Part shown: positions 1-64,000 of the stretch, one piece after another
Position numbering within the stretch: position 1 is the stretch's first letter
Layout of the letters: each line of letters begins with the position of its first letter
Virus record (IMG/VR): IMGVR_UViG_3300044995_000369
Location: 1 to 64,000 of that record
Reading direction: 5' to 3' (one strand)
From: a virus
Length of the DNA stretch: 64,000 nucleotides
Notes under the pieces: model-generated
Told to the model about the DNA's origin: nothing
What the model saw: the letters and a program-made list of their open reading frames with translations, nothing else
Databases searched by the model: none
Made by a program: the position numbers and the translations under genes

Positions 1-3000
1 TTCTTTTGGACCTGTAGACTGGTTCATTCTATTATTGAGCACCCAGCCAGGCCCTCTTCCGTAAATAGTATAAGTGCCATCCGGTTCTTGCTGAGAAGTT
101 TCTACTTCGAAGAGAAACTTTTCTTCTTCTGTTAAGATATTACCATAGCCAAGATAAACTAGCATTCTAAGACCAGGTTTTATCAATATACCTGAAAGTT
201 CATCTTCGTTTTTTGCTCTTGTCTCAAAAGGAGACATTGTGTTGGATCTTGCCGCAATTATGTTGTCTAACTTATTCTCTGTGTTTGCAAGTTTTATAAT
301 TGCAACGGTTCCCGGACTTTTAGAGCTTTCAAATATCTTTACACTTAGTACATCAGCATAGGTGTAGAGGTCATCATATAATATAGTTTCCGATTTTCCC
401 TTTTTTATAAAGTACACTTTCGCTACTGGATATAGTCTCAGAGGAGAACATAAGAGTATTTTCACTTCTCTGTTAAATCTGTTCATATTTTCCCAGAGTA
501 TTCCACTCTGACTGTCTAGATATCTGTTTATTTTATCTATGACAAACTGGGTGGATAAACCAGCGGTCGCTGCAAAAACGGTGTTGACATCCTTAGCACT
601 CGTTGTGCTAGAATGAACAAGGTCTTTAGCACTGGTTACATTTTTTAGTAGTAAAGGTTTATTATTCCTACCGTAAGCAACTGATGTATTGTTATCAAAT
701 CCCTCCAGCAGTGGAGCTCTTATTCCTACATAACCATTGAACTTGAGGAAGCATCCCAAATGTGTCAGGGCATCTATAATGTCCTGCCAAGTTACAGTGA
801 TGAATGCTTCATTTGGATCATCTACTTTTTCGTATGCTAGCTTCAAGGCATACAGCTCTATGAAACTTAGTGCATGACTTGCATTATCTGCAAGGTTAAA
901 AAGCATGTAAACCCTAGAAGAAGCATTTGCTATGAATTTTGAAACTACTTCAGATGCACGAATTAGAGCTTCTCCGTTTCTAGAAAGATTTACACTCTCT
1001 TCTTTGTTCAGTCTAGAAGCAAATATATAATTCCATCTGTTTGATAATATGTTGTATCCTTCTATATTTTTTGTTTTTATTATTGCAGCTCCTCCACTGT
1101 ACATAGAACTTCCAAGGAAAGAGAAGTTTTGGAGCTTAATAAATGCGCAGTCATTAAGATTGACTTCAGGACCGGTCCTTGTAGATGACCTTGCAGAAGC
1201 TGTACTTTCTCTTATAACTGCTATGTCAGACTTTCCCCAAAAGAAGAATTTAGAAGAGTCTGTACCTCTTTTAACTCCTTCTATTACTACAGGCCTACCA
1301 AAGGACCTTGAATATATAGTTCCTGGAACTGTGCTACCTGCACTAGCTTCCGGTACAAGAGGGAACAAAAGTAGAGGACTTTCCAGTTTCTTAATGGCTG
1401 AAAAGAAGTTCTCGGCACCGTATTTACTTTCAGGGTTGAAATCTAGGGTGCTATTTAAGACTTTAAGAAACTCTCTTATGTTGTAATAATAAGCAAATGT
1501 AATGTCATTTTTGTCTGGAAACTCATTGGCAAACGTACTTATTTTACCCACTAGTTTTTCAAATCCTCTCCAAAAACTGTTTCCAGTAAGGCTATATACA
1601 AACTTTTCAGAAACTCTATACTTTTCTAAGTCAAAAAAAGATCCTGCATAAGAGATAAATGCCTCTTCTACCTGTTGAATATTTGCTATTGAGCTTCTGT
1701 TTTTGGGAAGTTTTCTTTCTAGTGTTCCCGTACCAGAAGAGATACTTGGTATAAGTTCTACTGAAAGGTATCTGTACAATCTGCCAAGTTCTGCAGTTAC
1801 CTCCAACTCAAAGCTTTCCTTTTGCATGTAATCAGAGGATATGACTATAGCTGGTTTTCCCGCAACTTTGGATTCTTTTATTTCTCCGATAAATATCCCT
1901 TGGATATTATCTAGAAAGTTTTTGAATCCTTCAAAGTATCCAGTATTTATATCCGAAGGATCGTTGGGTGCCAAAATATCAAAAGCTGCTTTGTCTGAGG
2001 ATATACCTTGTGCTTTAGCCTTTTGTACTGCCAAATACTCCGGCAAAGACTCTAATTCGTCTCTACAAAAAGACTCTTGAATTAAAGCAGTAGTGGAAAT
2101 AGCTTTTGCATTTTCATTTACTTTGTCTACCGAAGGAATAATGTGCCCTCCTGGGGACAAAACGTCTGTAGCGAATGTAGCTTTCCTTTTCATTATAAGT
2201 GGAACTGTTAAGTAAGAAAGCGTGTCCTGAAGTATAAATTCTGACTTCTGAATTGAGGAACTTATATCTGGAGGATAAACGTAGATATTGGACCTGAAGA
2301 TTCCAGAAGGAAGTAGCTTGTTTGAACGAGCATACTTGGATACAGGTAGCAAGTCCATTTCGGATATTGCAGAAGCCACTTCAAGTAAAGCTTTCATTCC
2401 AGTAAATAGTGGGGAAGTTGAAAGATTACTAAATGGTATTTTGGCCTTCAAGGAAGATAGAAACGTAGCAGTTATTTCAATATTGTCGACTTTTGGTGCA
2501 TTGTAGAACATCAAGAAAAAGCCAACTACAATGATAGCAACCACAACGATAATAGCTGCTATGAGTGCCATTTTAATACTAAGAACTACTGTGATTGCAA
2601 AGAATAGCATGTTTACATATGCACCTAAAGTAAAAGGAGCAGCATCTCCTATGATGAGAGCATAAAGAGTTTTGTTAAGCTTTTCCCAAAATGTCTTAGA
2701 ATATCCATACGAGTAGCTTCTAAGCATTTCTATGCTTATATCGCTTCTCGCCAATCCGTAAATGTTCCCACCGTCTGTTTTAGTGTTGTAATCTATTACA
2801 TAAAAAACAGAAGGTACGTATTCAGGTCTTTCTATACCATAGAACAGGTAAAAATACGAATGCACTGATGCAATAAGTCTAAGCATTTCGTCATTTGAAA
2901 AATCTATGTAGGACAATGTCGAGTACTTTAAATTTCTGTTTCCTTCTTTAACTTTGTTTGCAAAAAGAGATATTGATTCCAGTAGCCCTAAAAACCTTTT

Positions 3001-6000
3001 CGTGACCCCATTTCCATGCACTTCCCTTGTTAGAGAATTGAATATATCTATTTCTGCTTTATCCCAAACTGACTTTCTACTTTTGCTTTTGTAGGAAAAG
3101 GTATATGTATCATTTCCTATTAACTCCCCTGCAAATCTCCTTGAGTCGTCTAGTCTGAATATATCTACCAGGGCATTCTCTTTAGAGTACAGCATTGGTT
3201 TAAGCATCATTAGCTGCCTAAACGTAGAAACGAATTGGCTGTACTCTGAGAATATTACATCTCTTCCAGACAAGTTATTATTTGAATACAGGACAATTTC
3301 ATCACAAGCTCTTTGTATGTTCTCTAAGGTTTCTGGATTGATTGCTTCTTTTCTAGGTACTTTTTTGTTGGAATCAGTAAAATTAAAGTACCTGTTGATT
3401 TCAGAAATGTACTCTTCTTTTGCTTGTTCTACACTTATACCTAGCTGGAGAGCTCTATCTACAGATAACTGAGTAAGTATAGCTTCTCTCAGTACTGAGA
3501 CCGAGTCTGCTTTTTTTAAATCAGATTCAGTTGTTCCATCAATCAGTATTGTGTAAGAGTCTATTATCCAGCTTATTTGTTCTTTCAGACTTTCTTTTAC
3601 TTTATCAAGTATAAAGCTGATATTGCTCAAGGAGGTTTTTTGCTCTACAAGACTGGAGACTTTTTGGGAAGGAAAGTTGGAAGATCCAGGGATAACGTAA
3701 GACTTACCAATGTCTTCTCCTTCATTTCCAATGCTCAAAACAGAATTGACACTATAAACTACCGGAGCTGGTTTAAACAACTTCCTTTTTTCCGGGGGAG
3801 ACTCTTCCATCATTTTCCTAGTAATTTCTGACAAGGAAGCTTGAGCCCTTTTGACATCTTCTAAAATTTGGGAAGAATACAACTGGCTATCAGAACCCTT
3901 AACAGAAGACTTTTGTGATATGTCCCTTCTAGCTGCTTTGTAAGTTTCGTATGCGTTTACTATTTTAAAGGCAATCTGTCTTCCATTCGCGAGTGGAAAG
4001 CTTACTGATAACAGCAGCAGGTCACTTAAGACACTTTCATCATCTTTGAATAATAGATTGACAAACTCTTTGATTTTGGAGTGATTCTTTGTTTTTTTAA
4101 TTTTAAATTTTGAGACGCTAATCCCAATATTTTCCATTGACTTTAAGATTCCCACACTAGATTTATCTCTAGATGTAGCTAAAGAAAATGGCGCGAGTCT
4201 CATGGAAATGGAAGATGCATATTCGGAAGATAACAGGTAAGTAGCAAAGTGGTTTACTTTTAGCCTTCCCCAGATTGCTCTAATTCCATTGTAGTAAAAT
4301 GGGACATCTGCAAGTATATATTTTGGGGCTAATGCGATACTGTAAATGTCAGTATCGTACATAGCCACTTGACCATCTACTATTAAAGAAAGCAAGTCTT
4401 CTCCACAAGTGTCTATGTCTGTTTTAAGAACACTAGGGGATTGTGCGCCTTCTCTATCCGAGAAAGCAGCTACATAAGAACCAAAGAACGATTTATCTCC
4501 TTGAGATTCTGGATAGAAGTCCTTATACATTCTTTTCCATTTATCATCCATGAATGTAGAACTGACTTCACCAGATTTGCCAAATGCATTAGCATTTATA
4601 ACTAATATGCTTATCCTTTCTACTAGCTTTGAATCAGCATTTTCCGAGTTGCTCGTCCTAAAATACTCTTCACTCCTTAAGTCTTTGAAAGCTTCGCTAA
4701 TAGGATAAGTAGATAATATATATCCCATAGCTGTAGGTGCTTTTGCACTTTCAGAGTCTACAGGAGTATTTGTATATGCAAGTATGCCCAAGCCAGAAAC
4801 ATCTCCCGCGTTTTGGACAACACTTTCTGCTTCTCTTGCAATAAGCTCTATGAATGCTTGTCCCTGACCCTTAGATTCTGCAAACGCAAAGTCTTGTATA
4901 AATTCAAGTGCATACAGAGCAAAATCCTGGCTAAGAGGTATAACTACATTTATGTTGTTTTTAATGTTTTCAGTGAACTTTTCTGAGCTAGTTTCAATTA
5001 GCTTATCTCCCTTGAAGCCAAGATAAAACGAATTCAAGATACTGGCTTGCAGCACTATATTTCCGGCCTTATTGGAAAGTGCCCCTAGCGCTTTGCTACT
5101 AATAACTGTCTTTCCTATTTTGAAGCCTTCTTTTTTCAAGGAGCCGAGAAAAGCACCAGTCTCTACAATACCTCCTACTAACTGCACCTTATTCAAAATT
5201 TCTTGCAAAGGACCAGGTTCTCCAAACGTGCCTATTGGCAGGTTTGTTACTTGTCCGATCCCTCCATAAATGACAGAGGAAGCGAAGATGTTTGGACTCA
5301 AATCCAGCTCTGAAAGACCATTGCGTGATCTGACCTTATTATTCTCCGCCAGAGTTTTTACGTCTGTATCCGATAAGCTGGAAAAAGAGGAAGTAACATC
5401 TTCATAGTCTTTCGGTCTCACCAAGTTAATTGGTTCAAGGCCTCTAAGAATCTTTTGTTTTGCTTTATACATAGCATGAACAGCAACCATTGTGGAAAAG
5501 ACTGCACTAGTTGCCATTTTAGAGATTCTTATTAAAGCTTCTGCTCTTCTCAGATCGAATGTGTTTTCTCTACCCTTTTCAGAGATTACGTCTTTAAGAG
5601 CCTTGTCCTCAATACCTATGAATCTTTGAGCGAATAAGGAATCTGCAGCATTTAGCCAAGAAGCAATATCTCCAATTGTTTCGTTGCTAACTGCCCTATT
5701 CAGTTTTCTAAGATTCCTATTTGTTGTGTACCCGGCCTCATAAGGAAGCAGAAACACGTCAACTTTCCAAGATGTTGTATCTGTTGCCGAGGAAAGTTTT
5801 GTTGTTTTAGCAACAAACTTACTCAGGCCAAGTGCCATTAGAAGAGGCTCTTTAATCTGAACATGTGGTTCAGTTAGCCCAACTAATACAGAAGCAGCAT
5901 CTGCTTGTGCCGAGTTTATACTTGCTCTTCTAACTAGCCTGAAAGCATTTTCTATGACCTGGGATCCAGCAACAGACCTTATAGAAGTCGTAGAACCATT

Positions 6001-9000
6001 AGTAAAAACAGTTGCGTCTCTTACTAGTGCTCTGCCTGACCTCATCATGTTGTAAATAGTAGTTATGTCACTCGGTTCGCGTATCATATTGTAGATCGCG
6101 TCCATGCCTTCTTCTTCATTTACGAGGTCTGACAATTTACTTGTTTCTGATATATAAAGTTCTGATATATTAGTCCTGAACTGAATGTAAGCCGTAGTAG
6201 CAGTTGATCCAATTACTTGGTAGGTTGCTTTCTTCTTCCCAGGAGCCTTAATGGGGGAACTAATACCATATTCCTCGACTACCCCAATTGAAGGTATTGG
6301 TTTTTTAAGAGTCAGTTTCTTTCTTTTGACAAAATCTAAACTATCTCCACTCGCAAGCCTTATGGCTTGAGTGATGTTAAGGAGAGCACTTAACCTTCCA
6401 TTAAGATTCAAAATCTCTGTAGCTAGAGAATTGTCTCCTCTCGAAAGATCTATTTCTCCTGCTTTGTAGGTATATAGCTTCCTAAGTTTAGAAGGATCTA
6501 ATAAGATGTTTATAGTATTTTCATAAATTCTAAAAATGTCTTCTAGGATTGAGCGCGTGTCTAAAAAGATCTCTCCAAGACCCCTTATTTGAGCATATCT
6601 TACCATCCTTCTGATATTTTCCGCAGAAATGAATGGCTCATTTTTGCTGTTTCTTGCATCAGCTATTCTACTGTCGACATCAGAAATTATTCTGAGCAAT
6701 GATCTTATATTAGCTTCTATTAGCTTATTTGTGCTTTCCGAAGCAGGATCTTTTTTTGAAAGTGATTTGAATTTCTTCTCTATCTTTGATATTTTGTTTT
6801 GTATAATATCATTCTTGATATTCTTAAGCAGGTTAGTAACTTCTACGTCCTTAAGGCCAGACTTTTCCCTTTCTGGATTTGTAATTCTTACGCCCTTCTG
6901 TAGTAATTCTTGACCAGCCTTTGAAACTACATGAGCGGAATAAACATAGTCTAGATATCTTAGTAAGAGAGCTTGTATTCCAGCTAAAACAAATATAGGG
7001 TTTTTAAAGCCAGCTTGTACTGAGTTTTTATCTGAAGGATTTATAGTTTTATCAATTTCAGACATCGAGACTAAAGCAAGCTGGAAAACTTCCGCATTTA
7101 ATCCCTCCTTTGTGGAAGTTCTTCTGACAGCTTCTTCATTTCTCTGGAGTTCTCTGGTATATGCTTCTATTCTGGTTTCTTCTTTAGGAGGTTCTGCCCT
7201 AAAGATTTCCATTTCCATAGTAGTAACATCTGTAAGTAAAAAATCTGGTCTGACATAAGGAACTCTATCAGGCCTAATCCTGAATGTCATATCAAACTTG
7301 CCAGGTTCTACTCTTCCAAGTTGATACATTAGAGCGAATACATATGGTTCTGATTCATCTATAAACTTAGTCCCAATTTTTGATTTAGTAACTCCTAGCA
7401 CTTGAGTTATATTTGTGAGTACATTTGGAGTACTTTTATCCAGAAGTGGATCTTTGGTGTTTTTGGAGACTATTGACTGAATAATGTTTCTAATGGATGC
7501 TTTAATGTCTTCCAGTGATTTGTTAACTACGTTATTTATTTTTACTTTGGTGTCTCCTTTAGGTATGGCTCTTACATAATCAGCAATCAAAGTTACCAAA
7601 GTATCCTGGAATTTGACGGTTCTTAAGGGCAAAATTGTCTTTTCTTTGTCCTGGACTTCAAGTATAAACAACAAAGAGCCAGACTGACTTCTGAGTATAT
7701 TGGTTATGCCTACATTTACCTTTTGTATTGAAGTTCCTGTATTAATGCTAATATCGAACTTCAATGGTTTTTTGAACACGGAGCCTATAATATGGTCGAC
7801 TCTTTCCTGATTCCAAACCTCATACCTTTGGTTTATCAACTCTTTCTGAATCGTCCTGCCAGCCGAATTTATATTTCCCCTTTCTGTCTTGACAGAAGTG
7901 ATAGTTTTGTACAGAGAGCTGTTAAACTTCAGAGACCCTAAGGTTCCAGTTATTTGATCCACATTTTTCGTCAAAACATTTCCTTTTCCATCTGACAAAT
8001 TGGAACTAATGGAATGACTAAATGTAGAGTTTAATTCTGCAAAATAGTTCTTTTTATCTTTTAGGTTATCTAACAGAACTTTGGATATAGGGGAATTTGG
8101 TAATATCCCATCAGGTCCAAAGAGAAAGACAGCAAGACTTTGTCCTACTTCTTTTAGATTTCCCACTAGGGAATAAGTATCGCTAAGAATGCTAATTCCC
8201 AACTTATTAGAACTGATGGGTTTTATATGTACTGAGGGAAGCCCTATACCTATTCCATACTCGAACTCCATGAGATTGGACAAGCCAGCTTCCCCAAAGG
8301 AAGAGTTTGTAACAGAACACAACTCAAATGGCTTTATGATTGGGAAATTACCAGTTCCAATAAGAGCTTCTTTCCTATAGTTTGAAAAATTGTAATCATA
8401 GGCAGAAAATAGAAGATTGTCAGGAGTGACTGCGAATAGACCCGAAATGGGATCTGTATACGAAGAGATGTAACTTGGGTCTAATACAGATTCTTTTTCT
8501 ACTTTGAGAGCTGACTTTAAGCTTTGGCTATTTGGAGTTAAATCATCCTTGTAAACAAAACCATTTCTAATCCTTTTAGAGCCAGAAATTGGGACTGGTA
8601 TTTTAGAAGGAATATCTCTATACAAAGAGAAGTATCTATATACTTCTCTCATTGTCTTTTCATCTGAAAACTTAAGGTCAGAAAGACCTAAAAGAGTCTT
8701 TGCTAGTTTCCAATTGTTGGCAGTACCAAAAGCGGGTTTGTAAGACAGAAACCTACCTACTTTATTTTTCGCATTTTTTACATTCGCGTATTTGTGAACA
8801 TAAGTTCCTCGGGCTTGTTTTATTGCTTCCTCAATTGTAATTTCCGCAGGAACCTCTACAAGCTTGTTTTCTTTTAGAATATATCCAACCAGTACAGAAC
8901 CTTTCTCTACTTCCCCGGGATTGTCTTTGTTTTTGTAGTCCCCTTCAGTGTCTCCCGGGAACAGTGTAGGCATGGCGGAAGATTTAATATACTCGATCTT

Positions 9001-10635
9001 TGATAAAGTAGATTCTTCATTGGCTTCTAGCTTAGAAGCTTGCTCTGTATAAATGTCCATTAAATGACCAGAACCAATTTGTTCTGCTATGTGTCTTATA
9101 GCACTTTCTGAATCTACCTTATCTATAACAGAAGCCCTTTTTTCGTGGACTTGGAAAGCATCATCTATTGTGGAAAAGTAAGTAGGGTAATCTCCAAAGT
9201 TTTCGCTTACATCTGTTATCTGGCATTCTACTGTTATTGTATATGAACCACTGTTGTTTTCTAGGTTGTTTACCTGAACCCTTCTAACTGCTATGTAGAT
9301 AGGTACAGATAAATACATGTAATCCAATAGTCTTGAAAGCTCCCTGACAGAGCCTTCATCTTTAACTGTATATGTGCCGTCTGGGTTAACCAGATTTGTT
9401 ATGTCTTTAGGAAGCTTTCCAAATATCCTACTGTAAAAATCCCTATTGGAAAATATCGGCCTTGCAAATCTTGCGATGTGTATATTCCTAACAGGGACTA
9501 TAGGATCCATCCTAAACTGTGTCAGCAGGGGAGCAATAAAAGTTTCTATACCTCTAGTACTGCATGTAAATATCAAGGTTAGACCTTCATCTGGAGGTCT
9601 GTTACCCATAACCATGGACAAAAAACCCTGTCCGAGGATGGGTTTTACATCTCCATCTTTCCTTATTTCTACTATTTCTACTGGGTGAGAAGCAGCTCCT
9701 AAACCATTTATTTCTTCTTCAAATGTAGGAATACCTGACCACAATGCACCTATTTGCATTGCAGATTTTGGATATATACCAGAAACTATGCCACTTATAA
9801 TGTCCCCACTTTTTTGCCTTGGAAAGTATTGCTTTGCAAGATAAGAAAGATGTTCTCCCAAACTGGAGTTTGAGTATGTTCTATTAAAAGATTCTTTCTG
9901 CCTTTTCTTTTCTTCTATTACTTCCTTTTTCCTTTCCTCTGGAGACTTAGTAGATTTGGCTCTATTAAGTCTTGCTTCGTTGATTTGTTTTACCCTTTCT
10001 TCTAGTAGTTTTCTATTTCCTTCAAAGGTCTTGTTTAGCTGACCTATTGCTCTTGACTTGAACTCATAATAACTATACTTATCTTGCCAAAACCCTTGTT
10101 TCTTATAAGCTGCTATGATTTCTGCAGATTTCAATACTTCTGCTAGGGTTCTATCTATTTCTCCCTTGGATAGATAAACTTCGTCTAGTCTGAAGCTCTC
10201 GGTGTTGTTGTATATTACTATTCCCCTCTCTACCAATATTTCCTGTAAAGGTTTATCACCTATATAAGCTATAACATCGACGTCTCTTTCGTTGTATGCT
10301 CTTATTGCTTTGTCATCATAGTAATAACTATCTGGCATTGTCTGGAGGGATATTTTGTCTCCAGGCTTTAGAATAGTTTTTAGAGCTTCTTTAGACTCCT
10401 TGGCAAACTCTTCCAAACCAGGAGTCTTATCTACACTTTGCCCTTCTCTTAAGAAGTTCAAGTAATCCAAAACCGATACTAACTTCAAAGGTTTGTTGAA
10501 TCCTTTGACAAATATAGTTCTGGGAGAACTATACTCTTCTACTATGAATACATTGTCAGATGCTATTTTCTTCTCTATAAGAGACTTTGTCGCATCTATC
10601 TCTATAAGAGATTCTGGTGTGTTTTTTTTGGCCAT
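1..10635 (-). CDS. Giant virion/baseplate protein, >=3545 aa, partial (runs off the left edge): N-terminal degenerate SNase-like domain, tube/Dit-like domain, transmembrane hairpin, baseplate-hub-like region
   Basis: ATG at 10635 (MAKKNTPESLIEID...). The frame is open in every segment I translated, down to position 1 (...GRGPGWVLNNRMNQSTGPKE). The track lists no minus-strand ORF here, consistent with no in-frame stop. Region ~1-440 reads KPGLRMLVYLGYGN...FEV...YTIYGRGPG, resembling baseplate hub (gp27/gpD-like) proteins. Confidence 0.85.
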   Translation of the reverse strand, partial: MAKKNTPESLIEIDATKSLIEKKIASDNVFIVEEYSSPRTIFVKGFNKPLKLVSVLDYLNFLREGQSVDKTPGLEEFAKESKEALKTILKPGDKISLQTMPDSYYYDDKAIRAYNERDVDVIAYIGDKPLQEILVERGIVIYNNTESFRLDEVYLSKGEIDRTLAEVLKSAEIIAAYKKQGFWQDKYSYYEFKSRAIGQLNKTFEGNRKLLEERVKQINEARLNRAKSTKSPEERKKEVIEEKKRQKESFNRTYSNSSLGEHLSYLAKQYFPRQKSGDIISGIVSGIYPKSAMQIGALWSGIPTFEEEINGLGAASHPVEIVEIRKDGDVKPILGQGFLSMVMGNRPPDEGLTLIFTCSTRGIETFIAPLLTQFRMDPIVPVRNIHIARFARPIFSNRDFYSRIFGKLPKDITNLVNPDGTYTVKDEGSVRELSRLLDYMYLSVPIYIAVRRVQVNNLENNSGSYTITVECQITDVSENFGDYPTYFSTIDDAFQVHEKRASVIDKVDSESAIRHIAEQIGSGHLMDIYTEQASKLEANEESTLSKIEYIKSSAMPTLFPGDTEGDYKNKDNPGEVEKGSVLVGYILKENKLVEVPAEITIEEAIKQARGTYVHKYANVKNAKNKVGRFLSYKPAFGTANNWKLAKTLLGLSDLKFSDEKTMREVYRYFSLYRDIPSKIPVPISGSKRIRNGFVYKDDLTPNSQSLKSALKVEKESVLDPSYISSYTDPISGLFAVTPDNLLFSAYDYNFSNYRKEALIGTGNFPIIKPFELCSVTNSSFGEAGLSNLMEFEYGIGIGLPSVHIKPISSNKLGISILSDTYSLVGNLKEVGQSLAVFLFGPDGILPNSPISKVLLDNLKDKKNYFAELNSTFSHSISSNLSDGKGNVLTKNVDQITGTLGSLKFNSSLYKTITSVKTERGNINSAGRTIQKELINQRYEVWNQERVDHIIGSVFKKPLKFDISINTGTSIQKVNVGITNILRSQSGSLLFILEVQDKEKTILPLRTVKFQDTLVTLIADYVRAIPKGDTKVKINNVVNKSLEDIKASIRNIIQSIVSKNTKDPLLDKSTPNVLTNITQVLGVTKSKIGTKFIDESEPYVFALMYQLGRVEPGKFDMTFRIRPDRVPYVRPDFLLTDVTTMEMEIFRAEPPKEETRIEAYTRELQRNEEAVRRTSTKEGLNAEVFQLALVSMSEIDKTINPSDKNSVQAGFKNPIFVLAGIQALLLRYLDYVYSAHVVSKAGQELLQKGVRITNPEREKSGLKDVEVTNLLKNIKNDIIQNKISKIEKKFKSLSKKDPASESTNKLIEANIRSLLRIISDVDSRIADARNSKNEPFISAENIRRMVRYAQIRGLGEIFLDTRSILEDIFRIYENTINILLDPSKLRKLYTYKAGEIDLSRGDNSLATEILNLNGRLSALLNITQAIRLASGDSLDFVKRKKLTLKKPIPSIGVVEEYGISSPIKAPGKKKATYQVIGSTATTAYIQFRTNISELYISETSKLSDLVNEEEGMDAIYNMIREPSDITTIYNMMRSGRALVRDATVFTNGSTTSIRSVAGSQVIENAFRLVRRASINSAQADAASVLVGLTEPHVQIKEPLLMALGLSKFVAKTTKLSSATDTTSWKVDVFLLPYEAGYTTNRNLRKLNRAVSNETIGDIASWLNAADSLFAQRFIGIEDKALKDVISEKGRENTFDLRRAEALIRISKMATSAVFSTMVAVHAMYKAKQKILRGLEPINLVRPKDYEDVTSSFSSLSDTDVKTLAENNKVRSRNGLSELDLSPNIFASSVIYGGIGQVTNLPIGTFGEPGPLQEILNKVQLVGGIVETGAFLGSLKKEGFKIGKTVISSKALGALSNKAGNIVLQASILNSFYLGFKGDKLIETSSEKFTENIKNNINVVIPLSQDFALYALEFIQDFAFAESKGQGQAFIELIAREAESVVQNAGDVSGLGILAYTNTPVDSESAKAPTAMGYILSTYPISEAFKDLRSEEYFRTSNSENADSKLVERISILVINANAFGKSGEVSSTFMDDKWKRMYKDFYPESQGDKSFFGSYVAAFSDREGAQSPSVLKTDIDTCGEDLLSLIVDGQVAMYDTDIYSIALAPKYILADVPFYYNGIRAIWGRLKVNHFATYLLSSEYASSISMRLAPFSLATSRDKSSVGILKSMENIGISVSKFKIKKTKNHSKIKEFVNLLFKDDESVLSDLLLLSVSFPLANGRQIAFKIVNAYETYKAARRDISQKSSVKGSDSQLYSSQILEDVKRAQASLSEITRKMMEESPPEKRKLFKPAPVVYSVNSVLSIGNEGEDIGKSYVIPGSSNFPSQKVSSLVEQKTSLSNISFILDKVKESLKEQISWIIDSYTILIDGTTESDLKKADSVSVLREAILTQLSVDRALQLGISVEQAKEEYISEINRYFNFTDSNKKVPRKEAINPETLENIQRACDEIVLYSNNNLSGRDVIFSEYSQFVSTFRQLMMLKPMLYSKENALVDIFRLDDSRRFAGELIGNDTYTFSYKSKSRKSVWDKAEIDIFNSLTREVHGNGVTKRFLGLLESISLFANKVKEGNRNLKYSTLSYIDFSNDEMLRLIASVHSYFYLFYGIERPEYVPSVFYVIDYNTKTDGGNIYGLARSDISIEMLRSYSYGYSKTFWEKLNKTLYALIIGDAAPFTLGAYVNMLFFAITVVLSIKMALIAAIIVVVAIIVVGFFLMFYNAPKVDNIEITATFLSSLKAKIPFSNLSTSPLFTGMKALLEVASAISEMDLLPVSKYARSNKLLPSGIFRSNIYVYPPDISSSIQKSEFILQDTLSYLTVPLIMKRKATFATDVLSPGGHIIPSVDKVNENAKAISTTALIQESFCRDELESLPEYLAVQKAKAQGISSDKAAFDILAPNDPSDINTGYFEGFKNFLDNIQGIFIGEIKESKVAGKPAIVISSDYMQKESFELEVTAELGRLYRYLSVELIPSISSGTGTLERKLPKNRSSIANIQQVEEAFISYAGSFFDLEKYRVSEKFVYSLTGNSFWRGFEKLVGKISTFANEFPDKNDITFAYYYNIREFLKVLNSTLDFNPESKYGAENFFSAIKKLESPLLLFPLVPEASAGSTVPGTIYSRSFGRPVVIEGVKRGTDSSKFFFWGKSDIAVIRESTASARSSTRTGPEVNLNDCAFIKLQNFSFLGSSMYSGGAAIIKTKNIEGYNILSNRWNYIFASRLNKEESVNLSRNGEALIRASEVVSKFIANASSRVYMLFNLADNASHALSFIELYALKLAYEKVDDPNEAFITVTWQDIIDALTHLGCFLKFNGYVGIRAPLLEGFDNNTSVAYGRNNKPLLLKNVTSAKDLVHSSTTSAKDVNTVFAATAGLSTQFVIDKINRYLDSQSGILWENMNRFNREVKILLCSPLRLYPVAKVYFIKKGKSETILYDDLYTYADVLSVKIFESSKSPGTVAIIKLANTENKLDNIIAARSNTMSPFETRAKNEDELSGILIKPGLRMLVYLGYGNILTEEEKFLFEVETSQQEPDGTYTIYGRGPGWVLNNRMNQSTGPKE

Positions 10636-10665
10636 AATAGGTAGCTTATTAGAATGCTAACACTT

Positions 10666-13600
10666 TTAGCCTATCAGGCTCTGGAAGAACATGCTGTTAT
10701 ATACAGCTTTTTCCCTTCTTTCTGCTCTGATCCTTTCCGAAACCCATGGGGGAACATAGGATACATTAGCTTGATTGTTATATTGTGCAATCATTTTTCT
10801 TGGAAGCTCAGATTCTATTTCAGGTCTTTTGTCTATATATGAATCTCTTCCTGCACCCACAGTAACGTCTGGGGCAAACGTTCCCACAGCTAGGACCCCA
10901 AGTGCTGCTATTGCTGCATTTCTATATGCATTTTTTGAGAAAAGTTCATGTACCTTTCTTGTGACTCCTATTCTGGTTTCTTTACCCTTTTTACCTCTTA
11001 TTACTGACTTTATGTATTCCAGATCCATTTTACTCAGTACATTGCTATTAGCTATTTCCTCTATAAATGCCCTGCCAAAGGAGCTTTTTGAAATACCCTC
11101 TTTGTCCATTTTTGCTACTAAATCCATTATGAAGTCTCTTTCTCCGGCGTCCTTACTAACGCTTCCCAATAGGGAGGTCATTTTTCTATATTCCACTATG
11201 AGTCCAGATTCTTTCGCTGCTTTCATCAGGTTGACAGAACTTGTGATACCAAACTTAGAGAAGTTTAGGTACGTCTGGTTCATAGCTGCAGTATCTGAGT
11301 TGAGCTTGCTTATATGGTCCAACATATAAGCAAGAGTGCCCCTAGGTGTTACAGTAGCACTACCTTTACCAGCACGTTCTCCCTCCTCGTTTGCTTTTCT
11401 CATAGTTTCCTTTGCTTCCTTTACAACTTCTAGTTTAAGTTTTCTACTCACAGATACTGCATCTTCTTTCGTTACTTTGTCCCCAAAGGTTTCCATTAAG
11501 AAGTTTACAACTCTATCTGACTTTCTACTCCTCTTACCTTCTAGTAAGTCTTCCACTGCCATTTGTTTAGCTTGTCCAAACCTCAAAAGTTCCAAGGACC
11601 CAAAACTCTTCTTACCGCCTTTTCCGAGCATCTTTTCAGCAAAACCTGACCTTTCAATTTGTATTGCTTCTCTTACTGTAGGAGTAGTCTCCAGACCCTT
11701 TGTTGTTAGTTCATTATAGAGATTCTTAATGAGAGATTCTCTTTTAACATCGTCTTCGACAGAAGCTATAGTGCTTATCCTTTGGTATAGGTTTTTAACT
11801 CCTTCTCCAGCATCCTGCCCACCTTTCTTAATACCAATCGCAATATGCTGCTCAAACATATAACCCGCAAATGAGGCAACCTCTGACATTGCCCTTCCCA
11901 TTTGTCCTAGCTTGCCTATATTGTTTTCCGCAAGAGCAGCTCCAAATGCTCTCATCATCATAGGATATTTGTAAAGTTCTCCGGTTACTGACTTTTGAGT
12001 CATAAAGACTTTGGCATCGAGTCCTCTGATTCTCGTTACCTCATCCAATAATGTTTTAGCTCCTCCTTCCACCAATTCAAAAGAAGCTTCTGGGACTCTT
12101 TTCAAAGTTTCAAGAGCTGAATCTCTAAGGTCTTTTCCTCTAAAAAGGTTATAGTTTCTATTCAAGTAGGTTTCTTCAGAACGATCCTTTACTCCGCCTC
12201 CCAGCCTATTTAATAGGTCAATTACGTAACCTTCTACATAAGCGCCTTTTAGTACTTGTCTAGATGTCAACGTACTTTCTTCCTTTTTACCACCAAGGAG
12301 TTTTACAACAAGAGAGTCTTTTTGACCTTCTACTTTCGAAGAGGTAATAGTATCTGCTTTAGTAAGTATGTAAGTTTCGGACAATATCTTTTCTCTTTCT
12401 TTTCCCTCAATATTCTTTCCATGATTATCCATTAACCAGGCATCTAACACTTCTTTTTGCTTTCTATCTAAGTAAGCAGTCAAAGACTCCCCTGGTTTAA
12501 ATTCCATTTCTCCATGTACTGCCAGTTCCCTTTTCACAGCTTTTCGAACATAGTCCTCTATCTTTTCCAGAACTATTTCCTTTGCTTTAAACTTTTCGTT
12601 AGTCAGTAGTTCTATATTTCTAGCACTATATACATTTGCTGCTTTTAATCTACCGTCGGAATAAGAAAAGCTACTGTCAGACATGAAACCAAGAACGTTT
12701 GAAGTAACTATTGATTCTTTTGGGGAGCCCCATCTTCTATCTATAATGTTGGCAACAAGCTTGCCACGGTCTCCGTCAAAGTCACGGTCAAGTACAGATT
12801 GAAACAAAGCTCCAACCTTCATGCTAGCTTGCTTTATATAAGATATCAGGTATTCTGCATTATCAATTATTCCTCCCTTTTGTAGTTTAGTAAGCTCTGT
12901 ACTTAGCACGCTTCTAATAATCACTTGTTTCATGTGCTTACTAGCCGCGATGTTAGGATCGACTCCTTGAATACCTGTAACCCCTTCTCCCAAAATACCC
13001 TTAAAAAACTTAAAAGCTTCTGTAAGTTCTTCTACCAGTCCTCTTTCTCCTCTAACACCCTTAATCTCTCTTTGAAACTCTATTATTCTCTTTCTAAACT
13101 CATATTTCAATTTCTCATTTACGGAGGAGTTTTTAATTTGATTGGCCAGTTCTATGGAGAGTTTGATCAGACTTCTTGTTTTGTTTTTAGCTAGTTTCCT
13201 TATTTCTTCATCTGACATTCCTTGTAGTCTTAGAAGTTCTTCTTCGTTGTTGAAGCTAATAAGCGACTGGAGTCTATTAGCCAACAATTCAAATCCTATA
13301 AAATCCTTTGCGATTTTGGTTTTCTTTTTTTGAAGGACTTCATTAAATTTCCCGAGCTGTCCAGGAGCTGCTTTGTTTTCCTTTATATAGGAGTTAAGAG
13401 AATTTGCATCAATTCCTGCTCTTTCTATAAGTTCAAGGACATGAAAATTCTTGCCAAATCTTTCCTCAAACTCCTTGTATAGATTGGCTATTCCTCTGCT
13501 TATTGAGGCTGGGCCAGATCCTTTTCTGCTTTCTATTACCTTTTGCTCTCTTGCTTTGAATTCTTTTTGTTCTTCTGCTGCACTTTGTAATACCCTTTTA

Positions 13601-16600
13601 AGAAGTTTTATGTTTTCGGCATCTTCTCCTGAAGCATTATCAATTGCGTCTTGGAGAGCAGAATCAATAAGAGACCAGGTATTCTTTTCGTTAAGTCTCT
13701 CCCCTATAGATTTCCAATTACTGTACAACCTACCAATATCCATCCCTTTTGTTTTATTTCTTTTCAGCATTCCTATTTCTTGGATCGCGTTATTTATGTG
13801 TTTCCACGCATTAAATACATCTGCTTTATACTTACCACTGTAGATATGAGTACTTATTTTTTTGTAAAACCCCTCCTTACTGAATAGTTTTCTAATAGCC
13901 TGTACTCCTACAGCAGATTTGTTTTGGGTTGCTTTATTAATTGACTCCCAGCTGTTGAATCCCAAATCCTGGAAATTGCCAATTGTTCTTAATATTCTCC
14001 CCAGCTGAGCGTTTACCCTTCTCGCAGATCTTGAGTACTTTCCTTTTCTTACTTCTCTTTCTGTATCATAAATACCTTCGAAGTTTTTGGCAAGAGCTCC
14101 TAAAGGAGACTTGTCCAAATCTACAAACCCCAATTCTTTTGAAATATCTTGAAGCTCTGCTTCTAGTATTGCCTTTCCTATTTTGTTTGAAGAGAAGTTT
14201 GATACTAAAAATAATGCCCTGCTCGCAGAGACCATCTTGCTATTTGCCATTGCAGTAGCTTGTTCTTTATTTATAACTACTGCATTCCACTCGAGTTCCT
14301 GTCCTGGAAAACCTCTCTGCTCAGCAATTTTAGACCACGCAGATTTAATATCATCATATCTTGAAAGGTTTAAGTTAGCAGAATAGCCAGGGTTGATCTT
14401 ATATATCTCTTGACTTTTCTTCCCAAAACCAACTTGTCGAGCTTCTTCTTCAATCATATTATTCGCAATTCTTTCTATAGAAGTGCTCAATATTTCAAGC
14501 AGCTCTCTCAATTCTGCTTTGTTTGCTTCAGAGCTCGTAGACCCTGCATTTTTGATCATCCTTGATAACTTATTTAGTATCTCTATTTGCAAATGCTTTA
14601 GGCTTCCTCCATTCATCTTTTTTACGTTAATAACTCCATCCCTTTGTAGCAGTTTTAATAACTCTATTTGTTTGGCTTGCGTCTTTTCTTTAGTTTCACC
14701 TAGCAGACCTTGACCAAGTTTTATTATGTCCAGGACATCTACTTTCTCACCTATCTCTCCTGGTTTAGGGATACTTACATAAAGCATATTAGTCTTGGGA
14801 TTTCCTACGTAATCTTCCTGAAACAGATTTAGTCTTATCGGCTCTAGTAATGGAATTCCAGTAATCTTTAAACCGCTTCCAGGTATTACTTCCTGCATGG
14901 TTCTTTCTCTTGCCTTATAGAATATTCTAAGCCTTGTTTCATCTTCTTGATCTATGTAAAAGTTATCAATACCAAGAGCTCTTATCAAAGCCTCTGCCTT
15001 AGAACCAATATCTAAACCTGCATCAATTTTCCTGTATTTCTCTAGTACTTCCGTAACTGTGAAGTCTCCCACTCTTCTTTTTTTGATCCTTTCAGACTTT
15101 AGTGCTGTATCTACAGCAGTTTCTCCTGTCACAAACGCATCTTTTGTCATATACGTGACTTCATCAAGTACTGAAAGACTATCTTTATAGACCTTTCTAC
15201 TAGCTTCTATGAGTCTTCTGGCATCCTCGTTTTGATTTTCACGAGTAGCCATGTTAATGCTTTTGTTAAAAGACAGTGCTGCCATCCTGCTCAAGTAGTT
15301 CCTTTCTATGTTCATACTCATTAGACTTGATAGGTAGGAACTCATCGCCCTGTTTATGTTGCGCATACCAGTTATTTCTATAGCGTTGAATATAGCCCCT
15401 CCCTCGTAGAAGTTGTTTCCATAAACAGGTTTCGAATGTTTTGGATAAAAATCATGACCTTGAGCTACGCCTTGTCCAAACATAATGTCTAGAAACATGG
15501 ACTTAGATGAGTTAACCTTATCTCCTGCGACCATGTTCACTACTTTGGTAACGTATGTTTTGCCTGGGGATTGGTCGTCTATGTATCCAAAAAACAGATC
15601 TTTGTTTTTGCTAGAACCAAGGTTCCTTTGCAAGAGAATTGCATTAATGTCCTCATTTACTTTTTTCATTGCTTCAATATTTTTGTCCCTAATCATTTCG
15701 AGGAACTTTACGGTAGCTTTTGTATGTCTCCAGTTTTCTAGTGCATTTGCAGTAAGTTTGAAACTTACTGTAGTTTCTCCACTGGATTTAACTCTGCTGA
15801 TTCCGAGACTAGATATGAATCTTTCTCCAGGTCTTCTATCTCTACCTAAAATAATCTTTGCGAAAAGGTCTTCTGCTGCTTCATAAAAGCTAGATCCTTT
15901 TGCCATTTGGCCGTTTATATTTATAACTGCCTGTCTTGAATCCAAATATCCGATTTGCCCTTTCATTGAATACTTGACATATTGGGAAAGATTTTTGGCA
16001 TCTGACAGTTCATTTTCTGCTAACTGAGACAATATCCTTCTGAATATGCCCTCATTCAACTGCAAGTTATATCCTTTACCAATTAGGAAGTCGCCAGATG
16101 AAACTTGATGGATATGATTCCTTTCTATAGCTTCAGCAGCTGCTCTAGCTATTCGTACTTCTGGGTCAGAAGAAACTCTTTGAGAAAAAACATGTTCAAC
16201 TAGTTCTCTAGCTCCTTGCGGAGCCATAATTTTATTAGTCGTTTTTGAGGATTCCTTTGTGACCTCCCCCAAAATATTTTTCGTATTGTAGTCTCCGGCA
16301 AATCTATATTGTACAATATTAGAGTCTCCAGTATATCTTTTTTCAAATAGCACAACGTAATGCGGAGTTTGAAGTTCCACAGAAGAACCTCTCAACTTTT
16401 CAACTCTCATATTTTCACTAACTGGAATGTCTAAAGCTTGTGCTTCTTCCCTAGTTACCAGGATCATAGGGGATCTATTCTTTTCAGCTTCTTTCAGTTT
16501 TCTTGTAATACTTTTAAATATCCTACTACCAGATTTGCTTTCTCTTCCGGATATGTACTTTATGGAATCTTCTCTTCCTCTCCTAACTCTTCTAGAAACT

Positions 16601-18696
16601 GCTTCTTCAGATGCCTTATTAAAAGTTACTGTGTGATCTGCAATATATGCTATAGAGTTAGATACCTGAATTAAATCCACGTTTGGGTTATTATATATCT
16701 CTGAAAACTTAACCCCGTATCTTCCTATAGTAATACTTTGGTCTCTTTCTACCCCTAAGACACCTGATAACTCATCTCCTATTGTAATCAGGACTCTTCT
16801 GACTCTAAAGGAAGCTTCCTCCCCTTCCATGAAGCTTCCTTTAGTAGTTGTTTTCCATTTTTGGTTTGCTATGTCGTACCTTTCCAAACCCGGCACCATT
16901 CTATATTTGGCGAGGATCTTTTTTATTCTTTCTTTCCCCCTCTTGATACTTTGAAACCTGGGGTTGAATCTAGTCTCTTGGTCAGTTTCCATACTTTCTG
17001 CTCTGCTTTTGGCAGAACTTAACCTCATTCTGATTTTCCTAAGCCTGTCCGCCATGATTTTTCTTTCTTCGTAATAAGAAACTCTCGCACCAGTATGGAT
17101 AGCTCTTTTAACTGCAGAGTTAATGTTGAAGCCAAGAGCAAGATTAGTTCTTAGTGCTTGCTGACCTTGTGCATGTCCTCCCGCAAAAGCCACCCCACTA
17201 GGAACCGCTACTGTTTTTGCACTTTCTGCAGCTCCGGTTGATCCTGCTAATGTGGTCCTTGATTCTATATCGTATAGCTCTAGTTCCCTTCCATCAATTA
17301 GAAGATACATGGGGTTTTCAGTTATAGAAGAAAGGTACTTGAGGTTGAGTTCTCTTATTATATCTTTTACCGATTTGGATCCTCTTTTGCCAAGATCAGA
17401 TATTCCTTTTTGTTTGATATAATCCATGAGCGCAGCTTTCTCTGGATCCTCCGCCATTAGCTTAGGTCTCTCCAAAATAACGGATCCAGGAAAGAGCTCT
17501 TGTTCATGACTCTTTTCTATCACTTCAAATGCTTCTTCATCAAATTGCAGATTCCTGATAGTAGAGACAATAGTGTTAATAAGTGACAAGTTGTCTTTCT
17601 TACCTGGAACTCTTTGAAGCCTTTGTACTTGAGCAGTCAAAGCTCTTATTGTTCCATCAAATCTTCCACCTTCTCCGAAAACAGTCTGACTTGGCAATAT
17701 TAGGATGTTCTTTTTTCCTTCTACTCTATACTTCACTTTGGAGACTCTTGTTTGTCCATCAATTCTAAAAGTGTTGTGAGCTATAAACGAAGAGAAAAGT
17801 TTGCCATCGAATCTGTTTTCAGAAAATCCGGCAAGCTCTATCTGCTTGCGTATCATGTCATCACCATAAAAGGCAGGCAATTCCACTTCGAACTTTGCAT
17901 TCCCATAACCACTGGGAAGAGTTATTTCATACCTGTACATCCCAGGAGATCCTTTGTAAACTTTTATATTTTCAAACTCTCGAGGATTGGAGTCTATGTT
18001 ATCTATGTTTACGCCGAAGCTGTTTTTTAGGAACTTTGCTAAGATCCTAAATGCTTTTTGTCCTGAACTTGTTAGATCTTTTACTTCAAGCCTGCTTTTC
18101 ATGGAATCAACTATGTGTCTCTGTTCTGCAATAATCTTTGCTGCTTCTAGTCTTCTTACAGACTCTGCAAATGACTCTCCAGATTCTGCAGACCTAAGCC
18201 ATTCCCACTCTTGGTCTCTTGTATACATTTCTCTGTACTGAGCAACTTTTCTGTCATCCTTACTAACATAGACAGTATAAGGCTTTTCGTTTATGTCTTG
18301 AACAAGAGTCCTTATTCTTCTTTCTAATTCTTCTCTTCTTCTAGCTATATCTTCATGATCTGCATCTACAGAAGACTCTTCTGCCCTCAGTTCCTCTAAT
18401 TCTTTTGCGTAATTATAGAATTCTTCATTTATCTTTGTTTCGTTGATAGTACTCTGTGCTCTAGGATTTCTTGAAAAGTGTGTACCTCTTCTTACATTTC
18501 TTTCGTAATTTCTGATCCTATACAAAGCATTTCTTCTTTTGTCTGCTGCCCTAGCTCTTTGTATAATCCACATAGCAGCAGGGGGTAAGCTAGTCAATAA
18601 GCCCAACTGAAATATTGATTCATTTTGATAATCTCCTTGGTTTTCTGGAGATAGGGTAGGATTGTTTAAATATATTTCTGCGTCTCTATATTTCAT
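10666..18696 (-). CDS. Putative single-subunit two-barrel RNA polymerase, likely virion-packaged (2676 aa)
   Basis: VLDRDFDGDRGKLV (DFDGD at 12769-12783) matches the beta-prime NADFDGD metal-binding loop. VVLFEKRYTGDSNIVQYRFAGDYNTKNILGEV (~16261-16362) parallels the beta [28 protein letters not shown] motif. The gene is coupled to the tape measure gene by an ATGA overlap. Confidence 0.7.
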   Translation of the reverse strand: MKYRDAEIYLNNPTLSPENQGDYQNESIFQLGLLTSLPPAAMWIIQRARAADKRRNALYRIRNYERNVRRGTHFSRNPRAQSTINETKINEEFYNYAKELEELRAEESSVDADHEDIARRREELERRIRTLVQDINEKPYTVYVSKDDRKVAQYREMYTRDQEWEWLRSAESGESFAESVRRLEAAKIIAEQRHIVDSMKSRLEVKDLTSSGQKAFRILAKFLKNSFGVNIDNIDSNPREFENIKVYKGSPGMYRYEITLPSGYGNAKFEVELPAFYGDDMIRKQIELAGFSENRFDGKLFSSFIAHNTFRIDGQTRVSKVKYRVEGKKNILILPSQTVFGEGGRFDGTIRALTAQVQRLQRVPGKKDNLSLINTIVSTIRNLQFDEEAFEVIEKSHEQELFPGSVILERPKLMAEDPEKAALMDYIKQKGISDLGKRGSKSVKDIIRELNLKYLSSITENPMYLLIDGRELELYDIESRTTLAGSTGAAESAKTVAVPSGVAFAGGHAQGQQALRTNLALGFNINSAVKRAIHTGARVSYYEERKIMADRLRKIRMRLSSAKSRAESMETDQETRFNPRFQSIKRGKERIKKILAKYRMVPGLERYDIANQKWKTTTKGSFMEGEEASFRVRRVLITIGDELSGVLGVERDQSITIGRYGVKFSEIYNNPNVDLIQVSNSIAYIADHTVTFNKASEEAVSRRVRRGREDSIKYISGRESKSGSRIFKSITRKLKEAEKNRSPMILVTREEAQALDIPVSENMRVEKLRGSSVELQTPHYVVLFEKRYTGDSNIVQYRFAGDYNTKNILGEVTKESSKTTNKIMAPQGARELVEHVFSQRVSSDPEVRIARAAAEAIERNHIHQVSSGDFLIGKGYNLQLNEGIFRRILSQLAENELSDAKNLSQYVKYSMKGQIGYLDSRQAVININGQMAKGSSFYEAAEDLFAKIILGRDRRPGERFISSLGISRVKSSGETTVSFKLTANALENWRHTKATVKFLEMIRDKNIEAMKKVNEDINAILLQRNLGSSKNKDLFFGYIDDQSPGKTYVTKVVNMVAGDKVNSSKSMFLDIMFGQGVAQGHDFYPKHSKPVYGNNFYEGGAIFNAIEITGMRNINRAMSSYLSSLMSMNIERNYLSRMAALSFNKSINMATRENQNEDARRLIEASRKVYKDSLSVLDEVTYMTKDAFVTGETAVDTALKSERIKKRRVGDFTVTEVLEKYRKIDAGLDIGSKAEALIRALGIDNFYIDQEDETRLRIFYKARERTMQEVIPGSGLKITGIPLLEPIRLNLFQEDYVGNPKTNMLYVSIPKPGEIGEKVDVLDIIKLGQGLLGETKEKTQAKQIELLKLLQRDGVINVKKMNGGSLKHLQIEILNKLSRMIKNAGSTSSEANKAELRELLEILSTSIERIANNMIEEEARQVGFGKKSQEIYKINPGYSANLNLSRYDDIKSAWSKIAEQRGFPGQELEWNAVVINKEQATAMANSKMVSASRALFLVSNFSSNKIGKAILEAELQDISKELGFVDLDKSPLGALAKNFEGIYDTEREVRKGKYSRSARRVNAQLGRILRTIGNFQDLGFNSWESINKATQNKSAVGVQAIRKLFSKEGFYKKISTHIYSGKYKADVFNAWKHINNAIQEIGMLKRNKTKGMDIGRLYSNWKSIGERLNEKNTWSLIDSALQDAIDNASGEDAENIKLLKRVLQSAAEEQKEFKAREQKVIESRKGSGPASISRGIANLYKEFEERFGKNFHVLELIERAGIDANSLNSYIKENKAAPGQLGKFNEVLQKKKTKIAKDFIGFELLANRLQSLISFNNEEELLRLQGMSDEEIRKLAKNKTRSLIKLSIELANQIKNSSVNEKLKYEFRKRIIEFQREIKGVRGERGLVEELTEAFKFFKGILGEGVTGIQGVDPNIAASKHMKQVIIRSVLSTELTKLQKGGIIDNAEYLISYIKQASMKVGALFQSVLDRDFDGDRGKLVANIIDRRWGSPKESIVTSNVLGFMSDSSFSYSDGRLKAANVYSARNIELLTNEKFKAKEIVLEKIEDYVRKAVKRELAVHGEMEFKPGESLTAYLDRKQKEVLDAWLMDNHGKNIEGKEREKILSETYILTKADTITSSKVEGQKDSLVVKLLGGKKEESTLTSRQVLKGAYVEGYVIDLLNRLGGGVKDRSEETYLNRNYNLFRGKDLRDSALETLKRVPEASFELVEGGAKTLLDEVTRIRGLDAKVFMTQKSVTGELYKYPMMMRAFGAALAENNIGKLGQMGRAMSEVASFAGYMFEQHIAIGIKKGGQDAGEGVKNLYQRISTIASVEDDVKRESLIKNLYNELTTKGLETTPTVREAIQIERSGFAEKMLGKGGKKSFGSLELLRFGQAKQMAVEDLLEGKRSRKSDRVVNFLMETFGDKVTKEDAVSVSRKLKLEVVKEAKETMRKANEEGERAGKGSATVTPRGTLAYMLDHISKLNSDTAAMNQTYLNFSKFGITSSVNLMKAAKESGLIVEYRKMTSLLGSVSKDAGERDFIMDLVAKMDKEGISKSSFGRAFIEEIANSNVLSKMDLEYIKSVIRGKKGKETRIGVTRKVHELFSKNAYRNAAIAALGVLAVGTFAPDVTVGAGRDSYIDKRPEIESELPRKMIAQYNNQANVSYVPPWVSERIRAERREKAVYNSMFFQSLIG

Positions 18697-21600
18697 AGTC
18701 TGACAACCGATCCAAATTTAGGTATGAATCCTGGGTATCCTGGGTCTTCATCTAGCGTAGGAATATCCATACCTCTAACATTCTCCATATACTTTACCCT
18801 ATTAACTTGCTGGGTCCAACCAAGACCGAGTTCATGAGCATCCAAACCTCTGGTTTGGAGAGTTTTGTAGATTATGTCATCCGATCTGAACCGAAGAGGA
18901 GCTCCTTCTACTACTCTTCTGGCATCTGTTATATACTTCTGGTATATGCTAGTATCGGGGACTTCGCCTGTAGCATATGATAAAAATAGACCTCTGGTAT
19001 GAGCTGGCAAGAGAGGGGCTATTTTTTCTATATCCTCCTTGTGCATATTTAGCATCATTCTTCTGACATAAGACCTTTCAGCAGGGGATAGAGAACCAGT
19101 AACATCGTTAAAACCTGCTACTTCTCCCAGATATGCCCCTTCAGTATAAGCATAGTAAGCGGAGGATTTCTTTCTTAATGTGAATCTCCTATCTCTAGCT
19201 TCGTATTCATCTGCCAGCTCTGTTGCCTCTTTGTACTTCAGAGCGTCGGCAAGAGCCTGTACATCATCAAGTTCTTGCATCCTGCTGGCTCTTGTATTAC
19301 TAGTTAGACCAAGCAAACTAGCAGCCCCTGCAATCCCTGCACCAAGGCCAGCTCCAATAGGACCTCCAAATATAAATCCTCCTGTTGCTCCAGACACAGT
19401 TGCTTGAAGAGGATCTTCTTCTGCTGCTATCAAGCTTATGTTTGCAGCAATGTAGTCTTCTATCGGATTTTGCCACCTAGTAAATCCTTTACCTAATGCA
19501 ATATCTTCTCTGTACTGTTCATACATAGATTTCTTACCCATCAATTTATTGAGTATGGGATTCCTAAAGTGTGTAATGTATTCTCCAACCGCTCCAATCA
19601 ACTGTTCTGGTTTCGAGTACTTTTCTGCTTCCTCTCTGAGTTTTATCGCTTCTGTTCCCATGGGGGTTTTACCCATTAACAAAGGAATAAACTTATATTC
19701 TTGAGTTTTTCGAGATTTGAGTCTTTTGATAAATTGATCCATGATATTCCTGTACATTGCCATCTCTTTGTTTCCCAAAATACCAGCACCAATTTGCTGG
19801 TGTACAATCTTCATTTCAAGCTGGGTCTCTTTTGAGAAAGGAGCAACATTTACAAGTATTTGGAGTCTATTTAGATGAGAATATGCGGGCCATCTGTTAA
19901 CGGAGTACCCTTCTTCTTGAATATCTTTAGTTATTTTGCTGGCTTGCCTTGCTGCTGACTTTGCCAGCTTCACATCATTCAGATACTTTTTCAAGTCTGC
20001 ATATATAATTTGTTTACTTATATTCCCATCTTTATCCATGGCTATAAGTAAACCCTGCTTGATATCTTTTGTGTTGTTTACCAAGTATGCATTAAGTTGA
20101 GCAACTCCTCCAGGGTCCACGTAATTATCTATTATTGGAACAACTGCAATTGCTGTTTTCAAACCCTTTTCATCCTGCATTACTGCATCTACAAAAGAGT
20201 GCACGTCATTTTTCACATCATATGCTACATCTGATTCTTTAATAATCGGCATTGTTTTTTTGAGTTCTCCAATAAGCTCTTTTCTTGTTCTTTCTACAAC
20301 ATGCCAGTTTCTCCTAAGAGATGCTAAGTAAGTTACGTCTCCTGCATAAAAACTGACTTGTTCCTCAAATGACTTTCCCATTACCATTGAGTCTATAGGA
20401 TATGTATAATAAACGTCGTGGGTTGCTTCATATGCTTTCCCAGGAAGTCTAACCTCTCCCATTTGGATTTTGTTGTAAGGATCTCCTGTAAGAAAGTCTA
20501 TAAAGGAGTCTTTCCCAGGTAGCCATAGTGGCATAGCGTTAGCTATCCTGTTGACTCTTTCTGTGTCACCAGGAGAAGGATTTGGGAATATACGACGAAT
20601 TCCCTCACTTAATCCAACAATACCTCCAAGTTCCTTTTCCCAATAAGCTTTGCTAAAACTTGCTATATCATTTGCAGATTCTATTCTGAAACCACCACTG
20701 AAACCGGTAGGACCTCTATCTGTGGCCATATCTATAACATTACCCAATACAAATCCACGAAGGCCAGCAACATCTAGCATGTTATCTATTGTTGTGTCTG
20801 TAGCAGCTCCAATACTGTCGGGACTTATGATCGGAAGAGAGGAGATGGAACGCCCTCCTACTATTTCTCCTCCGTAAAAAGCTCCCCTTCCGCTCGATAT
20901 AGGAGTTATTGAGTTAAGTGTTCCAGAGTATTGGAGACCTGGTACTGCTCCACCAGCTAGTAATGCACTTTGACTCATTTCTTGAAGAAAGTCTTGGTGC
21001 ATATACCTACTCCCCCCAACAAGTGAATTTAGTGCGGTACCAATAAGAGGAAGGTTGCTAAATTTCCCTCCTACCATTTCATATGGGCGACTAATGTAAT
21101 GTTTTTCAGCATATACTCCAGGGTCTATGTAAGACTGAACCACATCAACTAGATCATTCCCGATATAGTTATCTGCTCTTTGATACTGTTTCTTTTGTAG
21201 GGCATACAAGGAAGGTCTAAAGTAAGTTATCTTATCTCCCCAAAATGCAGAACCGGAAAGCTCCCAAAACCTGCCCTTAGATACAGCAACTTCTTTTTCT
21301 CCGCTAAGTTCTGCTATTACTTGTTCTCTGCCTTTTGCTAAATTCCAACTATCGTCAAAGAGTCCAAGAGGACCTCCCCCCAAAATCATACCTATACCAG
21401 CACCTATCATACCTCCTTTTATAGGACCAACCCTACCCATATTACCAATTTTCAGGCCCATTCCTATTGGTAATAACCCTCTTATTAAACCAGATAGAGG
21501 AGAGTCTATTGAACCAGGGACTAATTCCTCCATTTTTTGAGCGAATGATGTTATTCCTGTAAAATCACTCACTGTTTGGGAAAGAACTCTTGCTCCAGCA

Positions 21601-24600
21601 TAAGCATCCCACAATATACCAGTTACACCCCCAGCCAAGCTAGTTTCTTTCAGTAAGGGAGTTTGTTGTATAAGACTAGTTACTAGATCGTGTGCACCAA
21701 ATAGTAACCCTACAGGAAGAACCCTTTTTGCAAGAGTCTTTGTAATAATATCAGAGACTGTAAAAGTATTTTGTAAATCAAACCCTAGTCCAAGTATACT
21801 TAGAGCAGAGTTCATAGTTCCCACAGCTGCCAAGTGCTCTATTTCTCTTCTATTTATTGGTACTTCTCTAACATCTACCTCTGTCCCTTTCAGAATAAGG
21901 TTTGATTTTCTTACCCCCATTTTTTTGGATGTATCATCGAACACCAGAACAATTTTATTTTCTGCTCCTGGTGCTTCCTTAATTCTCTTTTTAGATCCAA
22001 ACGTACTTATTGCTTCTCTAAGATTTGCCCTTCCTGAACCCAAGAAAGTACCAGATAAAAACTCTATAGACTCGGCTAATTCTGATCGAGTCAGTGCATC
22101 AACGCTTTCTCCCGGAACATATTTGTTTCCAACTGTCAGCATGTGTATTGCTGCAGATATACCGTTCATATTGGTTTCACCTAGTCTAAGCTTTGCAGAA
22201 GAAACTCTACCTGCTCCATAAGAGGACACTTCCGATAGGACTCTCGCAACCGAGTCCCTGGTAAACCTATCAGAGCTTGAGATGCTTAGGAGAAAATCAA
22301 ATATTTCCTTATTGTGTTTGTCTATTCTGTCTCCGTGCCCTTTAAGACTTGCGGATAAAGCTGAGGCTCTTGTTCTATCTTTGCTGCTTAGTACAAGTTC
22401 TTGCAGTTGCCTAAGGGGTGATTCGTCAAATCCATGAACTTCTTTCAGGTAGCCTTCATGACGAGAAAAGAATTCATTGGTGTACTTTATCTTGTTTAGA
22501 ACATCTATTAGGCCGTCTTTTTCATCTATAACTGCTTTCCTAATATCAAAGGCCCCAAGGACTGCTCTATCTTGAGCACTTATTCTGTTTGATTTTGCTA
22601 TCACATCAAATACTTTTAATAACATACCAGTCATACTTTTAGAAGGATCTACAGCACCTTCTGCCATATCTGCTGCCCTCATGGAGGCAAAAATGCCGTT
22701 AATTATTTTTTTGGAGTAACTGTTTATCCCTTTTACTATTTCAACAGCTTCAGTGTCTCCTTTCCTTAATATGTCTTCTAACTTTTCTCTGTTCAAAGCT
22801 CCTCTTTTTAAGTCTCCAACTACTTTCCCAATGTAGGAAGGATCTTTGTACTTTCCAAAGATAGATCTCACTTTTCCGAACAAAGATTGCTCGTGACCAC
22901 TATTCCACTCTAAGAAGTCCCCTAATGTTGTAACAAACTTTGTAAAGCCAGTATTTTCAGAGTCCCTATAATACCTTTTCATCTTTATATTGGTTGTAGT
23001 TTCAATACCGCTTTCTATTTCAACTCCACTTGGGCCAGTTATAGAAGCTTTACCTCCAAGTAATCCGCCCGCGATCTGTCCAGCTCTGGTATCTCCTCTG
23101 AGAAGCTTTGCTCCTTCTATAGGAGCATCTCCGGCATGCAGTATGAAAGTTACTTTGTTTCCATCTGCCAATTTGGTATGGACTTTCACGTATCTTCCAA
23201 GAACATCCAAAATGTCTCCACTTCCGAGGTCCCACTGACCTCTAGTCATTACTCCGAATGCTATTTTATCTGCTACGAACTCTTTTACTGCTTCTTCGTC
23301 CCCTTTATCAGCACCAAATGCTCCCCATTTGCCAGTTATTCTTGCGTATTCTATTGCTTTCTCTTGTTTGGCTTTTAGATAGCTTTCTGCAACTGACTCC
23401 TCTGCCTTAGTCATTATTTGTATCGCTCTTTTCGCAGCAGAGACTTTGCTTCCGCTCTTGTTATATTCTTCTACTAACTTTTCATCATTTCTTGCAAAAG
23501 TGTAAAGCTCAAGAGTCCTACCACCTTGAAGACCAACGACTCCCTTCCCTGGCTGAATACCATGTGTAAGTGCCTTAGTCTTAGCTGATTGCAGCCAGTG
23601 GTTACCTGCATCCAGAAAGTTTAACCAAGGCCTGTTAGCGATATTAAGAAATTGAGTAACTATTTTATCCATAGCATCTCTTATAGAATCTATATGAAAG
23701 ACTCCTATGTCATATCTTCCTCCTAGGAAATCTATTTTTGCTCTATCCTGAGTTACTTGTCTTACTACATCCGTAGTTATGATTTCAAGATTTTCAGACC
23801 TTTGGACTGGTGACTTCCTGATAACTTTAGTTCCCATATAGCCTATGTCATCTCCATAATACTTTGCACCGGCTAACTTACGAAGTCCTCTATGGACTTC
23901 TGCGAACTTCTTGTTGAATCCTACTCTCTCCAGTTCTCTCCCCTCTCCAGTTGCAATATCCCTATATAACAACTGGCCTTTTACAGTCCTCCTACCAGAT
24001 TCTTTTTTAACAGAAGAGACTGGAGCTCTTTCATCTCCCATCAAAGTTGCGTAAGAATCGTACAAAGAAGTTTTATCTTTGAACTCTGCATCTTTTACTT
24101 TCGCATCCACTATGGACAAATCTGATCTTCTTGCTTTTCTTGCGTTCACTTGTTGAACTGATCTACCTATCGCTTTGAGTGCGGCAGTAGTAGATCCAAA
24201 CGCTTTAAAAGTCTGGTTTGCAGAGACAAATTTGGACATTGCATTATCGTAAACAGCAAACATTCCCTTTGTCATTTTGTTTAGATTATGCAAACTTTCT
24301 GCACCAAGTTTTGCTAAGGCTTCCAAACCGAACACAGAGGATTTCTTAGAAAATGTAGCTATTCTAGCCATTTTCAATGAGCGTTTGGCAACATCAAATC
24401 CAGCACTAAACCCCAAAGACAAAGGCAAACCAGTAGTGGCATAATAGTTAAGAAAGTTTTGATCTGCAGGGATGTTTCCTTGTATTTGTTCTACCTTGTA
24501 CATTACATATGTCATTGGTAGAAACTTAACTTCCCCTTTTATCGCTCCTTTTACTACTTGCCTTGCAAAGTTGCTGCGACTACCTACTTTCCTTGAAATA

Positions 24601-24908
24601 GTATCTATTCTCTTTTCGTATCCTTTGATTATTTTCTTCTTGAATTTCTCCACATTCGAACTAACTTCTCTGTTTATTTCTCTGAAGTTCTCTCTGTAGT
24701 ATCTTAGGTAACTTGTCCTTAGGTCTTGGTAAGATCTGATCTTTGCGCCAGTCTTAATGACAGATAAACTTGCTCTTCCAGAGGCTTTCAGACTAGATAA
24801 AAGTTTTCCACTATTTCTGAGTGCCCAATCACCAACTTTTTGTAGACCTTCAGATAATGCGTGGCCAACAATTGGATAGGCTATAAAACTGCCAATTGTT
24901 CCCAACAT
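18693..24908 (-). CDS. Tail tape measure protein (2071 aa)
   Basis: Lies downstream of chaperone-like genes. Long helical, Gly/Ala-rich protein with hydrophobic GxxxG stretches (GGMIGAGIGMILGGG; GGPIGAGLGAGIAGAASLLG). Motifs VSKGRFWELSG..F.G.KI.YFRP and GDPY.KI..GE.RLPG..YE recall large myophage TMPs. Confidence 0.7.
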   Translation of the reverse strand: MLGTIGSFIAYPIVGHALSEGLQKVGDWALRNSGKLLSSLKASGRASLSVIKTGAKIRSYQDLRTSYLRYYRENFREINREVSSNVEKFKKKIIKGYEKRIDTISRKVGSRSNFARQVVKGAIKGEVKFLPMTYVMYKVEQIQGNIPADQNFLNYYATTGLPLSLGFSAGFDVAKRSLKMARIATFSKKSSVFGLEALAKLGAESLHNLNKMTKGMFAVYDNAMSKFVSANQTFKAFGSTTAALKAIGRSVQQVNARKARRSDLSIVDAKVKDAEFKDKTSLYDSYATLMGDERAPVSSVKKESGRRTVKGQLLYRDIATGEGRELERVGFNKKFAEVHRGLRKLAGAKYYGDDIGYMGTKVIRKSPVQRSENLEIITTDVVRQVTQDRAKIDFLGGRYDIGVFHIDSIRDAMDKIVTQFLNIANRPWLNFLDAGNHWLQSAKTKALTHGIQPGKGVVGLQGGRTLELYTFARNDEKLVEEYNKSGSKVSAAKRAIQIMTKAEESVAESYLKAKQEKAIEYARITGKWGAFGADKGDEEAVKEFVADKIAFGVMTRGQWDLGSGDILDVLGRYVKVHTKLADGNKVTFILHAGDAPIEGAKLLRGDTRAGQIAGGLLGGKASITGPSGVEIESGIETTTNIKMKRYYRDSENTGFTKFVTTLGDFLEWNSGHEQSLFGKVRSIFGKYKDPSYIGKVVGDLKRGALNREKLEDILRKGDTEAVEIVKGINSYSKKIINGIFASMRAADMAEGAVDPSKSMTGMLLKVFDVIAKSNRISAQDRAVLGAFDIRKAVIDEKDGLIDVLNKIKYTNEFFSRHEGYLKEVHGFDESPLRQLQELVLSSKDRTRASALSASLKGHGDRIDKHNKEIFDFLLSISSSDRFTRDSVARVLSEVSSYGAGRVSSAKLRLGETNMNGISAAIHMLTVGNKYVPGESVDALTRSELAESIEFLSGTFLGSGRANLREAISTFGSKKRIKEAPGAENKIVLVFDDTSKKMGVRKSNLILKGTEVDVREVPINRREIEHLAAVGTMNSALSILGLGFDLQNTFTVSDIITKTLAKRVLPVGLLFGAHDLVTSLIQQTPLLKETSLAGGVTGILWDAYAGARVLSQTVSDFTGITSFAQKMEELVPGSIDSPLSGLIRGLLPIGMGLKIGNMGRVGPIKGGMIGAGIGMILGGGPLGLFDDSWNLAKGREQVIAELSGEKEVAVSKGRFWELSGSAFWGDKITYFRPSLYALQKKQYQRADNYIGNDLVDVVQSYIDPGVYAEKHYISRPYEMVGGKFSNLPLIGTALNSLVGGSRYMHQDFLQEMSQSALLAGGAVPGLQYSGTLNSITPISSGRGAFYGGEIVGGRSISSLPIISPDSIGAATDTTIDNMLDVAGLRGFVLGNVIDMATDRGPTGFSGGFRIESANDIASFSKAYWEKELGGIVGLSEGIRRIFPNPSPGDTERVNRIANAMPLWLPGKDSFIDFLTGDPYNKIQMGEVRLPGKAYEATHDVYYTYPIDSMVMGKSFEEQVSFYAGDVTYLASLRRNWHVVERTRKELIGELKKTMPIIKESDVAYDVKNDVHSFVDAVMQDEKGLKTAIAVVPIIDNYVDPGGVAQLNAYLVNNTKDIKQGLLIAMDKDGNISKQIIYADLKKYLNDVKLAKSAARQASKITKDIQEEGYSVNRWPAYSHLNRLQILVNVAPFSKETQLEMKIVHQQIGAGILGNKEMAMYRNIMDQFIKRLKSRKTQEYKFIPLLMGKTPMGTEAIKLREEAEKYSKPEQLIGAVGEYITHFRNPILNKLMGKKSMYEQYREDIALGKGFTRWQNPIEDYIAANISLIAAEEDPLQATVSGATGGFIFGGPIGAGLGAGIAGAASLLGLTSNTRASRMQELDDVQALADALKYKEATELADEYEARDRRFTLRKKSSAYYAYTEGAYLGEVAGFNDVTGSLSPAERSYVRRMMLNMHKEDIEKIAPLLPAHTRGLFLSYATGEVPDTSIYQKYITDARRVVEGAPLRFRSDDIIYKTLQTRGLDAHELGLGWTQQVNRVKYMENVRGMDIPTLDEDPGYPGFIPKFGSVVRL

Positions 24909-24933
24909 GTATAAAGTTTAACCTTTTATACCA

Positions 24934-25737
24934 CTAAGAAAGGTTTGACGGTAGTGGGACTTTTCCGGGATCAGAAGATTCCATTTCAATAAGCTCTGCA
25001 TTTTCTGCAGCTGTGTTAATTCTTCTCTTAGGTCTACCGAGTGCAGCTTCTTTTTTGTCCTGTGCAATTCTTTGGCTCAGGATTTCTTTGAGCTCTCCAA
25101 AATCTGCCTCTCTGTCTTTGCCCATAACCCTTTCGAATTCTTTACCAAAGTTCTTGTCTGGAGAAAGTTTTATGGGTTTGTTTAGCTTTACTGCCAGATC
25201 GTATCTGTCTTTTAAGATTACTCCAGTACTACTTTCTAGAGCGGCAACAATGGACACTTTTTCATCAAAAGACCTAATTTGTCTAAAGTCTAGATAATCT
25301 CTAATGGACATGTTTGCTATCACCATATTGTCCAGAAGAGAAGAAGGGCTTGCTAGTTCCATTCTTCTTTCTTCTAACATTTTAAAAAGTTTATTGATGT
25401 CTTTGTTTACTTCCTCTATGTCTGAACCTGATATTTCAAACAAAGCATCAATTATTCCCTTGACCAAAAGGGAGTAAGACATTACATACTTAAGATCAAC
25501 TCCAATTACCCTTAAGTGATTATTAAAAAGGTGGACTATTGTTGGAAGAGTATACCTTTTTGGAGAGTATAATCTGTAGTCTTTAATGTCCAAAGGAATA
25601 GCAATTACTTTGAATTCCTTGTCTTGAAGTCTTCCCTTTTTTCTAAGGCTCTCTACAAAAGAGCGAGGAACCAAAAGTCCATCGTCAAGAACTTTTGGCT
25701 TTATCTTAATTACGTTGTATAGCTTCTGCTGAGGCAC
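24934..25737 (-). CDS. Putative second tail assembly chaperone (gpT-like) / hypothetical; likely start GTG 25737 (track start 25806)
   Basis: Sits between the chaperone-like gene and the TMP. A GGAGGAG sequence precedes GTG at 25737. The frame is open 22 codons upstream, in the -1 frame of the previous gene. Confidence 0.5.
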   Translation of the reverse strand: MPQQKLYNVIKIKPKVLDDGLLVPRSFVESLRKKGRLQDKEFKVIAIPLDIKDYRLYSPKRYTLPTIVHLFNNHLRVIGVDLKYVMSYSLLVKGIIDALFEISGSDIEEVNKDINKLFKMLEERRMELASPSSLLDNMVIANMSIRDYLDFRQIRSFDEKVSIVAALESSTGVILKDRYDLAVKLNKPIKLSPDKNFGKEFERVMGKDREADFGELKEILSQRIAQDKKEAALGRPKRRINTAAENAELIEMESSDPGKVPLPSNLS

Positions 25738-25739
25738 TT

Positions 25740-26402
25740 TTACGGATAAAGCTCCTCCAATTCTTTTTCGTCGTAGGCTTCGACATTTGTTTCTATGTCT
25801 GACCAACCACTATGTACCTGAATAGAGGAGGCAATCAGGACAAGGTCTCCGTATGGCACTTTTCTTTCCAGTACCTTCTTGGAATGGTTTTCCGGAAAGA
25901 CAACTCCCATCATATTAACTACTATTTCGTTTACTCTTTTACCGATATTGTTTGCATTCTGCTCTACCCAGTTTTCTACAAACAACTCTAGCTTCTCCAG
26001 TTCATCTTTGGGAAGGTCTTCTTCTGACTTGAAGTTCTTGCCCTCTTTCCTTTGCAGGGCAAACCACTCTCTTTTTCCAGACTCTCTTGCCTCCCTTATT
26101 TCCTCTTCTTCTACTGTTCTCATTGCATCTTCTACCTTTTGCATGTCTGACATTGTTATAGCTCTGAGGATATAGACCCTATTTTTGCCAGGTGCGACAC
26201 CTTTAAGGATCAATGGCTGGAGCAAGTCATCTGGGTATTTCTTTTCATATTCTGCGAGTTTAGCTTGAATCTGTTCTTTCGTGAGATTAATGTTATCAGG
26301 AATGTTCTTCTTTTCCTGATCGGCAGATGCTGCTTCATCTGGTTTTCTACTCTTTTCCTTTTCTGATTCCCAAATCATTTTACTCTCCATTTTTAACTCC
26401 AT
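25740..26402 (-). CDS. Putative tail assembly chaperone (gpG-like), 220 aa; alternative start ATG 26390
   Basis: Small acidic protein upstream of the TMP with a YILRAIT..D motif and a C-terminal GVVFP...YGDLVLIASSIQVHSGW pattern typical of tail chaperones. SD GGAG precedes ATG 26390. Confidence 0.55.
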   Translation of the reverse strand: MELKMESKMIWESEKEKSRKPDEAASADQEKKNIPDNINLTKEQIQAKLAEYEKKYPDDLLQPLILKGVAPGKNRVYILRAITMSDMQKVEDAMRTVEEEEIREARESGKREWFALQRKEGKNFKSEEDLPKDELEKLELFVENWVEQNANNIGKRVNEIVVNMMGVVFPENHSKKVLERKVPYGDLVLIASSIQVHSGWSDIETNVEAYDEKELEELYP

Positions 26403-28231
26403 TAGCTGAGTGTAACTACTATACCATTATGATCTGAAATATAGGATTTGTCAATAGTATGTAGCTTTTTCCAGTATTTATTTCTATAGGACTCCTCGTT
26501 CATGTTAAAACCTCCAGGTTCATGAACTTCGATGCATTCATATACTTCCCCTTTGTAAACAATTTTGAATCCTGTATTGTATTTGGATACAGAAGGAGAC
26601 CAAAACGGATAAACTTGCTCCCAGTCTGATTTTATAAAATTAGCTTTTGGCTTTTGCTCAATAGAACCTTCTATATCTGTTCTTTTTATCTCCCAAGTGA
26701 ATTCTTTATCAGGGAACAATTCCTTAATAGTTCCTCTTTTTTCATTCTTAGTTCCTTCCAATAAGATGACTTTACACTTGCCATTTAGGGATCCAAGATG
26801 ATTCTCACCTGGCTTTGTTGCTACTTTGGTAAGAATTGCATATCTGAATTCTTTGTTTTCTTGGGAATCTATTTTTACAGTTACATCGAGACTTTTAATT
26901 AAAGAACCTTCTCTAACATATCCGGCACTATATCCTTTAGAAGAAGAATTCTTTCTGCACAAAAATAGTGCAGATCCATTCTCTTTGTTGCCAGAAACAT
27001 CTCCAGGAACTACATAATACTTACCCTGTTCATAGAACTGTATTTCATTAGGTTTATATTCCTCATATTTTATGGTGTTTTCCGGAGAGTATATGTCTAT
27101 AACCTTGAACGAGCTCTGGTTGAGACTCTGCGAAAAGCTACCTTCTATATCTGACCAGAGTATATGGTCAATGTCAAGAGATTTACTTTGATCATATGCA
27201 TTAGGAAAGCTTACATAGTCTCCTGTTATAGTTTTCATAGGGGGGTTTAAAACGGAAGTAAAGAAACTTAGAGAAGCATCTCCCACGAACTCCGGAGCTG
27301 TTAAGTTCCTTTTCCTTGTTGTGTTAAAATCTCCTCCGACTACGAATCCATAACTCGAAGAACCAGCCTCTTGAAATTGTTTCCTTTTTGATTCAATAAA
27401 CCCTGCTGCGACAGAACAGGTCATTTCTCTTAGTGTTTTATTCCATGCTTGAAGGACAGTTAAAACAGAAGAGTCTACAGAATTAAGACCTAGGGCTTTA
27501 GGAGATGGTAGATTTGATTTCAAGTGCACATTCAAAACCCAGATCCTTGATCCTTGGTGCAAAATCCGGGCAGCCAATATTGGGCGGATACTCCTGTTGA
27601 ATTCAAAGTTTACTAATAACTTTCCCCAAGCTGGCTGTCCTGCGACAGCTTGTTGTAGCTCTGTTCTGGTATTTTCTACATAGTTTATAAGTTTGATTGT
27701 TTCTAATTCGTTGGCAGGACCAAGTGAATCAGTTCTAGGTCTTTTATGAGCGTCAAAGTATTCAAAGACATTTATACGTTCAACTTCTTCTATGGGACTT
27801 TTAGATACAATACACAACTTTTGAGATTGATTTACAACTGCCTGGTCATTGATGGTGGATACAAGATATGGATAGCATATTTTATCTCTATCTGACTGAT
27901 CCACACTTTCTGTGCTCAAGTAAGAATTGTACCTCGCTATTACTGATGCCAGGTAGTTAACGGAAACCACTTCTTGAAAGAGCATTACGTCTGGAGCATC
28001 CTTACTTGTAGGAAAGTTTGTTTTGAGGATTTCAAACAACTTTGATACTCTTTCAAAGTCCACCAGTTTACCTTTGTCTAGTGGAGTTTTTGTAGTATCT
28101 GCATCTTGTAACTCTTTTTCGTTAGCAAGAAATGCTGCAGAGTCCATGTAGTTAATGTCTTCATCTAGTAGGACAGCCCCACCTACTGCGGGGAAGAATT
28201 TAAGGTTCCATGAAAGAACTTTCAGATCCAT
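26402..28231 (-). CDS. Endonuclease/exonuclease/phosphatase (EEP, DNase I-like) family protein with a large insertion containing CBM5/12-like modules
   Basis: Complete EEP motif set: SWNL, PDVMLFQEV, NVHLKS, GGDFN, IDHI and terminal SDH. The insertion contains WSPSVSKYNTGFKIVYKGEVYECIEVH. Confidence 0.85.
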   Translation of the reverse strand: MDLKVLSWNLKFFPAVGGAVLLDEDINYMDSAAFLANEKELQDADTTKTPLDKGKLVDFERVSKLFEILKTNFPTSKDAPDVMLFQEVVSVNYLASVIARYNSYLSTESVDQSDRDKICYPYLVSTINDQAVVNQSQKLCIVSKSPIEEVERINVFEYFDAHKRPRTDSLGPANELETIKLINYVENTRTELQQAVAGQPAWGKLLVNFEFNRSIRPILAARILHQGSRIWVLNVHLKSNLPSPKALGLNSVDSSVLTVLQAWNKTLREMTCSVAAGFIESKRKQFQEAGSSSYGFVVGGDFNTTRKRNLTAPEFVGDASLSFFTSVLNPPMKTITGDYVSFPNAYDQSKSLDIDHILWSDIEGSFSQSLNQSSFKVIDIYSPENTIKYEEYKPNEIQFYEQGKYYVVPGDVSGNKENGSALFLCRKNSSSKGYSAGYVREGSLIKSLDVTVKIDSQENKEFRYAILTKVATKPGENHLGSLNGKCKVILLEGTKNEKRGTIKELFPDKEFTWEIKRTDIEGSIEQKPKANFIKSDWEQVYPFWSPSVSKYNTGFKIVYKGEVYECIEVHEPGGFNMNEESYRNKYWKKLHTIDKSYISDHNGIVVTLS

Positions 28232-31200
28232 TATGCACTAACTCCGATTCTGTCAAAAGTTATAATTCTAACCCCGTTAGTGTTTGCGTTAACTTTGGCA
28301 ATTTGTTTAAATCCTGTCCCAAGCTTCTTAGCATTATCTGGCAATGCCAAGTCTGTTTCGGACAATGGACTGGATTTCTTAAATCCTACGCTTACTTGCT
28401 CCCACTGTAGCTTCAAGGAGCTACCACCTCCCACTGTAGTAGACTTGAACCTTATTATGTAATTACCATTTCCTTCTTTTCTTTCAAATATGTCATAAGA
28501 ATCAATATCCGAGTATATCCTAAGCATATTAGGTCCTAAAGGACTTATGCTTGGTTTAACTCTTCCTAGCTCTCCAATTTCTATTTGTGCTTGTTCAAAT
28601 TCTTCGTCTGAGAGTTCTACTCCTATGTTGTCTACACCAATAAACATTTTTGCAGCAAATAGTGACCATAAAGCTGCTATAACTTTCTTATCAAACTTCT
28701 CGACGTCCTTGTCTATTTCGATACTTGTATACGCACTATTTTTTAGGCCCCCAAGAGAAACTCCTAAAATTGACAATGGTTCTCCGGTTGCATAAATGTC
28801 ATAATATTTTGAGGTTCCATCATTCTTTCCGAAAGTATGTCCTGTTGCAACCATAAACTTTTTACTGTCGAATGTTTTGGTGATTGCTAGCCTCTTGCTA
28901 TCTTCCACTCCCAGCAAATCAGCAAAGGAACAATACTTTTCATCCTTTCCAGGTCCGGAAAATAAAGACTTAAGCTTCCCTCCAATTTCTTTTACAAAGT
29001 ACTCTCCTGGTACATATGTTAACTCATTTAGTGTCAAATCTGATAGTCTAACACTATCTGACTTGTAAGTCTTTATTGCAGGGTCATTGTATCTGTCTTT
29101 TAGGTACCTTAATTTAAGCTCTGCTTTTGCAAGTAATATTCTGTTGACACCTGGAAGGTAAGAAAAGTGTATATCTGACTTTTCTGTAACAAGTAAATTG
29201 TTTGGTTTATTTTCATTGCCGGGAGAGTTTGTTTTCAGTACTGGGCTCCTTTTAGGGATAAAAGAAGGGACTTCTTCCAAGCTAGAAGACAGCAAGTTGG
29301 ACTCTGATTCTGGATCTCCACACAGCGTTAAGCCTTCTCCAAAAGACCTTGTGCATGTTAAACCGTTTATATTTTTACCTATGCCAACACTCACATTAGT
29401 TACAGCGACATGTATTTTTTTGTTGTCAAGAGTTGAAGACGGTCCAATATATACTTTTGATGCAATCGCAAATAGCTGTTCGACTTTTGTCTCATTTTTT
29501 CCTTCCTTTAGAACGGAAAGTCTGACAGGAAGGCTACTTGGCGAGGAGGGCATTTTTGCCCCAGAAACTAGAGAATAGAGATCTATTTCATTTACTGCAT
29601 CTATGTCGGACTCACAACTAGAGCCATCCATATATTCAAAAATGCCACCAGCCTCTGACAATAGATCAAACAAAAACTGTAACATATCGATATTTCTCTT
29701 ATTTCCGGAATTCTTGTCCGACTTCTTAATTGTTATGACATTTTTTAAGTACGATAGTATCGCAACTGTATAGTAGACTACTCCACCAGAGGCATCAAAG
29801 AAATACGCTCTATTATTCTTTCTGTTGTCTTCTTCATTCTTTAATATATCAAGTGCTCGGCTAAACTCTTTTATAGACCCTTGATCAATTTCTAGCTTGA
29901 TGACTACCGACGATAAAGAATTCTCTGAGATATACTTTTCTATTTCTTCGACCCTGGTAATGTTGGAAGGAAAAACCTCCCCAGATGATATGCTAAGGAA
30001 GATTGCAGTATTTGAGCTATCATCTCCTCCATTGTTACTACTGTATAACTTTGATGCTTTGGCTGCTTCATAATACTTTTTTAACAGATTGGAAGCAAGT
30101 ACAACATTTTCACTATTATAGGAACTTAAATCACCTGATTGTGAGGTGTCTGAAGGTATAAGTATAGTTGGTTTTTGCCCTTTTTCAACATATTCCCCAC
30201 CGAGATACGATCCTACCCCAAAAAAGGAAAATAGGGACTTTTCGGAGATGTTTTCATCTATATTGGTAACTCCTGTGAGATAGGAAGAAAAGACTGTCTT
30301 GATATCTTCCCCTATGTTTCCAAAGTCCGGAATTACAACTACTGAAATATAGGAAGGTGAAACTGGTTTCCCATCTTTTAAAAACCCTTTCCTTCCGGAT
30401 TGCCTTAAGATGCCTACATCTTCTTGGGAAAAAGATAGCTCACCAGGACTCTTTACATATATACCAGCATAAGGGTTTACTGCGTTTGGATCTTTGTAAA
30501 ACTTGTAAGAAGTCAGCAGCTTGGAAAGCACTGCAAAGCCATACAGAACGGCTCTTCTTTTAGAAAGGCCTATATTTGTCATTGAAGTCAAAAAGGATAA
30601 AGGGTGGAAGTCTACAATGCTCTCATGATCCGATCCACCTTCTAAGAGAGAGTTGTAGTCATCAAATGTCCCATTTAGTATACCTTCCAAGGTTCTAAAT
30701 TTTGTTCCCCTTGGAAGGTATGGATACATGCCATTTCTAAGGAGGAAGTCTGTATAAGTCTTTCCCGTTACTGTTAGCTCAGAGTTTTTTATAAAACCAA
30801 CATCTCTGAGTTTATCTGAGTTAATCATCTCTACTATCTTGTTTTTCTTATCCTGGTAGGAGTGGTTGTTTCCAATTTCTCTAGTAAGTTCTTCCGCGTC
30901 TGATTTCTGATAGGCAGCAGGAACCCCAAAAGCAGCAGTGAAATAGATATCTCTTTCAATGCCAGGAACTTTGGTGTCAGAGAAGTTTCTTAAAACAAAA
31001 GAAAGTCTTCTTGACCCTTCGTTAGATGAATCTGCATATAAAGAGGTACTTAATATTTGCAGAAGCTGAGCCGGGAGCCAATTTAGATGTTTTAGGGATT
31101 GGTCGTTTTTTTGTGCCAATTTTTTGGTTATATTAAGAGCAGTTTCGAGATTACTTTCTATTCTCTTGTTTTGTACAGCACCTTCTGTGAGAGCTACTGA

Positions 31201-34200
31201 AAAGTTTACCGGATTGTTTGGATAAAAGTTAATCTTGTCAGAAACTGATTTCGCTATAAACTGCACTTCTCCTGAGTACTTTGGGGCCTTTATGTTTATT
31301 ACCTGAGCAAAGACTGGTCTTGAAGACAAGTAGCCAAACTCTATGTCAAGTATTGCTGTTTTGCTCAAACCATTGATTCTTGGATTGTCAAACTTAGACA
31401 GATAACTGGGAGGAACCTCCATACCAAAAATTGATGTCCCTATAACAGTTTTTGGATCGTCTTTGATCTTTTCTGTCCATTCAGAAGATTTGACAATTTT
31501 GCTCCATATATCCTTTCCCACTGCTTGCTGCAACATTCTATCTGAGAAGATAGAAGCTTGATCAAGCTTCCATTTGCCATGAAAGGCAAATCTTTTATTT
31601 TCTACTAAGGATCTCGCAAAACTATCAAAGTTTTTGATTACGCATCTGTAACCGAGTCCCTTAACAATATCTGGAAAACCATATCCGGGTCTAAGGAATA
31701 TACAAGCCATCCTGTTGGTAGTGGGATCTTCCATGAAGGATAAATCGATAGATGTCTTTCCAACCAAAGAAGACAATGTTATCCCATTTTTCAAGTCTTC
31801 TGACTTCAAGTCTTTCAGAACTACAGGATACATTTTTGTAAATTTAATCCCTGCTGAAGAGTCTTTAGAGACTTTCAACATGTTAGTAAAATCCTTCAGG
31901 GGAACTATGTACTCCGTATCCTCATTTGATGAAGAACCAAAGAAAGAAGATTTGTCTTTCGAATAGATTGAAGAAGCTATAATTTTATCTCTCATTATCT
32001 TTTTTAGGTCTTCTTCACTTGTTCCTTTTTCTATTGGTTCAAATGTATTTACTATTCTTGAGTTTTCTATAACTGCTTGACCAACAACTCCCATCATGTC
32101 CAAGAGTTGCAAGGTAAATGCACAGTGGGTAGCTATTGTTCTTACAGGGTCTAAATTACCATCTAGCCATTTTGGTTTAACTACCTTAAACAAAAATACC
32201 CACTTTCCCTCTTCTATGTTTCTTACAAACTGTTCGTATGTATATGACTTTGTATGATCTATGAAAGAATACTCGTCTGTACCTTCTATACTTTCCACCA
32301 AGCACACTGGGATTTTTATTGAGGCATCCCCTGGCACTATGTTTTTTTCGCCTTTAGGGTAAGTCCACGAGGAAAGGAAGAACTTAGAAACTGAAAATGC
32401 ACTAGCCAGGCTAGCTCCATTGTCATTAGTCTTTCCTTCTAGTACAGAATTAGAAAGCTCTTTTAAGAATTCTAGTAGCGGTGTTGCACTTCTTACTTCA
32501 TACTCCGGAACTATAGAAGCATCCTCTGAAGAAAGCTTTGATGCATACAAATAGTACTGATCAACTCCATCCTTCAGTAGCTTTCTTAACTTTTCATTTC
32601 TTAGGATGGTATCTAGGATAATTCCTGCTATGCAAAAAACAGCTACAACTAGCGCCTCTTTTTCCCTTTGCGACCCATTGTATTCTACTCCTACAGCGTC
32701 CCCTATGGAAATAAGTTCCGGAATTGAGAAGATAGAAGAATTGCTAAGCAGATTATATTTTGTAGCTATGGAATTTATGAGCTCTGCATTTATAGAATCT
32801 GCATCTTCTATTGAGGAACCCAGTGGGTAGAGTATTTGCATTCCGATAACAGAGGATCCTCCCCAAAAACTTGAAATCATATTAGGCTTACTAAGTAGGA
32901 ACAATAGGGGACTTTTAATGGATGACAGCAAAAGATCGTTAAAGCTGCTTGAGATAACATCCACAAGAGAAGAGGAAAGTCCGAATTCATTGATCATTTT
33001 TCCTCTTACCCAGGATAGGTTTGATCCCTGTGCAACAAAGTTTTCGAAGGCCTCTTTGTTGCTCAAGGCCAAGCCGAGAAACTGTTTAGCAGGATTACCT
33101 TCTCCCGTGGAAAAGTTTAGCTGAGAAAGAATACTATTTATTAGTACAGGTACAGAACTATAAGAATAATTTATGTTGTTTACAAACATCCCAACAAACT
33201 CTTTGGGATCCCTAATTTCAAACTTTTTATAGTGTTCAGATCCTTCTTCAACTTTCCCGTCACCAGAAAGGAATCCATTCCACGGAATGAAGCTCACGTT
33301 ATTGGGAACGTAGTTGTAGTCTAAAGCAGGCGAAGAGCTTGAGGGATTTGGATTGAAATTCAAACCATTACCAGATACAGTAAAGTATTCCTTAACTGTA
33401 TCTGAAAATATACTTGAATCAGTAGACGGTATGACAAACTTTTTGATAGAAGCAATCTCTGAAAGAGAGTACTTCTTCTTTCCTAATATATTTGATGGGT
33501 TAGTTTGGTCAACTACTTCTATTGTGATAGTCTCAATATCTCCTGACTCTTCAGAGATTACTCTTCCTCTTACCTTTTGTGAGGTTTTGGTTACTATTTC
33601 TACCATTTCTCCACTTCTGTCCTCCCTGGTAAAGGCTATTCCAAGCAAGCCAGCTATGGATTTTTTGAAGTCTTCTACCAGTTCCACATAAAAGTGGTCT
33701 GATGTTATACAAGAGTACATAAAGTCTCCAAAAATGCCACCATTGGAGACATAGAAAGGTCCAGCAGAGTTGGTTATTTTGTCCGGATAGAAAGAAGGAA
33801 GCAAATCTCCTAATTCTATCCTTGAACTCGGAAGAGTTTCTAAGGAAGACCTTCCGAAAAGAATCCTTTTAGCAACTGAAAAAGAGAAGGCTATATCTTT
33901 TAGTTTTGTTTGTTGTACTGGTCTTGTACTTATGTTCTCTTTCGAGGGTTCTGACTCTGGTTTTATGCTTGCTGTAACATTTGGGGAGACAAAAGACGAA
34001 ACTACTTCTATAATACCTGGTCTAGCTTTAAACTCTGGACTTAGCAAGGAAGCTTCATCTATACAACTTCCTGGAACAAAGGGGTCAGTTGTATATCTTA
34101 CGCTCTGGTCTTCGCTGTATATTACTTCTCCTGGCTGAATGTCTATTACAAACGAGTTGTCCTCCGGATTGTAAAGAGACGTTTGTTTTACAGACGCATC

Positions 34201-36420
34201 TATAAAGATTTCGGAGGTGCTAGCATTGGCAGAGACAGCTGCTTTGTTTATTTCTTTTCCTATGTGTATTTTGCATTCCTTCAAGGAGCCCAAGATAAGC
34301 TTTCCTATGGCTTTCAGCCTTGTGAAAGATATAGTGTTATCAGATCTTACAATGTATAGACTCGAATCAGAGTTTATTGTCATATTATCTGTTGCTACAA
34401 GTAGCAAATCGTTTAGGGAGCAAGAAAGAAATTCGCGAGATGCTGATCTTTGCAACAGTGAGTTGTATGCTCCTTCTGACAAGTTGTCTGATACATTGGA
34501 AGATAAGTCAGAGTTTAAAGCACCAAATGAACCAGCAATCCTTCTTAGTATGTCTTTGTATATATCAAAATTTGATGTACCAATTTTGTAGTTTTTGTCA
34601 TAGATTTTTGAAATCCCAGACAAGGACACATTTCTAAGAAGGGAGCTTATAGGAATTGAATATTTTTCTTCATCGTAGCCACCAAGTCCATAAGTCAGTA
34701 TTTCTGCATCTAAAAAAGGAGCTATGTTTTCTTTGAAGACGCTTGGATCTTCTGGGGAGTAAACTCCAGGACTATCCCATCTTTTCCTTTCTGCTCCGAA
34801 AACAAGATGGGCATAAGGTGGGGTTTCATAATAAAGTATTTGCAGCTCATTAAAGTAGTTGTCTTCTGAAGGTTCTGCGTAGCCATATACAAAAGAACCA
34901 TCGGATTCTTTTCCCATATAAGAAACAAACGGAGTCCAGTAGAAGAAAGAAGGCAAGTCAGAGTAAGCCTTGATGTTAGAGCCTGACTTTATTCCTCCTT
35001 TCCACCTCGGAGAGTTCAACAGCTTCGAACTAATTACATCCTGCCAGTCTTTTTCTTTGATATACTCTCTAACTTTCAGGGCAGAAAACTGATCCAAAGT
35101 TTTTGGAGAACCATCATCTGCTTCTGCTGGTTTATTTCCTGTTTTACTTACCTGATTTATAGCAGCTCTACCCAGTATTGGAGAAGTTATCTTGTCCTTG
35201 ACTTCAGAAATAGACTTATCCAAATCACTAATTGTAAGGTTCTTTGTTCCATGTTTTACGATGGTATTTGGTACAAGATCTGTTTTTGAATATTGGGGAG
35301 TCTCTTCTACGTCATAAAATAAATCCCCAGACCAGATTGCTCTTTTCCAGTCCTCATCTAACTCGACTTGGGTAGATCCTTCTGTAACTGGCTTTTCCAG
35401 CCTAGTATCAATGTAGGAGACATAGTCTTTATTTCCTTTTTCAGTGTAAAAAAGAGGAACATTGACAATGTTAGCGAAGTCAGCCAGAATAGGAAGACTC
35501 GCTAGAGCAGAGTTTTCACTTTCATCTATTTTTGTTGGCAGCACCATTCTTGCAGCTGCAAGTGCAGAGGTGCTTTTGAGTTTTGTTCCTATAACAGAGC
35601 TTTTTGAAATGATGACTTTTTTGGCTTCTGTAAACCATTTACCAAAAATACCACCATATGCTACTCCAGCTTTTACCGGAATAAACAAAGGTCTTGTGAT
35701 TTTGCCTAGATAAAGACCACCCTTTACCATTGGTTTTTGAGGACAATTGTACATTTCCCTTCCAACTTCCACTTCTATAGAAAGAGGAAATGCTTTGTCT
35801 TCCACCAGCCCTTTTGATGCTAGTTGGGAGTCTATTGTCATAACGTCAGAAGCGTTCAAAGATTTAATCAAATCTTTAGCTCCTTCTTTGGGAACTCTTA
35901 GCGTCCAAGGAATATTAAACTGGTCAATGTATTTGTATTCTGGAGGAACCTCGTCTCCGAACTTGTTGATGGAGTCTTTTGGCATTGATACTTGATTTTT
36001 AATCGAAATTCTGGCAGCTTCTTCGAACGCTTTTTGTGCTTTGTTTTTTTGGTCAGCTATGAACTCTTGAGCTTTCTTGATTACTTCAGAAATGTCCCCA
36101 AAAGCGATATGCCTAAAAATGGAAGCAGCATGAGTTAAAGCAGTTGGGGTTATAAAATATCTGACATCATAGCCACAAATCATCTCCAGATGATTCAGCC
36201 TGTTATATACATTGTACTCTTTTGAAGGAGAAGATGCTTCTATAGAAGCATCCGTTGTATCCTTCGGAGCTAGTGGTTGATTTTTTAACCTACCAACATC
36301 CCCTTTTCCAGGAGAAGTACCATCAGTAAAAAGTGTCTTAGTAGAATCTGTGATAGCAGGAGGATTTGCACCAATTCTCCTTGCTGCCAGTTCCTTGTCT
36401 CTGAGGTTTATTTCTGCCAT
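28231..36420 (-). CDS. Giant hypothetical virion-associated protein (2729 aa)
   Basis: Long Ser-rich ORF in the tail operon, with a 1-bp gap to the upstream gene and a TAATG overlap with the downstream gene. No recognisable catalytic motif. Confidence 0.75.
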   Translation of the reverse strand: MAEINLRDKELAARRIGANPPAITDSTKTLFTDGTSPGKGDVGRLKNQPLAPKDTTDASIEASSPSKEYNVYNRLNHLEMICGYDVRYFITPTALTHAASIFRHIAFGDISEVIKKAQEFIADQKNKAQKAFEEAARISIKNQVSMPKDSINKFGDEVPPEYKYIDQFNIPWTLRVPKEGAKDLIKSLNASDVMTIDSQLASKGLVEDKAFPLSIEVEVGREMYNCPQKPMVKGGLYLGKITRPLFIPVKAGVAYGGIFGKWFTEAKKVIISKSSVIGTKLKSTSALAAARMVLPTKIDESENSALASLPILADFANIVNVPLFYTEKGNKDYVSYIDTRLEKPVTEGSTQVELDEDWKRAIWSGDLFYDVEETPQYSKTDLVPNTIVKHGTKNLTISDLDKSISEVKDKITSPILGRAAINQVSKTGNKPAEADDGSPKTLDQFSALKVREYIKEKDWQDVISSKLLNSPRWKGGIKSGSNIKAYSDLPSFFYWTPFVSYMGKESDGSFVYGYAEPSEDNYFNELQILYYETPPYAHLVFGAERKRWDSPGVYSPEDPSVFKENIAPFLDAEILTYGLGGYDEEKYSIPISSLLRNVSLSGISKIYDKNYKIGTSNFDIYKDILRRIAGSFGALNSDLSSNVSDNLSEGAYNSLLQRSASREFLSCSLNDLLLVATDNMTINSDSSLYIVRSDNTISFTRLKAIGKLILGSLKECKIHIGKEINKAAVSANASTSEIFIDASVKQTSLYNPEDNSFVIDIQPGEVIYSEDQSVRYTTDPFVPGSCIDEASLLSPEFKARPGIIEVVSSFVSPNVTASIKPESEPSKENISTRPVQQTKLKDIAFSFSVAKRILFGRSSLETLPSSRIELGDLLPSFYPDKITNSAGPFYVSNGGIFGDFMYSCITSDHFYVELVEDFKKSIAGLLGIAFTREDRSGEMVEIVTKTSQKVRGRVISEESGDIETITIEVVDQTNPSNILGKKKYSLSEIASIKKFVIPSTDSSIFSDTVKEYFTVSGNGLNFNPNPSSSSPALDYNYVPNNVSFIPWNGFLSGDGKVEEGSEHYKKFEIRDPKEFVGMFVNNINYSYSSVPVLINSILSQLNFSTGEGNPAKQFLGLALSNKEAFENFVAQGSNLSWVRGKMINEFGLSSSLVDVISSSFNDLLLSSIKSPLLFLLSKPNMISSFWGGSSVIGMQILYPLGSSIEDADSINAELINSIATKYNLLSNSSIFSIPELISIGDAVGVEYNGSQREKEALVVAVFCIAGIILDTILRNEKLRKLLKDGVDQYYLYASKLSSEDASIVPEYEVRSATPLLEFLKELSNSVLEGKTNDNGASLASAFSVSKFFLSSWTYPKGEKNIVPGDASIKIPVCLVESIEGTDEYSFIDHTKSYTYEQFVRNIEEGKWVFLFKVVKPKWLDGNLDPVRTIATHCAFTLQLLDMMGVVGQAVIENSRIVNTFEPIEKGTSEEDLKKIMRDKIIASSIYSKDKSSFFGSSSNEDTEYIVPLKDFTNMLKVSKDSSAGIKFTKMYPVVLKDLKSEDLKNGITLSSLVGKTSIDLSFMEDPTTNRMACIFLRPGYGFPDIVKGLGYRCVIKNFDSFARSLVENKRFAFHGKWKLDQASIFSDRMLQQAVGKDIWSKIVKSSEWTEKIKDDPKTVIGTSIFGMEVPPSYLSKFDNPRINGLSKTAILDIEFGYLSSRPVFAQVINIKAPKYSGEVQFIAKSVSDKINFYPNNPVNFSVALTEGAVQNKRIESNLETALNITKKLAQKNDQSLKHLNWLPAQLLQILSTSLYADSSNEGSRRLSFVLRNFSDTKVPGIERDIYFTAAFGVPAAYQKSDAEELTREIGNNHSYQDKKNKIVEMINSDKLRDVGFIKNSELTVTGKTYTDFLLRNGMYPYLPRGTKFRTLEGILNGTFDDYNSLLEGGSDHESIVDFHPLSFLTSMTNIGLSKRRAVLYGFAVLSKLLTSYKFYKDPNAVNPYAGIYVKSPGELSFSQEDVGILRQSGRKGFLKDGKPVSPSYISVVVIPDFGNIGEDIKTVFSSYLTGVTNIDENISEKSLFSFFGVGSYLGGEYVEKGQKPTILIPSDTSQSGDLSSYNSENVVLASNLLKKYYEAAKASKLYSSNNGGDDSSNTAIFLSISSGEVFPSNITRVEEIEKYISENSLSSVVIKLEIDQGSIKEFSRALDILKNEEDNRKNNRAYFFDASGGVVYYTVAILSYLKNVITIKKSDKNSGNKRNIDMLQFLFDLLSEAGGIFEYMDGSSCESDIDAVNEIDLYSLVSGAKMPSSPSSLPVRLSVLKEGKNETKVEQLFAIASKVYIGPSSTLDNKKIHVAVTNVSVGIGKNINGLTCTRSFGEGLTLCGDPESESNLLSSSLEEVPSFIPKRSPVLKTNSPGNENKPNNLLVTEKSDIHFSYLPGVNRILLAKAELKLRYLKDRYNDPAIKTYKSDSVRLSDLTLNELTYVPGEYFVKEIGGKLKSLFSGPGKDEKYCSFADLLGVEDSKRLAITKTFDSKKFMVATGHTFGKNDGTSKYYDIYATGEPLSILGVSLGGLKNSAYTSIEIDKDVEKFDKKVIAALWSLFAAKMFIGVDNIGVELSDEEFEQAQIEIGELGRVKPSISPLGPNMLRIYSDIDSYDIFERKEGNGNYIIRFKSTTVGGGSSLKLQWEQVSVGFKKSSPLSETDLALPDNAKKLGTGFKQIAKVNANTNGVRIITFDRIGVSA

Positions 36421-36421
36421 A

Positions 36422-39400
36422 TTAGAATATTATCCCTCTAGGATTTGGATCCTGTCCTCTGTAAGCATTTGGATCTTTAACTGCTTCATCCAAAACAAAC
36501 ATAGAAGGTCTTGGTGCTTTCCTAGTCAGCAAGAAAACCTCTGAAGTTTTACTGCCTGCGTTGGAAAGGAGCGGTTCTCCTGTTTCACTAGTTATTCCTC
36601 CGACCAGTTTGTCCAAATCTTCCCCATAAATGTAATCAACAGACCACTCTGGAGATTTAAAATATCTGTTGAAGCCATCTACAAGCTGAGTGTCTACTCT
36701 ATTATATACTGCTCCACCTACCGAAGTTCCTCCGTTAGCTAACACCTCATCACCTTCATATTCATCTGGATTTGCACTGATGATTTCTTTGACGTCGTTG
36801 TAAATTATTCTAGAAAGGTATTCAGCTAGTCTGTCTTTAAAAACTATGTATCTTTCTCCATTGTTATAAACTGATATGTTTTTAAGAGCAGTAGAAGGGA
36901 CTGGAGTTTCCCCACCAGTTCTTGAGCTTCTGACAATGGTTGTATCTTGGAATATTGTAGTTAAGTCTAAGCCAATGGAATCTAAGATGTTAACTGCTTC
37001 ATTTATAATAGGAACGTGAATAGCCAGGTTCCAAATTCCTTCTGCAGTGTCAAGTGCAGCACTCCCGAAAATACCGATAGTTTTTGCTGCAAGTCCAATG
37101 CCGGAAGCAGCAAGGCCAATTCCTCCTAAGGTAAGGGCAGTTCCCCCTCCTTGTATTATATTGAAAGTAAGAGCTTGCCAAACACCATCATGTTTTAGCG
37201 CCCTTAAGGATCCTGCAAATAGTCTGATTGCGATGTCTGTTTCTCTCCTATAGAAGTTTAGTCCTGCATTCGCAGAAACATTTGCTAGAGTTGTAAAAAT
37301 ATCCTTTGGCCATCTTTCATCGAATGTGAAATATGATCTATCACATCTTATAAAAGAGGTATATACCACTTTGGAGGAGGGCATAGTGGTTGCCGCTGAT
37401 ACATAGTCATTACGGCCAATTACTTGAGTAAATCTGCCACCTAAATCTCTGACTCTGTCAGAAACTATTCTTACAAGCATGCCTGGAAGTTTTTTATCTC
37501 TAAGCAATCTTGCGATAGTATCTTTGTTCCAAGTTGCTGAAAAGTTAAGGACTTTATTAAATCCAGTCTCATTAAATCCAACGATGCTGTATATATAGTC
37601 TATCTCTTCGTTTGATACGCACTCACAACCATCGAGCAAAGATGCCGCAATTGCCCTGTTTACTTTTGCGTGAGAACCAAAAGCTAGACTTAGCTCTCCG
37701 ATAGTGCTATTTGCAATAAGTTCATCCAGTCCTAGGGGAAATACTTGGACTATTACAGAATCAACTGCAAATCCATAGGCAACTTTTCCAAAGTCGTCTT
37801 GAAGATCTATTTCGTAATTTACAACTTTATCACTATTGCTAAGAATTCCTAACGTCACCGTTTCAAAGACGTTAGACAAAAAGGAGCTAGCACCAAAAAT
37901 AATATCCAATGGGCCAAGAGGAGTCAGAAGGTACCAAGCTTCTGCTTCGTACTTTGAGACTAAATCTATGGGAGATACTTTGCTTGCGGTAGGAGTTGCG
38001 GACTTAGCCACCTTGACGTAGGATCCATCAAAAGTCTGCTTTAGTGGTACTAGCGAACTATACTCATCTGGAAGAGATATCCTGTTTTCAATAATAGACA
38101 AAAAGTCACCTTGCTGAATAAGAGGATAGTCTTCTATAAGAACCCTTTTTGTTTTATCATCCAAGTCTTCTGTTTTAATGGTAGGTATAGGCATATAGAA
38201 CATCGACCTAACAGGTGCCCTTATGAAGCCCCCTGTTCTTTCATCGTAATCTCTATACATAGCAACCGTCATAAAAGCTGCCATGAGAGTAGAACCAGTG
38301 ACAGAGTGAGTATCTTCTTCCTGGAAAGTATAATCCCCAGAATTTTTAATACGGGCAGGAAGAAGTGGATCTTGTCCAAAAGAATCACCTACCGTACCAG
38401 GCATTGCAGGTACAGGTATAAGCCAAGAGTAAGATAAAGCTCTGTGAGTAGGAAGAGCTCTACTGATAAACGGTGTATTTGCAATTAGGAAATCAGGATC
38501 GGGAAATAGATTCTTCCATACTCCCCTCAGAGTTGTGCGAGTAGGAATTTCTCCACGTTTATACTCCCTATACTGATATGGCTTATTTTCTTTTATAATG
38601 TTTTCAGCAGTTTCTGCTGGGGAATCGATTTCATAATAAACAGTATTGTATTGAAGAGGGATAATGTCAGGTACACCATATTGTTCAACTTTTACTGGGG
38701 TAAGACATAATTCTGGTCCCCAACCAGCAATAGCTGGAGGAAGTGATCCTATAAATCCTATGTTGTTAGGATTTAAAGCTACTGGTATACTTACATCTTT
38801 GATTAGAACTTTCATATTGCTTTTAAGAAAGTTCATAAAAGAATCCATAAAGTTTCTAACAGTCGCATCGAAGTCTATTCTCTTCTTACCCAACAATGAA
38901 CCGGTTTCTGGGTTGTCTCTGATTGGCCTTCTTCTACCAAACCAGCTAATGACTCTTATTTGTGTAGCACCATCCGCAAGTATTGCCTTACTGGATGTGT
39001 CAAAGGTTACATCTTCAAAGACATCTATTGCTGGCTCTGGGTCTGTTATATCGCCAGATACGATTATCAGCTTCGGTAAGTCCCAGTCTCTCCCAGTAAT
39101 AATTTCTGTGTTTATCCTTTTCAGACTCTGATCCACAATTCTAGCTGCTTCTGTAGGACCATATTTGCTGAGTAGCCTTACATTTATGTCTGCTGCTAAG
39201 AGATTATTTCTTTGAGAAACGATATCCTTTATCAGCTCTCTTTGGTAGTTTTCTTTAGCCAACAAAGTTTTATACTTTGCAATTGTTGCAAGAAGTTCAT
39301 TTGTTTTAGTTTCGAAGACATATAGGTTACCCCTAACTATATACTTACCCTCAAGAATGTCATCAAAGTATTGTGAGGCATAGTGGTAAACTGGGGTCTT

Positions 39401-39631
39401 ACTGTTTTCTTCTCTGTGTTCAATGCCTACTATTTCAGATATCCAGATTGGACCAAAGAATACACTGCACCTAACGGAAGATTTATGGTTGGACTTGTAG
39501 GGATCATAAAAAGTGGGGTCTTTAGACTGCTGAGTAGTGTCGGCTATACCAAACTCATCAGTCCTAGTGACAGCCTTTATTGATGCCCTGGTAGCATCTA
39601 GTTTGTCTTGGAATTGTCTAGTATCTGCCAA
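36422..39631 (-). CDS. Tail/baseplate protein with an N-terminal tail-tube-like domain (1069 aa)
   Basis: The N-terminal VFFGPIWISEIVGIEHREENSKTPVYHYASQYFDDILEGKYIVRGNLYV parallels the tube protein segment (LTREKVPVYTFGS...RGKRACAGSMQF). TTG start. Confidence 0.6.
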   Translation of the reverse strand: MADTRQFQDKLDATRASIKAVTRTDEFGIADTTQQSKDPTFYDPYKSNHKSSVRCSVFFGPIWISEIVGIEHREENSKTPVYHYASQYFDDILEGKYIVRGNLYVFETKTNELLATIAKYKTLLAKENYQRELIKDIVSQRNNLLAADINVRLLSKYGPTEAARIVDQSLKRINTEIITGRDWDLPKLIIVSGDITDPEPAIDVFEDVTFDTSSKAILADGATQIRVISWFGRRRPIRDNPETGSLLGKKRIDFDATVRNFMDSFMNFLKSNMKVLIKDVSIPVALNPNNIGFIGSLPPAIAGWGPELCLTPVKVEQYGVPDIIPLQYNTVYYEIDSPAETAENIIKENKPYQYREYKRGEIPTRTTLRGVWKNLFPDPDFLIANTPFISRALPTHRALSYSWLIPVPAMPGTVGDSFGQDPLLPARIKNSGDYTFQEEDTHSVTGSTLMAAFMTVAMYRDYDERTGGFIRAPVRSMFYMPIPTIKTEDLDDKTKRVLIEDYPLIQQGDFLSIIENRISLPDEYSSLVPLKQTFDGSYVKVAKSATPTASKVSPIDLVSKYEAEAWYLLTPLGPLDIIFGASSFLSNVFETVTLGILSNSDKVVNYEIDLQDDFGKVAYGFAVDSVIVQVFPLGLDELIANSTIGELSLAFGSHAKVNRAIAASLLDGCECVSNEEIDYIYSIVGFNETGFNKVLNFSATWNKDTIARLLRDKKLPGMLVRIVSDRVRDLGGRFTQVIGRNDYVSAATTMPSSKVVYTSFIRCDRSYFTFDERWPKDIFTTLANVSANAGLNFYRRETDIAIRLFAGSLRALKHDGVWQALTFNIIQGGGTALTLGGIGLAASGIGLAAKTIGIFGSAALDTAEGIWNLAIHVPIINEAVNILDSIGLDLTTIFQDTTIVRSSRTGGETPVPSTALKNISVYNNGERYIVFKDRLAEYLSRIIYNDVKEIISANPDEYEGDEVLANGGTSVGGAVYNRVDTQLVDGFNRYFKSPEWSVDYIYGEDLDKLVGGITSETGEPLLSNAGSKTSEVFLLTRKAPRPSMFVLDEAVKDPNAYRGQDPNPRGIIF

Positions 39632-39725
39632 CTTAGTACCCTTCAGCTACTTGTTAAGTATATCTGATCTATCTTGTCTAAAAGCATTTTGGATAGAGGT
39701 ACCTCATATAGCTTGTTTGCTTAGA

Positions 39726-39753
39726 TGTTTAGCACACATTTAGTGCTTGTCAA
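39726..39753 (-). promoter_or_regulatory. Sigma70-like promoter for the leftward tail operon
   Basis: Minus strand TTGACA-N16-TAAACA with an extended TG, in the divergent intergenic region 39632-39808. Confidence 0.4.
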
Positions 39754-39808
39754 CACAGGTGGGCGTAAGACACAGACACCGACTACCCAATAAGGAGATG
39801 AAGTAAAG

Positions 39809-41971
39809 ATGTCAAAGATTTTAAAACAGGAAAACCAAGTATCTAAAGTAGACCCAGAAAAGCTAAAACAACTAGATGGAGCCTTGCTTTCCATAGAAAA
39901 AGCATTTGGCAAGGGAGCAATAAGACGTCTAGGGGACACAAAAATAGAGCCAATTGAATGTATTTCGACTGGCTCTATGAGTTTGGACTTAGCTCTGGGA
40001 ATTGGAGGAGTTCCAAGGGGCCGTATAGTGGAGATATACGGTCCAGAATCTTCTGGTAAAACTACTATCACTCTCTCGATTATTGCAGAGGCACAGAAAC
40101 TCGGAGGTACTGCAGCCTTTATAGATGCTGAACATGCACTTGACCCAAAGTATGCAAAGAAGCTAGGAGTAAATATAGACGAACTTCTAGTTTCACAACC
40201 AGACAGTGGGGAACAGGCACTGGAAATTACAGAATCTTTAGTAAGATCCAATGCGCTTGACGTAATCGTGATTGACTCAGTAGCTGCTCTGGTACCAAAG
40301 TCGGAGCTAGAGGGGGACATGGGTCAAGCTTCGATGGGCGTGCAGGCGAGGCTTATGAGCCAGGCTTTAAGAAAACTCACTGCTGCGATCCACAAGTCAA
40401 ACACGATTGTCATATTTATTAACCAAATTAGAATGAAAATTGGTGTCATGTATGGCTGTTTCCACTATGATACCCTAGTTAACTTTGCTGATGGTAGAAG
40501 TATACCTATAGGTAAGGTTGTAGACGAGAAGATAGAAGGTGAAGTATATACTTTCAATGAGGAAACTAATGAAATAGAAACTAAGCCAATTATAGATTGG
40601 CATGATAATGGAAAAGTAGAATCCAAAGAAGACTTTCTCCATATTCAAACAGAATCTATAGATGGTAAAGGTCGATTTGGTTTTACCTGTACCCCAAATC
40701 ATAAAATACTAACTTCAGTAGGATGGAAAGAGGCAAAAGATCTGTCTTATACTGATAAACTAATTTCTAAATATGTTTTAACTGTCAATGGCACATATGG
40801 AGAATTCCTCAATGGATGCTTAATTGGAGATAGTCATATATCTATTAGAGATAAGAATACTGGATCACTTCGATTTCAAGATAATGAAAACGCTGAATAC
40901 CTTAATTGGAAACTGGATAAACTCCAACCAATTCTAGGTAGCATAACTAAAAGAAGTACCAAACAGGGAATTAGATTTGAAAGTGGTTATACGTATGAGT
41001 TTTCAAAGATTAAAAGAGAACTAGGAAAAAGGGATCCTGTATATATGCTTAAGAACTTTAGTGATTTGTCTTTTGCAATATGGTTAATGGATGATGGAGT
41101 ATATGATGGTTCAAACGGCCATAGTAGATATTCCATATCAGTAAAGAGATTCAGAAATAATAAGCAAAAACTAGATGAAATTGTAGATATATTATCTACA
41201 AAAGGATTACCTTGCTCTTACAATCTTAACGAAGGTTCCATCTACTTTGACACTAAAACGAGTGAAATTATAGCTCAGAGAATATGTAAGTATGTTCCAG
41301 GACCAATGCAGTACAAGCTTCCTGAGTCCTACAGAAATAAGTATGAGGATTTCACTCTGTCTAATTCACCTAAGTTAGTTACAGAAGAAGTTAAAATCAA
41401 GCTGATTAGGAAAGCCTCTGACAGACAATACAGATGTAGAAGAAAATTCGATATATCTGTAAAAGATAATCACAACTACATGGTGGGAGGTAAACACAAC
41501 GGGGTTATTGTACATAACTCGCCCGAGACAACAACCGGAGGAAACGCCCTTAAGTTTTATGCTTCTGTGAGAATGGATGTAAGAAGAGTAGAAACAATTA
41601 CTAAAGGAGAAGAAGCAATTGGCGCAAGAATTAGAGTAAAAGTGGTAAAAAATAAAGTAGCTCCTCCATTCAGAAAAGCCGAATTTGACTTGTACTTTGA
41701 TGAGAGAGGCTTAGACAAAGCATCCCAAATTTTAGATTCTGCGGTAGCAATGAATCTCATAAAGAAATCAGGTGCTTGGTTTTCTTATGGAGATAACAGA
41801 ATTGGCCAAGGAAGAGAAAGTACTGCTGCTTATATCAGAGAAAACCCAAAGTTCATGGATGAACTTGAAAGCAAGATAAGAAAAGCCCTTGCTAGTGGCG
41901 AGTCAGTAAAGGAAGTGATACCACCAGAAGACAACGCAGAAAACAAAACTACTAAGGAAAAGGTTGAATAA
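39809..41971 (+). CDS. recA: Recombinase RecA (bacterial type, ~366 aa mature) interrupted by an intein
   Basis: [16 protein letters not shown] Walker [62 protein letters not shown] upstream. Confidence 0.98.
40457..41518 (+). mobile_element. Intein with LAGLIDADG homing endonuclease in RecA (RecA-b-type site, L2 loop), 354 aa
   Basis: Inserted at KIGVMYG|SPETT. Starts CFHYDT, block B TCTPNH, LAGLIDADG-like [12 protein letters not shown] and FAIWLMDDG, ends VIVHN followed by Ser. Confidence 0.95.
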
Positions 41972-41973
41972 AG

Positions 41974-42672
41974 ATGGATAAACTAAATCAGATCAAATTT
42001 TTGGACAAAGTAAGAGAAATAAAGAACTCCGGGTGCCAAAGGTGCCCGGATTTGGCAGCCATAAGAACTAACATTGTAGTAGGTAAGGGAAACCAAAATG
42101 CCGATACTCTCATTATTGCACAAGGTCCTGGTACACAAGAAGACCAAGAAGGAATACCATTTGTCGGTCCTGCAGGGAAGCTCCTTCATTCTATCATTTC
42201 TGCCGCAGGCTATAACCCTGAGAGTGATTTCTATTTCAGCAATGTTACTTATTGCCATACTCCTGGCAACTCGAAACCAACGTCAGTCCACTTGCAGAAC
42301 TGCTCTAGCTACGTCAGAACAATTACAGCACCTTTTAAGAAAATAGTTGCACTTGGCGCATCTGCAGTGGAAGGAATTCTAGCAATTTGGGGAAGAGAAC
42401 ACTTAGCCAAAGCTTCTTTATCAATGAAAGATATACTAACAAGGGGGACTCCGCTAGAGCTTTCCAGTGGAAAGCTTTTGTTTATATGCTATCATCCAAG
42501 TTTTCTGCTAAGGAACCAAATGACAGGTCCACAATTTAGTGAGTATAACTTACTTCTGAATGAGATAAAACAAGCGAAATCTTATAATAAAGATCTAGTA
42601 AATAAAAATGCTAGAGTAGAGAACTCAGCATTTAGGTTATTCGCCTCTGGAGAAAATGTAAGCTTGTTCTAG
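41974..42672 (+). CDS. udg: Uracil-DNA glycosylase, family 4-like (Fe-S)
   Basis: CQRC...C...C Fe-S ligands, AQGPG..ED..G.PFVG.AGKLL, SNVTYC, VALG..A, YHPSFLLR. Confidence 0.88.
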   Translation: MDKLNQIKFLDKVREIKNSGCQRCPDLAAIRTNIVVGKGNQNADTLIIAQGPGTQEDQEGIPFVGPAGKLLHSIISAAGYNPESDFYFSNVTYCHTPGNSKPTSVHLQNCSSYVRTITAPFKKIVALGASAVEGILAIWGREHLAKASLSMKDILTRGTPLELSSGKLLFICYHPSFLLRNQMTGPQFSEYNLLLNEIKQAKSYNKDLVNKNARVENSAFRLFASGENVSLF

Positions 42673-42673
42673 C

Positions 42674-43375
42674 ATGGCAGTAAAGAAATCTTTGGAAAAG
42701 AAACCATTAGACGTCAGGCCGAGTTACACCTCATTGGAAGAACTATGCAAGAAGTATTCCCATGAAGCTTATGTTCCTAGCGGTACTTCTGGAGACAAAG
42801 TATTCAGAGTGAATACAATGATGAAAATACTTAGGGAATTTTGTAGTCTCCATAACTACACATACAGTATAATTCCGAGATTTATAGATGTTTCAAATGC
42901 AGTTAGGACAGTTGCAGTATCTGTAGAAGTGAGGGACTCAGAAGGCACAACAATATGGGAAACGTTTGGAGTTGCAAGTAGGTATACCTATACCCTTAGC
43001 AGCAAAATTAAGGATGCTGCTATAGAGGTAGCACAAACAGTAGCCACTGGTAAAGCACTGGTAATGCTAGGGATAACTCCTGTAGATAATTTTGTTACTT
43101 ATAGTATGGAAGAGTTAGAACTACATAACTCAATAAAACAAAAAGTAGACCCACAAATACTAAGAGCAAAAGCTGCAGAGTTGATAGCTCAGCTTCCAGA
43201 AGAATTTAAGAAGAGAGCAAGATACGCAAATATAGGTATTGACACTGTACTTGATCTTATAGATGTTGAAAAAGACAGTGTTGATGTGCTTGCTGAAAGA
43301 CTCGGAAACTATCTTGAAACGGGGAAATCAGGTAGGTTGAACAATGTTGAAACCTCTCCTGATAAGGCGACTTGA
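42674..43375 (+). CDS. Putative Rad52/Sak-like single-strand annealing protein
   Basis: A beta-beta-beta-alpha pattern VAVSVEVRD...WETFGVA...AIEVAQTVATGKALVMLGI resembles the phage Rad52-like E.A.T.A.GRAL..LGI motif. Adjacent to recA and an exonuclease. Confidence 0.55.
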   Translation: MAVKKSLEKKPLDVRPSYTSLEELCKKYSHEAYVPSGTSGDKVFRVNTMMKILREFCSLHNYTYSIIPRFIDVSNAVRTVAVSVEVRDSEGTTIWETFGVASRYTYTLSSKIKDAAIEVAQTVATGKALVMLGITPVDNFVTYSMEELELHNSIKQKVDPQILRAKAAELIAQLPEEFKKRARYANIGIDTVLDLIDVEKDSVDVLAERLGNYLETGKSGRLNNVETSPDKAT

Positions 43376-44198
43376 AAATGAAGAAAAGGTAATTACTTAT
43401 TCTCCAAGAAGGCTGGCAAAAGCATTCTATTGTGGAAAGTCTGCATATCATGACAGGTTTTCTCCTGGAAGTCCATTAACAAAAGGAATAGAATACGGGT
43501 CTGCAATAGACTCAGAAATATCAAAATTAGTATCTGGAAAAGAGTATAAGTACTCTAAAGAGATAGAGTTTTATGTTCTAAATACTCCTAGCTTGACAGA
43601 TGATGTCAAGCCTTCTCAGGAGTCAAAATCTAACATAGAGTTAACTGTTTTTGGGGAGAAGGTAACTGTACTATTGGAGGGTCTTTGTGATGTTCTCTAT
43701 CCCAATCTAGTGGTAGAAGTGAAAACCGGAAAGCAGAAAAAGTGGCATGAAATTCAAGCATTGTGTTATGCTGTTGCCTTCAAGAGAATATGCCAAGTCA
43801 TATACGTAACAAGAGGTTATTCTATTTTTGTAGAACCAGACGAGGAAAAGCTAAAGGAAATACTGCTGAAAGCAATAGACAATGAGGTGATAGAACAAAC
43901 ATCCAGGAATGAGTTTTGTGAGCATTGTGTTTTGAAAAAGGGATGTTTTGAATGGGATACTAGAAGTGGTTACATAAAGGCAATGGGAATGCTGAAACAG
44001 TACTTAACCACAGAGAACTTGGATAAACAAGAAGAAAAAGATGTAAAAGAGTGCATAGCGAAGCTTTCCAAATATGCTCACAAGTACATAAATGCTGGAG
44101 AAAGCTATAGAGTAGAGAACGTAATTGTACTTCCAAACAAGGATAAAGAAACTGGGCAAGTCAGAGGAGTTATTCTTAAAAGTTCAACTGACTCTTGA
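43344..44198 (+). CDS. Cas4-like PD-(D/E)xK exonuclease with Fe-S cysteines
   Basis: N-terminal YCG, EGLCD, VEVKTG, HEIQALCYA (RecB-type QxxxY) and C-terminal CEHC-x5-C. Confidence 0.8.
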   Translation: MLKPLLIRRLENEEKVITYSPRRLAKAFYCGKSAYHDRFSPGSPLTKGIEYGSAIDSEISKLVSGKEYKYSKEIEFYVLNTPSLTDDVKPSQESKSNIELTVFGEKVTVLLEGLCDVLYPNLVVEVKTGKQKKWHEIQALCYAVAFKRICQVIYVTRGYSIFVEPDEEKLKEILLKAIDNEVIEQTSRNEFCEHCVLKKGCFEWDTRSGYIKAMGMLKQYLTTENLDKQEEKDVKECIAKLSKYAHKYINAGESYRVENVIVLPNKDKETGQVRGVILKSSTDS

Positions 44199-45363
44199 TG
44201 TTATCGATAGTATTAAGGTAAACACTCTCAAAATTTTGCCCTGCTACATCTCTCATCAGAGCTAGTCTTCTTTTCTTTTCATAGAGAGTTGCTCCTTGAG
44301 CGGTAGGCTCAAATGGATTAACTTCTCCCCCAAACCCTTTTTTGACAGGCACTATTGGGTCTATAGCTACTGCTTTGTATTGATAAGCTACCTCGTTCTC
44401 AAGCTGCCTGGTTGTTATAGAACCACCATCATCAGTAAACGTTATTCCCCAAATATTCATTGCACTAGAAGCACCATACTCATTATGGAAAACAATTGTA
44501 AGGTCAAAGCTTGGCATTTCTGTAGATTCGAGTTCTTCGAATGAAGTAAGTCCACTAGAAGGAGCTATAGGACTATTTCCATGAAAATACTCAAGGGGAG
44601 ACACTGCTCTTATTGGATCCTCGTCAAACAAGGCAAATATCATGGTTCCAGCATATGTTTTTGCTCCTGGGGTAAATTTTTTTGGACTGTCTTGGTACGT
44701 TGCCCTATCTGAGTTCTTATCCTTATGTCTAGACCAGGAAATACCGGTAAGTCCTTTAACCTCTGCTAAAAAGTTTCCAGCAAACACTGCCATAGCTTTT
44801 ATATCTACAGAGGTGTATGTAGATCCAAACCTATTCACATTTGTAACTCTATCTGTTAGTCTTATGATTCCACTTAATGGAAAACCAAGTGCTGAGTTGA
44901 TGGCTTGGGTTTTTTGTTCATCTAAACTAGTAGTGAATTCACCAGTATCTAGGTCTATTTCTTGTACATTTATATCGGTATCCAAACTGACAATTTGATT
45001 TTCAACTAGCGTAGCCAGCTGTTTCGCAGCATTAATAAATAGTTCTCTGTTTCCAAGAGTTGTAGTCGAGCTTACTGGAGGAAAAGGCTGGTAATTACCT
45101 GTAAGCCTGTTATAGTATCTATTTGAGGTTCTTTGTTGGGCAGCGGACAACCTGGCCGATAGTATCCCAACTTCCCTTCTCAGCTGCTCGATATATTGTC
45201 TGTTCCTAACAACGGCTCCTAAATCTGCATTATTCGGAGCAACTATTCTCTCTTGATTTCTACCAAATATGTCATTTGTAGTTTGCCTTGTAATGTTAGT
45301 AGGGATAGGTTGAATACCTGCTATTCTTAGAATATCACCTACCTTTTTACCACCAGGTCTCAT
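44176..45363 (-). CDS. Tail tube paralog / tube-baseplate junction protein (395 aa)
   Basis: The C-terminal half (TYTSVDIKA...LTGISWS...GAKTYAGTMIFALFDE...FDLTIVFHNEYGASS.M.I.GI...DDGG) aligns by eye with the neighbouring tube protein. Confidence 0.7.
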   Translation of the reverse strand: MRPGGKKVGDILRIAGIQPIPTNITRQTTNDIFGRNQERIVAPNNADLGAVVRNRQYIEQLRREVGILSARLSAAQQRTSNRYYNRLTGNYQPFPPVSSTTTLGNRELFINAAKQLATLVENQIVSLDTDINVQEIDLDTGEFTTSLDEQKTQAINSALGFPLSGIIRLTDRVTNVNRFGSTYTSVDIKAMAVFAGNFLAEVKGLTGISWSRHKDKNSDRATYQDSPKKFTPGAKTYAGTMIFALFDEDPIRAVSPLEYFHGNSPIAPSSGLTSFEELESTEMPSFDLTIVFHNEYGASSAMNIWGITFTDDGGSITTRQLENEVAYQYKAVAIDPIVPVKKGFGGEVNPFEPTAQGATLYEKKRRLALMRDVAGQNFESVYLNTIDNIKSQLNF

Positions 45364-45371
45364 CCTGAGCT

Positions 45372-45400
45372 ATTATACCCACTAAAACTAACTATGTCTA
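45372..45400 (-). promoter_or_regulatory. Sigma70-type promoter giving a near-leaderless transcript
   Basis: TAGACA-N17-TATAAT on the minus strand, with 8 nt between the -10 and the ATG at 45363. Confidence 0.65.
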
Positions 45401-45406
45401 TAAACA

Positions 45407-45431
45407 AAAAGAGGTCTTTTAGACCTCTTTT
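45407..45431. terminator. Rho-independent (bidirectional) terminator after the tail tube gene
   Basis: AAAAGAGGTCT-TTT-AGACCTCTTTT hairpin with A/T tracts on both sides. Confidence 0.8.
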
Positions 45432-45452
45432 CATCTTGGTATGTTATTCAGC

Positions 45453-46310
45453 TTAAGGAGCTGCTGCTATTTGGTTAAATAGCGGATCTGGAGAAGCCAG
45501 GTTTTGGTTAGGATTGGTAATTTGTCTAATCCTACCAATAAGGGTTTCTGCAGGATCGTCTCCTGTTGTAATAGGTACCCAAGGAGTTTTAGTGATAGCT
45601 ATGTATGTCATTTGCTGTTCATTGGTAATATCGTCGACAGACACACCACCACCCTCATTGATGATTTCTACGCCAATAACTGCACAAGAGGAAGCTCTAC
45701 CATACTCATTCTGGGCTGCCATGGTAATGTCAAAAGGATAAACTTGGTCAGCATGTTGAGGTGCTCTTCTGACAGACAAAGCACCGGCAACACCATTTGC
45801 AGCATTTGCACCAGCCACGCCAAAAGATTGACCAGCTCTGTTATCAACAGAATTTCTATTTTGGGGTCCAGCTGCAGTAAACTGAGTATCTCTTGCTCCA
45901 CCTACCAATGTGTCCCCACCGGACAGACCAGTAGCTCCAGCAAAATTGTTTGCGGCATTAGCAGGAAAGAACGTACCAATAAATGCGGCAATGTTAATTG
46001 GATTTGTCAGGTAATTTACTTCATCAGCATGCGCATAGTAGAAGTGAGACTCATCCATGAACATATTGTAGAATGAGTCTCTATCAAACAGAGTAAATTG
46101 CATTGAACCTGCACATGCTCTTTTGCCCCTTGAGATTGACCTTGCATTCGCAGAACCAAATGTATATACTGGAACTTTTTCCCTTGTAAGAGAGGTTGCG
46201 AGTCCGGACAACGTTGCCATTACTAGGTTATCAAAAATCGCAGTAATGTCTATGCCAGAAAATGTAGTATATGTTGAAACTACCCTTGAAGCTAGGCTGT
46301 TAGATGCCAT
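45453..46310 (-). CDS. Tail tube protein (285 aa)
   Basis: Directly follows the sheath gene. TFSGIDITA...TREKVPVYTFGS...SISRGKR..AGS..F..FDR and PFDIT....NEYG......GVEIINEG.G.S.DD are typical of large-myophage tube proteins. Strong SD GGAGG. Confidence 0.8.
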   Translation of the reverse strand: MASNSLASRVVSTYTTFSGIDITAIFDNLVMATLSGLATSLTREKVPVYTFGSANARSISRGKRACAGSMQFTLFDRDSFYNMFMDESHFYYAHADEVNYLTNPINIAAFIGTFFPANAANNFAGATGLSGGDTLVGGARDTQFTAAGPQNRNSVDNRAGQSFGVAGANAANGVAGALSVRRAPQHADQVYPFDITMAAQNEYGRASSCAVIGVEIINEGGGVSVDDITNEQQMTYIAITKTPWVPITTGDDPAETLIGRIRQITNPNQNLASPDPLFNQIAAAP

Positions 46311-46333
46311 ATTTTATTGCCTCCATCTTTACT

Positions 46334-46342
46334 ATCATATCA
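46334..46342 (-). promoter_or_regulatory. Extended -10 promoter (TGATATGAT) upstream of the tube gene
   Basis: TGnTAnnAT motif in the sheath-tube intergenic gap. Confidence 0.45.
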
Positions 46343-46363
46343 TGTTACTGGAGAGAGAATCCA

Positions 46364-48808
46364 TTATAGATTCTCTCCTCCCAGTTTAATAGTTGTTTCA
46401 AAGAAAACCCTGCGGATTTCGACAGAAGTTTCTATGAAGAGTCTCAACTTAGTCTCCCCGCTAATATGGCCACCAGGTACAGGCACCACTTCAGCTTTGA
46501 AAATACTTATGTATTGTGGAACTAATGCATTTATAACATCTCTGTTAATCCTAGATTGCATCAAGTTCAGGATAGTTGAATCTCTTCTAAGACCAATATA
46601 GCTAGAAGCAATATCTCTTGCAAGTCGAACTGCCAAGTAGACAGTATCTCTAACAAGCTGTCTTGCCATGTTACTACCTACTTGAGCAGCAGTAGGAGCA
46701 TCTGCTACCCTGATTTCGTTTTGAGGACTCAAAACAAGAGTAGTGTATCTAGCAGAGTTAAGTCTACCTACAATTGCCCCAGAGGGGAAAGTTACCAGTA
46801 GCCTTTTTACGAATGCAGGTACGTTTTGACGAATCAAAGACTCAGATAATCTACCATCTAGCTGCATACCGCAAATTACGTATGCAGGGTTTTCTATGTA
46901 CTGAGCCCCTCCCTGCAAGAGAATGTCACTTGCATAGAAGACTCCCAAAGCAACATCTATATGGTAAGAAGACAAACTTGCCATTATAGAAGCTGCGCTG
47001 AATGGATTAGAAAAGTCATCTAGCAGGTAGTTATACCAAGAGTTTATGGCGGTTTCTCCTTTGTTAATCTCTTGTAAAGAAAGAGGTTTAACACCGATAA
47101 CCGTGCTGCACTCCCCAGAAACTTTAGACTTGAACTCTAATTTGGTCTTAAGCAAGGCTGCCCAGTTAATCGATACTTTTCCTGGTAGACCGGTTTCTTC
47201 ATCAATACCATCTACCACTTCATCCAAATATGCTCCAGCAACAATTACTCTCCTAAAGGGAACAAGCATTGTTTCATCAAGGGCTTGTTCAACAAGTTCT
47301 TTGTATCTTTGACGAGTAATAAATGAGCCGGAAGTTCCACCCTTAAGTGCGGACTCTTGGATATAGGTAGGTGTGGGTGTAGAACCAGTAAGAATGGTAG
47401 AAGTTGGAGCCGGTAGCTCAGGAAGATACTCAAAATCAATATAGACAGTTGCTCCCGTTGAAGGTGCAGTGTCCGGATTTATGAATTGGATTTTGATGTT
47501 ATTCCTATCTGCAATGTTGAGATCAGATGGCGCAAATACTTTCACTGCGTCATAAGTGACTGTTAATTCCAATGTTTGAGCAGCACCGAATGTAATGTTA
47601 TTTCCTGCAACAAAATAGGAATTCTCGTTACCAATAACAAGCTCACTTCTTGTATTTGCCTCAGTAAGGTTTGCGCCAAAACTGTAGGAAACCAGAATCT
47701 GGTCGCCAATTTGCATTGGAGGAATGTTATTGATTGTAATATCTGGTCCAGAGAAAGAGAAAGTTGCAGGAGAAGGCAGCAGCTCAGTTGTTGCCCCACC
47801 TCTGACTCTTTTAATTGAACTAACAATTATTGTACCAATGTTCCCATTCCATGCCAATGCAGGAGAGGATATGCTGAGGGTTTTCGTTACAGAAGTCTGA
47901 CCGATATTCGCAGAAGTTGCTTTGATAACTTGCTCATCTTTAACTTTCCTGCGGAAGGAAGTAATAGTTGCAGTAAAAGGATCTGAGTCTTTGTTAGGAG
48001 CGTATTTGAGTCTGCTAACAGTCCTACCAACCTCAAGAGTTTCAGTATGAGTTACTTGCTCTTTAACGCTTATGATATTGAGAAGTTTATCCCCCCATGA
48101 TTCATTAAGACCGATTGGATTAACTTCAATGTATGGAAGACCATCGTTTTGTACTGTTACCGGATAGTTTGACTTGAGCAGCCTTGTAAAGCGGACGTCA
48201 AGAACTGAAGAAATATTTTCATCTGCAAGAATCTGATTAGTTAATTCTTGAACGTTTTTAGCAACACCTGGCCTTACACCATAAGGGTCTACACTAAAAA
48301 CCCTACGATAACCATTCGGCAGTTCTACAGTCACAGAAGACGGAATACCAGACTCTCCTCTAACAGTGACTCTTGTGTTGTTAGCAGCTTCATCTTCTTC
48401 CAAAGATTCGAAAATCATGCATACTATTGGCTTACCTTCATCATCGAAACTAAAGCTGAGGTCGCCAACGTCCTGAATCTGCATTTCGTAGAGACTCAAC
48501 CTTGCCTTACTAGAATCACCTACTTTGTAGATGTACATGTCCTTATCTCTGTTTGCAGTAGAAGCTTGAATAGCTATAGCTGCATGGACGGCATTAGTCT
48601 CCCAGTCACTTGCTCCAAGAGCAGGTGCTTCTCCGTATTGGCTAATAACGTCACCGTATGTGACTTTTCTAAGTACTTTGGTGCGACCTTTTCTTGCTGT
48701 ACCTATTATCAAGGTAGCATTAGAGGTGTTAGTGCTAGAAGGTATGTCAAAAACTTCTTCCAGTATGTTAGACTCAACATAATTAAGGCCCTCAATCAAA
48801 CCAGCCAT
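46364..48808 (-). CDS. Contractile tail sheath protein (814 aa)
   Basis: N-terminal LIIGTARKG, internal LKGG, and a C-terminal sheath domain (RLNSARYT...VADAPTAA...SYIG...ISGETKLRLFIETSVEIRRVFFETTI). Precedes the tube gene. SD GGAGG. Confidence 0.85.
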   Translation of the reverse strand: MAGLIEGLNYVESNILEEVFDIPSSTNTSNATLIIGTARKGRTKVLRKVTYGDVISQYGEAPALGASDWETNAVHAAIAIQASTANRDKDMYIYKVGDSSKARLSLYEMQIQDVGDLSFSFDDEGKPIVCMIFESLEEDEAANNTRVTVRGESGIPSSVTVELPNGYRRVFSVDPYGVRPGVAKNVQELTNQILADENISSVLDVRFTRLLKSNYPVTVQNDGLPYIEVNPIGLNESWGDKLLNIISVKEQVTHTETLEVGRTVSRLKYAPNKDSDPFTATITSFRRKVKDEQVIKATSANIGQTSVTKTLSISSPALAWNGNIGTIIVSSIKRVRGGATTELLPSPATFSFSGPDITINNIPPMQIGDQILVSYSFGANLTEANTRSELVIGNENSYFVAGNNITFGAAQTLELTVTYDAVKVFAPSDLNIADRNNIKIQFINPDTAPSTGATVYIDFEYLPELPAPTSTILTGSTPTPTYIQESALKGGTSGSFITRQRYKELVEQALDETMLVPFRRVIVAGAYLDEVVDGIDEETGLPGKVSINWAALLKTKLEFKSKVSGECSTVIGVKPLSLQEINKGETAINSWYNYLLDDFSNPFSAASIMASLSSYHIDVALGVFYASDILLQGGAQYIENPAYVICGMQLDGRLSESLIRQNVPAFVKRLLVTFPSGAIVGRLNSARYTTLVLSPQNEIRVADAPTAAQVGSNMARQLVRDTVYLAVRLARDIASSYIGLRRDSTILNLMQSRINRDVINALVPQYISIFKAEVVPVPGGHISGETKLRLFIETSVEIRRVFFETTIKLGGENL

Positions 48809-48854
48809 ATAACTTCCTCCAAATTGCAGTCTTTACTCAAGGAGTTTATAAACT

Positions 48855-48863
48855 ATTGTAACA
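48855..48863 (-). promoter_or_regulatory. Extended -10 promoter (TGTTACAAT) upstream of the sheath gene
   Basis: TGnTACAAT in an AT-rich intergenic gap. Confidence 0.5.
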
Positions 48864-48877
48864 CACTTATTTATTTT

Positions 48878-49666
48878 TTAAGGAGTTATTTCAGAATCTC
48901 CTATGGAAGGAATGGTACCTCCGTTTAATGGAATCCACTCCATAGAAACTTTTTTGATTGGAGAGCCTTCTTTACCCAAATACCAGTCTTCCAATCTTAA
49001 GTATAGCCTTAGAGCCTTACCATACATTCCGGTTCTTTGATCTACTTCAGTTTTGCTATTTGATAGATCCACAAAAAACTTTTGGGCTCCAAGGTCGTAA
49101 AGGATCTCTTGCCTTGTCTGAAACCATTTATTTAAGGCTTCTTTTATTATCATTGATTCTTTAGATGTATGACCATAGCACTTGAACTCCAGTAGATACT
49201 CTTTTCTTTGAGCATAGAGTGGGAGTATTTTATCATTCACATTTATGTATAACCTAAGTCTTGGAGTAAGTTCCTTTCTTCCACCCCAAGGAACCCTTGT
49301 CAAAGAAGCCCCAGCATCTTTAATCACATCAAAGGTTATAACTCCAGGAAGGTTGTTCCATGGAGCATCTTTGTTATAACTTTGAAAATCTTCCCACTTT
49401 CTATTTATATCTGCTTCAAAAGGATATACTTCAATTGGGACTTTATAGTAGTATTGAGTTCCTGATAAGTTTTCTATAAAGTAACCCTTCAGTCTTGTTT
49501 CCCATTCTTCTTTTATTTTAGAAGCAAGCTCTTCCATGTACTTGACAATACCTATAGGCTTGCCGTTTGTTTGGAAATATAGTTCTGTAGATGCTTCATA
49601 TAATACATCTAGTGTAATTGGTTCTGGAACTGGCTTATTGAGGTAAATGATGTTTGGATATGGCAT
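48878..49666 (-). CDS. Putative tail terminator / neck protein (262 aa)
   Basis: Position immediately before the sheath gene. The pattern PGVITF...KELTPRLR...LEFKCYG...ALRLYLRLE fits tail-completion proteins. Confidence 0.5.
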   Translation of the reverse strand: MPYPNIIYLNKPVPEPITLDVLYEASTELYFQTNGKPIGIVKYMEELASKIKEEWETRLKGYFIENLSGTQYYYKVPIEVYPFEADINRKWEDFQSYNKDAPWNNLPGVITFDVIKDAGASLTRVPWGGRKELTPRLRLYINVNDKILPLYAQRKEYLLEFKCYGHTSKESMIIKEALNKWFQTRQEILYDLGAQKFFVDLSNSKTEVDQRTGMYGKALRLYLRLEDWYLGKEGSPIKKVSMEWIPLNGGTIPSIGDSEITP

Positions 49667-50175
49667 TAAAGCCTCCTGCTATCTTTGTAAGCCCAGCATA
49701 AATAGTACTTTTGTTTGTTGTCATCTACCCTGATATGTTCTACATGTTGAATCCTGAATGGAGTAGCAACATTAACTTTTGCATATTCTATGAATACATT
49801 TGGGTCATCTACTATTGGACAGTTTTCGTATTCTAGTATCACATCCTGTTCCTTTGGCCTTCTGCATTTTTCAAAGATATACAATCTTTGAACATTATCT
49901 ACTTGGCCAGGAAATCCTCCACTTGGGGGAGTTAATGCTCCTAAAGGACCCACTCCTCCCGTACCAATCGAAAGTACTTGATAAGAAGTTTTTACAGGGA
50001 TATCCCAATATTTCCACTTAGGGCCAGAAATAGCAACTCCAGCTTTGGGATCCCAAAACTTGCTGTATTCTCCTATTCTATACCATCTCAGAAGAACCCA
50101 GTGGCCCTGAGGTTTAGTAATAGAGTCTCCATACAAGACTCCTTTAATATCGCTAGTTAAAGTTATCCAGTTCAA
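49666..50175 (-). CDS. Putative head closure / head-tail joining protein (169 aa)
   Basis: GHWVLLR...YIFE...PKEQDVILE...FRIQHVEHIRVDD...YY pattern, located in the neck module. Confidence 0.5.
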   Translation of the reverse strand: MNWITLTSDIKGVLYGDSITKPQGHWVLLRWYRIGEYSKFWDPKAGVAISGPKWKYWDIPVKTSYQVLSIGTGGVGPLGALTPPSGGFPGQVDNVQRLYIFEKCRRPKEQDVILEYENCPIVDDPNVFIEYAKVNVATPFRIQHVEHIRVDDNKQKYYLCWAYKDSRRL

Positions 50176-51596
50176 AGTCTTCTCCTCACCGGAATACTCA
50201 TACTGGTGTCATACAAACTTTTTGTACCAGTAGAGATTGACATGGGGCCCTTATCTTGAACTCTTTCTTGTTTCGGCTTGTTCTTTTCTATACATTCTAG
50301 CAGTCTTTTAAGCGACTCTTTGCCAGGGCTTCCTGCAGTACCATTTTTTGAATTACCATCAGACAGTTCTCCGTATTCTATAGTAACTCCTGGCAATTGT
50401 CTCTTTCTAACAAACAAACTCGAATTACTTCCCATGCCTGTGCCCGGATTTGCTTCTGTTCCCGACGTGAGCATATCCAAAGCAGTAGAACAGCAAACAT
50501 ACCTAGAAAAGGATTCTATTTGATCTTGGGTAAGCTTAGTAAAGTCCAAATGAGGACTCATCTTGATGTAGTGCAGAGTATACATATGAATAAGTTTGGA
50601 ATATTCATAGTAGTCTTTTGCACTAAATTGTTCCATCCACAACCCAGCATTTGCCCTTGCGATATCTACTGTACACATCATAGGATCTAAAACTCCAAGA
50701 AAATGAAACCTCTCGAGTACATTTTTCTTGCTGGAGTCTAGGTTCCTTATCTTAAGTGGGTTTAAAACTAAAGTAAACTCATGGTTTGTTATATCAGAGG
50801 GCAAGCCAGATGTTTGTATGATTAATTGATTTTGAATCGCTGTTACTGTAATATCAACAGTTGTTTTAACAAAAGGGTTCATTGGATATGTCAAAACTTG
50901 ATATGTTAAAGTAGCTACACCAGCTGGATCGTCTATGTAAATATTTTCCGGCCAATAGATGGTAATTACTGAAAGGTCAGTAAGTCCTATGGAGTAGTTT
51001 TCAGGATCCGAACCTACTGGCTTAAGGATGCTAGATACTTCTACTGGAGAAGTAATTCCGCTACCAGGTATGAAAATAGTTCCAGATTCCCCATTAAGAA
51101 AAGCTTCCAGCTCTTCCGGAGGACATGGCGTATAAGGTAAGATATTCCCCTGAGGTCTGGTATCTGGTATTAAAACTGTTACATTATCGTTGACTGGAGC
51201 AGAAACTATATCATGTCTATCTAATATAGTTACTGGGTCTGGAGGAGGAGTTGTTACTGGTTTTAGACTTTCTTTTGTTCTAAAAGGGATGACTATGTTC
51301 GAAGCAAGCTCTTCATTTGTGCTAGATTTTATACCAGAAGGTCCAGAAACTATGACAATTTCATATGACCTATTCTGTAAAAATATTCCAGGAGATGGAG
51401 CAATTATAAGATTCTTTCCATCTACCTGTCTTGATATACTGAATGGGTTGTAGTCTGGTAGTAAAAAGAGAAATACAGTTGATTCTGTAACTGTCGCCAG
51501 GTTTAAATCTTGGTTGAATTCCAGTACAATAGAGCCATCCAAATATGCATTATTTGCGTCTGCATAAATGGATGTTTTAACTAAAGATAAAGCCAT
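50172..51596 (-). CDS. Ig-like (Big_5-type) domain protein with a putative C-terminal head-tail adaptor; likely start 51596 (track 51611)
   Basis: N-terminal SIVLEFNQDLN..TV...LIIAP...L..N.SY.I....GIKS..G/N..L......F.T is Big_5-like. The C-terminal helical part with RQLPGVTIEY resembles head-tail connector proteins. Confidence 0.55.
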   Translation of the reverse strand: MALSLVKTSIYADANNAYLDGSIVLEFNQDLNLATVTESTVFLFLLPDYNPFSISRQVDGKNLIIAPSPGIFLQNRSYEIVIVSGPSGIKSSTNEELASNIVIPFRTKESLKPVTTPPPDPVTILDRHDIVSAPVNDNVTVLIPDTRPQGNILPYTPCPPEELEAFLNGESGTIFIPGSGITSPVEVSSILKPVGSDPENYSIGLTDLSVITIYWPENIYIDDPAGVATLTYQVLTYPMNPFVKTTVDITVTAIQNQLIIQTSGLPSDITNHEFTLVLNPLKIRNLDSSKKNVLERFHFLGVLDPMMCTVDIARANAGLWMEQFSAKDYYEYSKLIHMYTLHYIKMSPHLDFTKLTQDQIESFSRYVCCSTALDMLTSGTEANPGTGMGSNSSLFVRKRQLPGVTIEYGELSDGNSKNGTAGSPGKESLKRLLECIEKNKPKQERVQDKGPMSISTGTKSLYDTSMSIPVRRRL

Positions 51597-51633
51597 ATAA
51601 CATGATAACATGTCATATAGCTTTTTCTTGTAT

Positions 51634-51659
51634 AGTCCTACAACTGCAGTTGTAGGACT
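51634..51659. repeat. Perfect 26-bp palindrome (AGTCCTACAACTG|CAGTTGTAGGACT)
   Basis: Exact inverted repeat with no spacer, in the intergenic region 51597-51703. Confidence 0.9.
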
Positions 51660-51703
51660 TTAGAGTTGGTAGCTTTTGTTGATCTGTCTATTATAAGGGT
51701 AGA

Positions 51704-52261
51704 TTATATGTACTTTTCTATAAGCTCAATATAATCTTCTCTTGCAGGGCCTGATTTTTCTTCAGCCAGCAAGTTTCTAAAGAAATCAGAACCCTTCTTC
51801 CCTTCCTTCTTTATAGCTTCGAGAGCTACCTTGAGACCGGATATTTCTTTCGAGAGTAGCTCATCGTATACAACCAATTCCTCAACCATAGCTGGTGAAT
51901 TAGTTTCTACTACTGGAACTGTAGTAATAGCTTTAATTTGCTCTTCTGAAAGGTCAGAAGTAAGCAAGATAATCCCACTTTCAATTGCTTTATGAATCGA
52001 CTCGTAAAGAGTAGGAACTGCATTTTCCGGAACGACTTTTCTAATTGAACTAAGATTTCCATCTTCGTCTGGAATTGCGGAAAGGGAAAATATGGAACCA
52101 AAACTCCAAAGATTCGTTCTGCCAGAAAGTATTACTTCTTTGCCAGAATACTTCTTTGCAAAATCTATCTTTTTTTCAGAACTTGTAGTTGCTTTTTCTT
52201 TTTTAGCAGAAGGTTCTGCAGCAGTAGCTTCTGTTTTTGTTTCTTTTGACTCTTGTGACAT
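51704..52261 (-). CDS. Hypothetical protein after the major capsid gene; likely start ATG 52261 (track 52273)
   Basis: ORF with SD GAGG before MSQESK and its own promoter. Confidence 0.7.
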   Translation of the reverse strand: MSQESKETKTEATAAEPSAKKEKATTSSEKKIDFAKKYSGKEVILSGRTNLWSFGSIFSLSAIPDEDGNLSSIRKVVPENAVPTLYESIHKAIESGIILLTSDLSEEQIKAITTVPVVETNSPAMVEELVVYDELLSKEISGLKVALEAIKKEGKKGSDFFRNLLAEEKSGPAREDYIELIEKYI

Positions 52262-52291
52262 AGTACCTCTCACTCAAAAACTAGATATGTA

Positions 52292-52320
52292 TTATTAACA
52301 TACCAAAACTACACCGTCAA
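52292..52320 (-). promoter_or_regulatory. Sigma70-like promoter immediately after the capsid terminator
   Basis: TTGACG-N17-TAATAA with an extended TG. Confidence 0.5.
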
Positions 52321-52321
52321 C

Positions 52322-52350
52322 AAAAAAAAGGCCCCTGAAAGGGGCCCTTT
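52322..52350 (-). terminator. Rho-independent terminator after the major capsid gene
   Basis: Minus strand AAAGGGCCCC-TTTCA-GGGGCC-TTTTTTTT. Confidence 0.9.
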
Positions 52351-52372
52351 ACCAGGATGCTCACTTTAACCA

Positions 52373-53821
52373 TTAAGGTACAATCGCACTAGTACCAGGT
52401 TCACTCAGAGCACCAACGTTGTAGTAAGCTTGGAAGTTTTTGTAGTTTTTATCAATTACCACGTCTTTGATAACATAAACACCGCGGCCTTGATTTAGAG
52501 GAATGGTCGCAAACTTTTCACGGAATGCCATGAAAGTAACCTCTTTTTCAATATCTTCCCATTCAAGAACACCAGGAGCCTGTTCTTGGAGAATAGCAAC
52601 TGGTTTCTTATTGGATACGAGATAAATGTTGGTAACGAATACATCCCTACCGCTTATTGTTACTCTCCTAATGGGGACCTGGGGAGTTACAACCACAGTC
52701 AATGAAGCACCAGGAAGCTGGGCTCTCATTGCCATGTATGCTTGGGTAGTATTAAGACCCGCAGAGTAAGGATCAACACCATTTACTCCTGTGGAACCAA
52801 CCACTTGACCCCAATTGAATATTGAACCAGGATTGCCAACATTGTCAGCACCATAGGTTCTCATTCTAATTGTCAATTCTTCTCCAAGAGGATGATTCCA
52901 ACCCGCATCAAATGGAGTAGATGGGAGTCTACCGACCATGTTTGCTGTTCCAAGAATTGTACGGAGCTCTGAATCACCAAACATTTCAAAGAGAACAAAC
53001 GGATGGATCATCATTACACCGATATCTTGGCCTCTCATTGAAGCATAGGACATAACTCTCAAGATATCTTCAAGAGTTACGGTACCATTATGAGCACCAT
53101 TGATTGCTCTACCTGAAGTAGTTACCTTGAAAACACTATTTGCAGGGTTTGAGTTATTGTACATAATCTTACCCATGCTGTTAACAAGGCGAATGACTTC
53201 TTCTTCTTTGCGATAGCGGAAGCCATCTGCAATAGAAGTAATTAGGAAGCCCAGGACTCCAAACTCGTCAGAGTTCATTAGATCCTTGTCTACTTCAACT
53301 TTCACACCATAAGTCTTAACATCAAACGCAATTTGGTTCGCATAGTCATTAAGACTTGGCTGTACTGTAGGATAGCTACCATAGCGGGGTACTTCTCCAA
53401 CCTTAGTCATACCAAATCCGCGAACCATTGCAATCATGGTTCTATTCAAGGTAGGACCTACCGGAATAGTAGTTGCAAGGTAGTTTGTAGCAATCAACTG
53501 CGGTTTAATGTAGTTCATCATGAATACTTCAACTGCAGTTGAGAAAATGCTACCAAACGTTCCTTCATTCAGCACGTTTTTGACCAAACCGCGAATTGTG
53601 GTATCTGGTCTAGTTTCACCGTTCAATGCTCTTAGAAGAGCATTAGCAGACTGTTCTAGATTGCTGATCACCTGATTCTTAGCGGCAACGTCAAGGTCTT
53701 TGAATTTGACCTTTGTACCGTCCTCAAGAGAAACTTCCATTGTTGCAAGTTCCTCTTTTACGGGAACTGTGGTTTCTTCCAATCTGAACCAGTTCTTTTC
53801 TCTGTTAATTATCCCTTTCAT
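52373..53821 (-). CDS. Major capsid protein (HK97 fold); likely start ATG 53821 (track TTG 53845)
   Basis: VGEVPRYGSYP...DVKTYGVKVEVDKDLMNSDEFGV...FRYRKEE, MMIHP and FREKFA are typical of HK97-fold capsids. Follows the protease and decoration genes and is followed by a strong terminator. SD AGGAG precedes ATG 53821. Confidence 0.85.
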   Translation of the reverse strand: MKGIINREKNWFRLEETTVPVKEELATMEVSLEDGTKVKFKDLDVAAKNQVISNLEQSANALLRALNGETRPDTTIRGLVKNVLNEGTFGSIFSTAVEVFMMNYIKPQLIATNYLATTIPVGPTLNRTMIAMVRGFGMTKVGEVPRYGSYPTVQPSLNDYANQIAFDVKTYGVKVEVDKDLMNSDEFGVLGFLITSIADGFRYRKEEEVIRLVNSMGKIMYNNSNPANSVFKVTTSGRAINGAHNGTVTLEDILRVMSYASMRGQDIGVMMIHPFVLFEMFGDSELRTILGTANMVGRLPSTPFDAGWNHPLGEELTIRMRTYGADNVGNPGSIFNWGQVVGSTGVNGVDPYSAGLNTTQAYMAMRAQLPGASLTVVVTPQVPIRRVTISGRDVFVTNIYLVSNKKPVAILQEQAPGVLEWEDIEKEVTFMAFREKFATIPLNQGRGVYVIKDVVIDKNYKNFQAYYNVGALSEPGTSAIVP

Positions 53822-53845
53822 TTTCCTACTCCTATACCCTGCCAA

Positions 53846-55057
53846 TTATTCAACCTCATAGCGGATCGTAGCCCAACCGTACCATCTAGCACTATCTGAT
53901 CCAATAATTAGATCTCTTAGTTGCTGAACGGTAAGGGTTGAATTTTCAATCTTTTTAGCAAGTGCCCAAATTGCATAATCAATACCACCGGTTTGATTAC
54001 TTGCAACCTCAATACCAGGATAGTGCATAGTTTCATTACCCATTGGCATTCTGACTGCAAAGTCAAAACCAGTGAGAGTAAACTTTGCACCAAGGGGAAC
54101 AGTGTCTACATAACCGGCAGCAGTAGTGATAATTGGATTTCCCCACTTGTCTACTCTAATTTTTGCACCAGTTACAAGAGATGCAGGACCATCAACTATA
54201 AGGGCTGCTTGATCCTTAGTAGCTGTGAATTGTACATGTCCAATTCCATCTGCTCCAATGTAATCACCATGTGTACTGACTGCACCAGCAGTCTGAATGC
54301 TACCAAAAGCAGAGTGATTTGTGCTAGCAATTACAAAGGGAATCCTATAGTAGCCCTCTTTCGCAACAGTTATAGCACCTATTTTACGTTGATACTGATA
54401 AGAGTTATTTCTTGTTTCTCTAATAGTATCTTCCATGCAGACGCCAGCAACTTTTGCTGTACTACCAGGAGCACCAAGGCCGTTTCTCAACGTAGCTGCC
54501 AAACCGCTAGCAATGTTGGTATCATTGATGTCCAATCCAGTTACTGGGTCGATAATCCCAAAAAGTGTGTCTAGAGTACCAAAGTACTCCTGAACATTAA
54601 CATCAGTACCATTTGCTTCAGCAAGGAAGCCTTGGATATCCTCGCTATAGCCCCAATAAGGACTATTGAAAGGAGACTTTTGAAGTGAACCGTCGGCTCT
54701 TTTGAAGGCAAAGAATTCACCAGCCAAGTCATTGGGTGGGTTATCTACAGTGTTCTTAACACCAAGCTTCTTTGGGTCATTTTGATATGACCAAGTAGTT
54801 CCATTGTAAATCCTTGCATCATAGGTCATGAGGATTTTACCTTGGCTAAATACAAAGCCCTCAAAATCATCACGATTACCTCTCCTGTATCTTACAGGAA
54901 GATTTCTGATGGGGCGATAGACACCACGAGTTCTAGACGCATTTTCGACCACATTGTAGCCGAAATACGGCTTGATGGTCAGGTCATTACGTCTGCGAAG
55001 CTCTGCTTGATCCCATGCCCCTGTTTCTTGAAACAGCAGTTCATTGTCTTGAGACAT
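53846..55057 (-). CDS. Putative capsid decoration / minor head protein (403 aa)
   Basis: Between scaffold and MCP with a strong SD (AGGAGG). Gly/Thr-rich, beta-type sequence. Confidence 0.55.
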   Translation of the reverse strand: MSQDNELLFQETGAWDQAELRRRNDLTIKPYFGYNVVENASRTRGVYRPIRNLPVRYRRGNRDDFEGFVFSQGKILMTYDARIYNGTTWSYQNDPKKLGVKNTVDNPPNDLAGEFFAFKRADGSLQKSPFNSPYWGYSEDIQGFLAEANGTDVNVQEYFGTLDTLFGIIDPVTGLDINDTNIASGLAATLRNGLGAPGSTAKVAGVCMEDTIRETRNNSYQYQRKIGAITVAKEGYYRIPFVIASTNHSAFGSIQTAGAVSTHGDYIGADGIGHVQFTATKDQAALIVDGPASLVTGAKIRVDKWGNPIITTAAGYVDTVPLGAKFTLTGFDFAVRMPMGNETMHYPGIEVASNQTGGIDYAIWALAKKIENSTLTVQQLRDLIIGSDSARWYGWATIRYEVE

Positions 55058-55082
55058 TGGTTTTCCTCCTAAATTCTACAGC

Positions 55083-55556
55083 TTACAGCTGACCGTTAAG
55101 TGTTTTGGCAAGATTGGTAACTATAACCTTTTTCTTGCCAGCCCCATCTTTAGATTTATTATTGGCTTCCAACTGAGCCGCATTTGATACAGCTTCAGTT
55201 GAAGTAGCAGCCTCTCTAACAGAGTTAGTCTCTGTTTGAGTAGCAGCTTTTTCTTGAGCAGTAGTCTCTGTCGACGTAGATTCTACATTTTCAGAAACCT
55301 GCTTGTTAGCTTCTAACTTTTCTAAGATGGCTTTGTTTTGCTCGACTAAAGCTTTAACAACAGCAAGTAAATCTTGAATTTGCTCCTTAGCCGGATCGTT
55401 TTCCTTCGGCGAAGTAGACACAGAATTAGCTTCAGTAGTTTGGTTATTAGTAGTAGAGTTACCTGCTTTCAACGAAGCAGCAACTTCGCCAAATACCTTG
55501 TTTTGTTCAGCCATTTGGGCTGAAAGAGAATTTAAAACTTCCAAAAGTTTCTCCAT
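55083..55556 (-). CDS. Nested in-frame scaffold protein (157 aa, from Met418 of the protease)
   Basis: Internal SD (CAGGAAGGA) before ATG 55556 and internal promoter TGATACAAT at 55591-55599. The downstream sequence is coiled-coil/low-complexity. Confidence 0.6.
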   Translation of the reverse strand: MEKLLEVLNSLSAQMAEQNKVFGEVAASLKAGNSTTNNQTTEANSVSTSPKENDPAKEQIQDLLAVVKALVEQNKAILEKLEANKQVSENVESTSTETTAQEKAATQTETNSVREAATSTEAVSNAAQLEANNKSKDGAGKKKVIVTNLAKTLNGQL

Positions 55557-56807
55557 ATCAGGTCCTTCCTGTATTGCAGATTCTTGATTAATTGTATCAC
55601 ATATATTTTGATTTTCGACATTTTGAGATGAACTATTTTCTTCCTCAAATGCCTCAGTAATCTTATTACAGATTCCTACAAGTTTTGTATCACCTTGACT
55701 TGCTGCCCTTTGTTTTGCAGCTTTAACACCACTCAGCATTGCCTTTCCAGAAGAGTTGATAAATGGGTACTTAAGTTGCCCATCCTCTACTTTTAGAAAG
55801 CCGTCTTTCCAGGTTTTGGCATTAGCGGCATCAAGAGCCTCAAAACGTGCAGTTTGACTAGAAGGAGCATTCCATTTACCATCCCTATTGGGGTTCTTTC
55901 TAATCAATTCTATGACAGAAGAAGTATTGTTATTATAAACTTCTCCTTCTTCTGGAACCTTGTATTTTTTTCTCCAATCTTCTATTTTAGAATTTTCCTC
56001 AGTAGAGGAAGATGTTTCCGGAGATTCTGAGTGCTGAGATTTATCGAAATTGACAACTTCTTGTATCTTTTTATTGTAAAAAGTTACCGCCCTGAACTCG
56101 GGGATTGGTTGTCTTATAGAGTTTTGCTCCATAGCAACAACTCTAGCATTTCTATAAGCCGGTACCAAAACAAAGGATAACTCTGCAGCATAGTTCGGTA
56201 TAACTGTAAAAACAACCCTCCTCTCTTTACCATTTTTATCTTTTATGACTTGTCCTGGATAATGAGGACAATCTTCTGATGTACCATCTGAACCACATTC
56301 CTCGCAAATGTAGCCTTTTGGCATGTAGCTAATTGATTGAGTGTAGTCAATCATATCTTGGATTCTTTCAATGGACTCTTTATTTACTATCATTTGCCCA
56401 GCAAATATGCTTGGGACTTTAAAAATACCTTCCGCTACTGCTACGCTTAAAACCCTACCAGCAACTTCTGGTTTTCCACTGAATGAACTGAGAGGTTCTA
56501 GACCATCATTATGGTTATAGATAACAGGTATGGGTTGAGGCGAAGTGAAAGTTTTCAGAAACCTCTTGGCTTCGGAATCGTAGTTTACTCTTTTGTAATT
56601 CTCACTTGGTAAATCAAAAGGCATCACTTCGGAGGCGATATACAGAGCACCAGCCTTGTTCATGTATTTTTTAGCATCATTAATGACTTTTTGATATATG
56701 GGAGGTGCTTTAATGGCACCTTCATCCGCTGCATTTGAATCAAACTTAATTATGGGAACTGAAACCAGCTCTTTATCAGTTTTAAGACTTTCTTTAATAG
56801 CATCCAT
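55083..56807 (-). CDS. Prohead maturation protease with a C-terminal scaffold region (574 aa)
   Basis: PVIYNHND (His), QSISY (Ser), CEECG...CPHYPG zinc ribbon, ELSFVLVPA..NA. Low-complexity coiled-coil C-terminus. Confidence 0.85.
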   Translation of the reverse strand: MDAIKESLKTDKELVSVPIIKFDSNAADEGAIKAPPIYQKVINDAKKYMNKAGALYIASEVMPFDLPSENYKRVNYDSEAKRFLKTFTSPQPIPVIYNHNDGLEPLSSFSGKPEVAGRVLSVAVAEGIFKVPSIFAGQMIVNKESIERIQDMIDYTQSISYMPKGYICEECGSDGTSEDCPHYPGQVIKDKNGKERRVVFTVIPNYAAELSFVLVPAYRNARVVAMEQNSIRQPIPEFRAVTFYNKKIQEVVNFDKSQHSESPETSSSTEENSKIEDWRKKYKVPEEGEVYNNNTSSVIELIRKNPNRDGKWNAPSSQTARFEALDAANAKTWKDGFLKVEDGQLKYPFINSSGKAMLSGVKAAKQRAASQGDTKLVGICNKITEAFEEENSSSQNVENQNICDTINQESAIQEGPDMEKLLEVLNSLSAQMAEQNKVFGEVAASLKAGNSTTNNQTTEANSVSTSPKENDPAKEQIQDLLAVVKALVEQNKAILEKLEANKQVSENVESTSTETTAQEKAATQTETNSVREAATSTEAVSNAAQLEANNKSKDGAGKKKVIVTNLAKTLNGQL

Positions 56808-56814
56808 AGTGATA

Positions 56815-56823
56815 ATTTTACCA
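56815..56823 (-). promoter_or_regulatory. Extended -10 promoter (TGGTAAAAT) giving a near-leaderless protease transcript
   Basis: 7 nt between the -10 and ATG 56807, with no SD in the 23-bp gap. Confidence 0.55.
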
Positions 56824-56830
56824 TATAATT

Positions 56831-57544
56831 TTATTTGTTTCTGCCTGTTCCCTCACTTCTAGGACCCATAAAGCTAACGAGAGAAAGATATATTACAGAG
56901 CATGCTGTAGGAACGCTGTATTTATCTGCATAGTCATACAGCATTGATGTCATATCTGAGATTTCTTTTGCTCCCCAGGTGAAGTAGAAGGTAGATAATA
57001 GTAAGTGGGTAAATTCTTTACTAAACCTCAACTTTTGAAACTTGTCTTCTCTACTTTTAAATCCACATACATAAGTATTTATAAACTCATACAGAGTATT
57101 ATTCCAATTCATTGCCCCATCTTCTTTAGACTTTTCGAGTATACTGACTATTTCGTCTTTGTACTCTTTTCCATATCTATACTCCAGGACTCTGCAAGAC
57201 TTATGGTATATTTTTTTACCCAACCACCCCAACCCAACATGATGTTGAGCATACAACTCCAGACAAGAAAGGATCCATTCATAAGTCGGAATGGGAAATA
57301 GTCTGGAACTATCATATATAAAGTTATCTTTTTGAGTAGGTACTAAGATAGCTAGCTTTTTGTTGTATCTCCTACCTATTTTACACATGTAATTGTTGAC
57401 CGTGCTCTGGACTGTCTTTTCTCCTCTGGGAATCTGGTTTGGTCCCTTAAGAATTATATTTACTATACATTCTCCTACTCCAAATGGAAGAAATGAAGGT
57501 TCTTCCCTCGTCGCTTCTTCGAATTTGCTAAGCATTTCTTGCAT
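56831..57544 (-). CDS. Hypothetical protein between portal and protease (237 aa)
   Basis: ORF with SD GGAG. No motif recognised. Confidence 0.65.
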   Translation of the reverse strand: MQEMLSKFEEATREEPSFLPFGVGECIVNIILKGPNQIPRGEKTVQSTVNNYMCKIGRRYNKKLAILVPTQKDNFIYDSSRLFPIPTYEWILSCLELYAQHHVGLGWLGKKIYHKSCRVLEYRYGKEYKDEIVSILEKSKEDGAMNWNNTLYEFINTYVCGFKSREDKFQKLRFSKEFTHLLLSTFYFTWGAKEISDMTSMLYDYADKYSVPTACSVIYLSLVSFMGPRSEGTGRNK

Positions 57545-57552
57545 AGGACTCC

Positions 57553-59205
57553 TTAGTCCAACTTACTTCCAGGTGTTTGCTCACCATACTGGTTTGAAGG
57601 ATTTACAGATCTGTAGGAGGAATCTCTACCCTTTGAAAGAATAAACTCTTTGATTTCCTTTTTCTCTTCTTCTGTTAGAGGCTTTTCACCTATTCTGTCT
57701 AACAAACGACTGGGAGGTATAACGTAGGCATTCACGAGATTGGTTAGCTGGTTTACGTAAGCAATATATTTCGTTCTATCTATTTCTACCAACCTCACTT
57801 TGAGAGGCATCTCTTCAAAATAGCTACCTCCCATACCAACCCAAATGTCCCTTAGTATTTCCTCCTCTAGCTTCTCAGCAACCAAATTACAGGTCATCCA
57901 TATAATATCGTTAGAGGAAGCTTCGATTGCTTCCCCTGCTTGTCTTCCAGCAGAACCTCCATCTCCTAACAATAGCGCAGCAGTGTCCATACTCCTGGTG
58001 ATTCTTTGAGATAAGTAATCAACGAACTTGTCCAAAGGGATATTTGATCCATTAGGATATTTCAGCTCTATCTTTAGTCTATTACTACCCACGATAAATC
58101 CAATTGATTCCATGTTATCTATCGCGGTACGAGTTCTTTCTATCTCAGCATCTGCTTCTTCTTGGGAAAGGTTTTCACAATCAACAGTAGCTACTAAAAT
58201 AGGATGTCCATACTGCCATCCCAAAAATACTAGGTTTTCTTCAAGAATTCTCATATCTTCTATGTCGTTTATGGAAGGCATAGAAGGAGGCATTGATATT
58301 GGAGCATTCTTCTCTATGAAATATCTGAAATGAACTACATCTTTAGTGTCCAATTCCTCCCATGGGACAGGTTGTCCTATACCTCTGCCATAGTATCCGA
58401 GATACTGGAGATAAGTTCTTCCCATTTTATCTGAGGAAAGGAGGGAAGGGTAAAGACCAAGGTGTCTGTTCATGTTGTTGTAGGTGTCCTCAGACCAGGC
58501 TCTTGGGCGCAATCTCGGCTGTCTTATGTACTTTTCTATAGCATGAGTCTTGGGATCTACGATTACCCTATAAAAGAGAGGATCATCTGAAAGAATCCTA
58601 ACTAGTTTCCCAGAAGAGTTTCTATATTTCCTTACAAAGCTATTACCATAGGAATACACTTCCTTAAGTATGGTCTGAACGAGAGAAAGCCAAGTGATAT
58701 TGGATTCTTTAAGCACAAGTCTAACTGCATTTTTAAACTGCTCAGATTTGTCTTGAGAACCTTTAGCTGCTTTATATCTAGAGTTCTCTACAAGAGTCAT
58801 TTCACTTCTCATTGCCCTTGCAGTTGCCGTAACTACAAACTTCCTGAGAAGCCCCTCCTTTTCGTAGAACCTTTCTACCTTTGCTAAGTCATAGTCAGAA
58901 ATTAGAGTGTACCTTTTAGTATCTGGCCTTGAAAGATTTGAACCAAGAATACTCTTCCTGACTAGGTGTTGAGTGCCACTTTTAGGGGAATAAGTAATAT
59001 ATGCGTGAGGACCTTTCCTTTCTATTTCAGGTGAGGAGTTTTTGACAATATGTTTAGCTAACTCCAGTATGTACTCCCTAGTATCCTCAGCGGAAAGTGG
59101 AAAAGAGTCTAATTCAGTGCCCGGGTCTTTGGCTTTTGTTGTATTTCTGCTACTTGTTAACTTGTTTCTGGAGAACAAGTTACTTATTGTATCCTTTAGC
59201 CCCAT
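57553..59205 (-). CDS. Portal protein (550 aa)
   Basis: FYEKEGLLRK, YGNSFVRKYR, DVVHFRY, I.DI..MR.LEE and LLLGDG patterns. Lies between terminase and protease. Confidence 0.85.
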   Translation of the reverse strand: MGLKDTISNLFSRNKLTSSRNTTKAKDPGTELDSFPLSAEDTREYILELAKHIVKNSSPEIERKGPHAYITYSPKSGTQHLVRKSILGSNLSRPDTKRYTLISDYDLAKVERFYEKEGLLRKFVVTATARAMRSEMTLVENSRYKAAKGSQDKSEQFKNAVRLVLKESNITWLSLVQTILKEVYSYGNSFVRKYRNSSGKLVRILSDDPLFYRVIVDPKTHAIEKYIRQPRLRPRAWSEDTYNNMNRHLGLYPSLLSSDKMGRTYLQYLGYYGRGIGQPVPWEELDTKDVVHFRYFIEKNAPISMPPSMPSINDIEDMRILEENLVFLGWQYGHPILVATVDCENLSQEEADAEIERTRTAIDNMESIGFIVGSNRLKIELKYPNGSNIPLDKFVDYLSQRITRSMDTAALLLGDGGSAGRQAGEAIEASSNDIIWMTCNLVAEKLEEEILRDIWVGMGGSYFEEMPLKVRLVEIDRTKYIAYVNQLTNLVNAYVIPPSRLLDRIGEKPLTEEEKKEIKEFILSKGRDSSYRSVNPSNQYGEQTPGSKLD

Positions 59206-59227
59206 ATATTATGATACCCCATAGTTG

Positions 59228-61861
59228 CTATTTGAAACTCTTAAGATTCTCGACCATATTTAGAACACCTGAAAGTATTTCCTCTCTGCTTTTTGAAACA
59301 TCTATTCTATTTACCGGATCAGAACCAGCAGAAAAGAACTCATCAACGGGGGCATCTGCTGGAACTAAGTTCAAACCATTTCTCTTCTCAATTAGCTGAA
59401 TGAAGCCAATTTTGATTGCTTCTGAAAATATTGGAAAACTGTTGGTTGTATCTCCACCATTTACTGCACTTTTGTAATCTTCTATAACTTCTTTCCTGGT
59501 GTCTGGGAAAACTTCATTTCCATTGACATCAACCACTCTATTGCCTATTAGTTCCAGATCAGGGGTAGGAAAACTAGAAACACCAGAGCCTGCTTTGGGA
59601 GGAATTACCCCAACTGTGAGAGTCTGAGGAGCAGGTCCTTGTTCTTGATCTTCTAGCTTATCCATGATTGCTTTAGCGACATTTTCTGGGGGATAGCAAT
59701 CTCCAATTCCTGTTAATAAATCAATCAAAAGCCTTATAAGTTCCTGGAGCTTCAGTAAAAAGGCCATTTTGAATCCAGATATCCTGAAATTGCCAAGTAG
59801 TTCTACATTCCTCGCAGTATATGGAATTATTTCCATACTCCACTTTTTGATAAGATCATATATCCATTTAATCCCACAATGAATCATCCCTAGAAAATCA
59901 GCTACGCCAAAGCAATTATCGTTCAGTAATGCTTTCAGTCTAGGTTGATTTTCTAGCTCCGTTAATGCATTGTCTATTGGGGCTAGTGCTATTGCTAAAA
60001 GAGTAACTAAGGACTGAGCTATACCTTTTTTCAGCAGTTCGAGCATTGTACCTAGCGGAAGGCCAAGTCCAGTAAACTCTATGCCCAGAGCTACCTCTGC
60101 ATTGAGAGCCTCGATAAGCTTTTCCAGAAGTTTAAGGAACTCTAATATTTTTTGCACATCTTTGTTGCTACCAAATTCTTGAGCATAATCAAATAGCTCT
60201 GCAATATCTTTGTCCGGGCAGGCTTTCTTGTATTTGATTAAGTTTCCTACAATGACTATTGTATAAACAACGCAGCAAAATGTTTTATCTGATGATAGAC
60301 CAGATAACATTTTTGCGCTGACCACTGTCTTCCTAAACTCGTTAAGTAGCAAACCAACATTATCGTCTATTGTTTTTACAACTTTGTATATAGATTTAAA
60401 TGGTTCCATTTCTGGTTCTTCTGAACCATCAAAATCTATGGTTGTTTCTTTGGCTTCTATTTTCCTAAGTTCATCTGTAAAGCTTGTATCTATGTTGTTC
60501 TTAAATGCGTTTAAAATATCATCCTGTGTAAGATTACCATAATTACTAAGCTTAGAGAATGGATTAGCTCCCTCTATATCTAAGCCACACTTTTTTCCTC
60601 TACTATTGAGTGTGAATGTTGCAGTATATTCATAGTTTTCATTAAAGGAGGACTTAAGGGTAGTAATACTAGTTCTGACCGATCTGGACACATTTATTGC
60701 ATCTGCTGCTTTTCCGGCATTATAGAAAGGAATATTAGAAGACCTATTTTCACTCAGAGTATCTGTTAGTGCTTGGTTTCTTACGAGAAGATACTGCATT
60801 AATGTGTTAGCTGCTTCTCTTTCTCTCGCGCTAAATTCAGAAGTCTCACAAGCAGAACAAGGCTTCCTTGTTCTATCCTTTCTTGGACTGTCTTCAAATG
60901 AATTTAAAATGTCGTTTACTCCTTGTTTGAAGCAGTCACCAAACCTAGGTATCGAGAAAGAAGCTTCAGCATCCTCTCCTGACGACCCACAGCTTTCCCA
61001 ATTTGGTTGGCAACAAGGAAGTATAGAAAACTGACTTTCAGTAGGGGTTTGTCCTGGTTTAAAACATTCGCCAGAAGTGCCGGTTCTGCAAGGAAACCCC
61101 AACGCAGATTTTAGGATCCTTTCTAACTCCCCTATAGGCTTGGCTATTTTGATCCCAAGGTTTACTCTGAATGGGCCTATCTTTATTTTTAGTTTATTTC
61201 TTAGATAGCAGCAAAGAAAACCTAAGGATGCATGGACAGCAAAAGCAACTATGAATCTGACCATAAAGAAAAACAACCAAAGGCCAGTTACTTTTGGACC
61301 GATATTCTTAGTTCTATTTTCAAAATCTCTTATCGGATTTCCATTAGTTGCTTCTTCTTTAGCTTTTTTGTATTCTGTATCTAAGTCGTTTACCTCTCCG
61401 TATAAACCAGCAAGTGTTGCTATACAATTAGCTTCACACTCTGTTAAGGATGTTCTACCTCTAGCTTCACCTAGTGCAGCACCTCTGTCTTCATCTGGTG
61501 CAACGTTAGTGAACTCTTCTGGAGTTTCTATAAGGTTATTCGCTATTTCTATGATATAGGTAGGAGCGCCTATTAGACTAAGGTCCATTTGGGAAATGAT
61601 CTTTTTTTGTAGAGCTATTGCTTCTGTTTCTACTACTATTGATCTATTAATGGCCCTATCAAGTATTTCATTTACCCATATAGAAAAGGGATCAACTCCT
61701 TGGACTGGTTCAGCAGCTTGAGCGCTTGGAGCTATTGTCGTAGGAACCTCTGCTTGTAAATTTTCTTGAGGGCTTGTTCCCGAAAGATTAGGTCTTTCTA
61801 TTTGATTATCTCTGATTATCGGAGATATTTCTGGTTTAACAAATATCTTACCCTTTGGCAT
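59228..61861 (-). CDS. Cys-rich hypothetical protein with a predicted transmembrane segment (877 aa)
   Basis: 19 Cys, a hydrophobic LWLFFFMVRFIVAFAVHASLGFLCC segment, and a TGATG overlap with terL. Confidence 0.75.
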   Translation of the reverse strand: MPKGKIFVKPEISPIIRDNQIERPNLSGTSPQENLQAEVPTTIAPSAQAAEPVQGVDPFSIWVNEILDRAINRSIVVETEAIALQKKIISQMDLSLIGAPTYIIEIANNLIETPEEFTNVAPDEDRGAALGEARGRTSLTECEANCIATLAGLYGEVNDLDTEYKKAKEEATNGNPIRDFENRTKNIGPKVTGLWLFFFMVRFIVAFAVHASLGFLCCYLRNKLKIKIGPFRVNLGIKIAKPIGELERILKSALGFPCRTGTSGECFKPGQTPTESQFSILPCCQPNWESCGSSGEDAEASFSIPRFGDCFKQGVNDILNSFEDSPRKDRTRKPCSACETSEFSAREREAANTLMQYLLVRNQALTDTLSENRSSNIPFYNAGKAADAINVSRSVRTSITTLKSSFNENYEYTATFTLNSRGKKCGLDIEGANPFSKLSNYGNLTQDDILNAFKNNIDTSFTDELRKIEAKETTIDFDGSEEPEMEPFKSIYKVVKTIDDNVGLLLNEFRKTVVSAKMLSGLSSDKTFCCVVYTIVIVGNLIKYKKACPDKDIAELFDYAQEFGSNKDVQKILEFLKLLEKLIEALNAEVALGIEFTGLGLPLGTMLELLKKGIAQSLVTLLAIALAPIDNALTELENQPRLKALLNDNCFGVADFLGMIHCGIKWIYDLIKKWSMEIIPYTARNVELLGNFRISGFKMAFLLKLQELIRLLIDLLTGIGDCYPPENVAKAIMDKLEDQEQGPAPQTLTVGVIPPKAGSGVSSFPTPDLELIGNRVVDVNGNEVFPDTRKEVIEDYKSAVNGGDTTNSFPIFSEAIKIGFIQLIEKRNGLNLVPADAPVDEFFSAGSDPVNRIDVSKSREEILSGVLNMVENLKSFK

Positions 61862-64000
61862 CAGATTTTTCTCCGACTTGGTACTCTTGACCTGCTTGCC
61901 CAGCCTATACCAAAGGATCTCGGTCTAGAAGAATCATGTCCGCTAACGTGGACTGGCAGTGTTACCATTCCCATTTGTTTCATTTCTTGCTTTAGCAACT
62001 TAGATTTATTTTCTTTGTCGTTATCCATGGTGGAAAGGAGTGTCCTTTTTGTCAATACTTTTTGTTTAAGAATATCGGCATTAGTAGGAGTCCATAAATC
62101 AACAGCTGATTTATAAATGTCTACAGGGCCTTCTAAATTCTTTCTTATCACTTTTTTGTTATCTTCTTTGACTATATGATAATTTCCTGATTTGAGGAAG
62201 TATACATACACAGCTAGCATTGCTGAAGCAAATTTGTGCAAATTGACTTTACTGTAGACTGGATATCCATTACTAGATATCCTTTCTATCTTGACTGACT
62301 TAAGTTCGTTAATTAAAAGCTTTCTTTCTTTTTCAATATCTACTGGAGGAAGAGCTATTTTTTCAGACAACATTAGTCTTGTCATTACAGAGACCATAAA
62401 AACTTTAAGAGGAAGTTTAACCATTTCTTCAGTGGTGTTGTCTTTTTTCTTCACAGTTTCTATTTCATAGTTAAGATTGATGCTTTCTCCGAAGAATTCT
62501 GCAACTGGTATATATAAGATTTCTCCAAAATTAACTACCTCAAACCTGCCATTGAGCCATTTATATCTTTCCTGCTCTAATTTACTAGAAATGATTTCCA
62601 AAGATAAAGCACCATATCCTTTATCCAATCCAATACCTACTGGCTGATATTTTTCGCAAAGTTCGAACAGCTTATCTACTGCTGTCATTTGAGTGTAAAC
62701 AGGGTGTTCTATACTTATCACATCTTGGTAGATAATCCTTCCTGAAAGACCCGCGGGTTCCTTCCATATTGTTATTTTGGTGCCATTTGCTGCTATATTC
62801 CAATCAACACCTATGTAAGTATTTCCCGGCATTTGCTCAATTTGTTCTGAAGAAAGATACCTTTTACCTTGGTATAGAATTTGACCCTTTTCAAATAGAG
62901 CAACATCTCTTGCAACATCAACAGTTTCATCCGTAAATGCAGATGAACCAGCACTGACAAATTTTGCTTTGTATTCCCTGTCAAAAGAAGCTTCATCTGG
63001 AGCAAGCAACCTTGCCAGTTTTTCTTTTTCCGGAGTCCAGGTAGGGGACTCCATGGAAGTATGATGGGAATGTATTTCTGCGTTCTGGCAGAACTCATAA
63101 AACCAACCTTCTGCGCCTAAGGGAGTGGATTGTGCCCATATAAACAAATTATTTGCAGAAGTGAGTAGACCAGACAGAGCAGTGAATGCTTGTGGGGCTA
63201 TGAACGCAGTTTCATCAAAAAATAGCTTATCGCCTTTGGTACCACGAATTTGCTCCCAAGACTTCTTAGTTTGGGTGTGGAAGAACTTAATAGAACTCCC
63301 ATTTATAAGTTCTATTTTGGGGATAGCATCCTTACCCTTGAGGCCTCCGATGGCACTTTTTTGTGATCTATCTTCCTTTTTGACCATCGAAAGAAGTTCT
63401 TTATTTGTTTTAAGCATCCTTTCTACATAGTCGAATATGTCATTTAGATGCTTTTTTGTTGGAGCGTATACGACAACACTCAGGTTTTCTTCTGTAAATA
63501 TCTCCCACAATAACCTTCCTGACAAAACAACCGTGTTATGAGTGACCGTAAAACCATCTGTTATATAAGTATGGGATTGGTTGTTTACAGTGATACATCT
63601 AGATTGCTCTCTCCCAACTAACTTAACTGACACCAAAGATTTGAACTTTTTTGGATTTAGCACTATGCGGTAAATAGAGGATCCTTCAGAAGCAGTGGTA
63701 TGGATTCCTAGACTCCTAAAGTGACCTACCATAAAATAAAACTCACTTTTGTCTTTTGCAAATAAGACATCTTCTTTATCAAAAGAAGAGAAGTCAAAGT
63801 CGTAATGAAACTCTATTTCAAGCATCCTGTTAACTATAGGAGTTCCCCTGTACATATGCACGGGTTTACATAGAGGAATCTTTACGTCTTTTCTAGAGAT
63901 GAAATCTCTTAAAGGAAGTACTTCAGTTATATTTCCTTCTTCATCCGATAAAGCCCAAAGGTGTTCCAAACCACACCTTACTTTTGTATCGTCATCAAAA
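61861..64000 (-). CDS. terL: Terminase large subunit, partial (start beyond the right edge), intein-containing
   Basis: After the intein: T(VVL) completing Walker A, YAPT, IRG..GDKLFFDE (Walker B), QSTPLG, nuclease YIGVDW and IGLDKGYG. The frame is open to 64000. Confidence 0.92.
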   Translation of the reverse strand, partial: FDDDTKVRCGLEHLWALSDEEGNITEVLPLRDFISRKDVKIPLCKPVHMYRGTPIVNRMLEIEFHYDFDFSSFDKEDVLFAKDKSEFYFMVGHFRSLGIHTTASEGSSIYRIVLNPKKFKSLVSVKLVGREQSRCITVNNQSHTYITDGFTVTHNTVVLSGRLLWEIFTEENLSVVVYAPTKKHLNDIFDYVERMLKTNKELLSMVKKEDRSQKSAIGGLKGKDAIPKIELINGSSIKFFHTQTKKSWEQIRGTKGDKLFFDETAFIAPQAFTALSGLLTSANNLFIWAQSTPLGAEGWFYEFCQNAEIHSHHTSMESPTWTPEKEKLARLLAPDEASFDREYKAKFVSAGSSAFTDETVDVARDVALFEKGQILYQGKRYLSSEQIEQMPGNTYIGVDWNIAANGTKITIWKEPAGLSGRIIYQDVISIEHPVYTQMTAVDKLFELCEKYQPVGIGLDKGYGALSLEIISSKLEQERYKWLNGRFEVVNFGEILYIPVAEFFGESINLNYEIETVKKKDNTTEEMVKLPLKVFMVSVMTRLMLSEKIALPPVDIEKERKLLINELKSVKIERISSNGYPVYSKVNLHKFASAMLAVYVYFLKSGNYHIVKEDNKKVIRKNLEGPVDIYKSAVDLWTPTNADILKQKVLTKRTLLSTMDNDKENKSKLLKQEMKQMGMVTLPVHVSGHDSSRPRSFGIGWASRSRVPSRRKI
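63535..64000 (-). mobile_element. Intein in terL (Walker A site) with a degenerate endonuclease, partial
   Basis: Block B FDDDTKVRCGLEHLW at the edge, block F/G RCITVNNQSHTYITDGFTVTHN followed by Thr. Only ~150 aa from block B to the C-terminus. Confidence 0.88.

Follow-up and report, generated by a model that had tools for sequence, protein, structure and literature searches.

The giant genes at one end of this phage contig form a tail module whose core order is conserved among related genomes, and one of their products, gB, carries an RNA-polymerase-type signature that, from its pattern of conservation, appears to be retained rather than a chance match. We read the block as the inflated tail-core and baseplate-hub operon of a 0305phi8-36-like jumbo phage in which gC and gB would be ejected and gB would act as a virion-delivered RNA polymerase, a reading that we judge to be about evenly poised between right and wrong. 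The phage may, then, deliver a transcription enzyme of its own by way of the tail. A proposal of a polymerase in the tape-measure slot was not found in the searchable literature.

The window, that is, the whole 64-kb stretch analyzed here, is the first part of an unclosed 79,195-bp contig with a CheckV completeness of 33% (jumbo myovirus). According to the ORF list, eight tightly packed minus-strand genes fill positions 1-39631:

36422..39631, minus strand: gH, 1069 aa, with its N-terminal ~230 aa homologous to the gp142-slot proteins of relatives
28231..36420, minus strand: gG, 2729 aa, a beta-rich giant with no function assigned
26402..28231, minus strand: gF, 609 aa, EEP (endonuclease/exonuclease/phosphatase) family; Pfam PF03372 Exo_endo_phos, E 7.7e-7, above the gathering score
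25740..26402, minus strand: gE, 220 aa, first member of a candidate tail assembly chaperone pair, by position only
24934..25806, minus strand: gD, up to 290 aa, candidate second chaperone, with a 67-nt overlap with gE in the -1 frame
18693..24908, minus strand: gC, 2071 aa, gp145-family virion protein
10666..18696, minus strand: gB, 2676 aa, tape-measure-slot protein, immediately upstream of the hub gene
1..10635, minus strand: gA, at least 3545 aa, hyperplastic baseplate-hub giant, its C-terminus cut by the contig start

A run of packed or overlapping giant genes had been described here in the original prediction, and both the ORF positions and the junctions read as described. An ATGA overlap joins gC and gB, TAATG overlaps lie at the gG/gF and gF/gE junctions, and a 1-nt spacer separates gH from gG; the remaining junctions are of none of these types and have 25-30-nt spacers, with the exception of the overlapping gD/gE pair. 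The three proteins expected to carry hydrophobic or Gly-rich segments could likewise be recognized, by a TM hairpin in gA, a TM-like segment in gB, and Gly-rich stretches in gC.

Three genes outside the block confirmed the supposed sheath and tube:

46364-48808, minus strand: sheath, 814 aa, matching 0305phi8-36 gp139 (1.7e-10) and phrog_16991 tail sheath (5e-6)
45453-46310, minus strand: tube, 285 aa, matching the 0305phi8-36 tube gp140 (3e-26)
44176-45363, minus strand: tube paralog, 395 aa, matching 0305phi8-36 gp141 (1.4e-15)

With a gp145 homolog also present, the phage is, by these homologies, an uncultured jumbo contractile-tailed phage of a deep 0305phi8-36-like lineage. Its gene order is that of the gp139-gp147 module of Bacillus phage 0305phi8-36 (Thomas et al. 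2007; Hardies et al. 2007, PMC2147016), namely sheath, tube, tube paralog, gp142-like protein, two chaperones, gp145-like protein, slot giant, and "hyperplastic" gp27-type hub. Homology to that phage is direct for the sheath, tube, tube paralog, and gp145, whereas for the hub it is indirect. The window differs in several additions (gG at 2729 aa, the EEP enzyme gF, and 800 aa appended to the gp142-like protein), in a hub that is far larger (at least 3545 aa, against 1903 aa in 0305phi8-36) and has a TM hairpin, and in a plus-strand RecA/UDG insert that splits the module by cutting off the sheath, tube, and tube-paralog genes (44176..48808) from the giant block. Lastly, its slot protein has an intact DFDGD, whereas the corresponding site of gp146 is degenerate (KEFDQA) and 0305phi8-36 encodes a separate YonO-like polymerase, orf99.

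The order gC-gB-gA recurs in 11 relatives, five cultured phages among them (same order shown by L001-L006, G003, G005, 0305phi8-36, MTATph1, ME3, Edson, and KLEB27-3). The original prediction had proposed a synteny search for this triad, as tape measure, DFDGD protein, and hub giant, and held that it would fail if the gene order were not conserved in relatives or if the proteins were not virion components. Neither was found, since the triad order is conserved and 0305phi8-36 gp145 and gp146 are annotated in GenBank as virion proteins by mass spectrometry, which places homologs or positional equivalents of gC and gB in virions. The idea that all four giants form one unit survived in part: gC-gB-gA is a conserved triad, but the gH extension, gG, and the EEP gene lie outside the conserved module. 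In relatives the gp142-slot protein has ~260-310 aa and follows the tube paralog; gH aa 37-265 match those of L001, L005, and L006 at 1e-12 to 1e-13 and, over the same residue range, weakly match 0305phi8-36 gp142 (E 0.02). The ~800-aa C-terminal extension of gH is specific to this lineage, being absent from every relative examined, and gH had no Pfam or PHROG match. For gG, we found no Pfam or PHROG match, no tblastn match in 50,697 phage records, and no similar gene at its position in L001-L006, 0305phi8-36, ME3, MTATph1, Edson, or KLEB27-3. The EEP enzyme gF is a lineage-specific insertion into the tail operon, again absent from every relative examined. The gE/gD pair occupies the slot of gp143/gp144, two "tail chaperonin" genes of 0305phi8-36 (PMC2147016), and no sequence similarity was detected. 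By eye, we spotted GAAAAAG at 25763-25769 (minus strand), a candidate -1 slip site that may fuse gE to gD, comparable to lambda G/GT.

At the other end of the block, two features of gA were located:

139..483, minus strand: hub-homology segment, gA aa 3385-3499, matching the same-slot giants of L007 (8e-8) and L008 (2e-6)
2476..2640, minus strand: strongly hydrophobic TM hairpin, gA aa 2666-2720, with a Kyte-Doolittle mean up to 2.94 over 19 aa

The L007 and L008 giants in turn match gp147, the gp27-like hub of 0305phi8-36 (1.6e-16 and 5e-13), and in L007 Baseplate_J follows the giant. The direct match of gA to gp147 reached only E 0.1; the prediction of a hub-like giant is thus upheld through transitive homology. 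We found no Pfam or PHROG match for gA and no cultured-phage match for its aa 546-3545.

The polymerase reading turns on gB, in which three features were mapped:

12949..12963, minus strand: VDPNI, gB aa 1912-1916, putative degenerate counterpart of the NRxPT motif upstream of DxDxD, as seen in beta-prime of RNA polymerase and in positional orthologs
12769..12783, minus strand: DFDGD, gB aa 1972-1976, candidate catalytic metal-binding loop (DxDxD of DPBB-A)
10861..10917, minus strand: TM-like Ala/Gly-rich segment, gB aa 2594-2612, about 65 aa from the C-terminus

Searched exhaustively with HMMER, 1.84 billion representatives yielded only seven clusters of the gB family, all of 2470-2680 aa except for a 672-aa fragment. 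R1971, D1972, D1974, and D1976 are invariant in eight sequences, down to 24% identity. At -58 from the triad, P1914 of VDPNI is invariant and the Arg is missing throughout the gB family; MAFFT and hhalign aligned VDPNI against NRYPTI, MRHPTI, and GRYPAV of positional orthologs. Among the slot proteins, DxDxD lies at a relative position of 0.73-0.79 in eight lineages (gB and seven others), an occurrence expected by chance at 0.008-0.047 per lineage from shuffled sequences. All seven non-gB lineages have an R-x-P motif 38-113 aa upstream, where the criterion for the upstream strand motif of beta-prime (DPBB-A, R-x-P) was about 35-60 aa before the triad. The slot proteins of Edson and KLEB27-3 read "NRYPTI...KAD(H/Y)DGD" and resemble the "NRAPTLH...NADFDGD" of RNA polymerase beta-prime.

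Three of these proteins come from cultured phages and occupy the same slot as gB: ME3 gp36 (Acinetobacter), Edson 0920, and KLEB27-3 gp034 (Bacillus). They have the motif at 0.76-0.79, an upstream "RxP" that is clearer than in gB, a C-terminal TM-like segment with a tail motif, and flanking gp145-like and hub giants as in the window, and they are annotated as hypothetical or structural only. For KLEB27-3 gp034, PF00623 RNA_pol_Rpb1_2 was the sole Pfam family match (E 0.015, aa 1877-1944). When whole genomes were searched, PF00623 gave one match each in Edson (9.4e-4) and KLEB27-3 (7e-5), inside the slot ORF at the motif site, with scores of 16.7 and 20.2 bits that both fall below the cut-off of 25.3. 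Matches were confined to these two of 10 genomes, with none in the other eight, and gB does not share them: PF00623 matched neither gB nor anything else in G000, even at E<=10. The two matches in cultured positional orthologs may nonetheless be taken as weak independent support for the gB signature. Every slot protein examined, including 0305phi8-36 gp146, has a TM-like segment ~100 aa before its C-terminus and, after it, a conserved terminal motif. A merged slot-protein profile aligned with gp146 at E 5.5e-4 and with the gB family at E 0.029 (hhalign probability 1.7%, not significant); hhalign against orf99 of 0305phi8-36 gave no match. The kinship of gB with the other slot proteins, not significant by sequence, rests on synteny, architecture, and motifs.

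It could be argued that gB is instead a tape measure or other structural protein of the tube lumen, with DxDxD as a structural or regulatory metal site (Ca2+/Mg2+) or the active site of another enzyme, in an ordinary inflated myovirus tail module. The annotation of gp146, which holds the equivalent position, is "hypothetical tape measure," a role assigned from tail length (PMC2147016), and gp146 lacks the triad, yet 0305phi8-36 is viable. AlphaFold also gave gB a nearly all-helical secondary structure, as in tape measures. These models, of aa 1381-2580 (pLDDT 52.6) and aa 1890-2350 (53.0), were mostly helical and poor, with the DFDGD loop in both as a low-confidence helix of pLDDT below 50, and are too poor to serve as evidence of helicity; Foldseek and VIA searches with them gave generic helical matches only. 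No Pfam, PHROG, NCBIfam, or PDB sequence match was found for gB, to a polymerase or to a tape-measure family, and PF00562, for the second barrel (DPBB-B), had no match in G000, G003, Edson, KLEB27-3, or ME3. Conserved Lys pairs are present in gB (e.g., K1426 and K1433), which are candidates for the basic residues of a DPBB-B. Against a purely structural role, seven lineages show a polymerase-like motif context, small-small-D-aromatic-D-G-D after NRxPT with beta-prime-like spacing, and the PF00623 matches fall exactly on the motif site in two cultured relatives. Moreover, subtracting a catalytic module of ~800-1100 aa, as suggested by P23-45 fragment sizes (PMC10770324), from the short orthologs of 1490-1670 aa would leave little tape-measure length. 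On balance we consider the structural explanation unlikely. The earlier description of the 2676-aa protein as RNA polymerase-like thus holds for a conserved signature that is not explained by chance and that has sub-threshold RNA_pol_Rpb1_2 matches in two cultured positional orthologs, but models and searches of gB itself yielded no polymerase fold.

Which protein sets tail length bears on whether the arrangement is split or fused. A tape-measure gene is expected to follow the tail chaperones and precede the baseplate hub, and both gC, right after the chaperones, and gB, right before the hub, do so; therefore, position alone cannot choose between them. The following features of gC were noted:

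19203..21815, minus strand: conserved core, gC aa ~1032-1902, common to the gp145-like proteins of distant relatives
21354-21491 and 19299-19394, minus strand: Gly-rich hydrophobic stretches within this core, about gC aa 1140-1185 and 1839-1870

Compared with 0305phi8-36 ORF145, a "virion structural protein," gC gave a tblastn match of 2e-17 and blastp matches to gp145 of 1.9e-23, 5e-13, and 3.5e-8. We found 11 homologs of 46-74% identity, one with an intein. The original prediction had named gC the tape measure and proposed a split form of the P23-45 fusion, with gC as the true length-determining protein and gB as separate polymerase cargo. Consistent with this, gC directly follows the chaperone pair, in whose overlap there is a possible -1 slip site, its length is tightly conserved (2040-2065 aa in most of these homologs), and it has Gly-rich hydrophobic stretches; in the short-ortholog genomes, moreover, the slot protein reaches only ~1500 aa compared with 1260-1400 aa for the gp145-like protein. 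However, gC is strongly conserved over its C-terminal two-thirds, the core alignment showing numerous invariant W, H, D, E, and G positions, a pattern unlike that of typical fast-evolving helical tape measures, and gC has no Pfam, PHROG, NCBIfam, or PDB match and belongs to no known tape-measure family. The authors of the 0305phi8-36 study gave the tape-measure role to the next gene, gp146, in the slot of the 2676-aa protein (PMC2147016). The label on gC is uncertain, its homolog gp145 being an unassigned virion protein. We judge the split arrangement somewhat less likely than not.

To our knowledge, a tape-measure-associated virion RNA polymerase has been shown experimentally only in the siphovirus P23-45 group. 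There, gp96 of Thermus phage P23-45 is a two-barrel polymerase fused to the tape measure, with activity and fold proven (Chaban et al. 2024, PMC10770324). Both gp96 and gB are giant tail-module proteins in or near the tape-measure slot that have DFDGD and membrane segments, that otherwise show no detectable similarity to known polymerases, and for which delivery via the tail is proposed. P23-45 is a siphovirus with an N-terminal polymerase (DFDGD at aa 779 of 5002); the present phage has a contractile tail, its motif lies ~74% of the way along gB, and gB is preceded by a second, gp145-like giant. No sequence homology between gp96 and gB was detected, and gB is a candidate polymerase only. A resemblance to crAss-like phages, which eject three giant proteins, had also been raised. 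The analogy is loose, consisting of several giant genes, one with a DFDxD-type motif (10.1101/2020.03.07.982082), as in phi14:2 gp66, a giant virion protein thought to be ejected as we propose for gB. Yet phi14:2 is a podovirus that carries its cargo in the capsid and has neither homology nor shared synteny with the contractile-tail genes of the window. The giants here sit between the tube-paralog gene and the baseplate, in the order of a myovirus tail module, a sheath and tube are present, gA has hub homology, and no sequence match to solved chains was found, which would include the crAss-like polymerase 6VR4. The likeness was not sustained, and homologous capsid-packaged cargo is highly improbable.

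Under the virion-delivered polymerase reading, the backbone kept across relatives would comprise a third tube-like protein (the gH N-terminus), two chaperones, gC, gB, and the gp27-type hub gA, to which this lineage would have added gG, the EEP enzyme gF, the C-terminal extension of gH, and more than 3300 aa, including the TM hairpin, at the N-terminus of the hub. We infer that gC and gB would occupy the tail-tube lumen, where the C-terminal TM-like segment and tail motif of gB would anchor it at the end next to the hub. When the sheath contracts, both proteins would be expelled before the DNA, the Gly-rich and TM segments would insert into the host envelope, and the DFDGD domain of gB would transcribe the first phage genes, as in P23-45 gp96. 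This co-ejection is proposed by extension from the observed gene order, homologies, motif conservation, and annotated virion location of the homologs.

We further suggest, tentatively and as somewhat short of an even prospect, that the whole lineage (which includes ME3, Edson, KLEB27-3, and this phage) carries a very divergent single-chain two-barrel RNA polymerase in the slot, delivered via the tail tube. Among the intact genomes, degenerate slot motifs and a separate YonO-like polymerase both occur in 0305phi8-36 only; its active site may have decayed after that polymerase was gained. The window would then be the largest and most elaborated version, and the extra giants flanking it might also be cargo for ejection. 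Should the motif prove purely structural, the block would be an ordinary though extreme case of the already described 0305phi8-36-type tail module; as it stands, the window shows the extent to which a tail-core operon can be inflated: its eight genes span 40 kb, and the hub among them exceeds 3,500 residues and has a membrane hairpin. If the slot protein is a polymerase, ME3, Edson, and KLEB27-3, in which no other recognizable two-barrel polymerase was found, would gain a candidate early transcription enzyme and become tractable systems for the passage of a >250-kDa enzyme through a tail tube, and the delivery of enzymes and other proteins through contractile tail tubes would be an old and widespread strategy.

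The ORF listing confirmed eight consecutive genes on the minus strand of positions 1-39631, designated gH to gA from position 39631 down to 1.

Genes of the block (window coordinates; lengths from the ORF listing)
gH, 36422-39631, minus strand, 1069 aa
gG, 28231-36420, minus strand, 2729 aa
gF, 26402-28231, minus strand, 609 aa, EEP-family enzyme (Pfam 7.7e-7)
gE, 25740-26402, minus strand, 220 aa
gD, 24934-25806, minus strand, 290 aa
gC, 18693-24908, minus strand, 2071 aa, tape measure protein of the original prediction
gB, 10666-18696, minus strand, 2676 aa, the RNAP-like protein
gA, 1-10635, minus strand, at least 3545 aa, hub giant with its C-terminus open at the contig start

Reading the gene junctions recovered the ATGA and TAATG overlaps that had been noted, and the hydrophobic features were confirmed as well: gA has a TM hairpin, gB a TM-like segment close to its C-terminus, and gC two stretches rich in Gly. 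Throughout the block, both GC and AT skew were uniformly negative. Searches of Pfam, PHROGs and NCBIfam with all giants returned nothing except the EEP domain of gF, and no match was obtained in a PDB sequence search with gB, gA and the gC-family and gB-family profiles. By tblastn, gB, gG and gA likewise matched nothing in cultured phages.

The window covers the first 64 kb of a viral contig of 79,195 bp that is not closed; its CheckV completeness of 33% suggests a jumbo phage genome some 200-240 kb in size. That the contig is a simple circle was rejected, as terminal repeats are absent and its other end cuts through a TnpB-like ORF. This ORF (G000:C1:78226-79194, minus strand, outside the window) encodes an OrfB-type zinc ribbon, CxxC...CxxC, and a mobile element is probably where the assembly was interrupted. 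Elsewhere in the window are genes for terminase, Mu-type portal and capsid protein, and for sheath, tube and tube paralog. Between the tube paralog and gH, the tail module is interrupted by a plus-strand insert of RecA and UDG genes:
39809-41971, plus strand, RecA with intein and LAGLIDADG homing endonuclease (Pfam RecA 4.9e-130, Intein_splicing, LAGLIDADG_2)
41974-42672, plus strand, UDG-superfamily gene directly after RecA

The conserved core of gC (aa ~1030-1900) is homologous to ORF145 of Bacillus phage 0305phi8-36 (tblastn 2e-17; best blastp 1.9e-23), with weaker matches in Bacillus phages Edson, WH1 and KLEB27-3, Moorella phage MTATph1 and Acinetobacter phage ME3. The tail module of 0305phi8-36 was described by Hardies et al. 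(PMC2147016). Its annotated order is sheath gp139, tube gp140, tube paralog gp141, gp142, the "tail chaperonins" gp143 and gp144, gp145, gp146 and gp147, and the sheath, tube and tube paralog of the window are homologous to gp139, gp140 and gp141, respectively. By annotation, gp145 is a structural protein of the virion that mass spectrometry detected; gp146 (2537 aa), likewise detected in virions, is a "hypothetical tape measure protein"; and gp147 (1903 aa) is a baseplate hub with wall-degrading domains, after which come gpV-like and gpJ-like genes. Upon retrieval with the gC alignment, the same gene order was found repeated in six IMG/VR loci, one of which belongs to a complete 183.5-kb genome with terminal repeats, and it is kept in MTATph1, ME3, Edson and KLEB27-3 as well. 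The shared order runs from the tube paralog through a ~270-300-aa protein, small ORFs, a gp145-like protein and a 1300-2540-aa protein to a giant of 1900-2800 aa.

At the hub end, gA aa 3385-3499 match the last-slot giants of two related loci, L007 (8e-8) and L008 (2e-6), and these giants in turn match gp147 (1.6e-16 and 5e-13); the L007 giant carries Peptidase_M23 and precedes Baseplate_J. Since the order is kept in relatives and gA is tied to gp147 through these giants, gC, gB and gA represent this conserved triad in the window; gA probably continues some 600-1000 aa past the contig start. In the closest relatives, the homologs of gB and gC (P0004 and P0006, 65-74% identity) both list a longest contig of 117,695 bp; from this shared value, our sole basis, we infer that the two lie on one contig. 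P0006 (2902 aa, 74% identity to gC) contains an intein (precomputed Pfam Intein_splicing, LAGLIDADG_3), as does the RecA of the window. Beyond the triad, gH has only its N-terminal ~230 aa in common with the protein in the gp142 slot, and neither gG nor gF has a counterpart among the relatives examined. The cluster of four giants originally proposed thus consists of the conserved triad plus additions absent from these relatives.

The hub giant has features of its own. Deep inside gA lies a very hydrophobic TM hairpin of two helices (aa 2666-2720; window 2476-2640, minus strand). Such a hairpin is unusual in a soluble virion protein and, once ejected, may embed in the host membrane. In ME3, the hub giant gp37 carries a staphylococcal-nuclease domain (aa 1126-1401, 4.7e-14) adjoining Peptidase_M23; Pfam at E<=0.01 gave none at the gA N-terminus. 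A search of the relatives with the PF05954 (gpD) profile yielded no match.

In the chaperone position, gE and gD show no similarity to gp143 and gp144 nor to each other. Reading the gE/gD overlap (25740-25806) by eye, we found GAAAAAG at 25763-25769 on the minus strand, a candidate -1 slip that would join gE (220 aa) with the frame of gD in the manner of lambda G/GT, whereas the two chaperonins of 0305phi8-36 are separate genes.

To which member of the triad the tape-measure role belongs bears on the original prediction, in which the tape measure, the RNAP and the hub giant would be a split version of the TMP-RNAP fusion of P23-45. gC may be the tape measure, with gB separate, as its gene directly follows the chaperones, its length is tightly conserved across most homologs and it contains Gly-rich hydrophobic stretches. 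Additionally, in genomes with short orthologs, a slot protein (the protein between the gp145-like protein and the hub giant, gB in the window) of ~1500 aa would leave little tape-measure length beside a polymerase-sized module. However, the C-terminal two-thirds of gC are unusually conserved, with many invariant catalytic-type residues, and its homolog gp145 is not given a tape-measure role in 0305phi8-36. Alternatively, gB may be the tape measure with the polymerase in the same chain, as in P23-45: gB directly precedes the hub, is predicted at low confidence to be largely helical, and occupies the position of the 0305phi8-36 gene that is annotated as tape measure.

Both readings would place a polymerase in gB, for which the evidence starts from a conserved acidic motif. 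When gB aa 1001-2200 were compared exhaustively with 1.84 billion representatives by HMMER, 7 clusters were recovered in all, 2470-2680 aa long except for one 672-aa fragment. In an eight-sequence alignment reaching down to 24% identity, R1971, D1972, D1974 and D1976 are invariant within (L/M)(D/E)RDFD(G/N)D; other conserved blocks are 2234-2249 and 2283-2293. An EF-hand reading of DRDFDGD was rejected, given orthologs with Gly at position 4 of DxDGD and without the position-12 acid. The slot proteins of other lineages are too divergent to match gB by BLAST or HMMER, and they carry DxDxD at a similar relative position.

DxDxD in slot proteins of related loci, proteins and phages (relative position, motif)
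L001, 0.73, ADKDAD
L005/L006, 0.73, LDYDLD
L002, 0.74, GGDFDAD
L003, P0026 and P0027, 0.75, GDFDGD and GDYDGD
ME3 gp36, 0.76, GGDHDQD
Edson 0920, 0.79, KADHDGD
KLEB27-3 gp034, 0.79, KADYDGD

Because shuffled versions of the slot proteins placed D.D.D inside the 0.72-0.80 window in only 0.8-4.7% of cases, this recurrence reflects conservation and not chance. Local MAFFT alignment and pattern counting further revealed an upstream motif 38-113 aa before DxDxD in all seven non-gB lineages, in the forms NRYPTI (Edson, KLEB27-3), MRHPTI, GRYPAV, QRHPTA, HRQPIE and SREPAQ. In the gB family, VDPNI stands in place of the relatives' NRxPT and the Arg is absent. The signature of the beta-prime active-site barrel is "NRAPTLH ... 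NADFDGD", which the motif pair of the slot proteins resembles; read by eye, the pair also resembles "FRSPLIH ... GGADTDGD" of 0305phi8-36 orf99, a YonO-like polymerase. In all slot proteins, gp146 included, a TM-like segment lies ~100 aa before the C-terminus, and the terminal motif is "N-(I/V)-x-D-(N/D)". In MTATph1 (22109-29465), the slot gene is apparently split by a transposase and an ORF resembling IstB (CDS0028/0029); CDS0031 holds the C-terminal TM-like segment and an "NIQDN" tail motif, and DxDxD is in neither piece.

Aligning the merged slot-protein profile with the gB family by hhalign gave a non-significant result (E 0.029, probability 1.7%) that pairs VDPNI with RxPT and DFDGD with DyDgD; alignments of the gB family with individual ortholog groups and with orf99 were likewise not significant. 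Neither IMG/VR, scanned with gB and the gB alignment, nor JGI metagenomes, in two scans with the alignments of gC and gB, produced a match, and from IMG/VR the alignment of L001/L005/L006 recovered the query loci alone. The alignments stayed shallow because slot proteins are rare and fast-evolving; for instance, that of L003 has two homologs only.

Profile searches of the relatives bear on the same site. PF00623 (RNA_pol_Rpb1_2) is the sole Pfam family match in KLEB27-3 gp034 (E 0.015, aa 1877-1944) and spans both motifs, and a six-frame search of whole genomes placed it once each in Edson (9.4e-4) and KLEB27-3 (7e-5), both times inside the slot ORF. These matches in Edson and KLEB27-3, which fall below the gathering score, may be taken as weak, independent support for the polymerase signature. 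The merged slot profile is collinear with gp146 (E 5.5e-4), where the degenerate motifs NRANLG and KEFDQA (about aa 1980-2050) look like a decayed site. Among the genomes tested, a separate RdRP/YonO-type polymerase (PF05183, 1e-20) was found only in 0305phi8-36, where it is orf99; there was none in G000 (the window's contig), the related genomes G001, G002, G003 and G005, or ME3, MTATph1, Edson and KLEB27-3. Degenerate slot motifs beside a separate polymerase are suggestive of complementarity, seen in one genome only, 0305phi8-36.

gB itself matched no polymerase family or solved structure, and a PF00562 search for the beta-subunit barrel detected no second barrel. AlphaFold models of gB aa 1381-2580 and aa 1890-2350, built on eight-sequence alignments, were of low confidence (pLDDT ~53), including the motif loop; the sole moderately confident part is a small alpha/beta domain at aa ~2000-2160. 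Four fold searches with these models (Foldseek, VIA) returned generic helical matches only, to which we gave no weight, and ESM Atlas searches nothing informative. With the conserved signature and the weak profile matches in relatives on one side, and neither a polymerase match nor a confident fold for gB on the other, the claim that the 2676-aa protein is an RNA polymerase is plausible at just under an even chance.

Only P23-45 gp96 has been shown by experiment to be a virion polymerase fused to a tape measure, an association that its authors called previously unsuspected (PMC10770324); the supplementary files of that paper make no mention of 0305phi8-36, ME3 or Acinetobacter. Iyer et al. (2021) found two-barrel polymerases of jumbo phages only in group 1 and in two group 3 phages, 0305phi8-36 (orf99) and c-st, with none reported for ME3 (PMC7824862). 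In our full-text literature search, no paper placed a polymerase in the tape-measure slot of a myovirus. The proposed analogy to crAss-like phages was not supported.

Taken together, the block is the operon for tail core and hub of a jumbo myovirus that is 0305phi8-36-like; the module was already known in outline and is extremely inflated here. In the coupled delivery apparatus envisaged originally, the RNAP would be a candidate part. The general idea of such an apparatus is supported by the conserved triad and by virion location as indicated by homology and annotation.

Follow-up and report, generated by a model that had tools for sequence, protein, structure and literature searches.

Does the giant gene that adjoins a tape-measure-like gene in the structural module of this phage encode an RNA polymerase that enters the host with the infecting particle? 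A phage that brings an RNA polymerase of its own is independent of host transcription and resistant to its inhibitors. To our knowledge, few phage-carried RNA polymerases have been proven, and these are the T7-like N4 vRNAP, the enzymes of phiKZ/AR9, crAss gp66 and P23-45 gp96. A preliminary description of the locus proposed a further case, a highly divergent single-chain polymerase with a beta-type segment followed by a beta-prime-type DFDGD loop. Having followed up that proposal by family conservation, profile comparison and structure prediction, we consider it reasonably likely that the protein, here called P0001, is a new and very divergent tail-delivered, cellular-type single-chain RNA polymerase for starting transcription.

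P0001 and its family

The window analysed here is the whole stretch of 64,000 nucleotides, and the gene for P0001 occupies 10666..18696 on its minus strand. The reading frame proved to be real: it is open throughout, with zero stops, and encodes a cysteine-free candidate virion RNA polymerase of 2,676 amino acids. All of the motif strings quoted in the preliminary description were found at defined residues (MKVGALFQSVLDRDFDGDRGKLV at 1959, VVLFEKRYTGD at 781, RFAGDYNTKNILGEV at 798, VDLIQVSN at 673, PGYSANL at 1436, NAVVINKEQATAM at 1471 and GIQGVDPNI at 1908), and the beta-type and beta-prime-type segments are indeed about 1,170 codons apart. P0001 has eight full-length relatives of 2,470-2,680 amino acids with 24-68% identity, encoded on contigs of 112-216 kb, none of which is annotated; conservation is counted below over these nine family members, down to 24% identity. 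The block most conserved in the family is QK..TG.LYK.P...R (residues 2231-2252; 11941..12006, minus strand).

Annotation tools were silent on this family. Sequence searches of Pfam, PHROG, NCBIfam and the PDB with P0001, its slices and the family profile found nothing relevant, and none of the nine members matched a curated RNA polymerase family (e.g. Pfam RNA_pol_Rpb1_1/2) at E<=10. Furthermore, tblastn against 50,697 phage records gave zero matches to P0001, relatives were absent from the IMG/VR, JGI metagenome contig and GTDB genome collections searched, and the ESM Atlas held no usable match to the two regions of P0001 submitted. The phage itself is uncultured and comes from a hot spring.

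The gene follows those for the terminase, portal and sheath within the structural module; its ATG overlaps the TGA of the upstream gene as ATGA. The product of that upstream gene (18693..24908, minus strand) is a cysteine-free, tape-measure-like protein of 2,071 amino acids with Gly-rich hydrophobic segments; family searches with it gave no match, so its tape-measure role is a putative one. The giant genes that neighbour P0001 encode 2,071, 2,729 and at least 3,545 amino acids and have no assigned function. The cysteine count is zero in P0001, in 8/8 relatives and in the upstream protein, and the cysteine content of most other genes of the window is 0.25-2.8%. Its position among structural genes, its lack of cysteine and the overlap with the tape-measure-like gene are indirect signs that P0001 may be packaged in the virion. 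The C-terminal portion of P0001 (residues 2594-2676; 10669..10917, minus strand) consists of a hydrophobic Gly/Ala-rich segment (2594-2614) and a highly conserved tail.

The DFDGD loop and the putative catalytic region

The beta-prime-type loop lies at residues 1972-1976 (12769..12783, minus strand), and it is conserved in the homologues. R1971 and the three aspartates D1972, D1974 and D1976 are invariant in 9/9 family members, in which the motif reads DFDGD, DLDGD or DFDND, and D1986 and R1988 are invariant after it. Only eight of 121 aspartates are invariant in the family, three of them in the DxDxD motif. Given the composition of P0001, chance would give 0.0007 exact DFDGD motifs per protein and 0.25 motifs of any DxDxD form, and about 250,000 windows were scanned; thus, the motif alone proves little and its conservation is what counts. 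Within the GVDPNI...KHM stretch, a putative counterpart of NRxPxxH, P1914, K1920 and H1921 are also invariant. An EF-hand reading of DRDFDGD was ruled out, as the Gly of position 6 and the Glu of position 12 are both missing.

Profile comparisons gave a weak placement at this loop and nowhere else. When seven family slices were compared by hmmsearch with YonO, gp66 and the two E. coli subunits beta and beta-prime, their scores were no better than those of shuffled decoys. With hhalign, probabilities against residues 1000-1700 of gp66, in a 120-member alignment, were at most 1.1%, equal to those of reversed controls, and comparisons with gp96, YonO and beta-prime also stayed at the level of reversed controls except for the DFDGD slice; the beta-prime profile is a poor one, since no homologue in its low-diversity, 100-member alignment is less than 87% identical to E. 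coli. The DFDGD slice was the sole slice of P0001 that hhalign put at the expected site of both beta-prime (best placement at 444-489, P 0.03) and gp96 (777-788, P 0.03-0.14, over 12-13 columns only). RNA polymerase families are often without detectable similarity outside the DxDxD region (PMC10770324).

Two double-psi barrels meeting at DFDGD had been predicted, and none was obtained near the motif: the AlphaFold model of residues 1400-2400 had a pLDDT of 43 (about 25 at the motif) and set DFDGD at the end of a helix, and Foldseek and VIA searches with it returned only helical-bundle noise. Several conserved blocks flank the loop. Directly after the clamp-like fold described below comes the block GxGK...K..PGYSANLNL...NAVVINK (residues 1423-1495; 14212..14430, minus strand), in which G1425, K1433 and S1439 are invariant. 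By eye, PGYSANL/NAVVINK resembles region C of beta-prime (GKRVDYSGRSVI...GLPxxMA); hhalign gives no such placement, so we treat the likeness as a lead only. The following residues 1496-1905 (about 410 residues; 12982..14211, minus strand) are predicted to be helical at low confidence, gave helical-bundle noise in searches and, if the mapping onto beta-prime holds, would represent an insertion specific to this lineage. On the other side of the loop, a candidate bridge helix (residues 2280-2310; 11767..11859, minus strand) carries the invariant AIG.K.GG..A..GV and lies 316 residues past DFDGD, compared with 319 in E. coli beta-prime. Its invariant G.KKGG.DA (2288-2296) resembles Tth GARKGGADT and gp66 GGKSG by eye, a placement that hhalign does not give. 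A trigger-loop assignment for QK..TGELYKYPMMMRAFG was rejected, as its order relative to the bridge-helix-like block is wrong and E2240 is not conserved.

As neither a barrel nor a second catalytic element is demonstrable, P0001 might be derived from, or resemble, an RNA polymerase without being an active one: a giant ejected or tail-internal protein with a pilot, DNA-binding or channel-forming role, in which a clamp-like domain and a metal-binding acidic loop have been retained for some other use. The adjoining tape-measure-like gene, the hydrophobic C-terminal segment, the lack of cysteine and the largely helical prediction would all suit such a protein. However, the three aspartates of a beta-prime-type R-D-F-D-G-D have stayed invariant over deep divergence, as a catalytic site predicts, and several further invariant blocks lie near the loop. 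We therefore regard an inactive protein as unlikely, even though it survives better than the two alternatives considered below.

A predicted clamp-like fold upstream of the loop

The AlphaFold model of residues 560-1560 is confident over residues 1145-1438 (14383..15264, minus strand; pLDDT mostly 70-89), and this region is predicted to fold much as the clamp does in the largest subunits of RNA polymerases, where it corresponds to residues 23-343 of E. coli beta-prime. In an unbiased comparison of the model with 48,161 PDB chains by VIA-align (wide), nine chains reached Z>=5 and all nine were RNA polymerase largest subunits, from plastid, bacterial and archaeal enzymes, Pol I, Pol II, ASFV and phage AR9 (Z 5.2-7.5). 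These matches align over 128-170 residues of the N-terminal clamp at an rmsd of about 4-5 A; the best unrelated match on the region had a Z of 4.9 over 79 aligned residues. In a second VIA look, 39 of the 40 chains at Z>=5 were again RNA polymerase largest subunits, with E. coli beta-prime 23-343 matched at Z up to 7.8. Even models without a match usually have a top Z of 7-8, and 7.8 was also reached by the noise model of residues 1400-2400; the clamp match therefore rests on which family and location were matched and not on Z. A Foldseek search of the same model against the PDB and BFVD found nothing significant, and the zinc-binding cysteines of the cellular clamp are missing in P0001. The clamp-like region is N-terminal to DFDGD, the same order as in beta-prime; however, about 540 residues separate the two, compared with about 120 in beta-prime, and thus a large insertion must be assumed.

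Could the clamp match be a chance product of a model built on a shallow alignment, and DFDGD a conserved metal site of some other function in a protein unrelated to RNA polymerases? A Z of 5-7.8 is within the range of the best chance matches, unrelated helical bundles equalled it with the low-confidence 1400-2400 model, and every sequence-based test was negative. Nevertheless, an independent motif had already pointed to exactly the family that came out on top among the 48,161 chains, the match fell on the correct part of the polymerase and in the correct order, and the next unrelated match in the region scored about 2.5 Z units lower, with about half the aligned length. An unrelated protein thus seems distinctly improbable. 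A PolD-like DNA polymerase was likewise judged unlikely, because the clamp matches are RNA polymerases.

The beta-type segment

The candidate beta-type segment (residues 645-830; 16207..16764, minus strand) is modelled as alpha/beta with a pLDDT of 60-83. The proposed string is present and partly conserved, with R or K always at position 799 and F784, N804, K814 and K818 invariant in the family, but the segment gave no signal on E. coli beta, either with HMMs and shuffled decoys or with hhalign. K806, V673 and D674 are not retained in the four most distant members; the 'same 8-residue spacing of basic residues' fails across the family, and VDLIQVSN, offered as a weaker beta match, does not keep V673 and D674 in these four. 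A by-eye reading of GQGVAQGH as beta GGQRFGEME was not taken as evidence, and hhalign does not place the by-eye beta matches. The fold matches of residues 645-830 were weak, PAS-like or ATPase-N-domain-like (Z 4.5-4.6), the match lists being filled by the clamp, and a complex prediction of residues 1900-2330 with 620-1110 gave no answer (score 0.00).

We think it quite improbable that P0001 is only the beta-prime-like half of a virion polymerase made of several subunits, like those of phiKZ-like phages, with the beta-like barrel in another protein such as a neighbouring giant ORF; the beta-type segment is unconfirmed by HMM, conservation and hhalign, and the giant neighbours without assigned function could house it, but the 1,144 residues ahead of the clamp roughly equal a beta subunit in size and include confident alpha/beta domains in the 560-1560 model, the upstream neighbour resembles a tape-measure protein, and a six-frame search with PF00623, positive in 14/14 control genomes, gave zero matches on the 79-kb contig (about one-third of the genome).

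Comparison with known polymerases

A close parallel is gp96 of Thermus phage P23-45 (PMC10770324; sequence EU100883), which is likewise a giant, tape-measure-linked protein of the tail module with DFDGD, is as free of cysteine as P0001 (none in 5,002 amino acids), and also comes from a hot-spring phage. Delivery of gp96 with or through the tail is proven, whereas for P0001 tail delivery is our inference. gp96 forms one chain with the tape measure, whereas P0001 is a separate ORF coupled through ATGA to the tape-measure-like gene, and the long tail of P23-45 is non-contractile, whereas the P0001 phage has a sheath gene. In gp96 the clamp connector is disordered and the C-terminal clamp region lacking (PMC10770324); unlike gp96, P0001 has a predicted cellular-type clamp-like fold.

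In the order of its parts, P0001 follows cellular beta-prime/Rpb1 (E. coli RpoC; PDB 9msh_J, 4jk1_D, 8w9z_C and 3qqc_A; and natural beta-beta-prime fusions), in which the clamp precedes DFDGD, and like the cellular enzymes it has G at the fourth position of the motif. However, there is no significant sequence or profile similarity to cellular beta-prime, the zinc-binding cysteines are absent and about 420 extra residues lie between clamp and DFDGD. P0001 also differs from a cellular polymerase in that its 2,676 amino acids form a single chain whose N- and C-terminal parts are unrelated, and in that its gene belongs to the structural module of a phage.

The virion protein gp66 of crAss-like phage phi14:2 (PDB 6VR4; bioRxiv 10.1101/2020.03.07.982082) resembles P0001 in size (about 2,200-2,700 amino acids for the two), in its location among a run of giant genes that follow the tail genes, in its near lack of cysteine (two in 2,180 amino acids, compared with none) and in having most of its chain without recognisable homologues. 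The gp66 family conserves DFDxD and the P0001 family DxDxD. In contrast to P0001, gp66 is QDE-1-like, has the motif DFDID with a bridge helix about 180 residues past it (316 for the P0001 candidate), and comes from podovirus-like Crassvirales. The preliminary description had compared P0001 with gp66 and YonO as relatives, a kinship for which we found no support: the profile comparisons were empty, and the fold match is to a cellular-type beta-prime. The N-terminal beta-prime subunit of AR9 (PDB 7s00) was among the nine clamp matches (Z 6.7). AR9/phiKZ-type phages are jumbo contractile-tailed phages with cellular-type virion and non-virion polymerases of their own; these, however, consist of several small, sequence-recognisable subunits, whereas P0001 is a single giant chain that is not recognisable.

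Proposed role and implications

Taken together, the invariant DFDGD and the clamp-like predicted fold upstream of it mean that P0001 is probably a polymerase carried into the host. The proposal of a divergent RNA polymerase is supported for the beta-prime half, through the invariant loop, the clamp-like predicted fold and their order, but the barrels were not obtained; we infer that P0001 has both barrels, acts as a polymerase, and is packaged and injected. The polymerase would be carried in the particle, delivered through the contractile tail and used to start transcription. Residues of about 600-1140 would form its beta-like part, residues 1145-1438 the beta-prime-like clamp, and residues 1436-2000 the catalytic barrel, split by the helical insertion of about 410 residues. 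DFDGD would bind the catalytic Mg, the block at about 2290 would serve as a bridge-helix-like element, and the hydrophobic, conserved C-terminus (residues 2594-2676) may anchor P0001 to the tape-measure or ejection machinery. More broadly, we see about an even chance that the family is an undescribed, deep-branching one of single-chain RNA polymerases of cellular-type architecture, in which one cysteine-free chain of 2,676 amino acids holds a beta part, a clamp and a beta-prime catalytic part; hot-spring jumbo-like phages would make it as a protein separate from the tape measure but coupled to it, and would inject it via the contractile tail.

If this is true, tail-delivered transcription extends past one group of Thermus siphoviruses and the Crassvirales. 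For very divergent giant virion proteins, structure prediction may recover a clamp more easily than the catalytic barrels. Should P0001 be active, it would add a polymerase family that is invisible to annotation tools, would mean that a cellular-type polymerase core including its clamp can thread through a contractile tail, and would give studies of how two-barrel polymerases evolved a new and very distant point of reference.

A candidate polymerase gene in a structural module

The gene for P0001, the candidate virion RNA polymerase, is exactly one minus-strand ORF (10666-18696; 2,676 aa), with coordinates identical to those of the preliminary description. It lies within the first 64 kb (the window) of a 79 kb IMG/VR contig, whose estimated completeness is approximately 33% (CheckV), and the metagenomes holding this DNA come from hot springs and microbial mats. 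Along the minus strand, P0001 is preceded by the terminase (61861-63969), the portal (57553-59205), a weak tail sheath match (46364-48808) and a series of giant genes (1,069, 2,729, 609, 220, 290 and 2,071 aa). The 2,071-aa gene (18693-24908) is immediately upstream, and its TGA and the P0001 ATG overlap as ATGA. Its product had no match in PHROGs, Pfam or NCBIfam and carries long glycine-rich hydrophobic stretches, as is typical for tape-measure proteins; it is probably a tape measure or ejection protein. A further minus-strand ORF (1-10635; >=3,545 aa, nine cysteines), which has no family match, begins 30 nt downstream of P0001 and runs off the window start. Near the P0001 gene, promoter-like and terminator-like sites were not enriched over shuffled sequence.

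The contig has several other features. The 609-aa protein of the giant-gene block (26402-28231, minus strand) matched Pfam Exo_endo_phos (E 7.7e-07, spread across residues 65-361) and is possibly a virion-associated nuclease or phosphatase. Adjacent paralogues beside the sheath gene (44176-45363 and 45453-46310, minus strand) matched PHROG 9206 ('major head protein'; E 5e-17 and 1e-33), and their position suggests tail tube rather than head proteins. A four-gene plus-strand island within the minus-strand structural module begins with a UvsX/RecA-like recombinase (39809-41971; PHROG 97, E 1.8e-86) with an intein-like, LAGLIDADG homing-endonuclease-like interruption at residues 332-506. In L006, the contig portion past the window, lie genes for a family B DNA polymerase (73085-75850, plus strand; L006 9085-11850) and for a TnpB/Cas12f-like protein (78226-79104, minus strand; L006 14226-15104; Cas12f1-like_TNB, E 1.2e-24).

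Conservation within the P0001 family

Eight full-length relatives of P0001 were found (2,473-2,682 aa; 68, 66, 43, 40, 24, 25, 24 and 24% identity), all annotated as 'hypothetical protein' or not at all. The family is small and isolated, as an exhaustive phmmer search over 1.8 billion cluster representatives returned just seven clusters and left the interval from E 1e-65 to 1e-3 empty. In the nine-sequence alignment, 153 of 2,676 columns are invariant, and these include eight of the 121 aspartates, three of which are D1972, D1974 and D1976 of the proposed catalytic loop, DFDGD. The preceding R1971 and the following D1986 and R1988 are also invariant. Seven members carry DFDGD itself, and the other two have DLDGD and DFDND, one each. 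Given the protein's composition, exact DFDGD is expected by chance 0.0007 times per protein, which is unimpressive for a scan of such size. As judged from the aligned sequences, the pattern of conservation at this site is the mark of a functional metal-binding site.

All strings quoted in the preliminary description occur in P0001 in the relative positions claimed. The beta-type segment proposed there is less persuasive. The basic residue at 799, F784, N804, K814 and K818 are kept, but the four distant members lack K806, which had been equated with the second beta lysine, as well as V673/D674. An inactive or re-purposed polymerase relic within an ejection protein is a reading of P0001 that we consider unlikely.

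Comparison with known polymerases

Neither P0001, nor any of the nine members (E<=10), nor the family profile matched Pfam, PHROGs, NCBIfam or PDB sequences, and a six-frame search of the contig with PF00623 found nothing, although control genomes matched in 14 of 14 cases. HMMs from seven family slices scored no higher against E. coli beta and beta-prime, SPbeta YonO or phi14:2 gp66 than against 50 shuffles of each, and hhalign probabilities against a 120-member crAss polymerase alignment (gp66 residues 1000-1700) were <=1.1%, equal to those of reversed queries; the suggested kinship to gp66 and YonO was thus not supported. On sequence, P0001 falls outside every known family compared (Pfam RNA polymerase models, gp66, gp96 and YonO). 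As many two-barrel families have no significant similarity outside the DxDxD region (PMC10770324), these negative searches weaken membership in known families rather than the functional reading.

In hhalign, the DFDGD slice alone reached its expected partner, in beta-prime (444-489; P 0.03-0.08) and in gp96 of Thermus phage P23-45 (777-788; P 0.03). By eye, G.KKGG.DA (2288-2296) resembles GARKGGADT of Thermus beta-prime, at 316 versus 319 residues after the motif; K..PGYSANLNL, following the clamp-like fold, resembles GKRVDYSGRSVI; and Lys2377 is a possible trigger-loop lysine. These likenesses are leads, not evidence, because hhalign does not align the corresponding slices there.

Predicted structure

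An AlphaFold model of residues 1400-2400, from six sequences, was nearly all helix (mean pLDDT 43; approximately 25 at DFDGD). With an effective alignment depth of approximately 3, the catalytic region would not fold, and fold searches returned assorted helical bundles that reached a Z of 7.8, the noise picture for these tools. The model of residues 560-1560, from nine sequences, was better (mean pLDDT 60; 403 residues at >=70) and contained several alpha/beta domains. The recommended Foldseek comparison yielded no significant match with this model. When 48,161 representative chains were searched independently of Foldseek, only nine reached Z>=5, and all nine are RNA polymerase largest subunits, namely tobacco plastid beta-prime (8w9z_C, Z 7.5), Drosophila Rpb1 (9mu7_A, 7.0), an isolated archaeal clamp (3qqc_A, 6.9), the phage AR9 non-virion polymerase (7s00_d, 6.7), Sulfolobus RpoA' (2pmz_A, 6.2), M. 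tuberculosis beta-prime (6edt_D, 6.1), human Pol I (7ob9_A, 6.0), ASFV (8q3b_A, 5.5) and S. pombe Pol I (7aoc_A, 5.2). Each alignment places model residues ~586-879 (P0001 1145-1438), the most confident stretch (pLDDT mostly 70-89), onto subunit residues ~7-350, the clamp. The next unrelated match there had Z 4.9 over 79 residues. Among Foldseek's top 1,000 chains, polymerase largest subunits made up 39 of the 40 with Z>=5; here E. coli beta-prime 23-343 aligned over approximately 150 residues at an rmsd of ~4.5 A.

By themselves, these clamp Z values are no higher than best matches arising by chance can be. The match carries weight because an independent motif had already pointed to the single best-matching family, and because the matched part of beta-prime precedes the catalytic loop, just as the clamp-like fold is N-terminal to DFDGD in P0001. 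The clamp-to-motif distance is ~540 residues versus ~120 in E. coli, so a helical insertion of ~410 residues (1496-1905) must be assumed. By predicted fold, cellular beta-prime is nearest to P0001. A protein unrelated to RNA polymerases is still less likely than a relic.

The region of the beta-type segment (633-823), a putative barrel, was modelled as strands and helices (pLDDT 60-83); the result lists were filled by the clamp, and this region gave only weak matches to PAS-like or ATPase N-domain folds (Z 4.5-4.6). Should the segment be right, it would precede the start of the catalytic region by ~630 residues, versus ~617 along the corresponding path (end of beta, then start of beta-prime) in E. 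coli, a suggestive spacing. Least likely of all is a beta-prime-only subunit with its beta partner elsewhere. In the 15 kb of contig past the window, no RNA polymerase subunit was found.

Proposed virion delivery

P0001 has no cysteine in 2,676 residues, nor have its eight relatives or the upstream tape-measure-like protein (0 of 2,071). A few smaller window proteins are also cysteine-free, and most others contain 0.25-2.8%. P23-45 gp96 (13287-28295 of L007, DNA of that phage), a proven tape-measure-fused, tail-delivered polymerase that is by concept the nearest system to P0001, likewise has no cysteine in 5,002 residues; crAss gp66 has two in 2,180. At the two chain ends of P0001, conservation is highest over the N-terminal 50 and the C-terminal 80 residues, and the protein has a single hydrophobic Gly/Ala-rich segment (2594-2614). 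Cysteine absence, conserved ends and hydrophobic segment all fit a protein that would be packaged and threaded through the tail.

In summary, P0001 is rather likely to represent a new, highly divergent family of cellular-type RNA polymerases in a single chain. On this reading it would be made as a giant protein of its own, coupled to the tape measure, and a contractile-tailed hot-spring phage would deliver it. Giant proteins threaded through tails may generally lack cysteine, a feature that screens for them could use.
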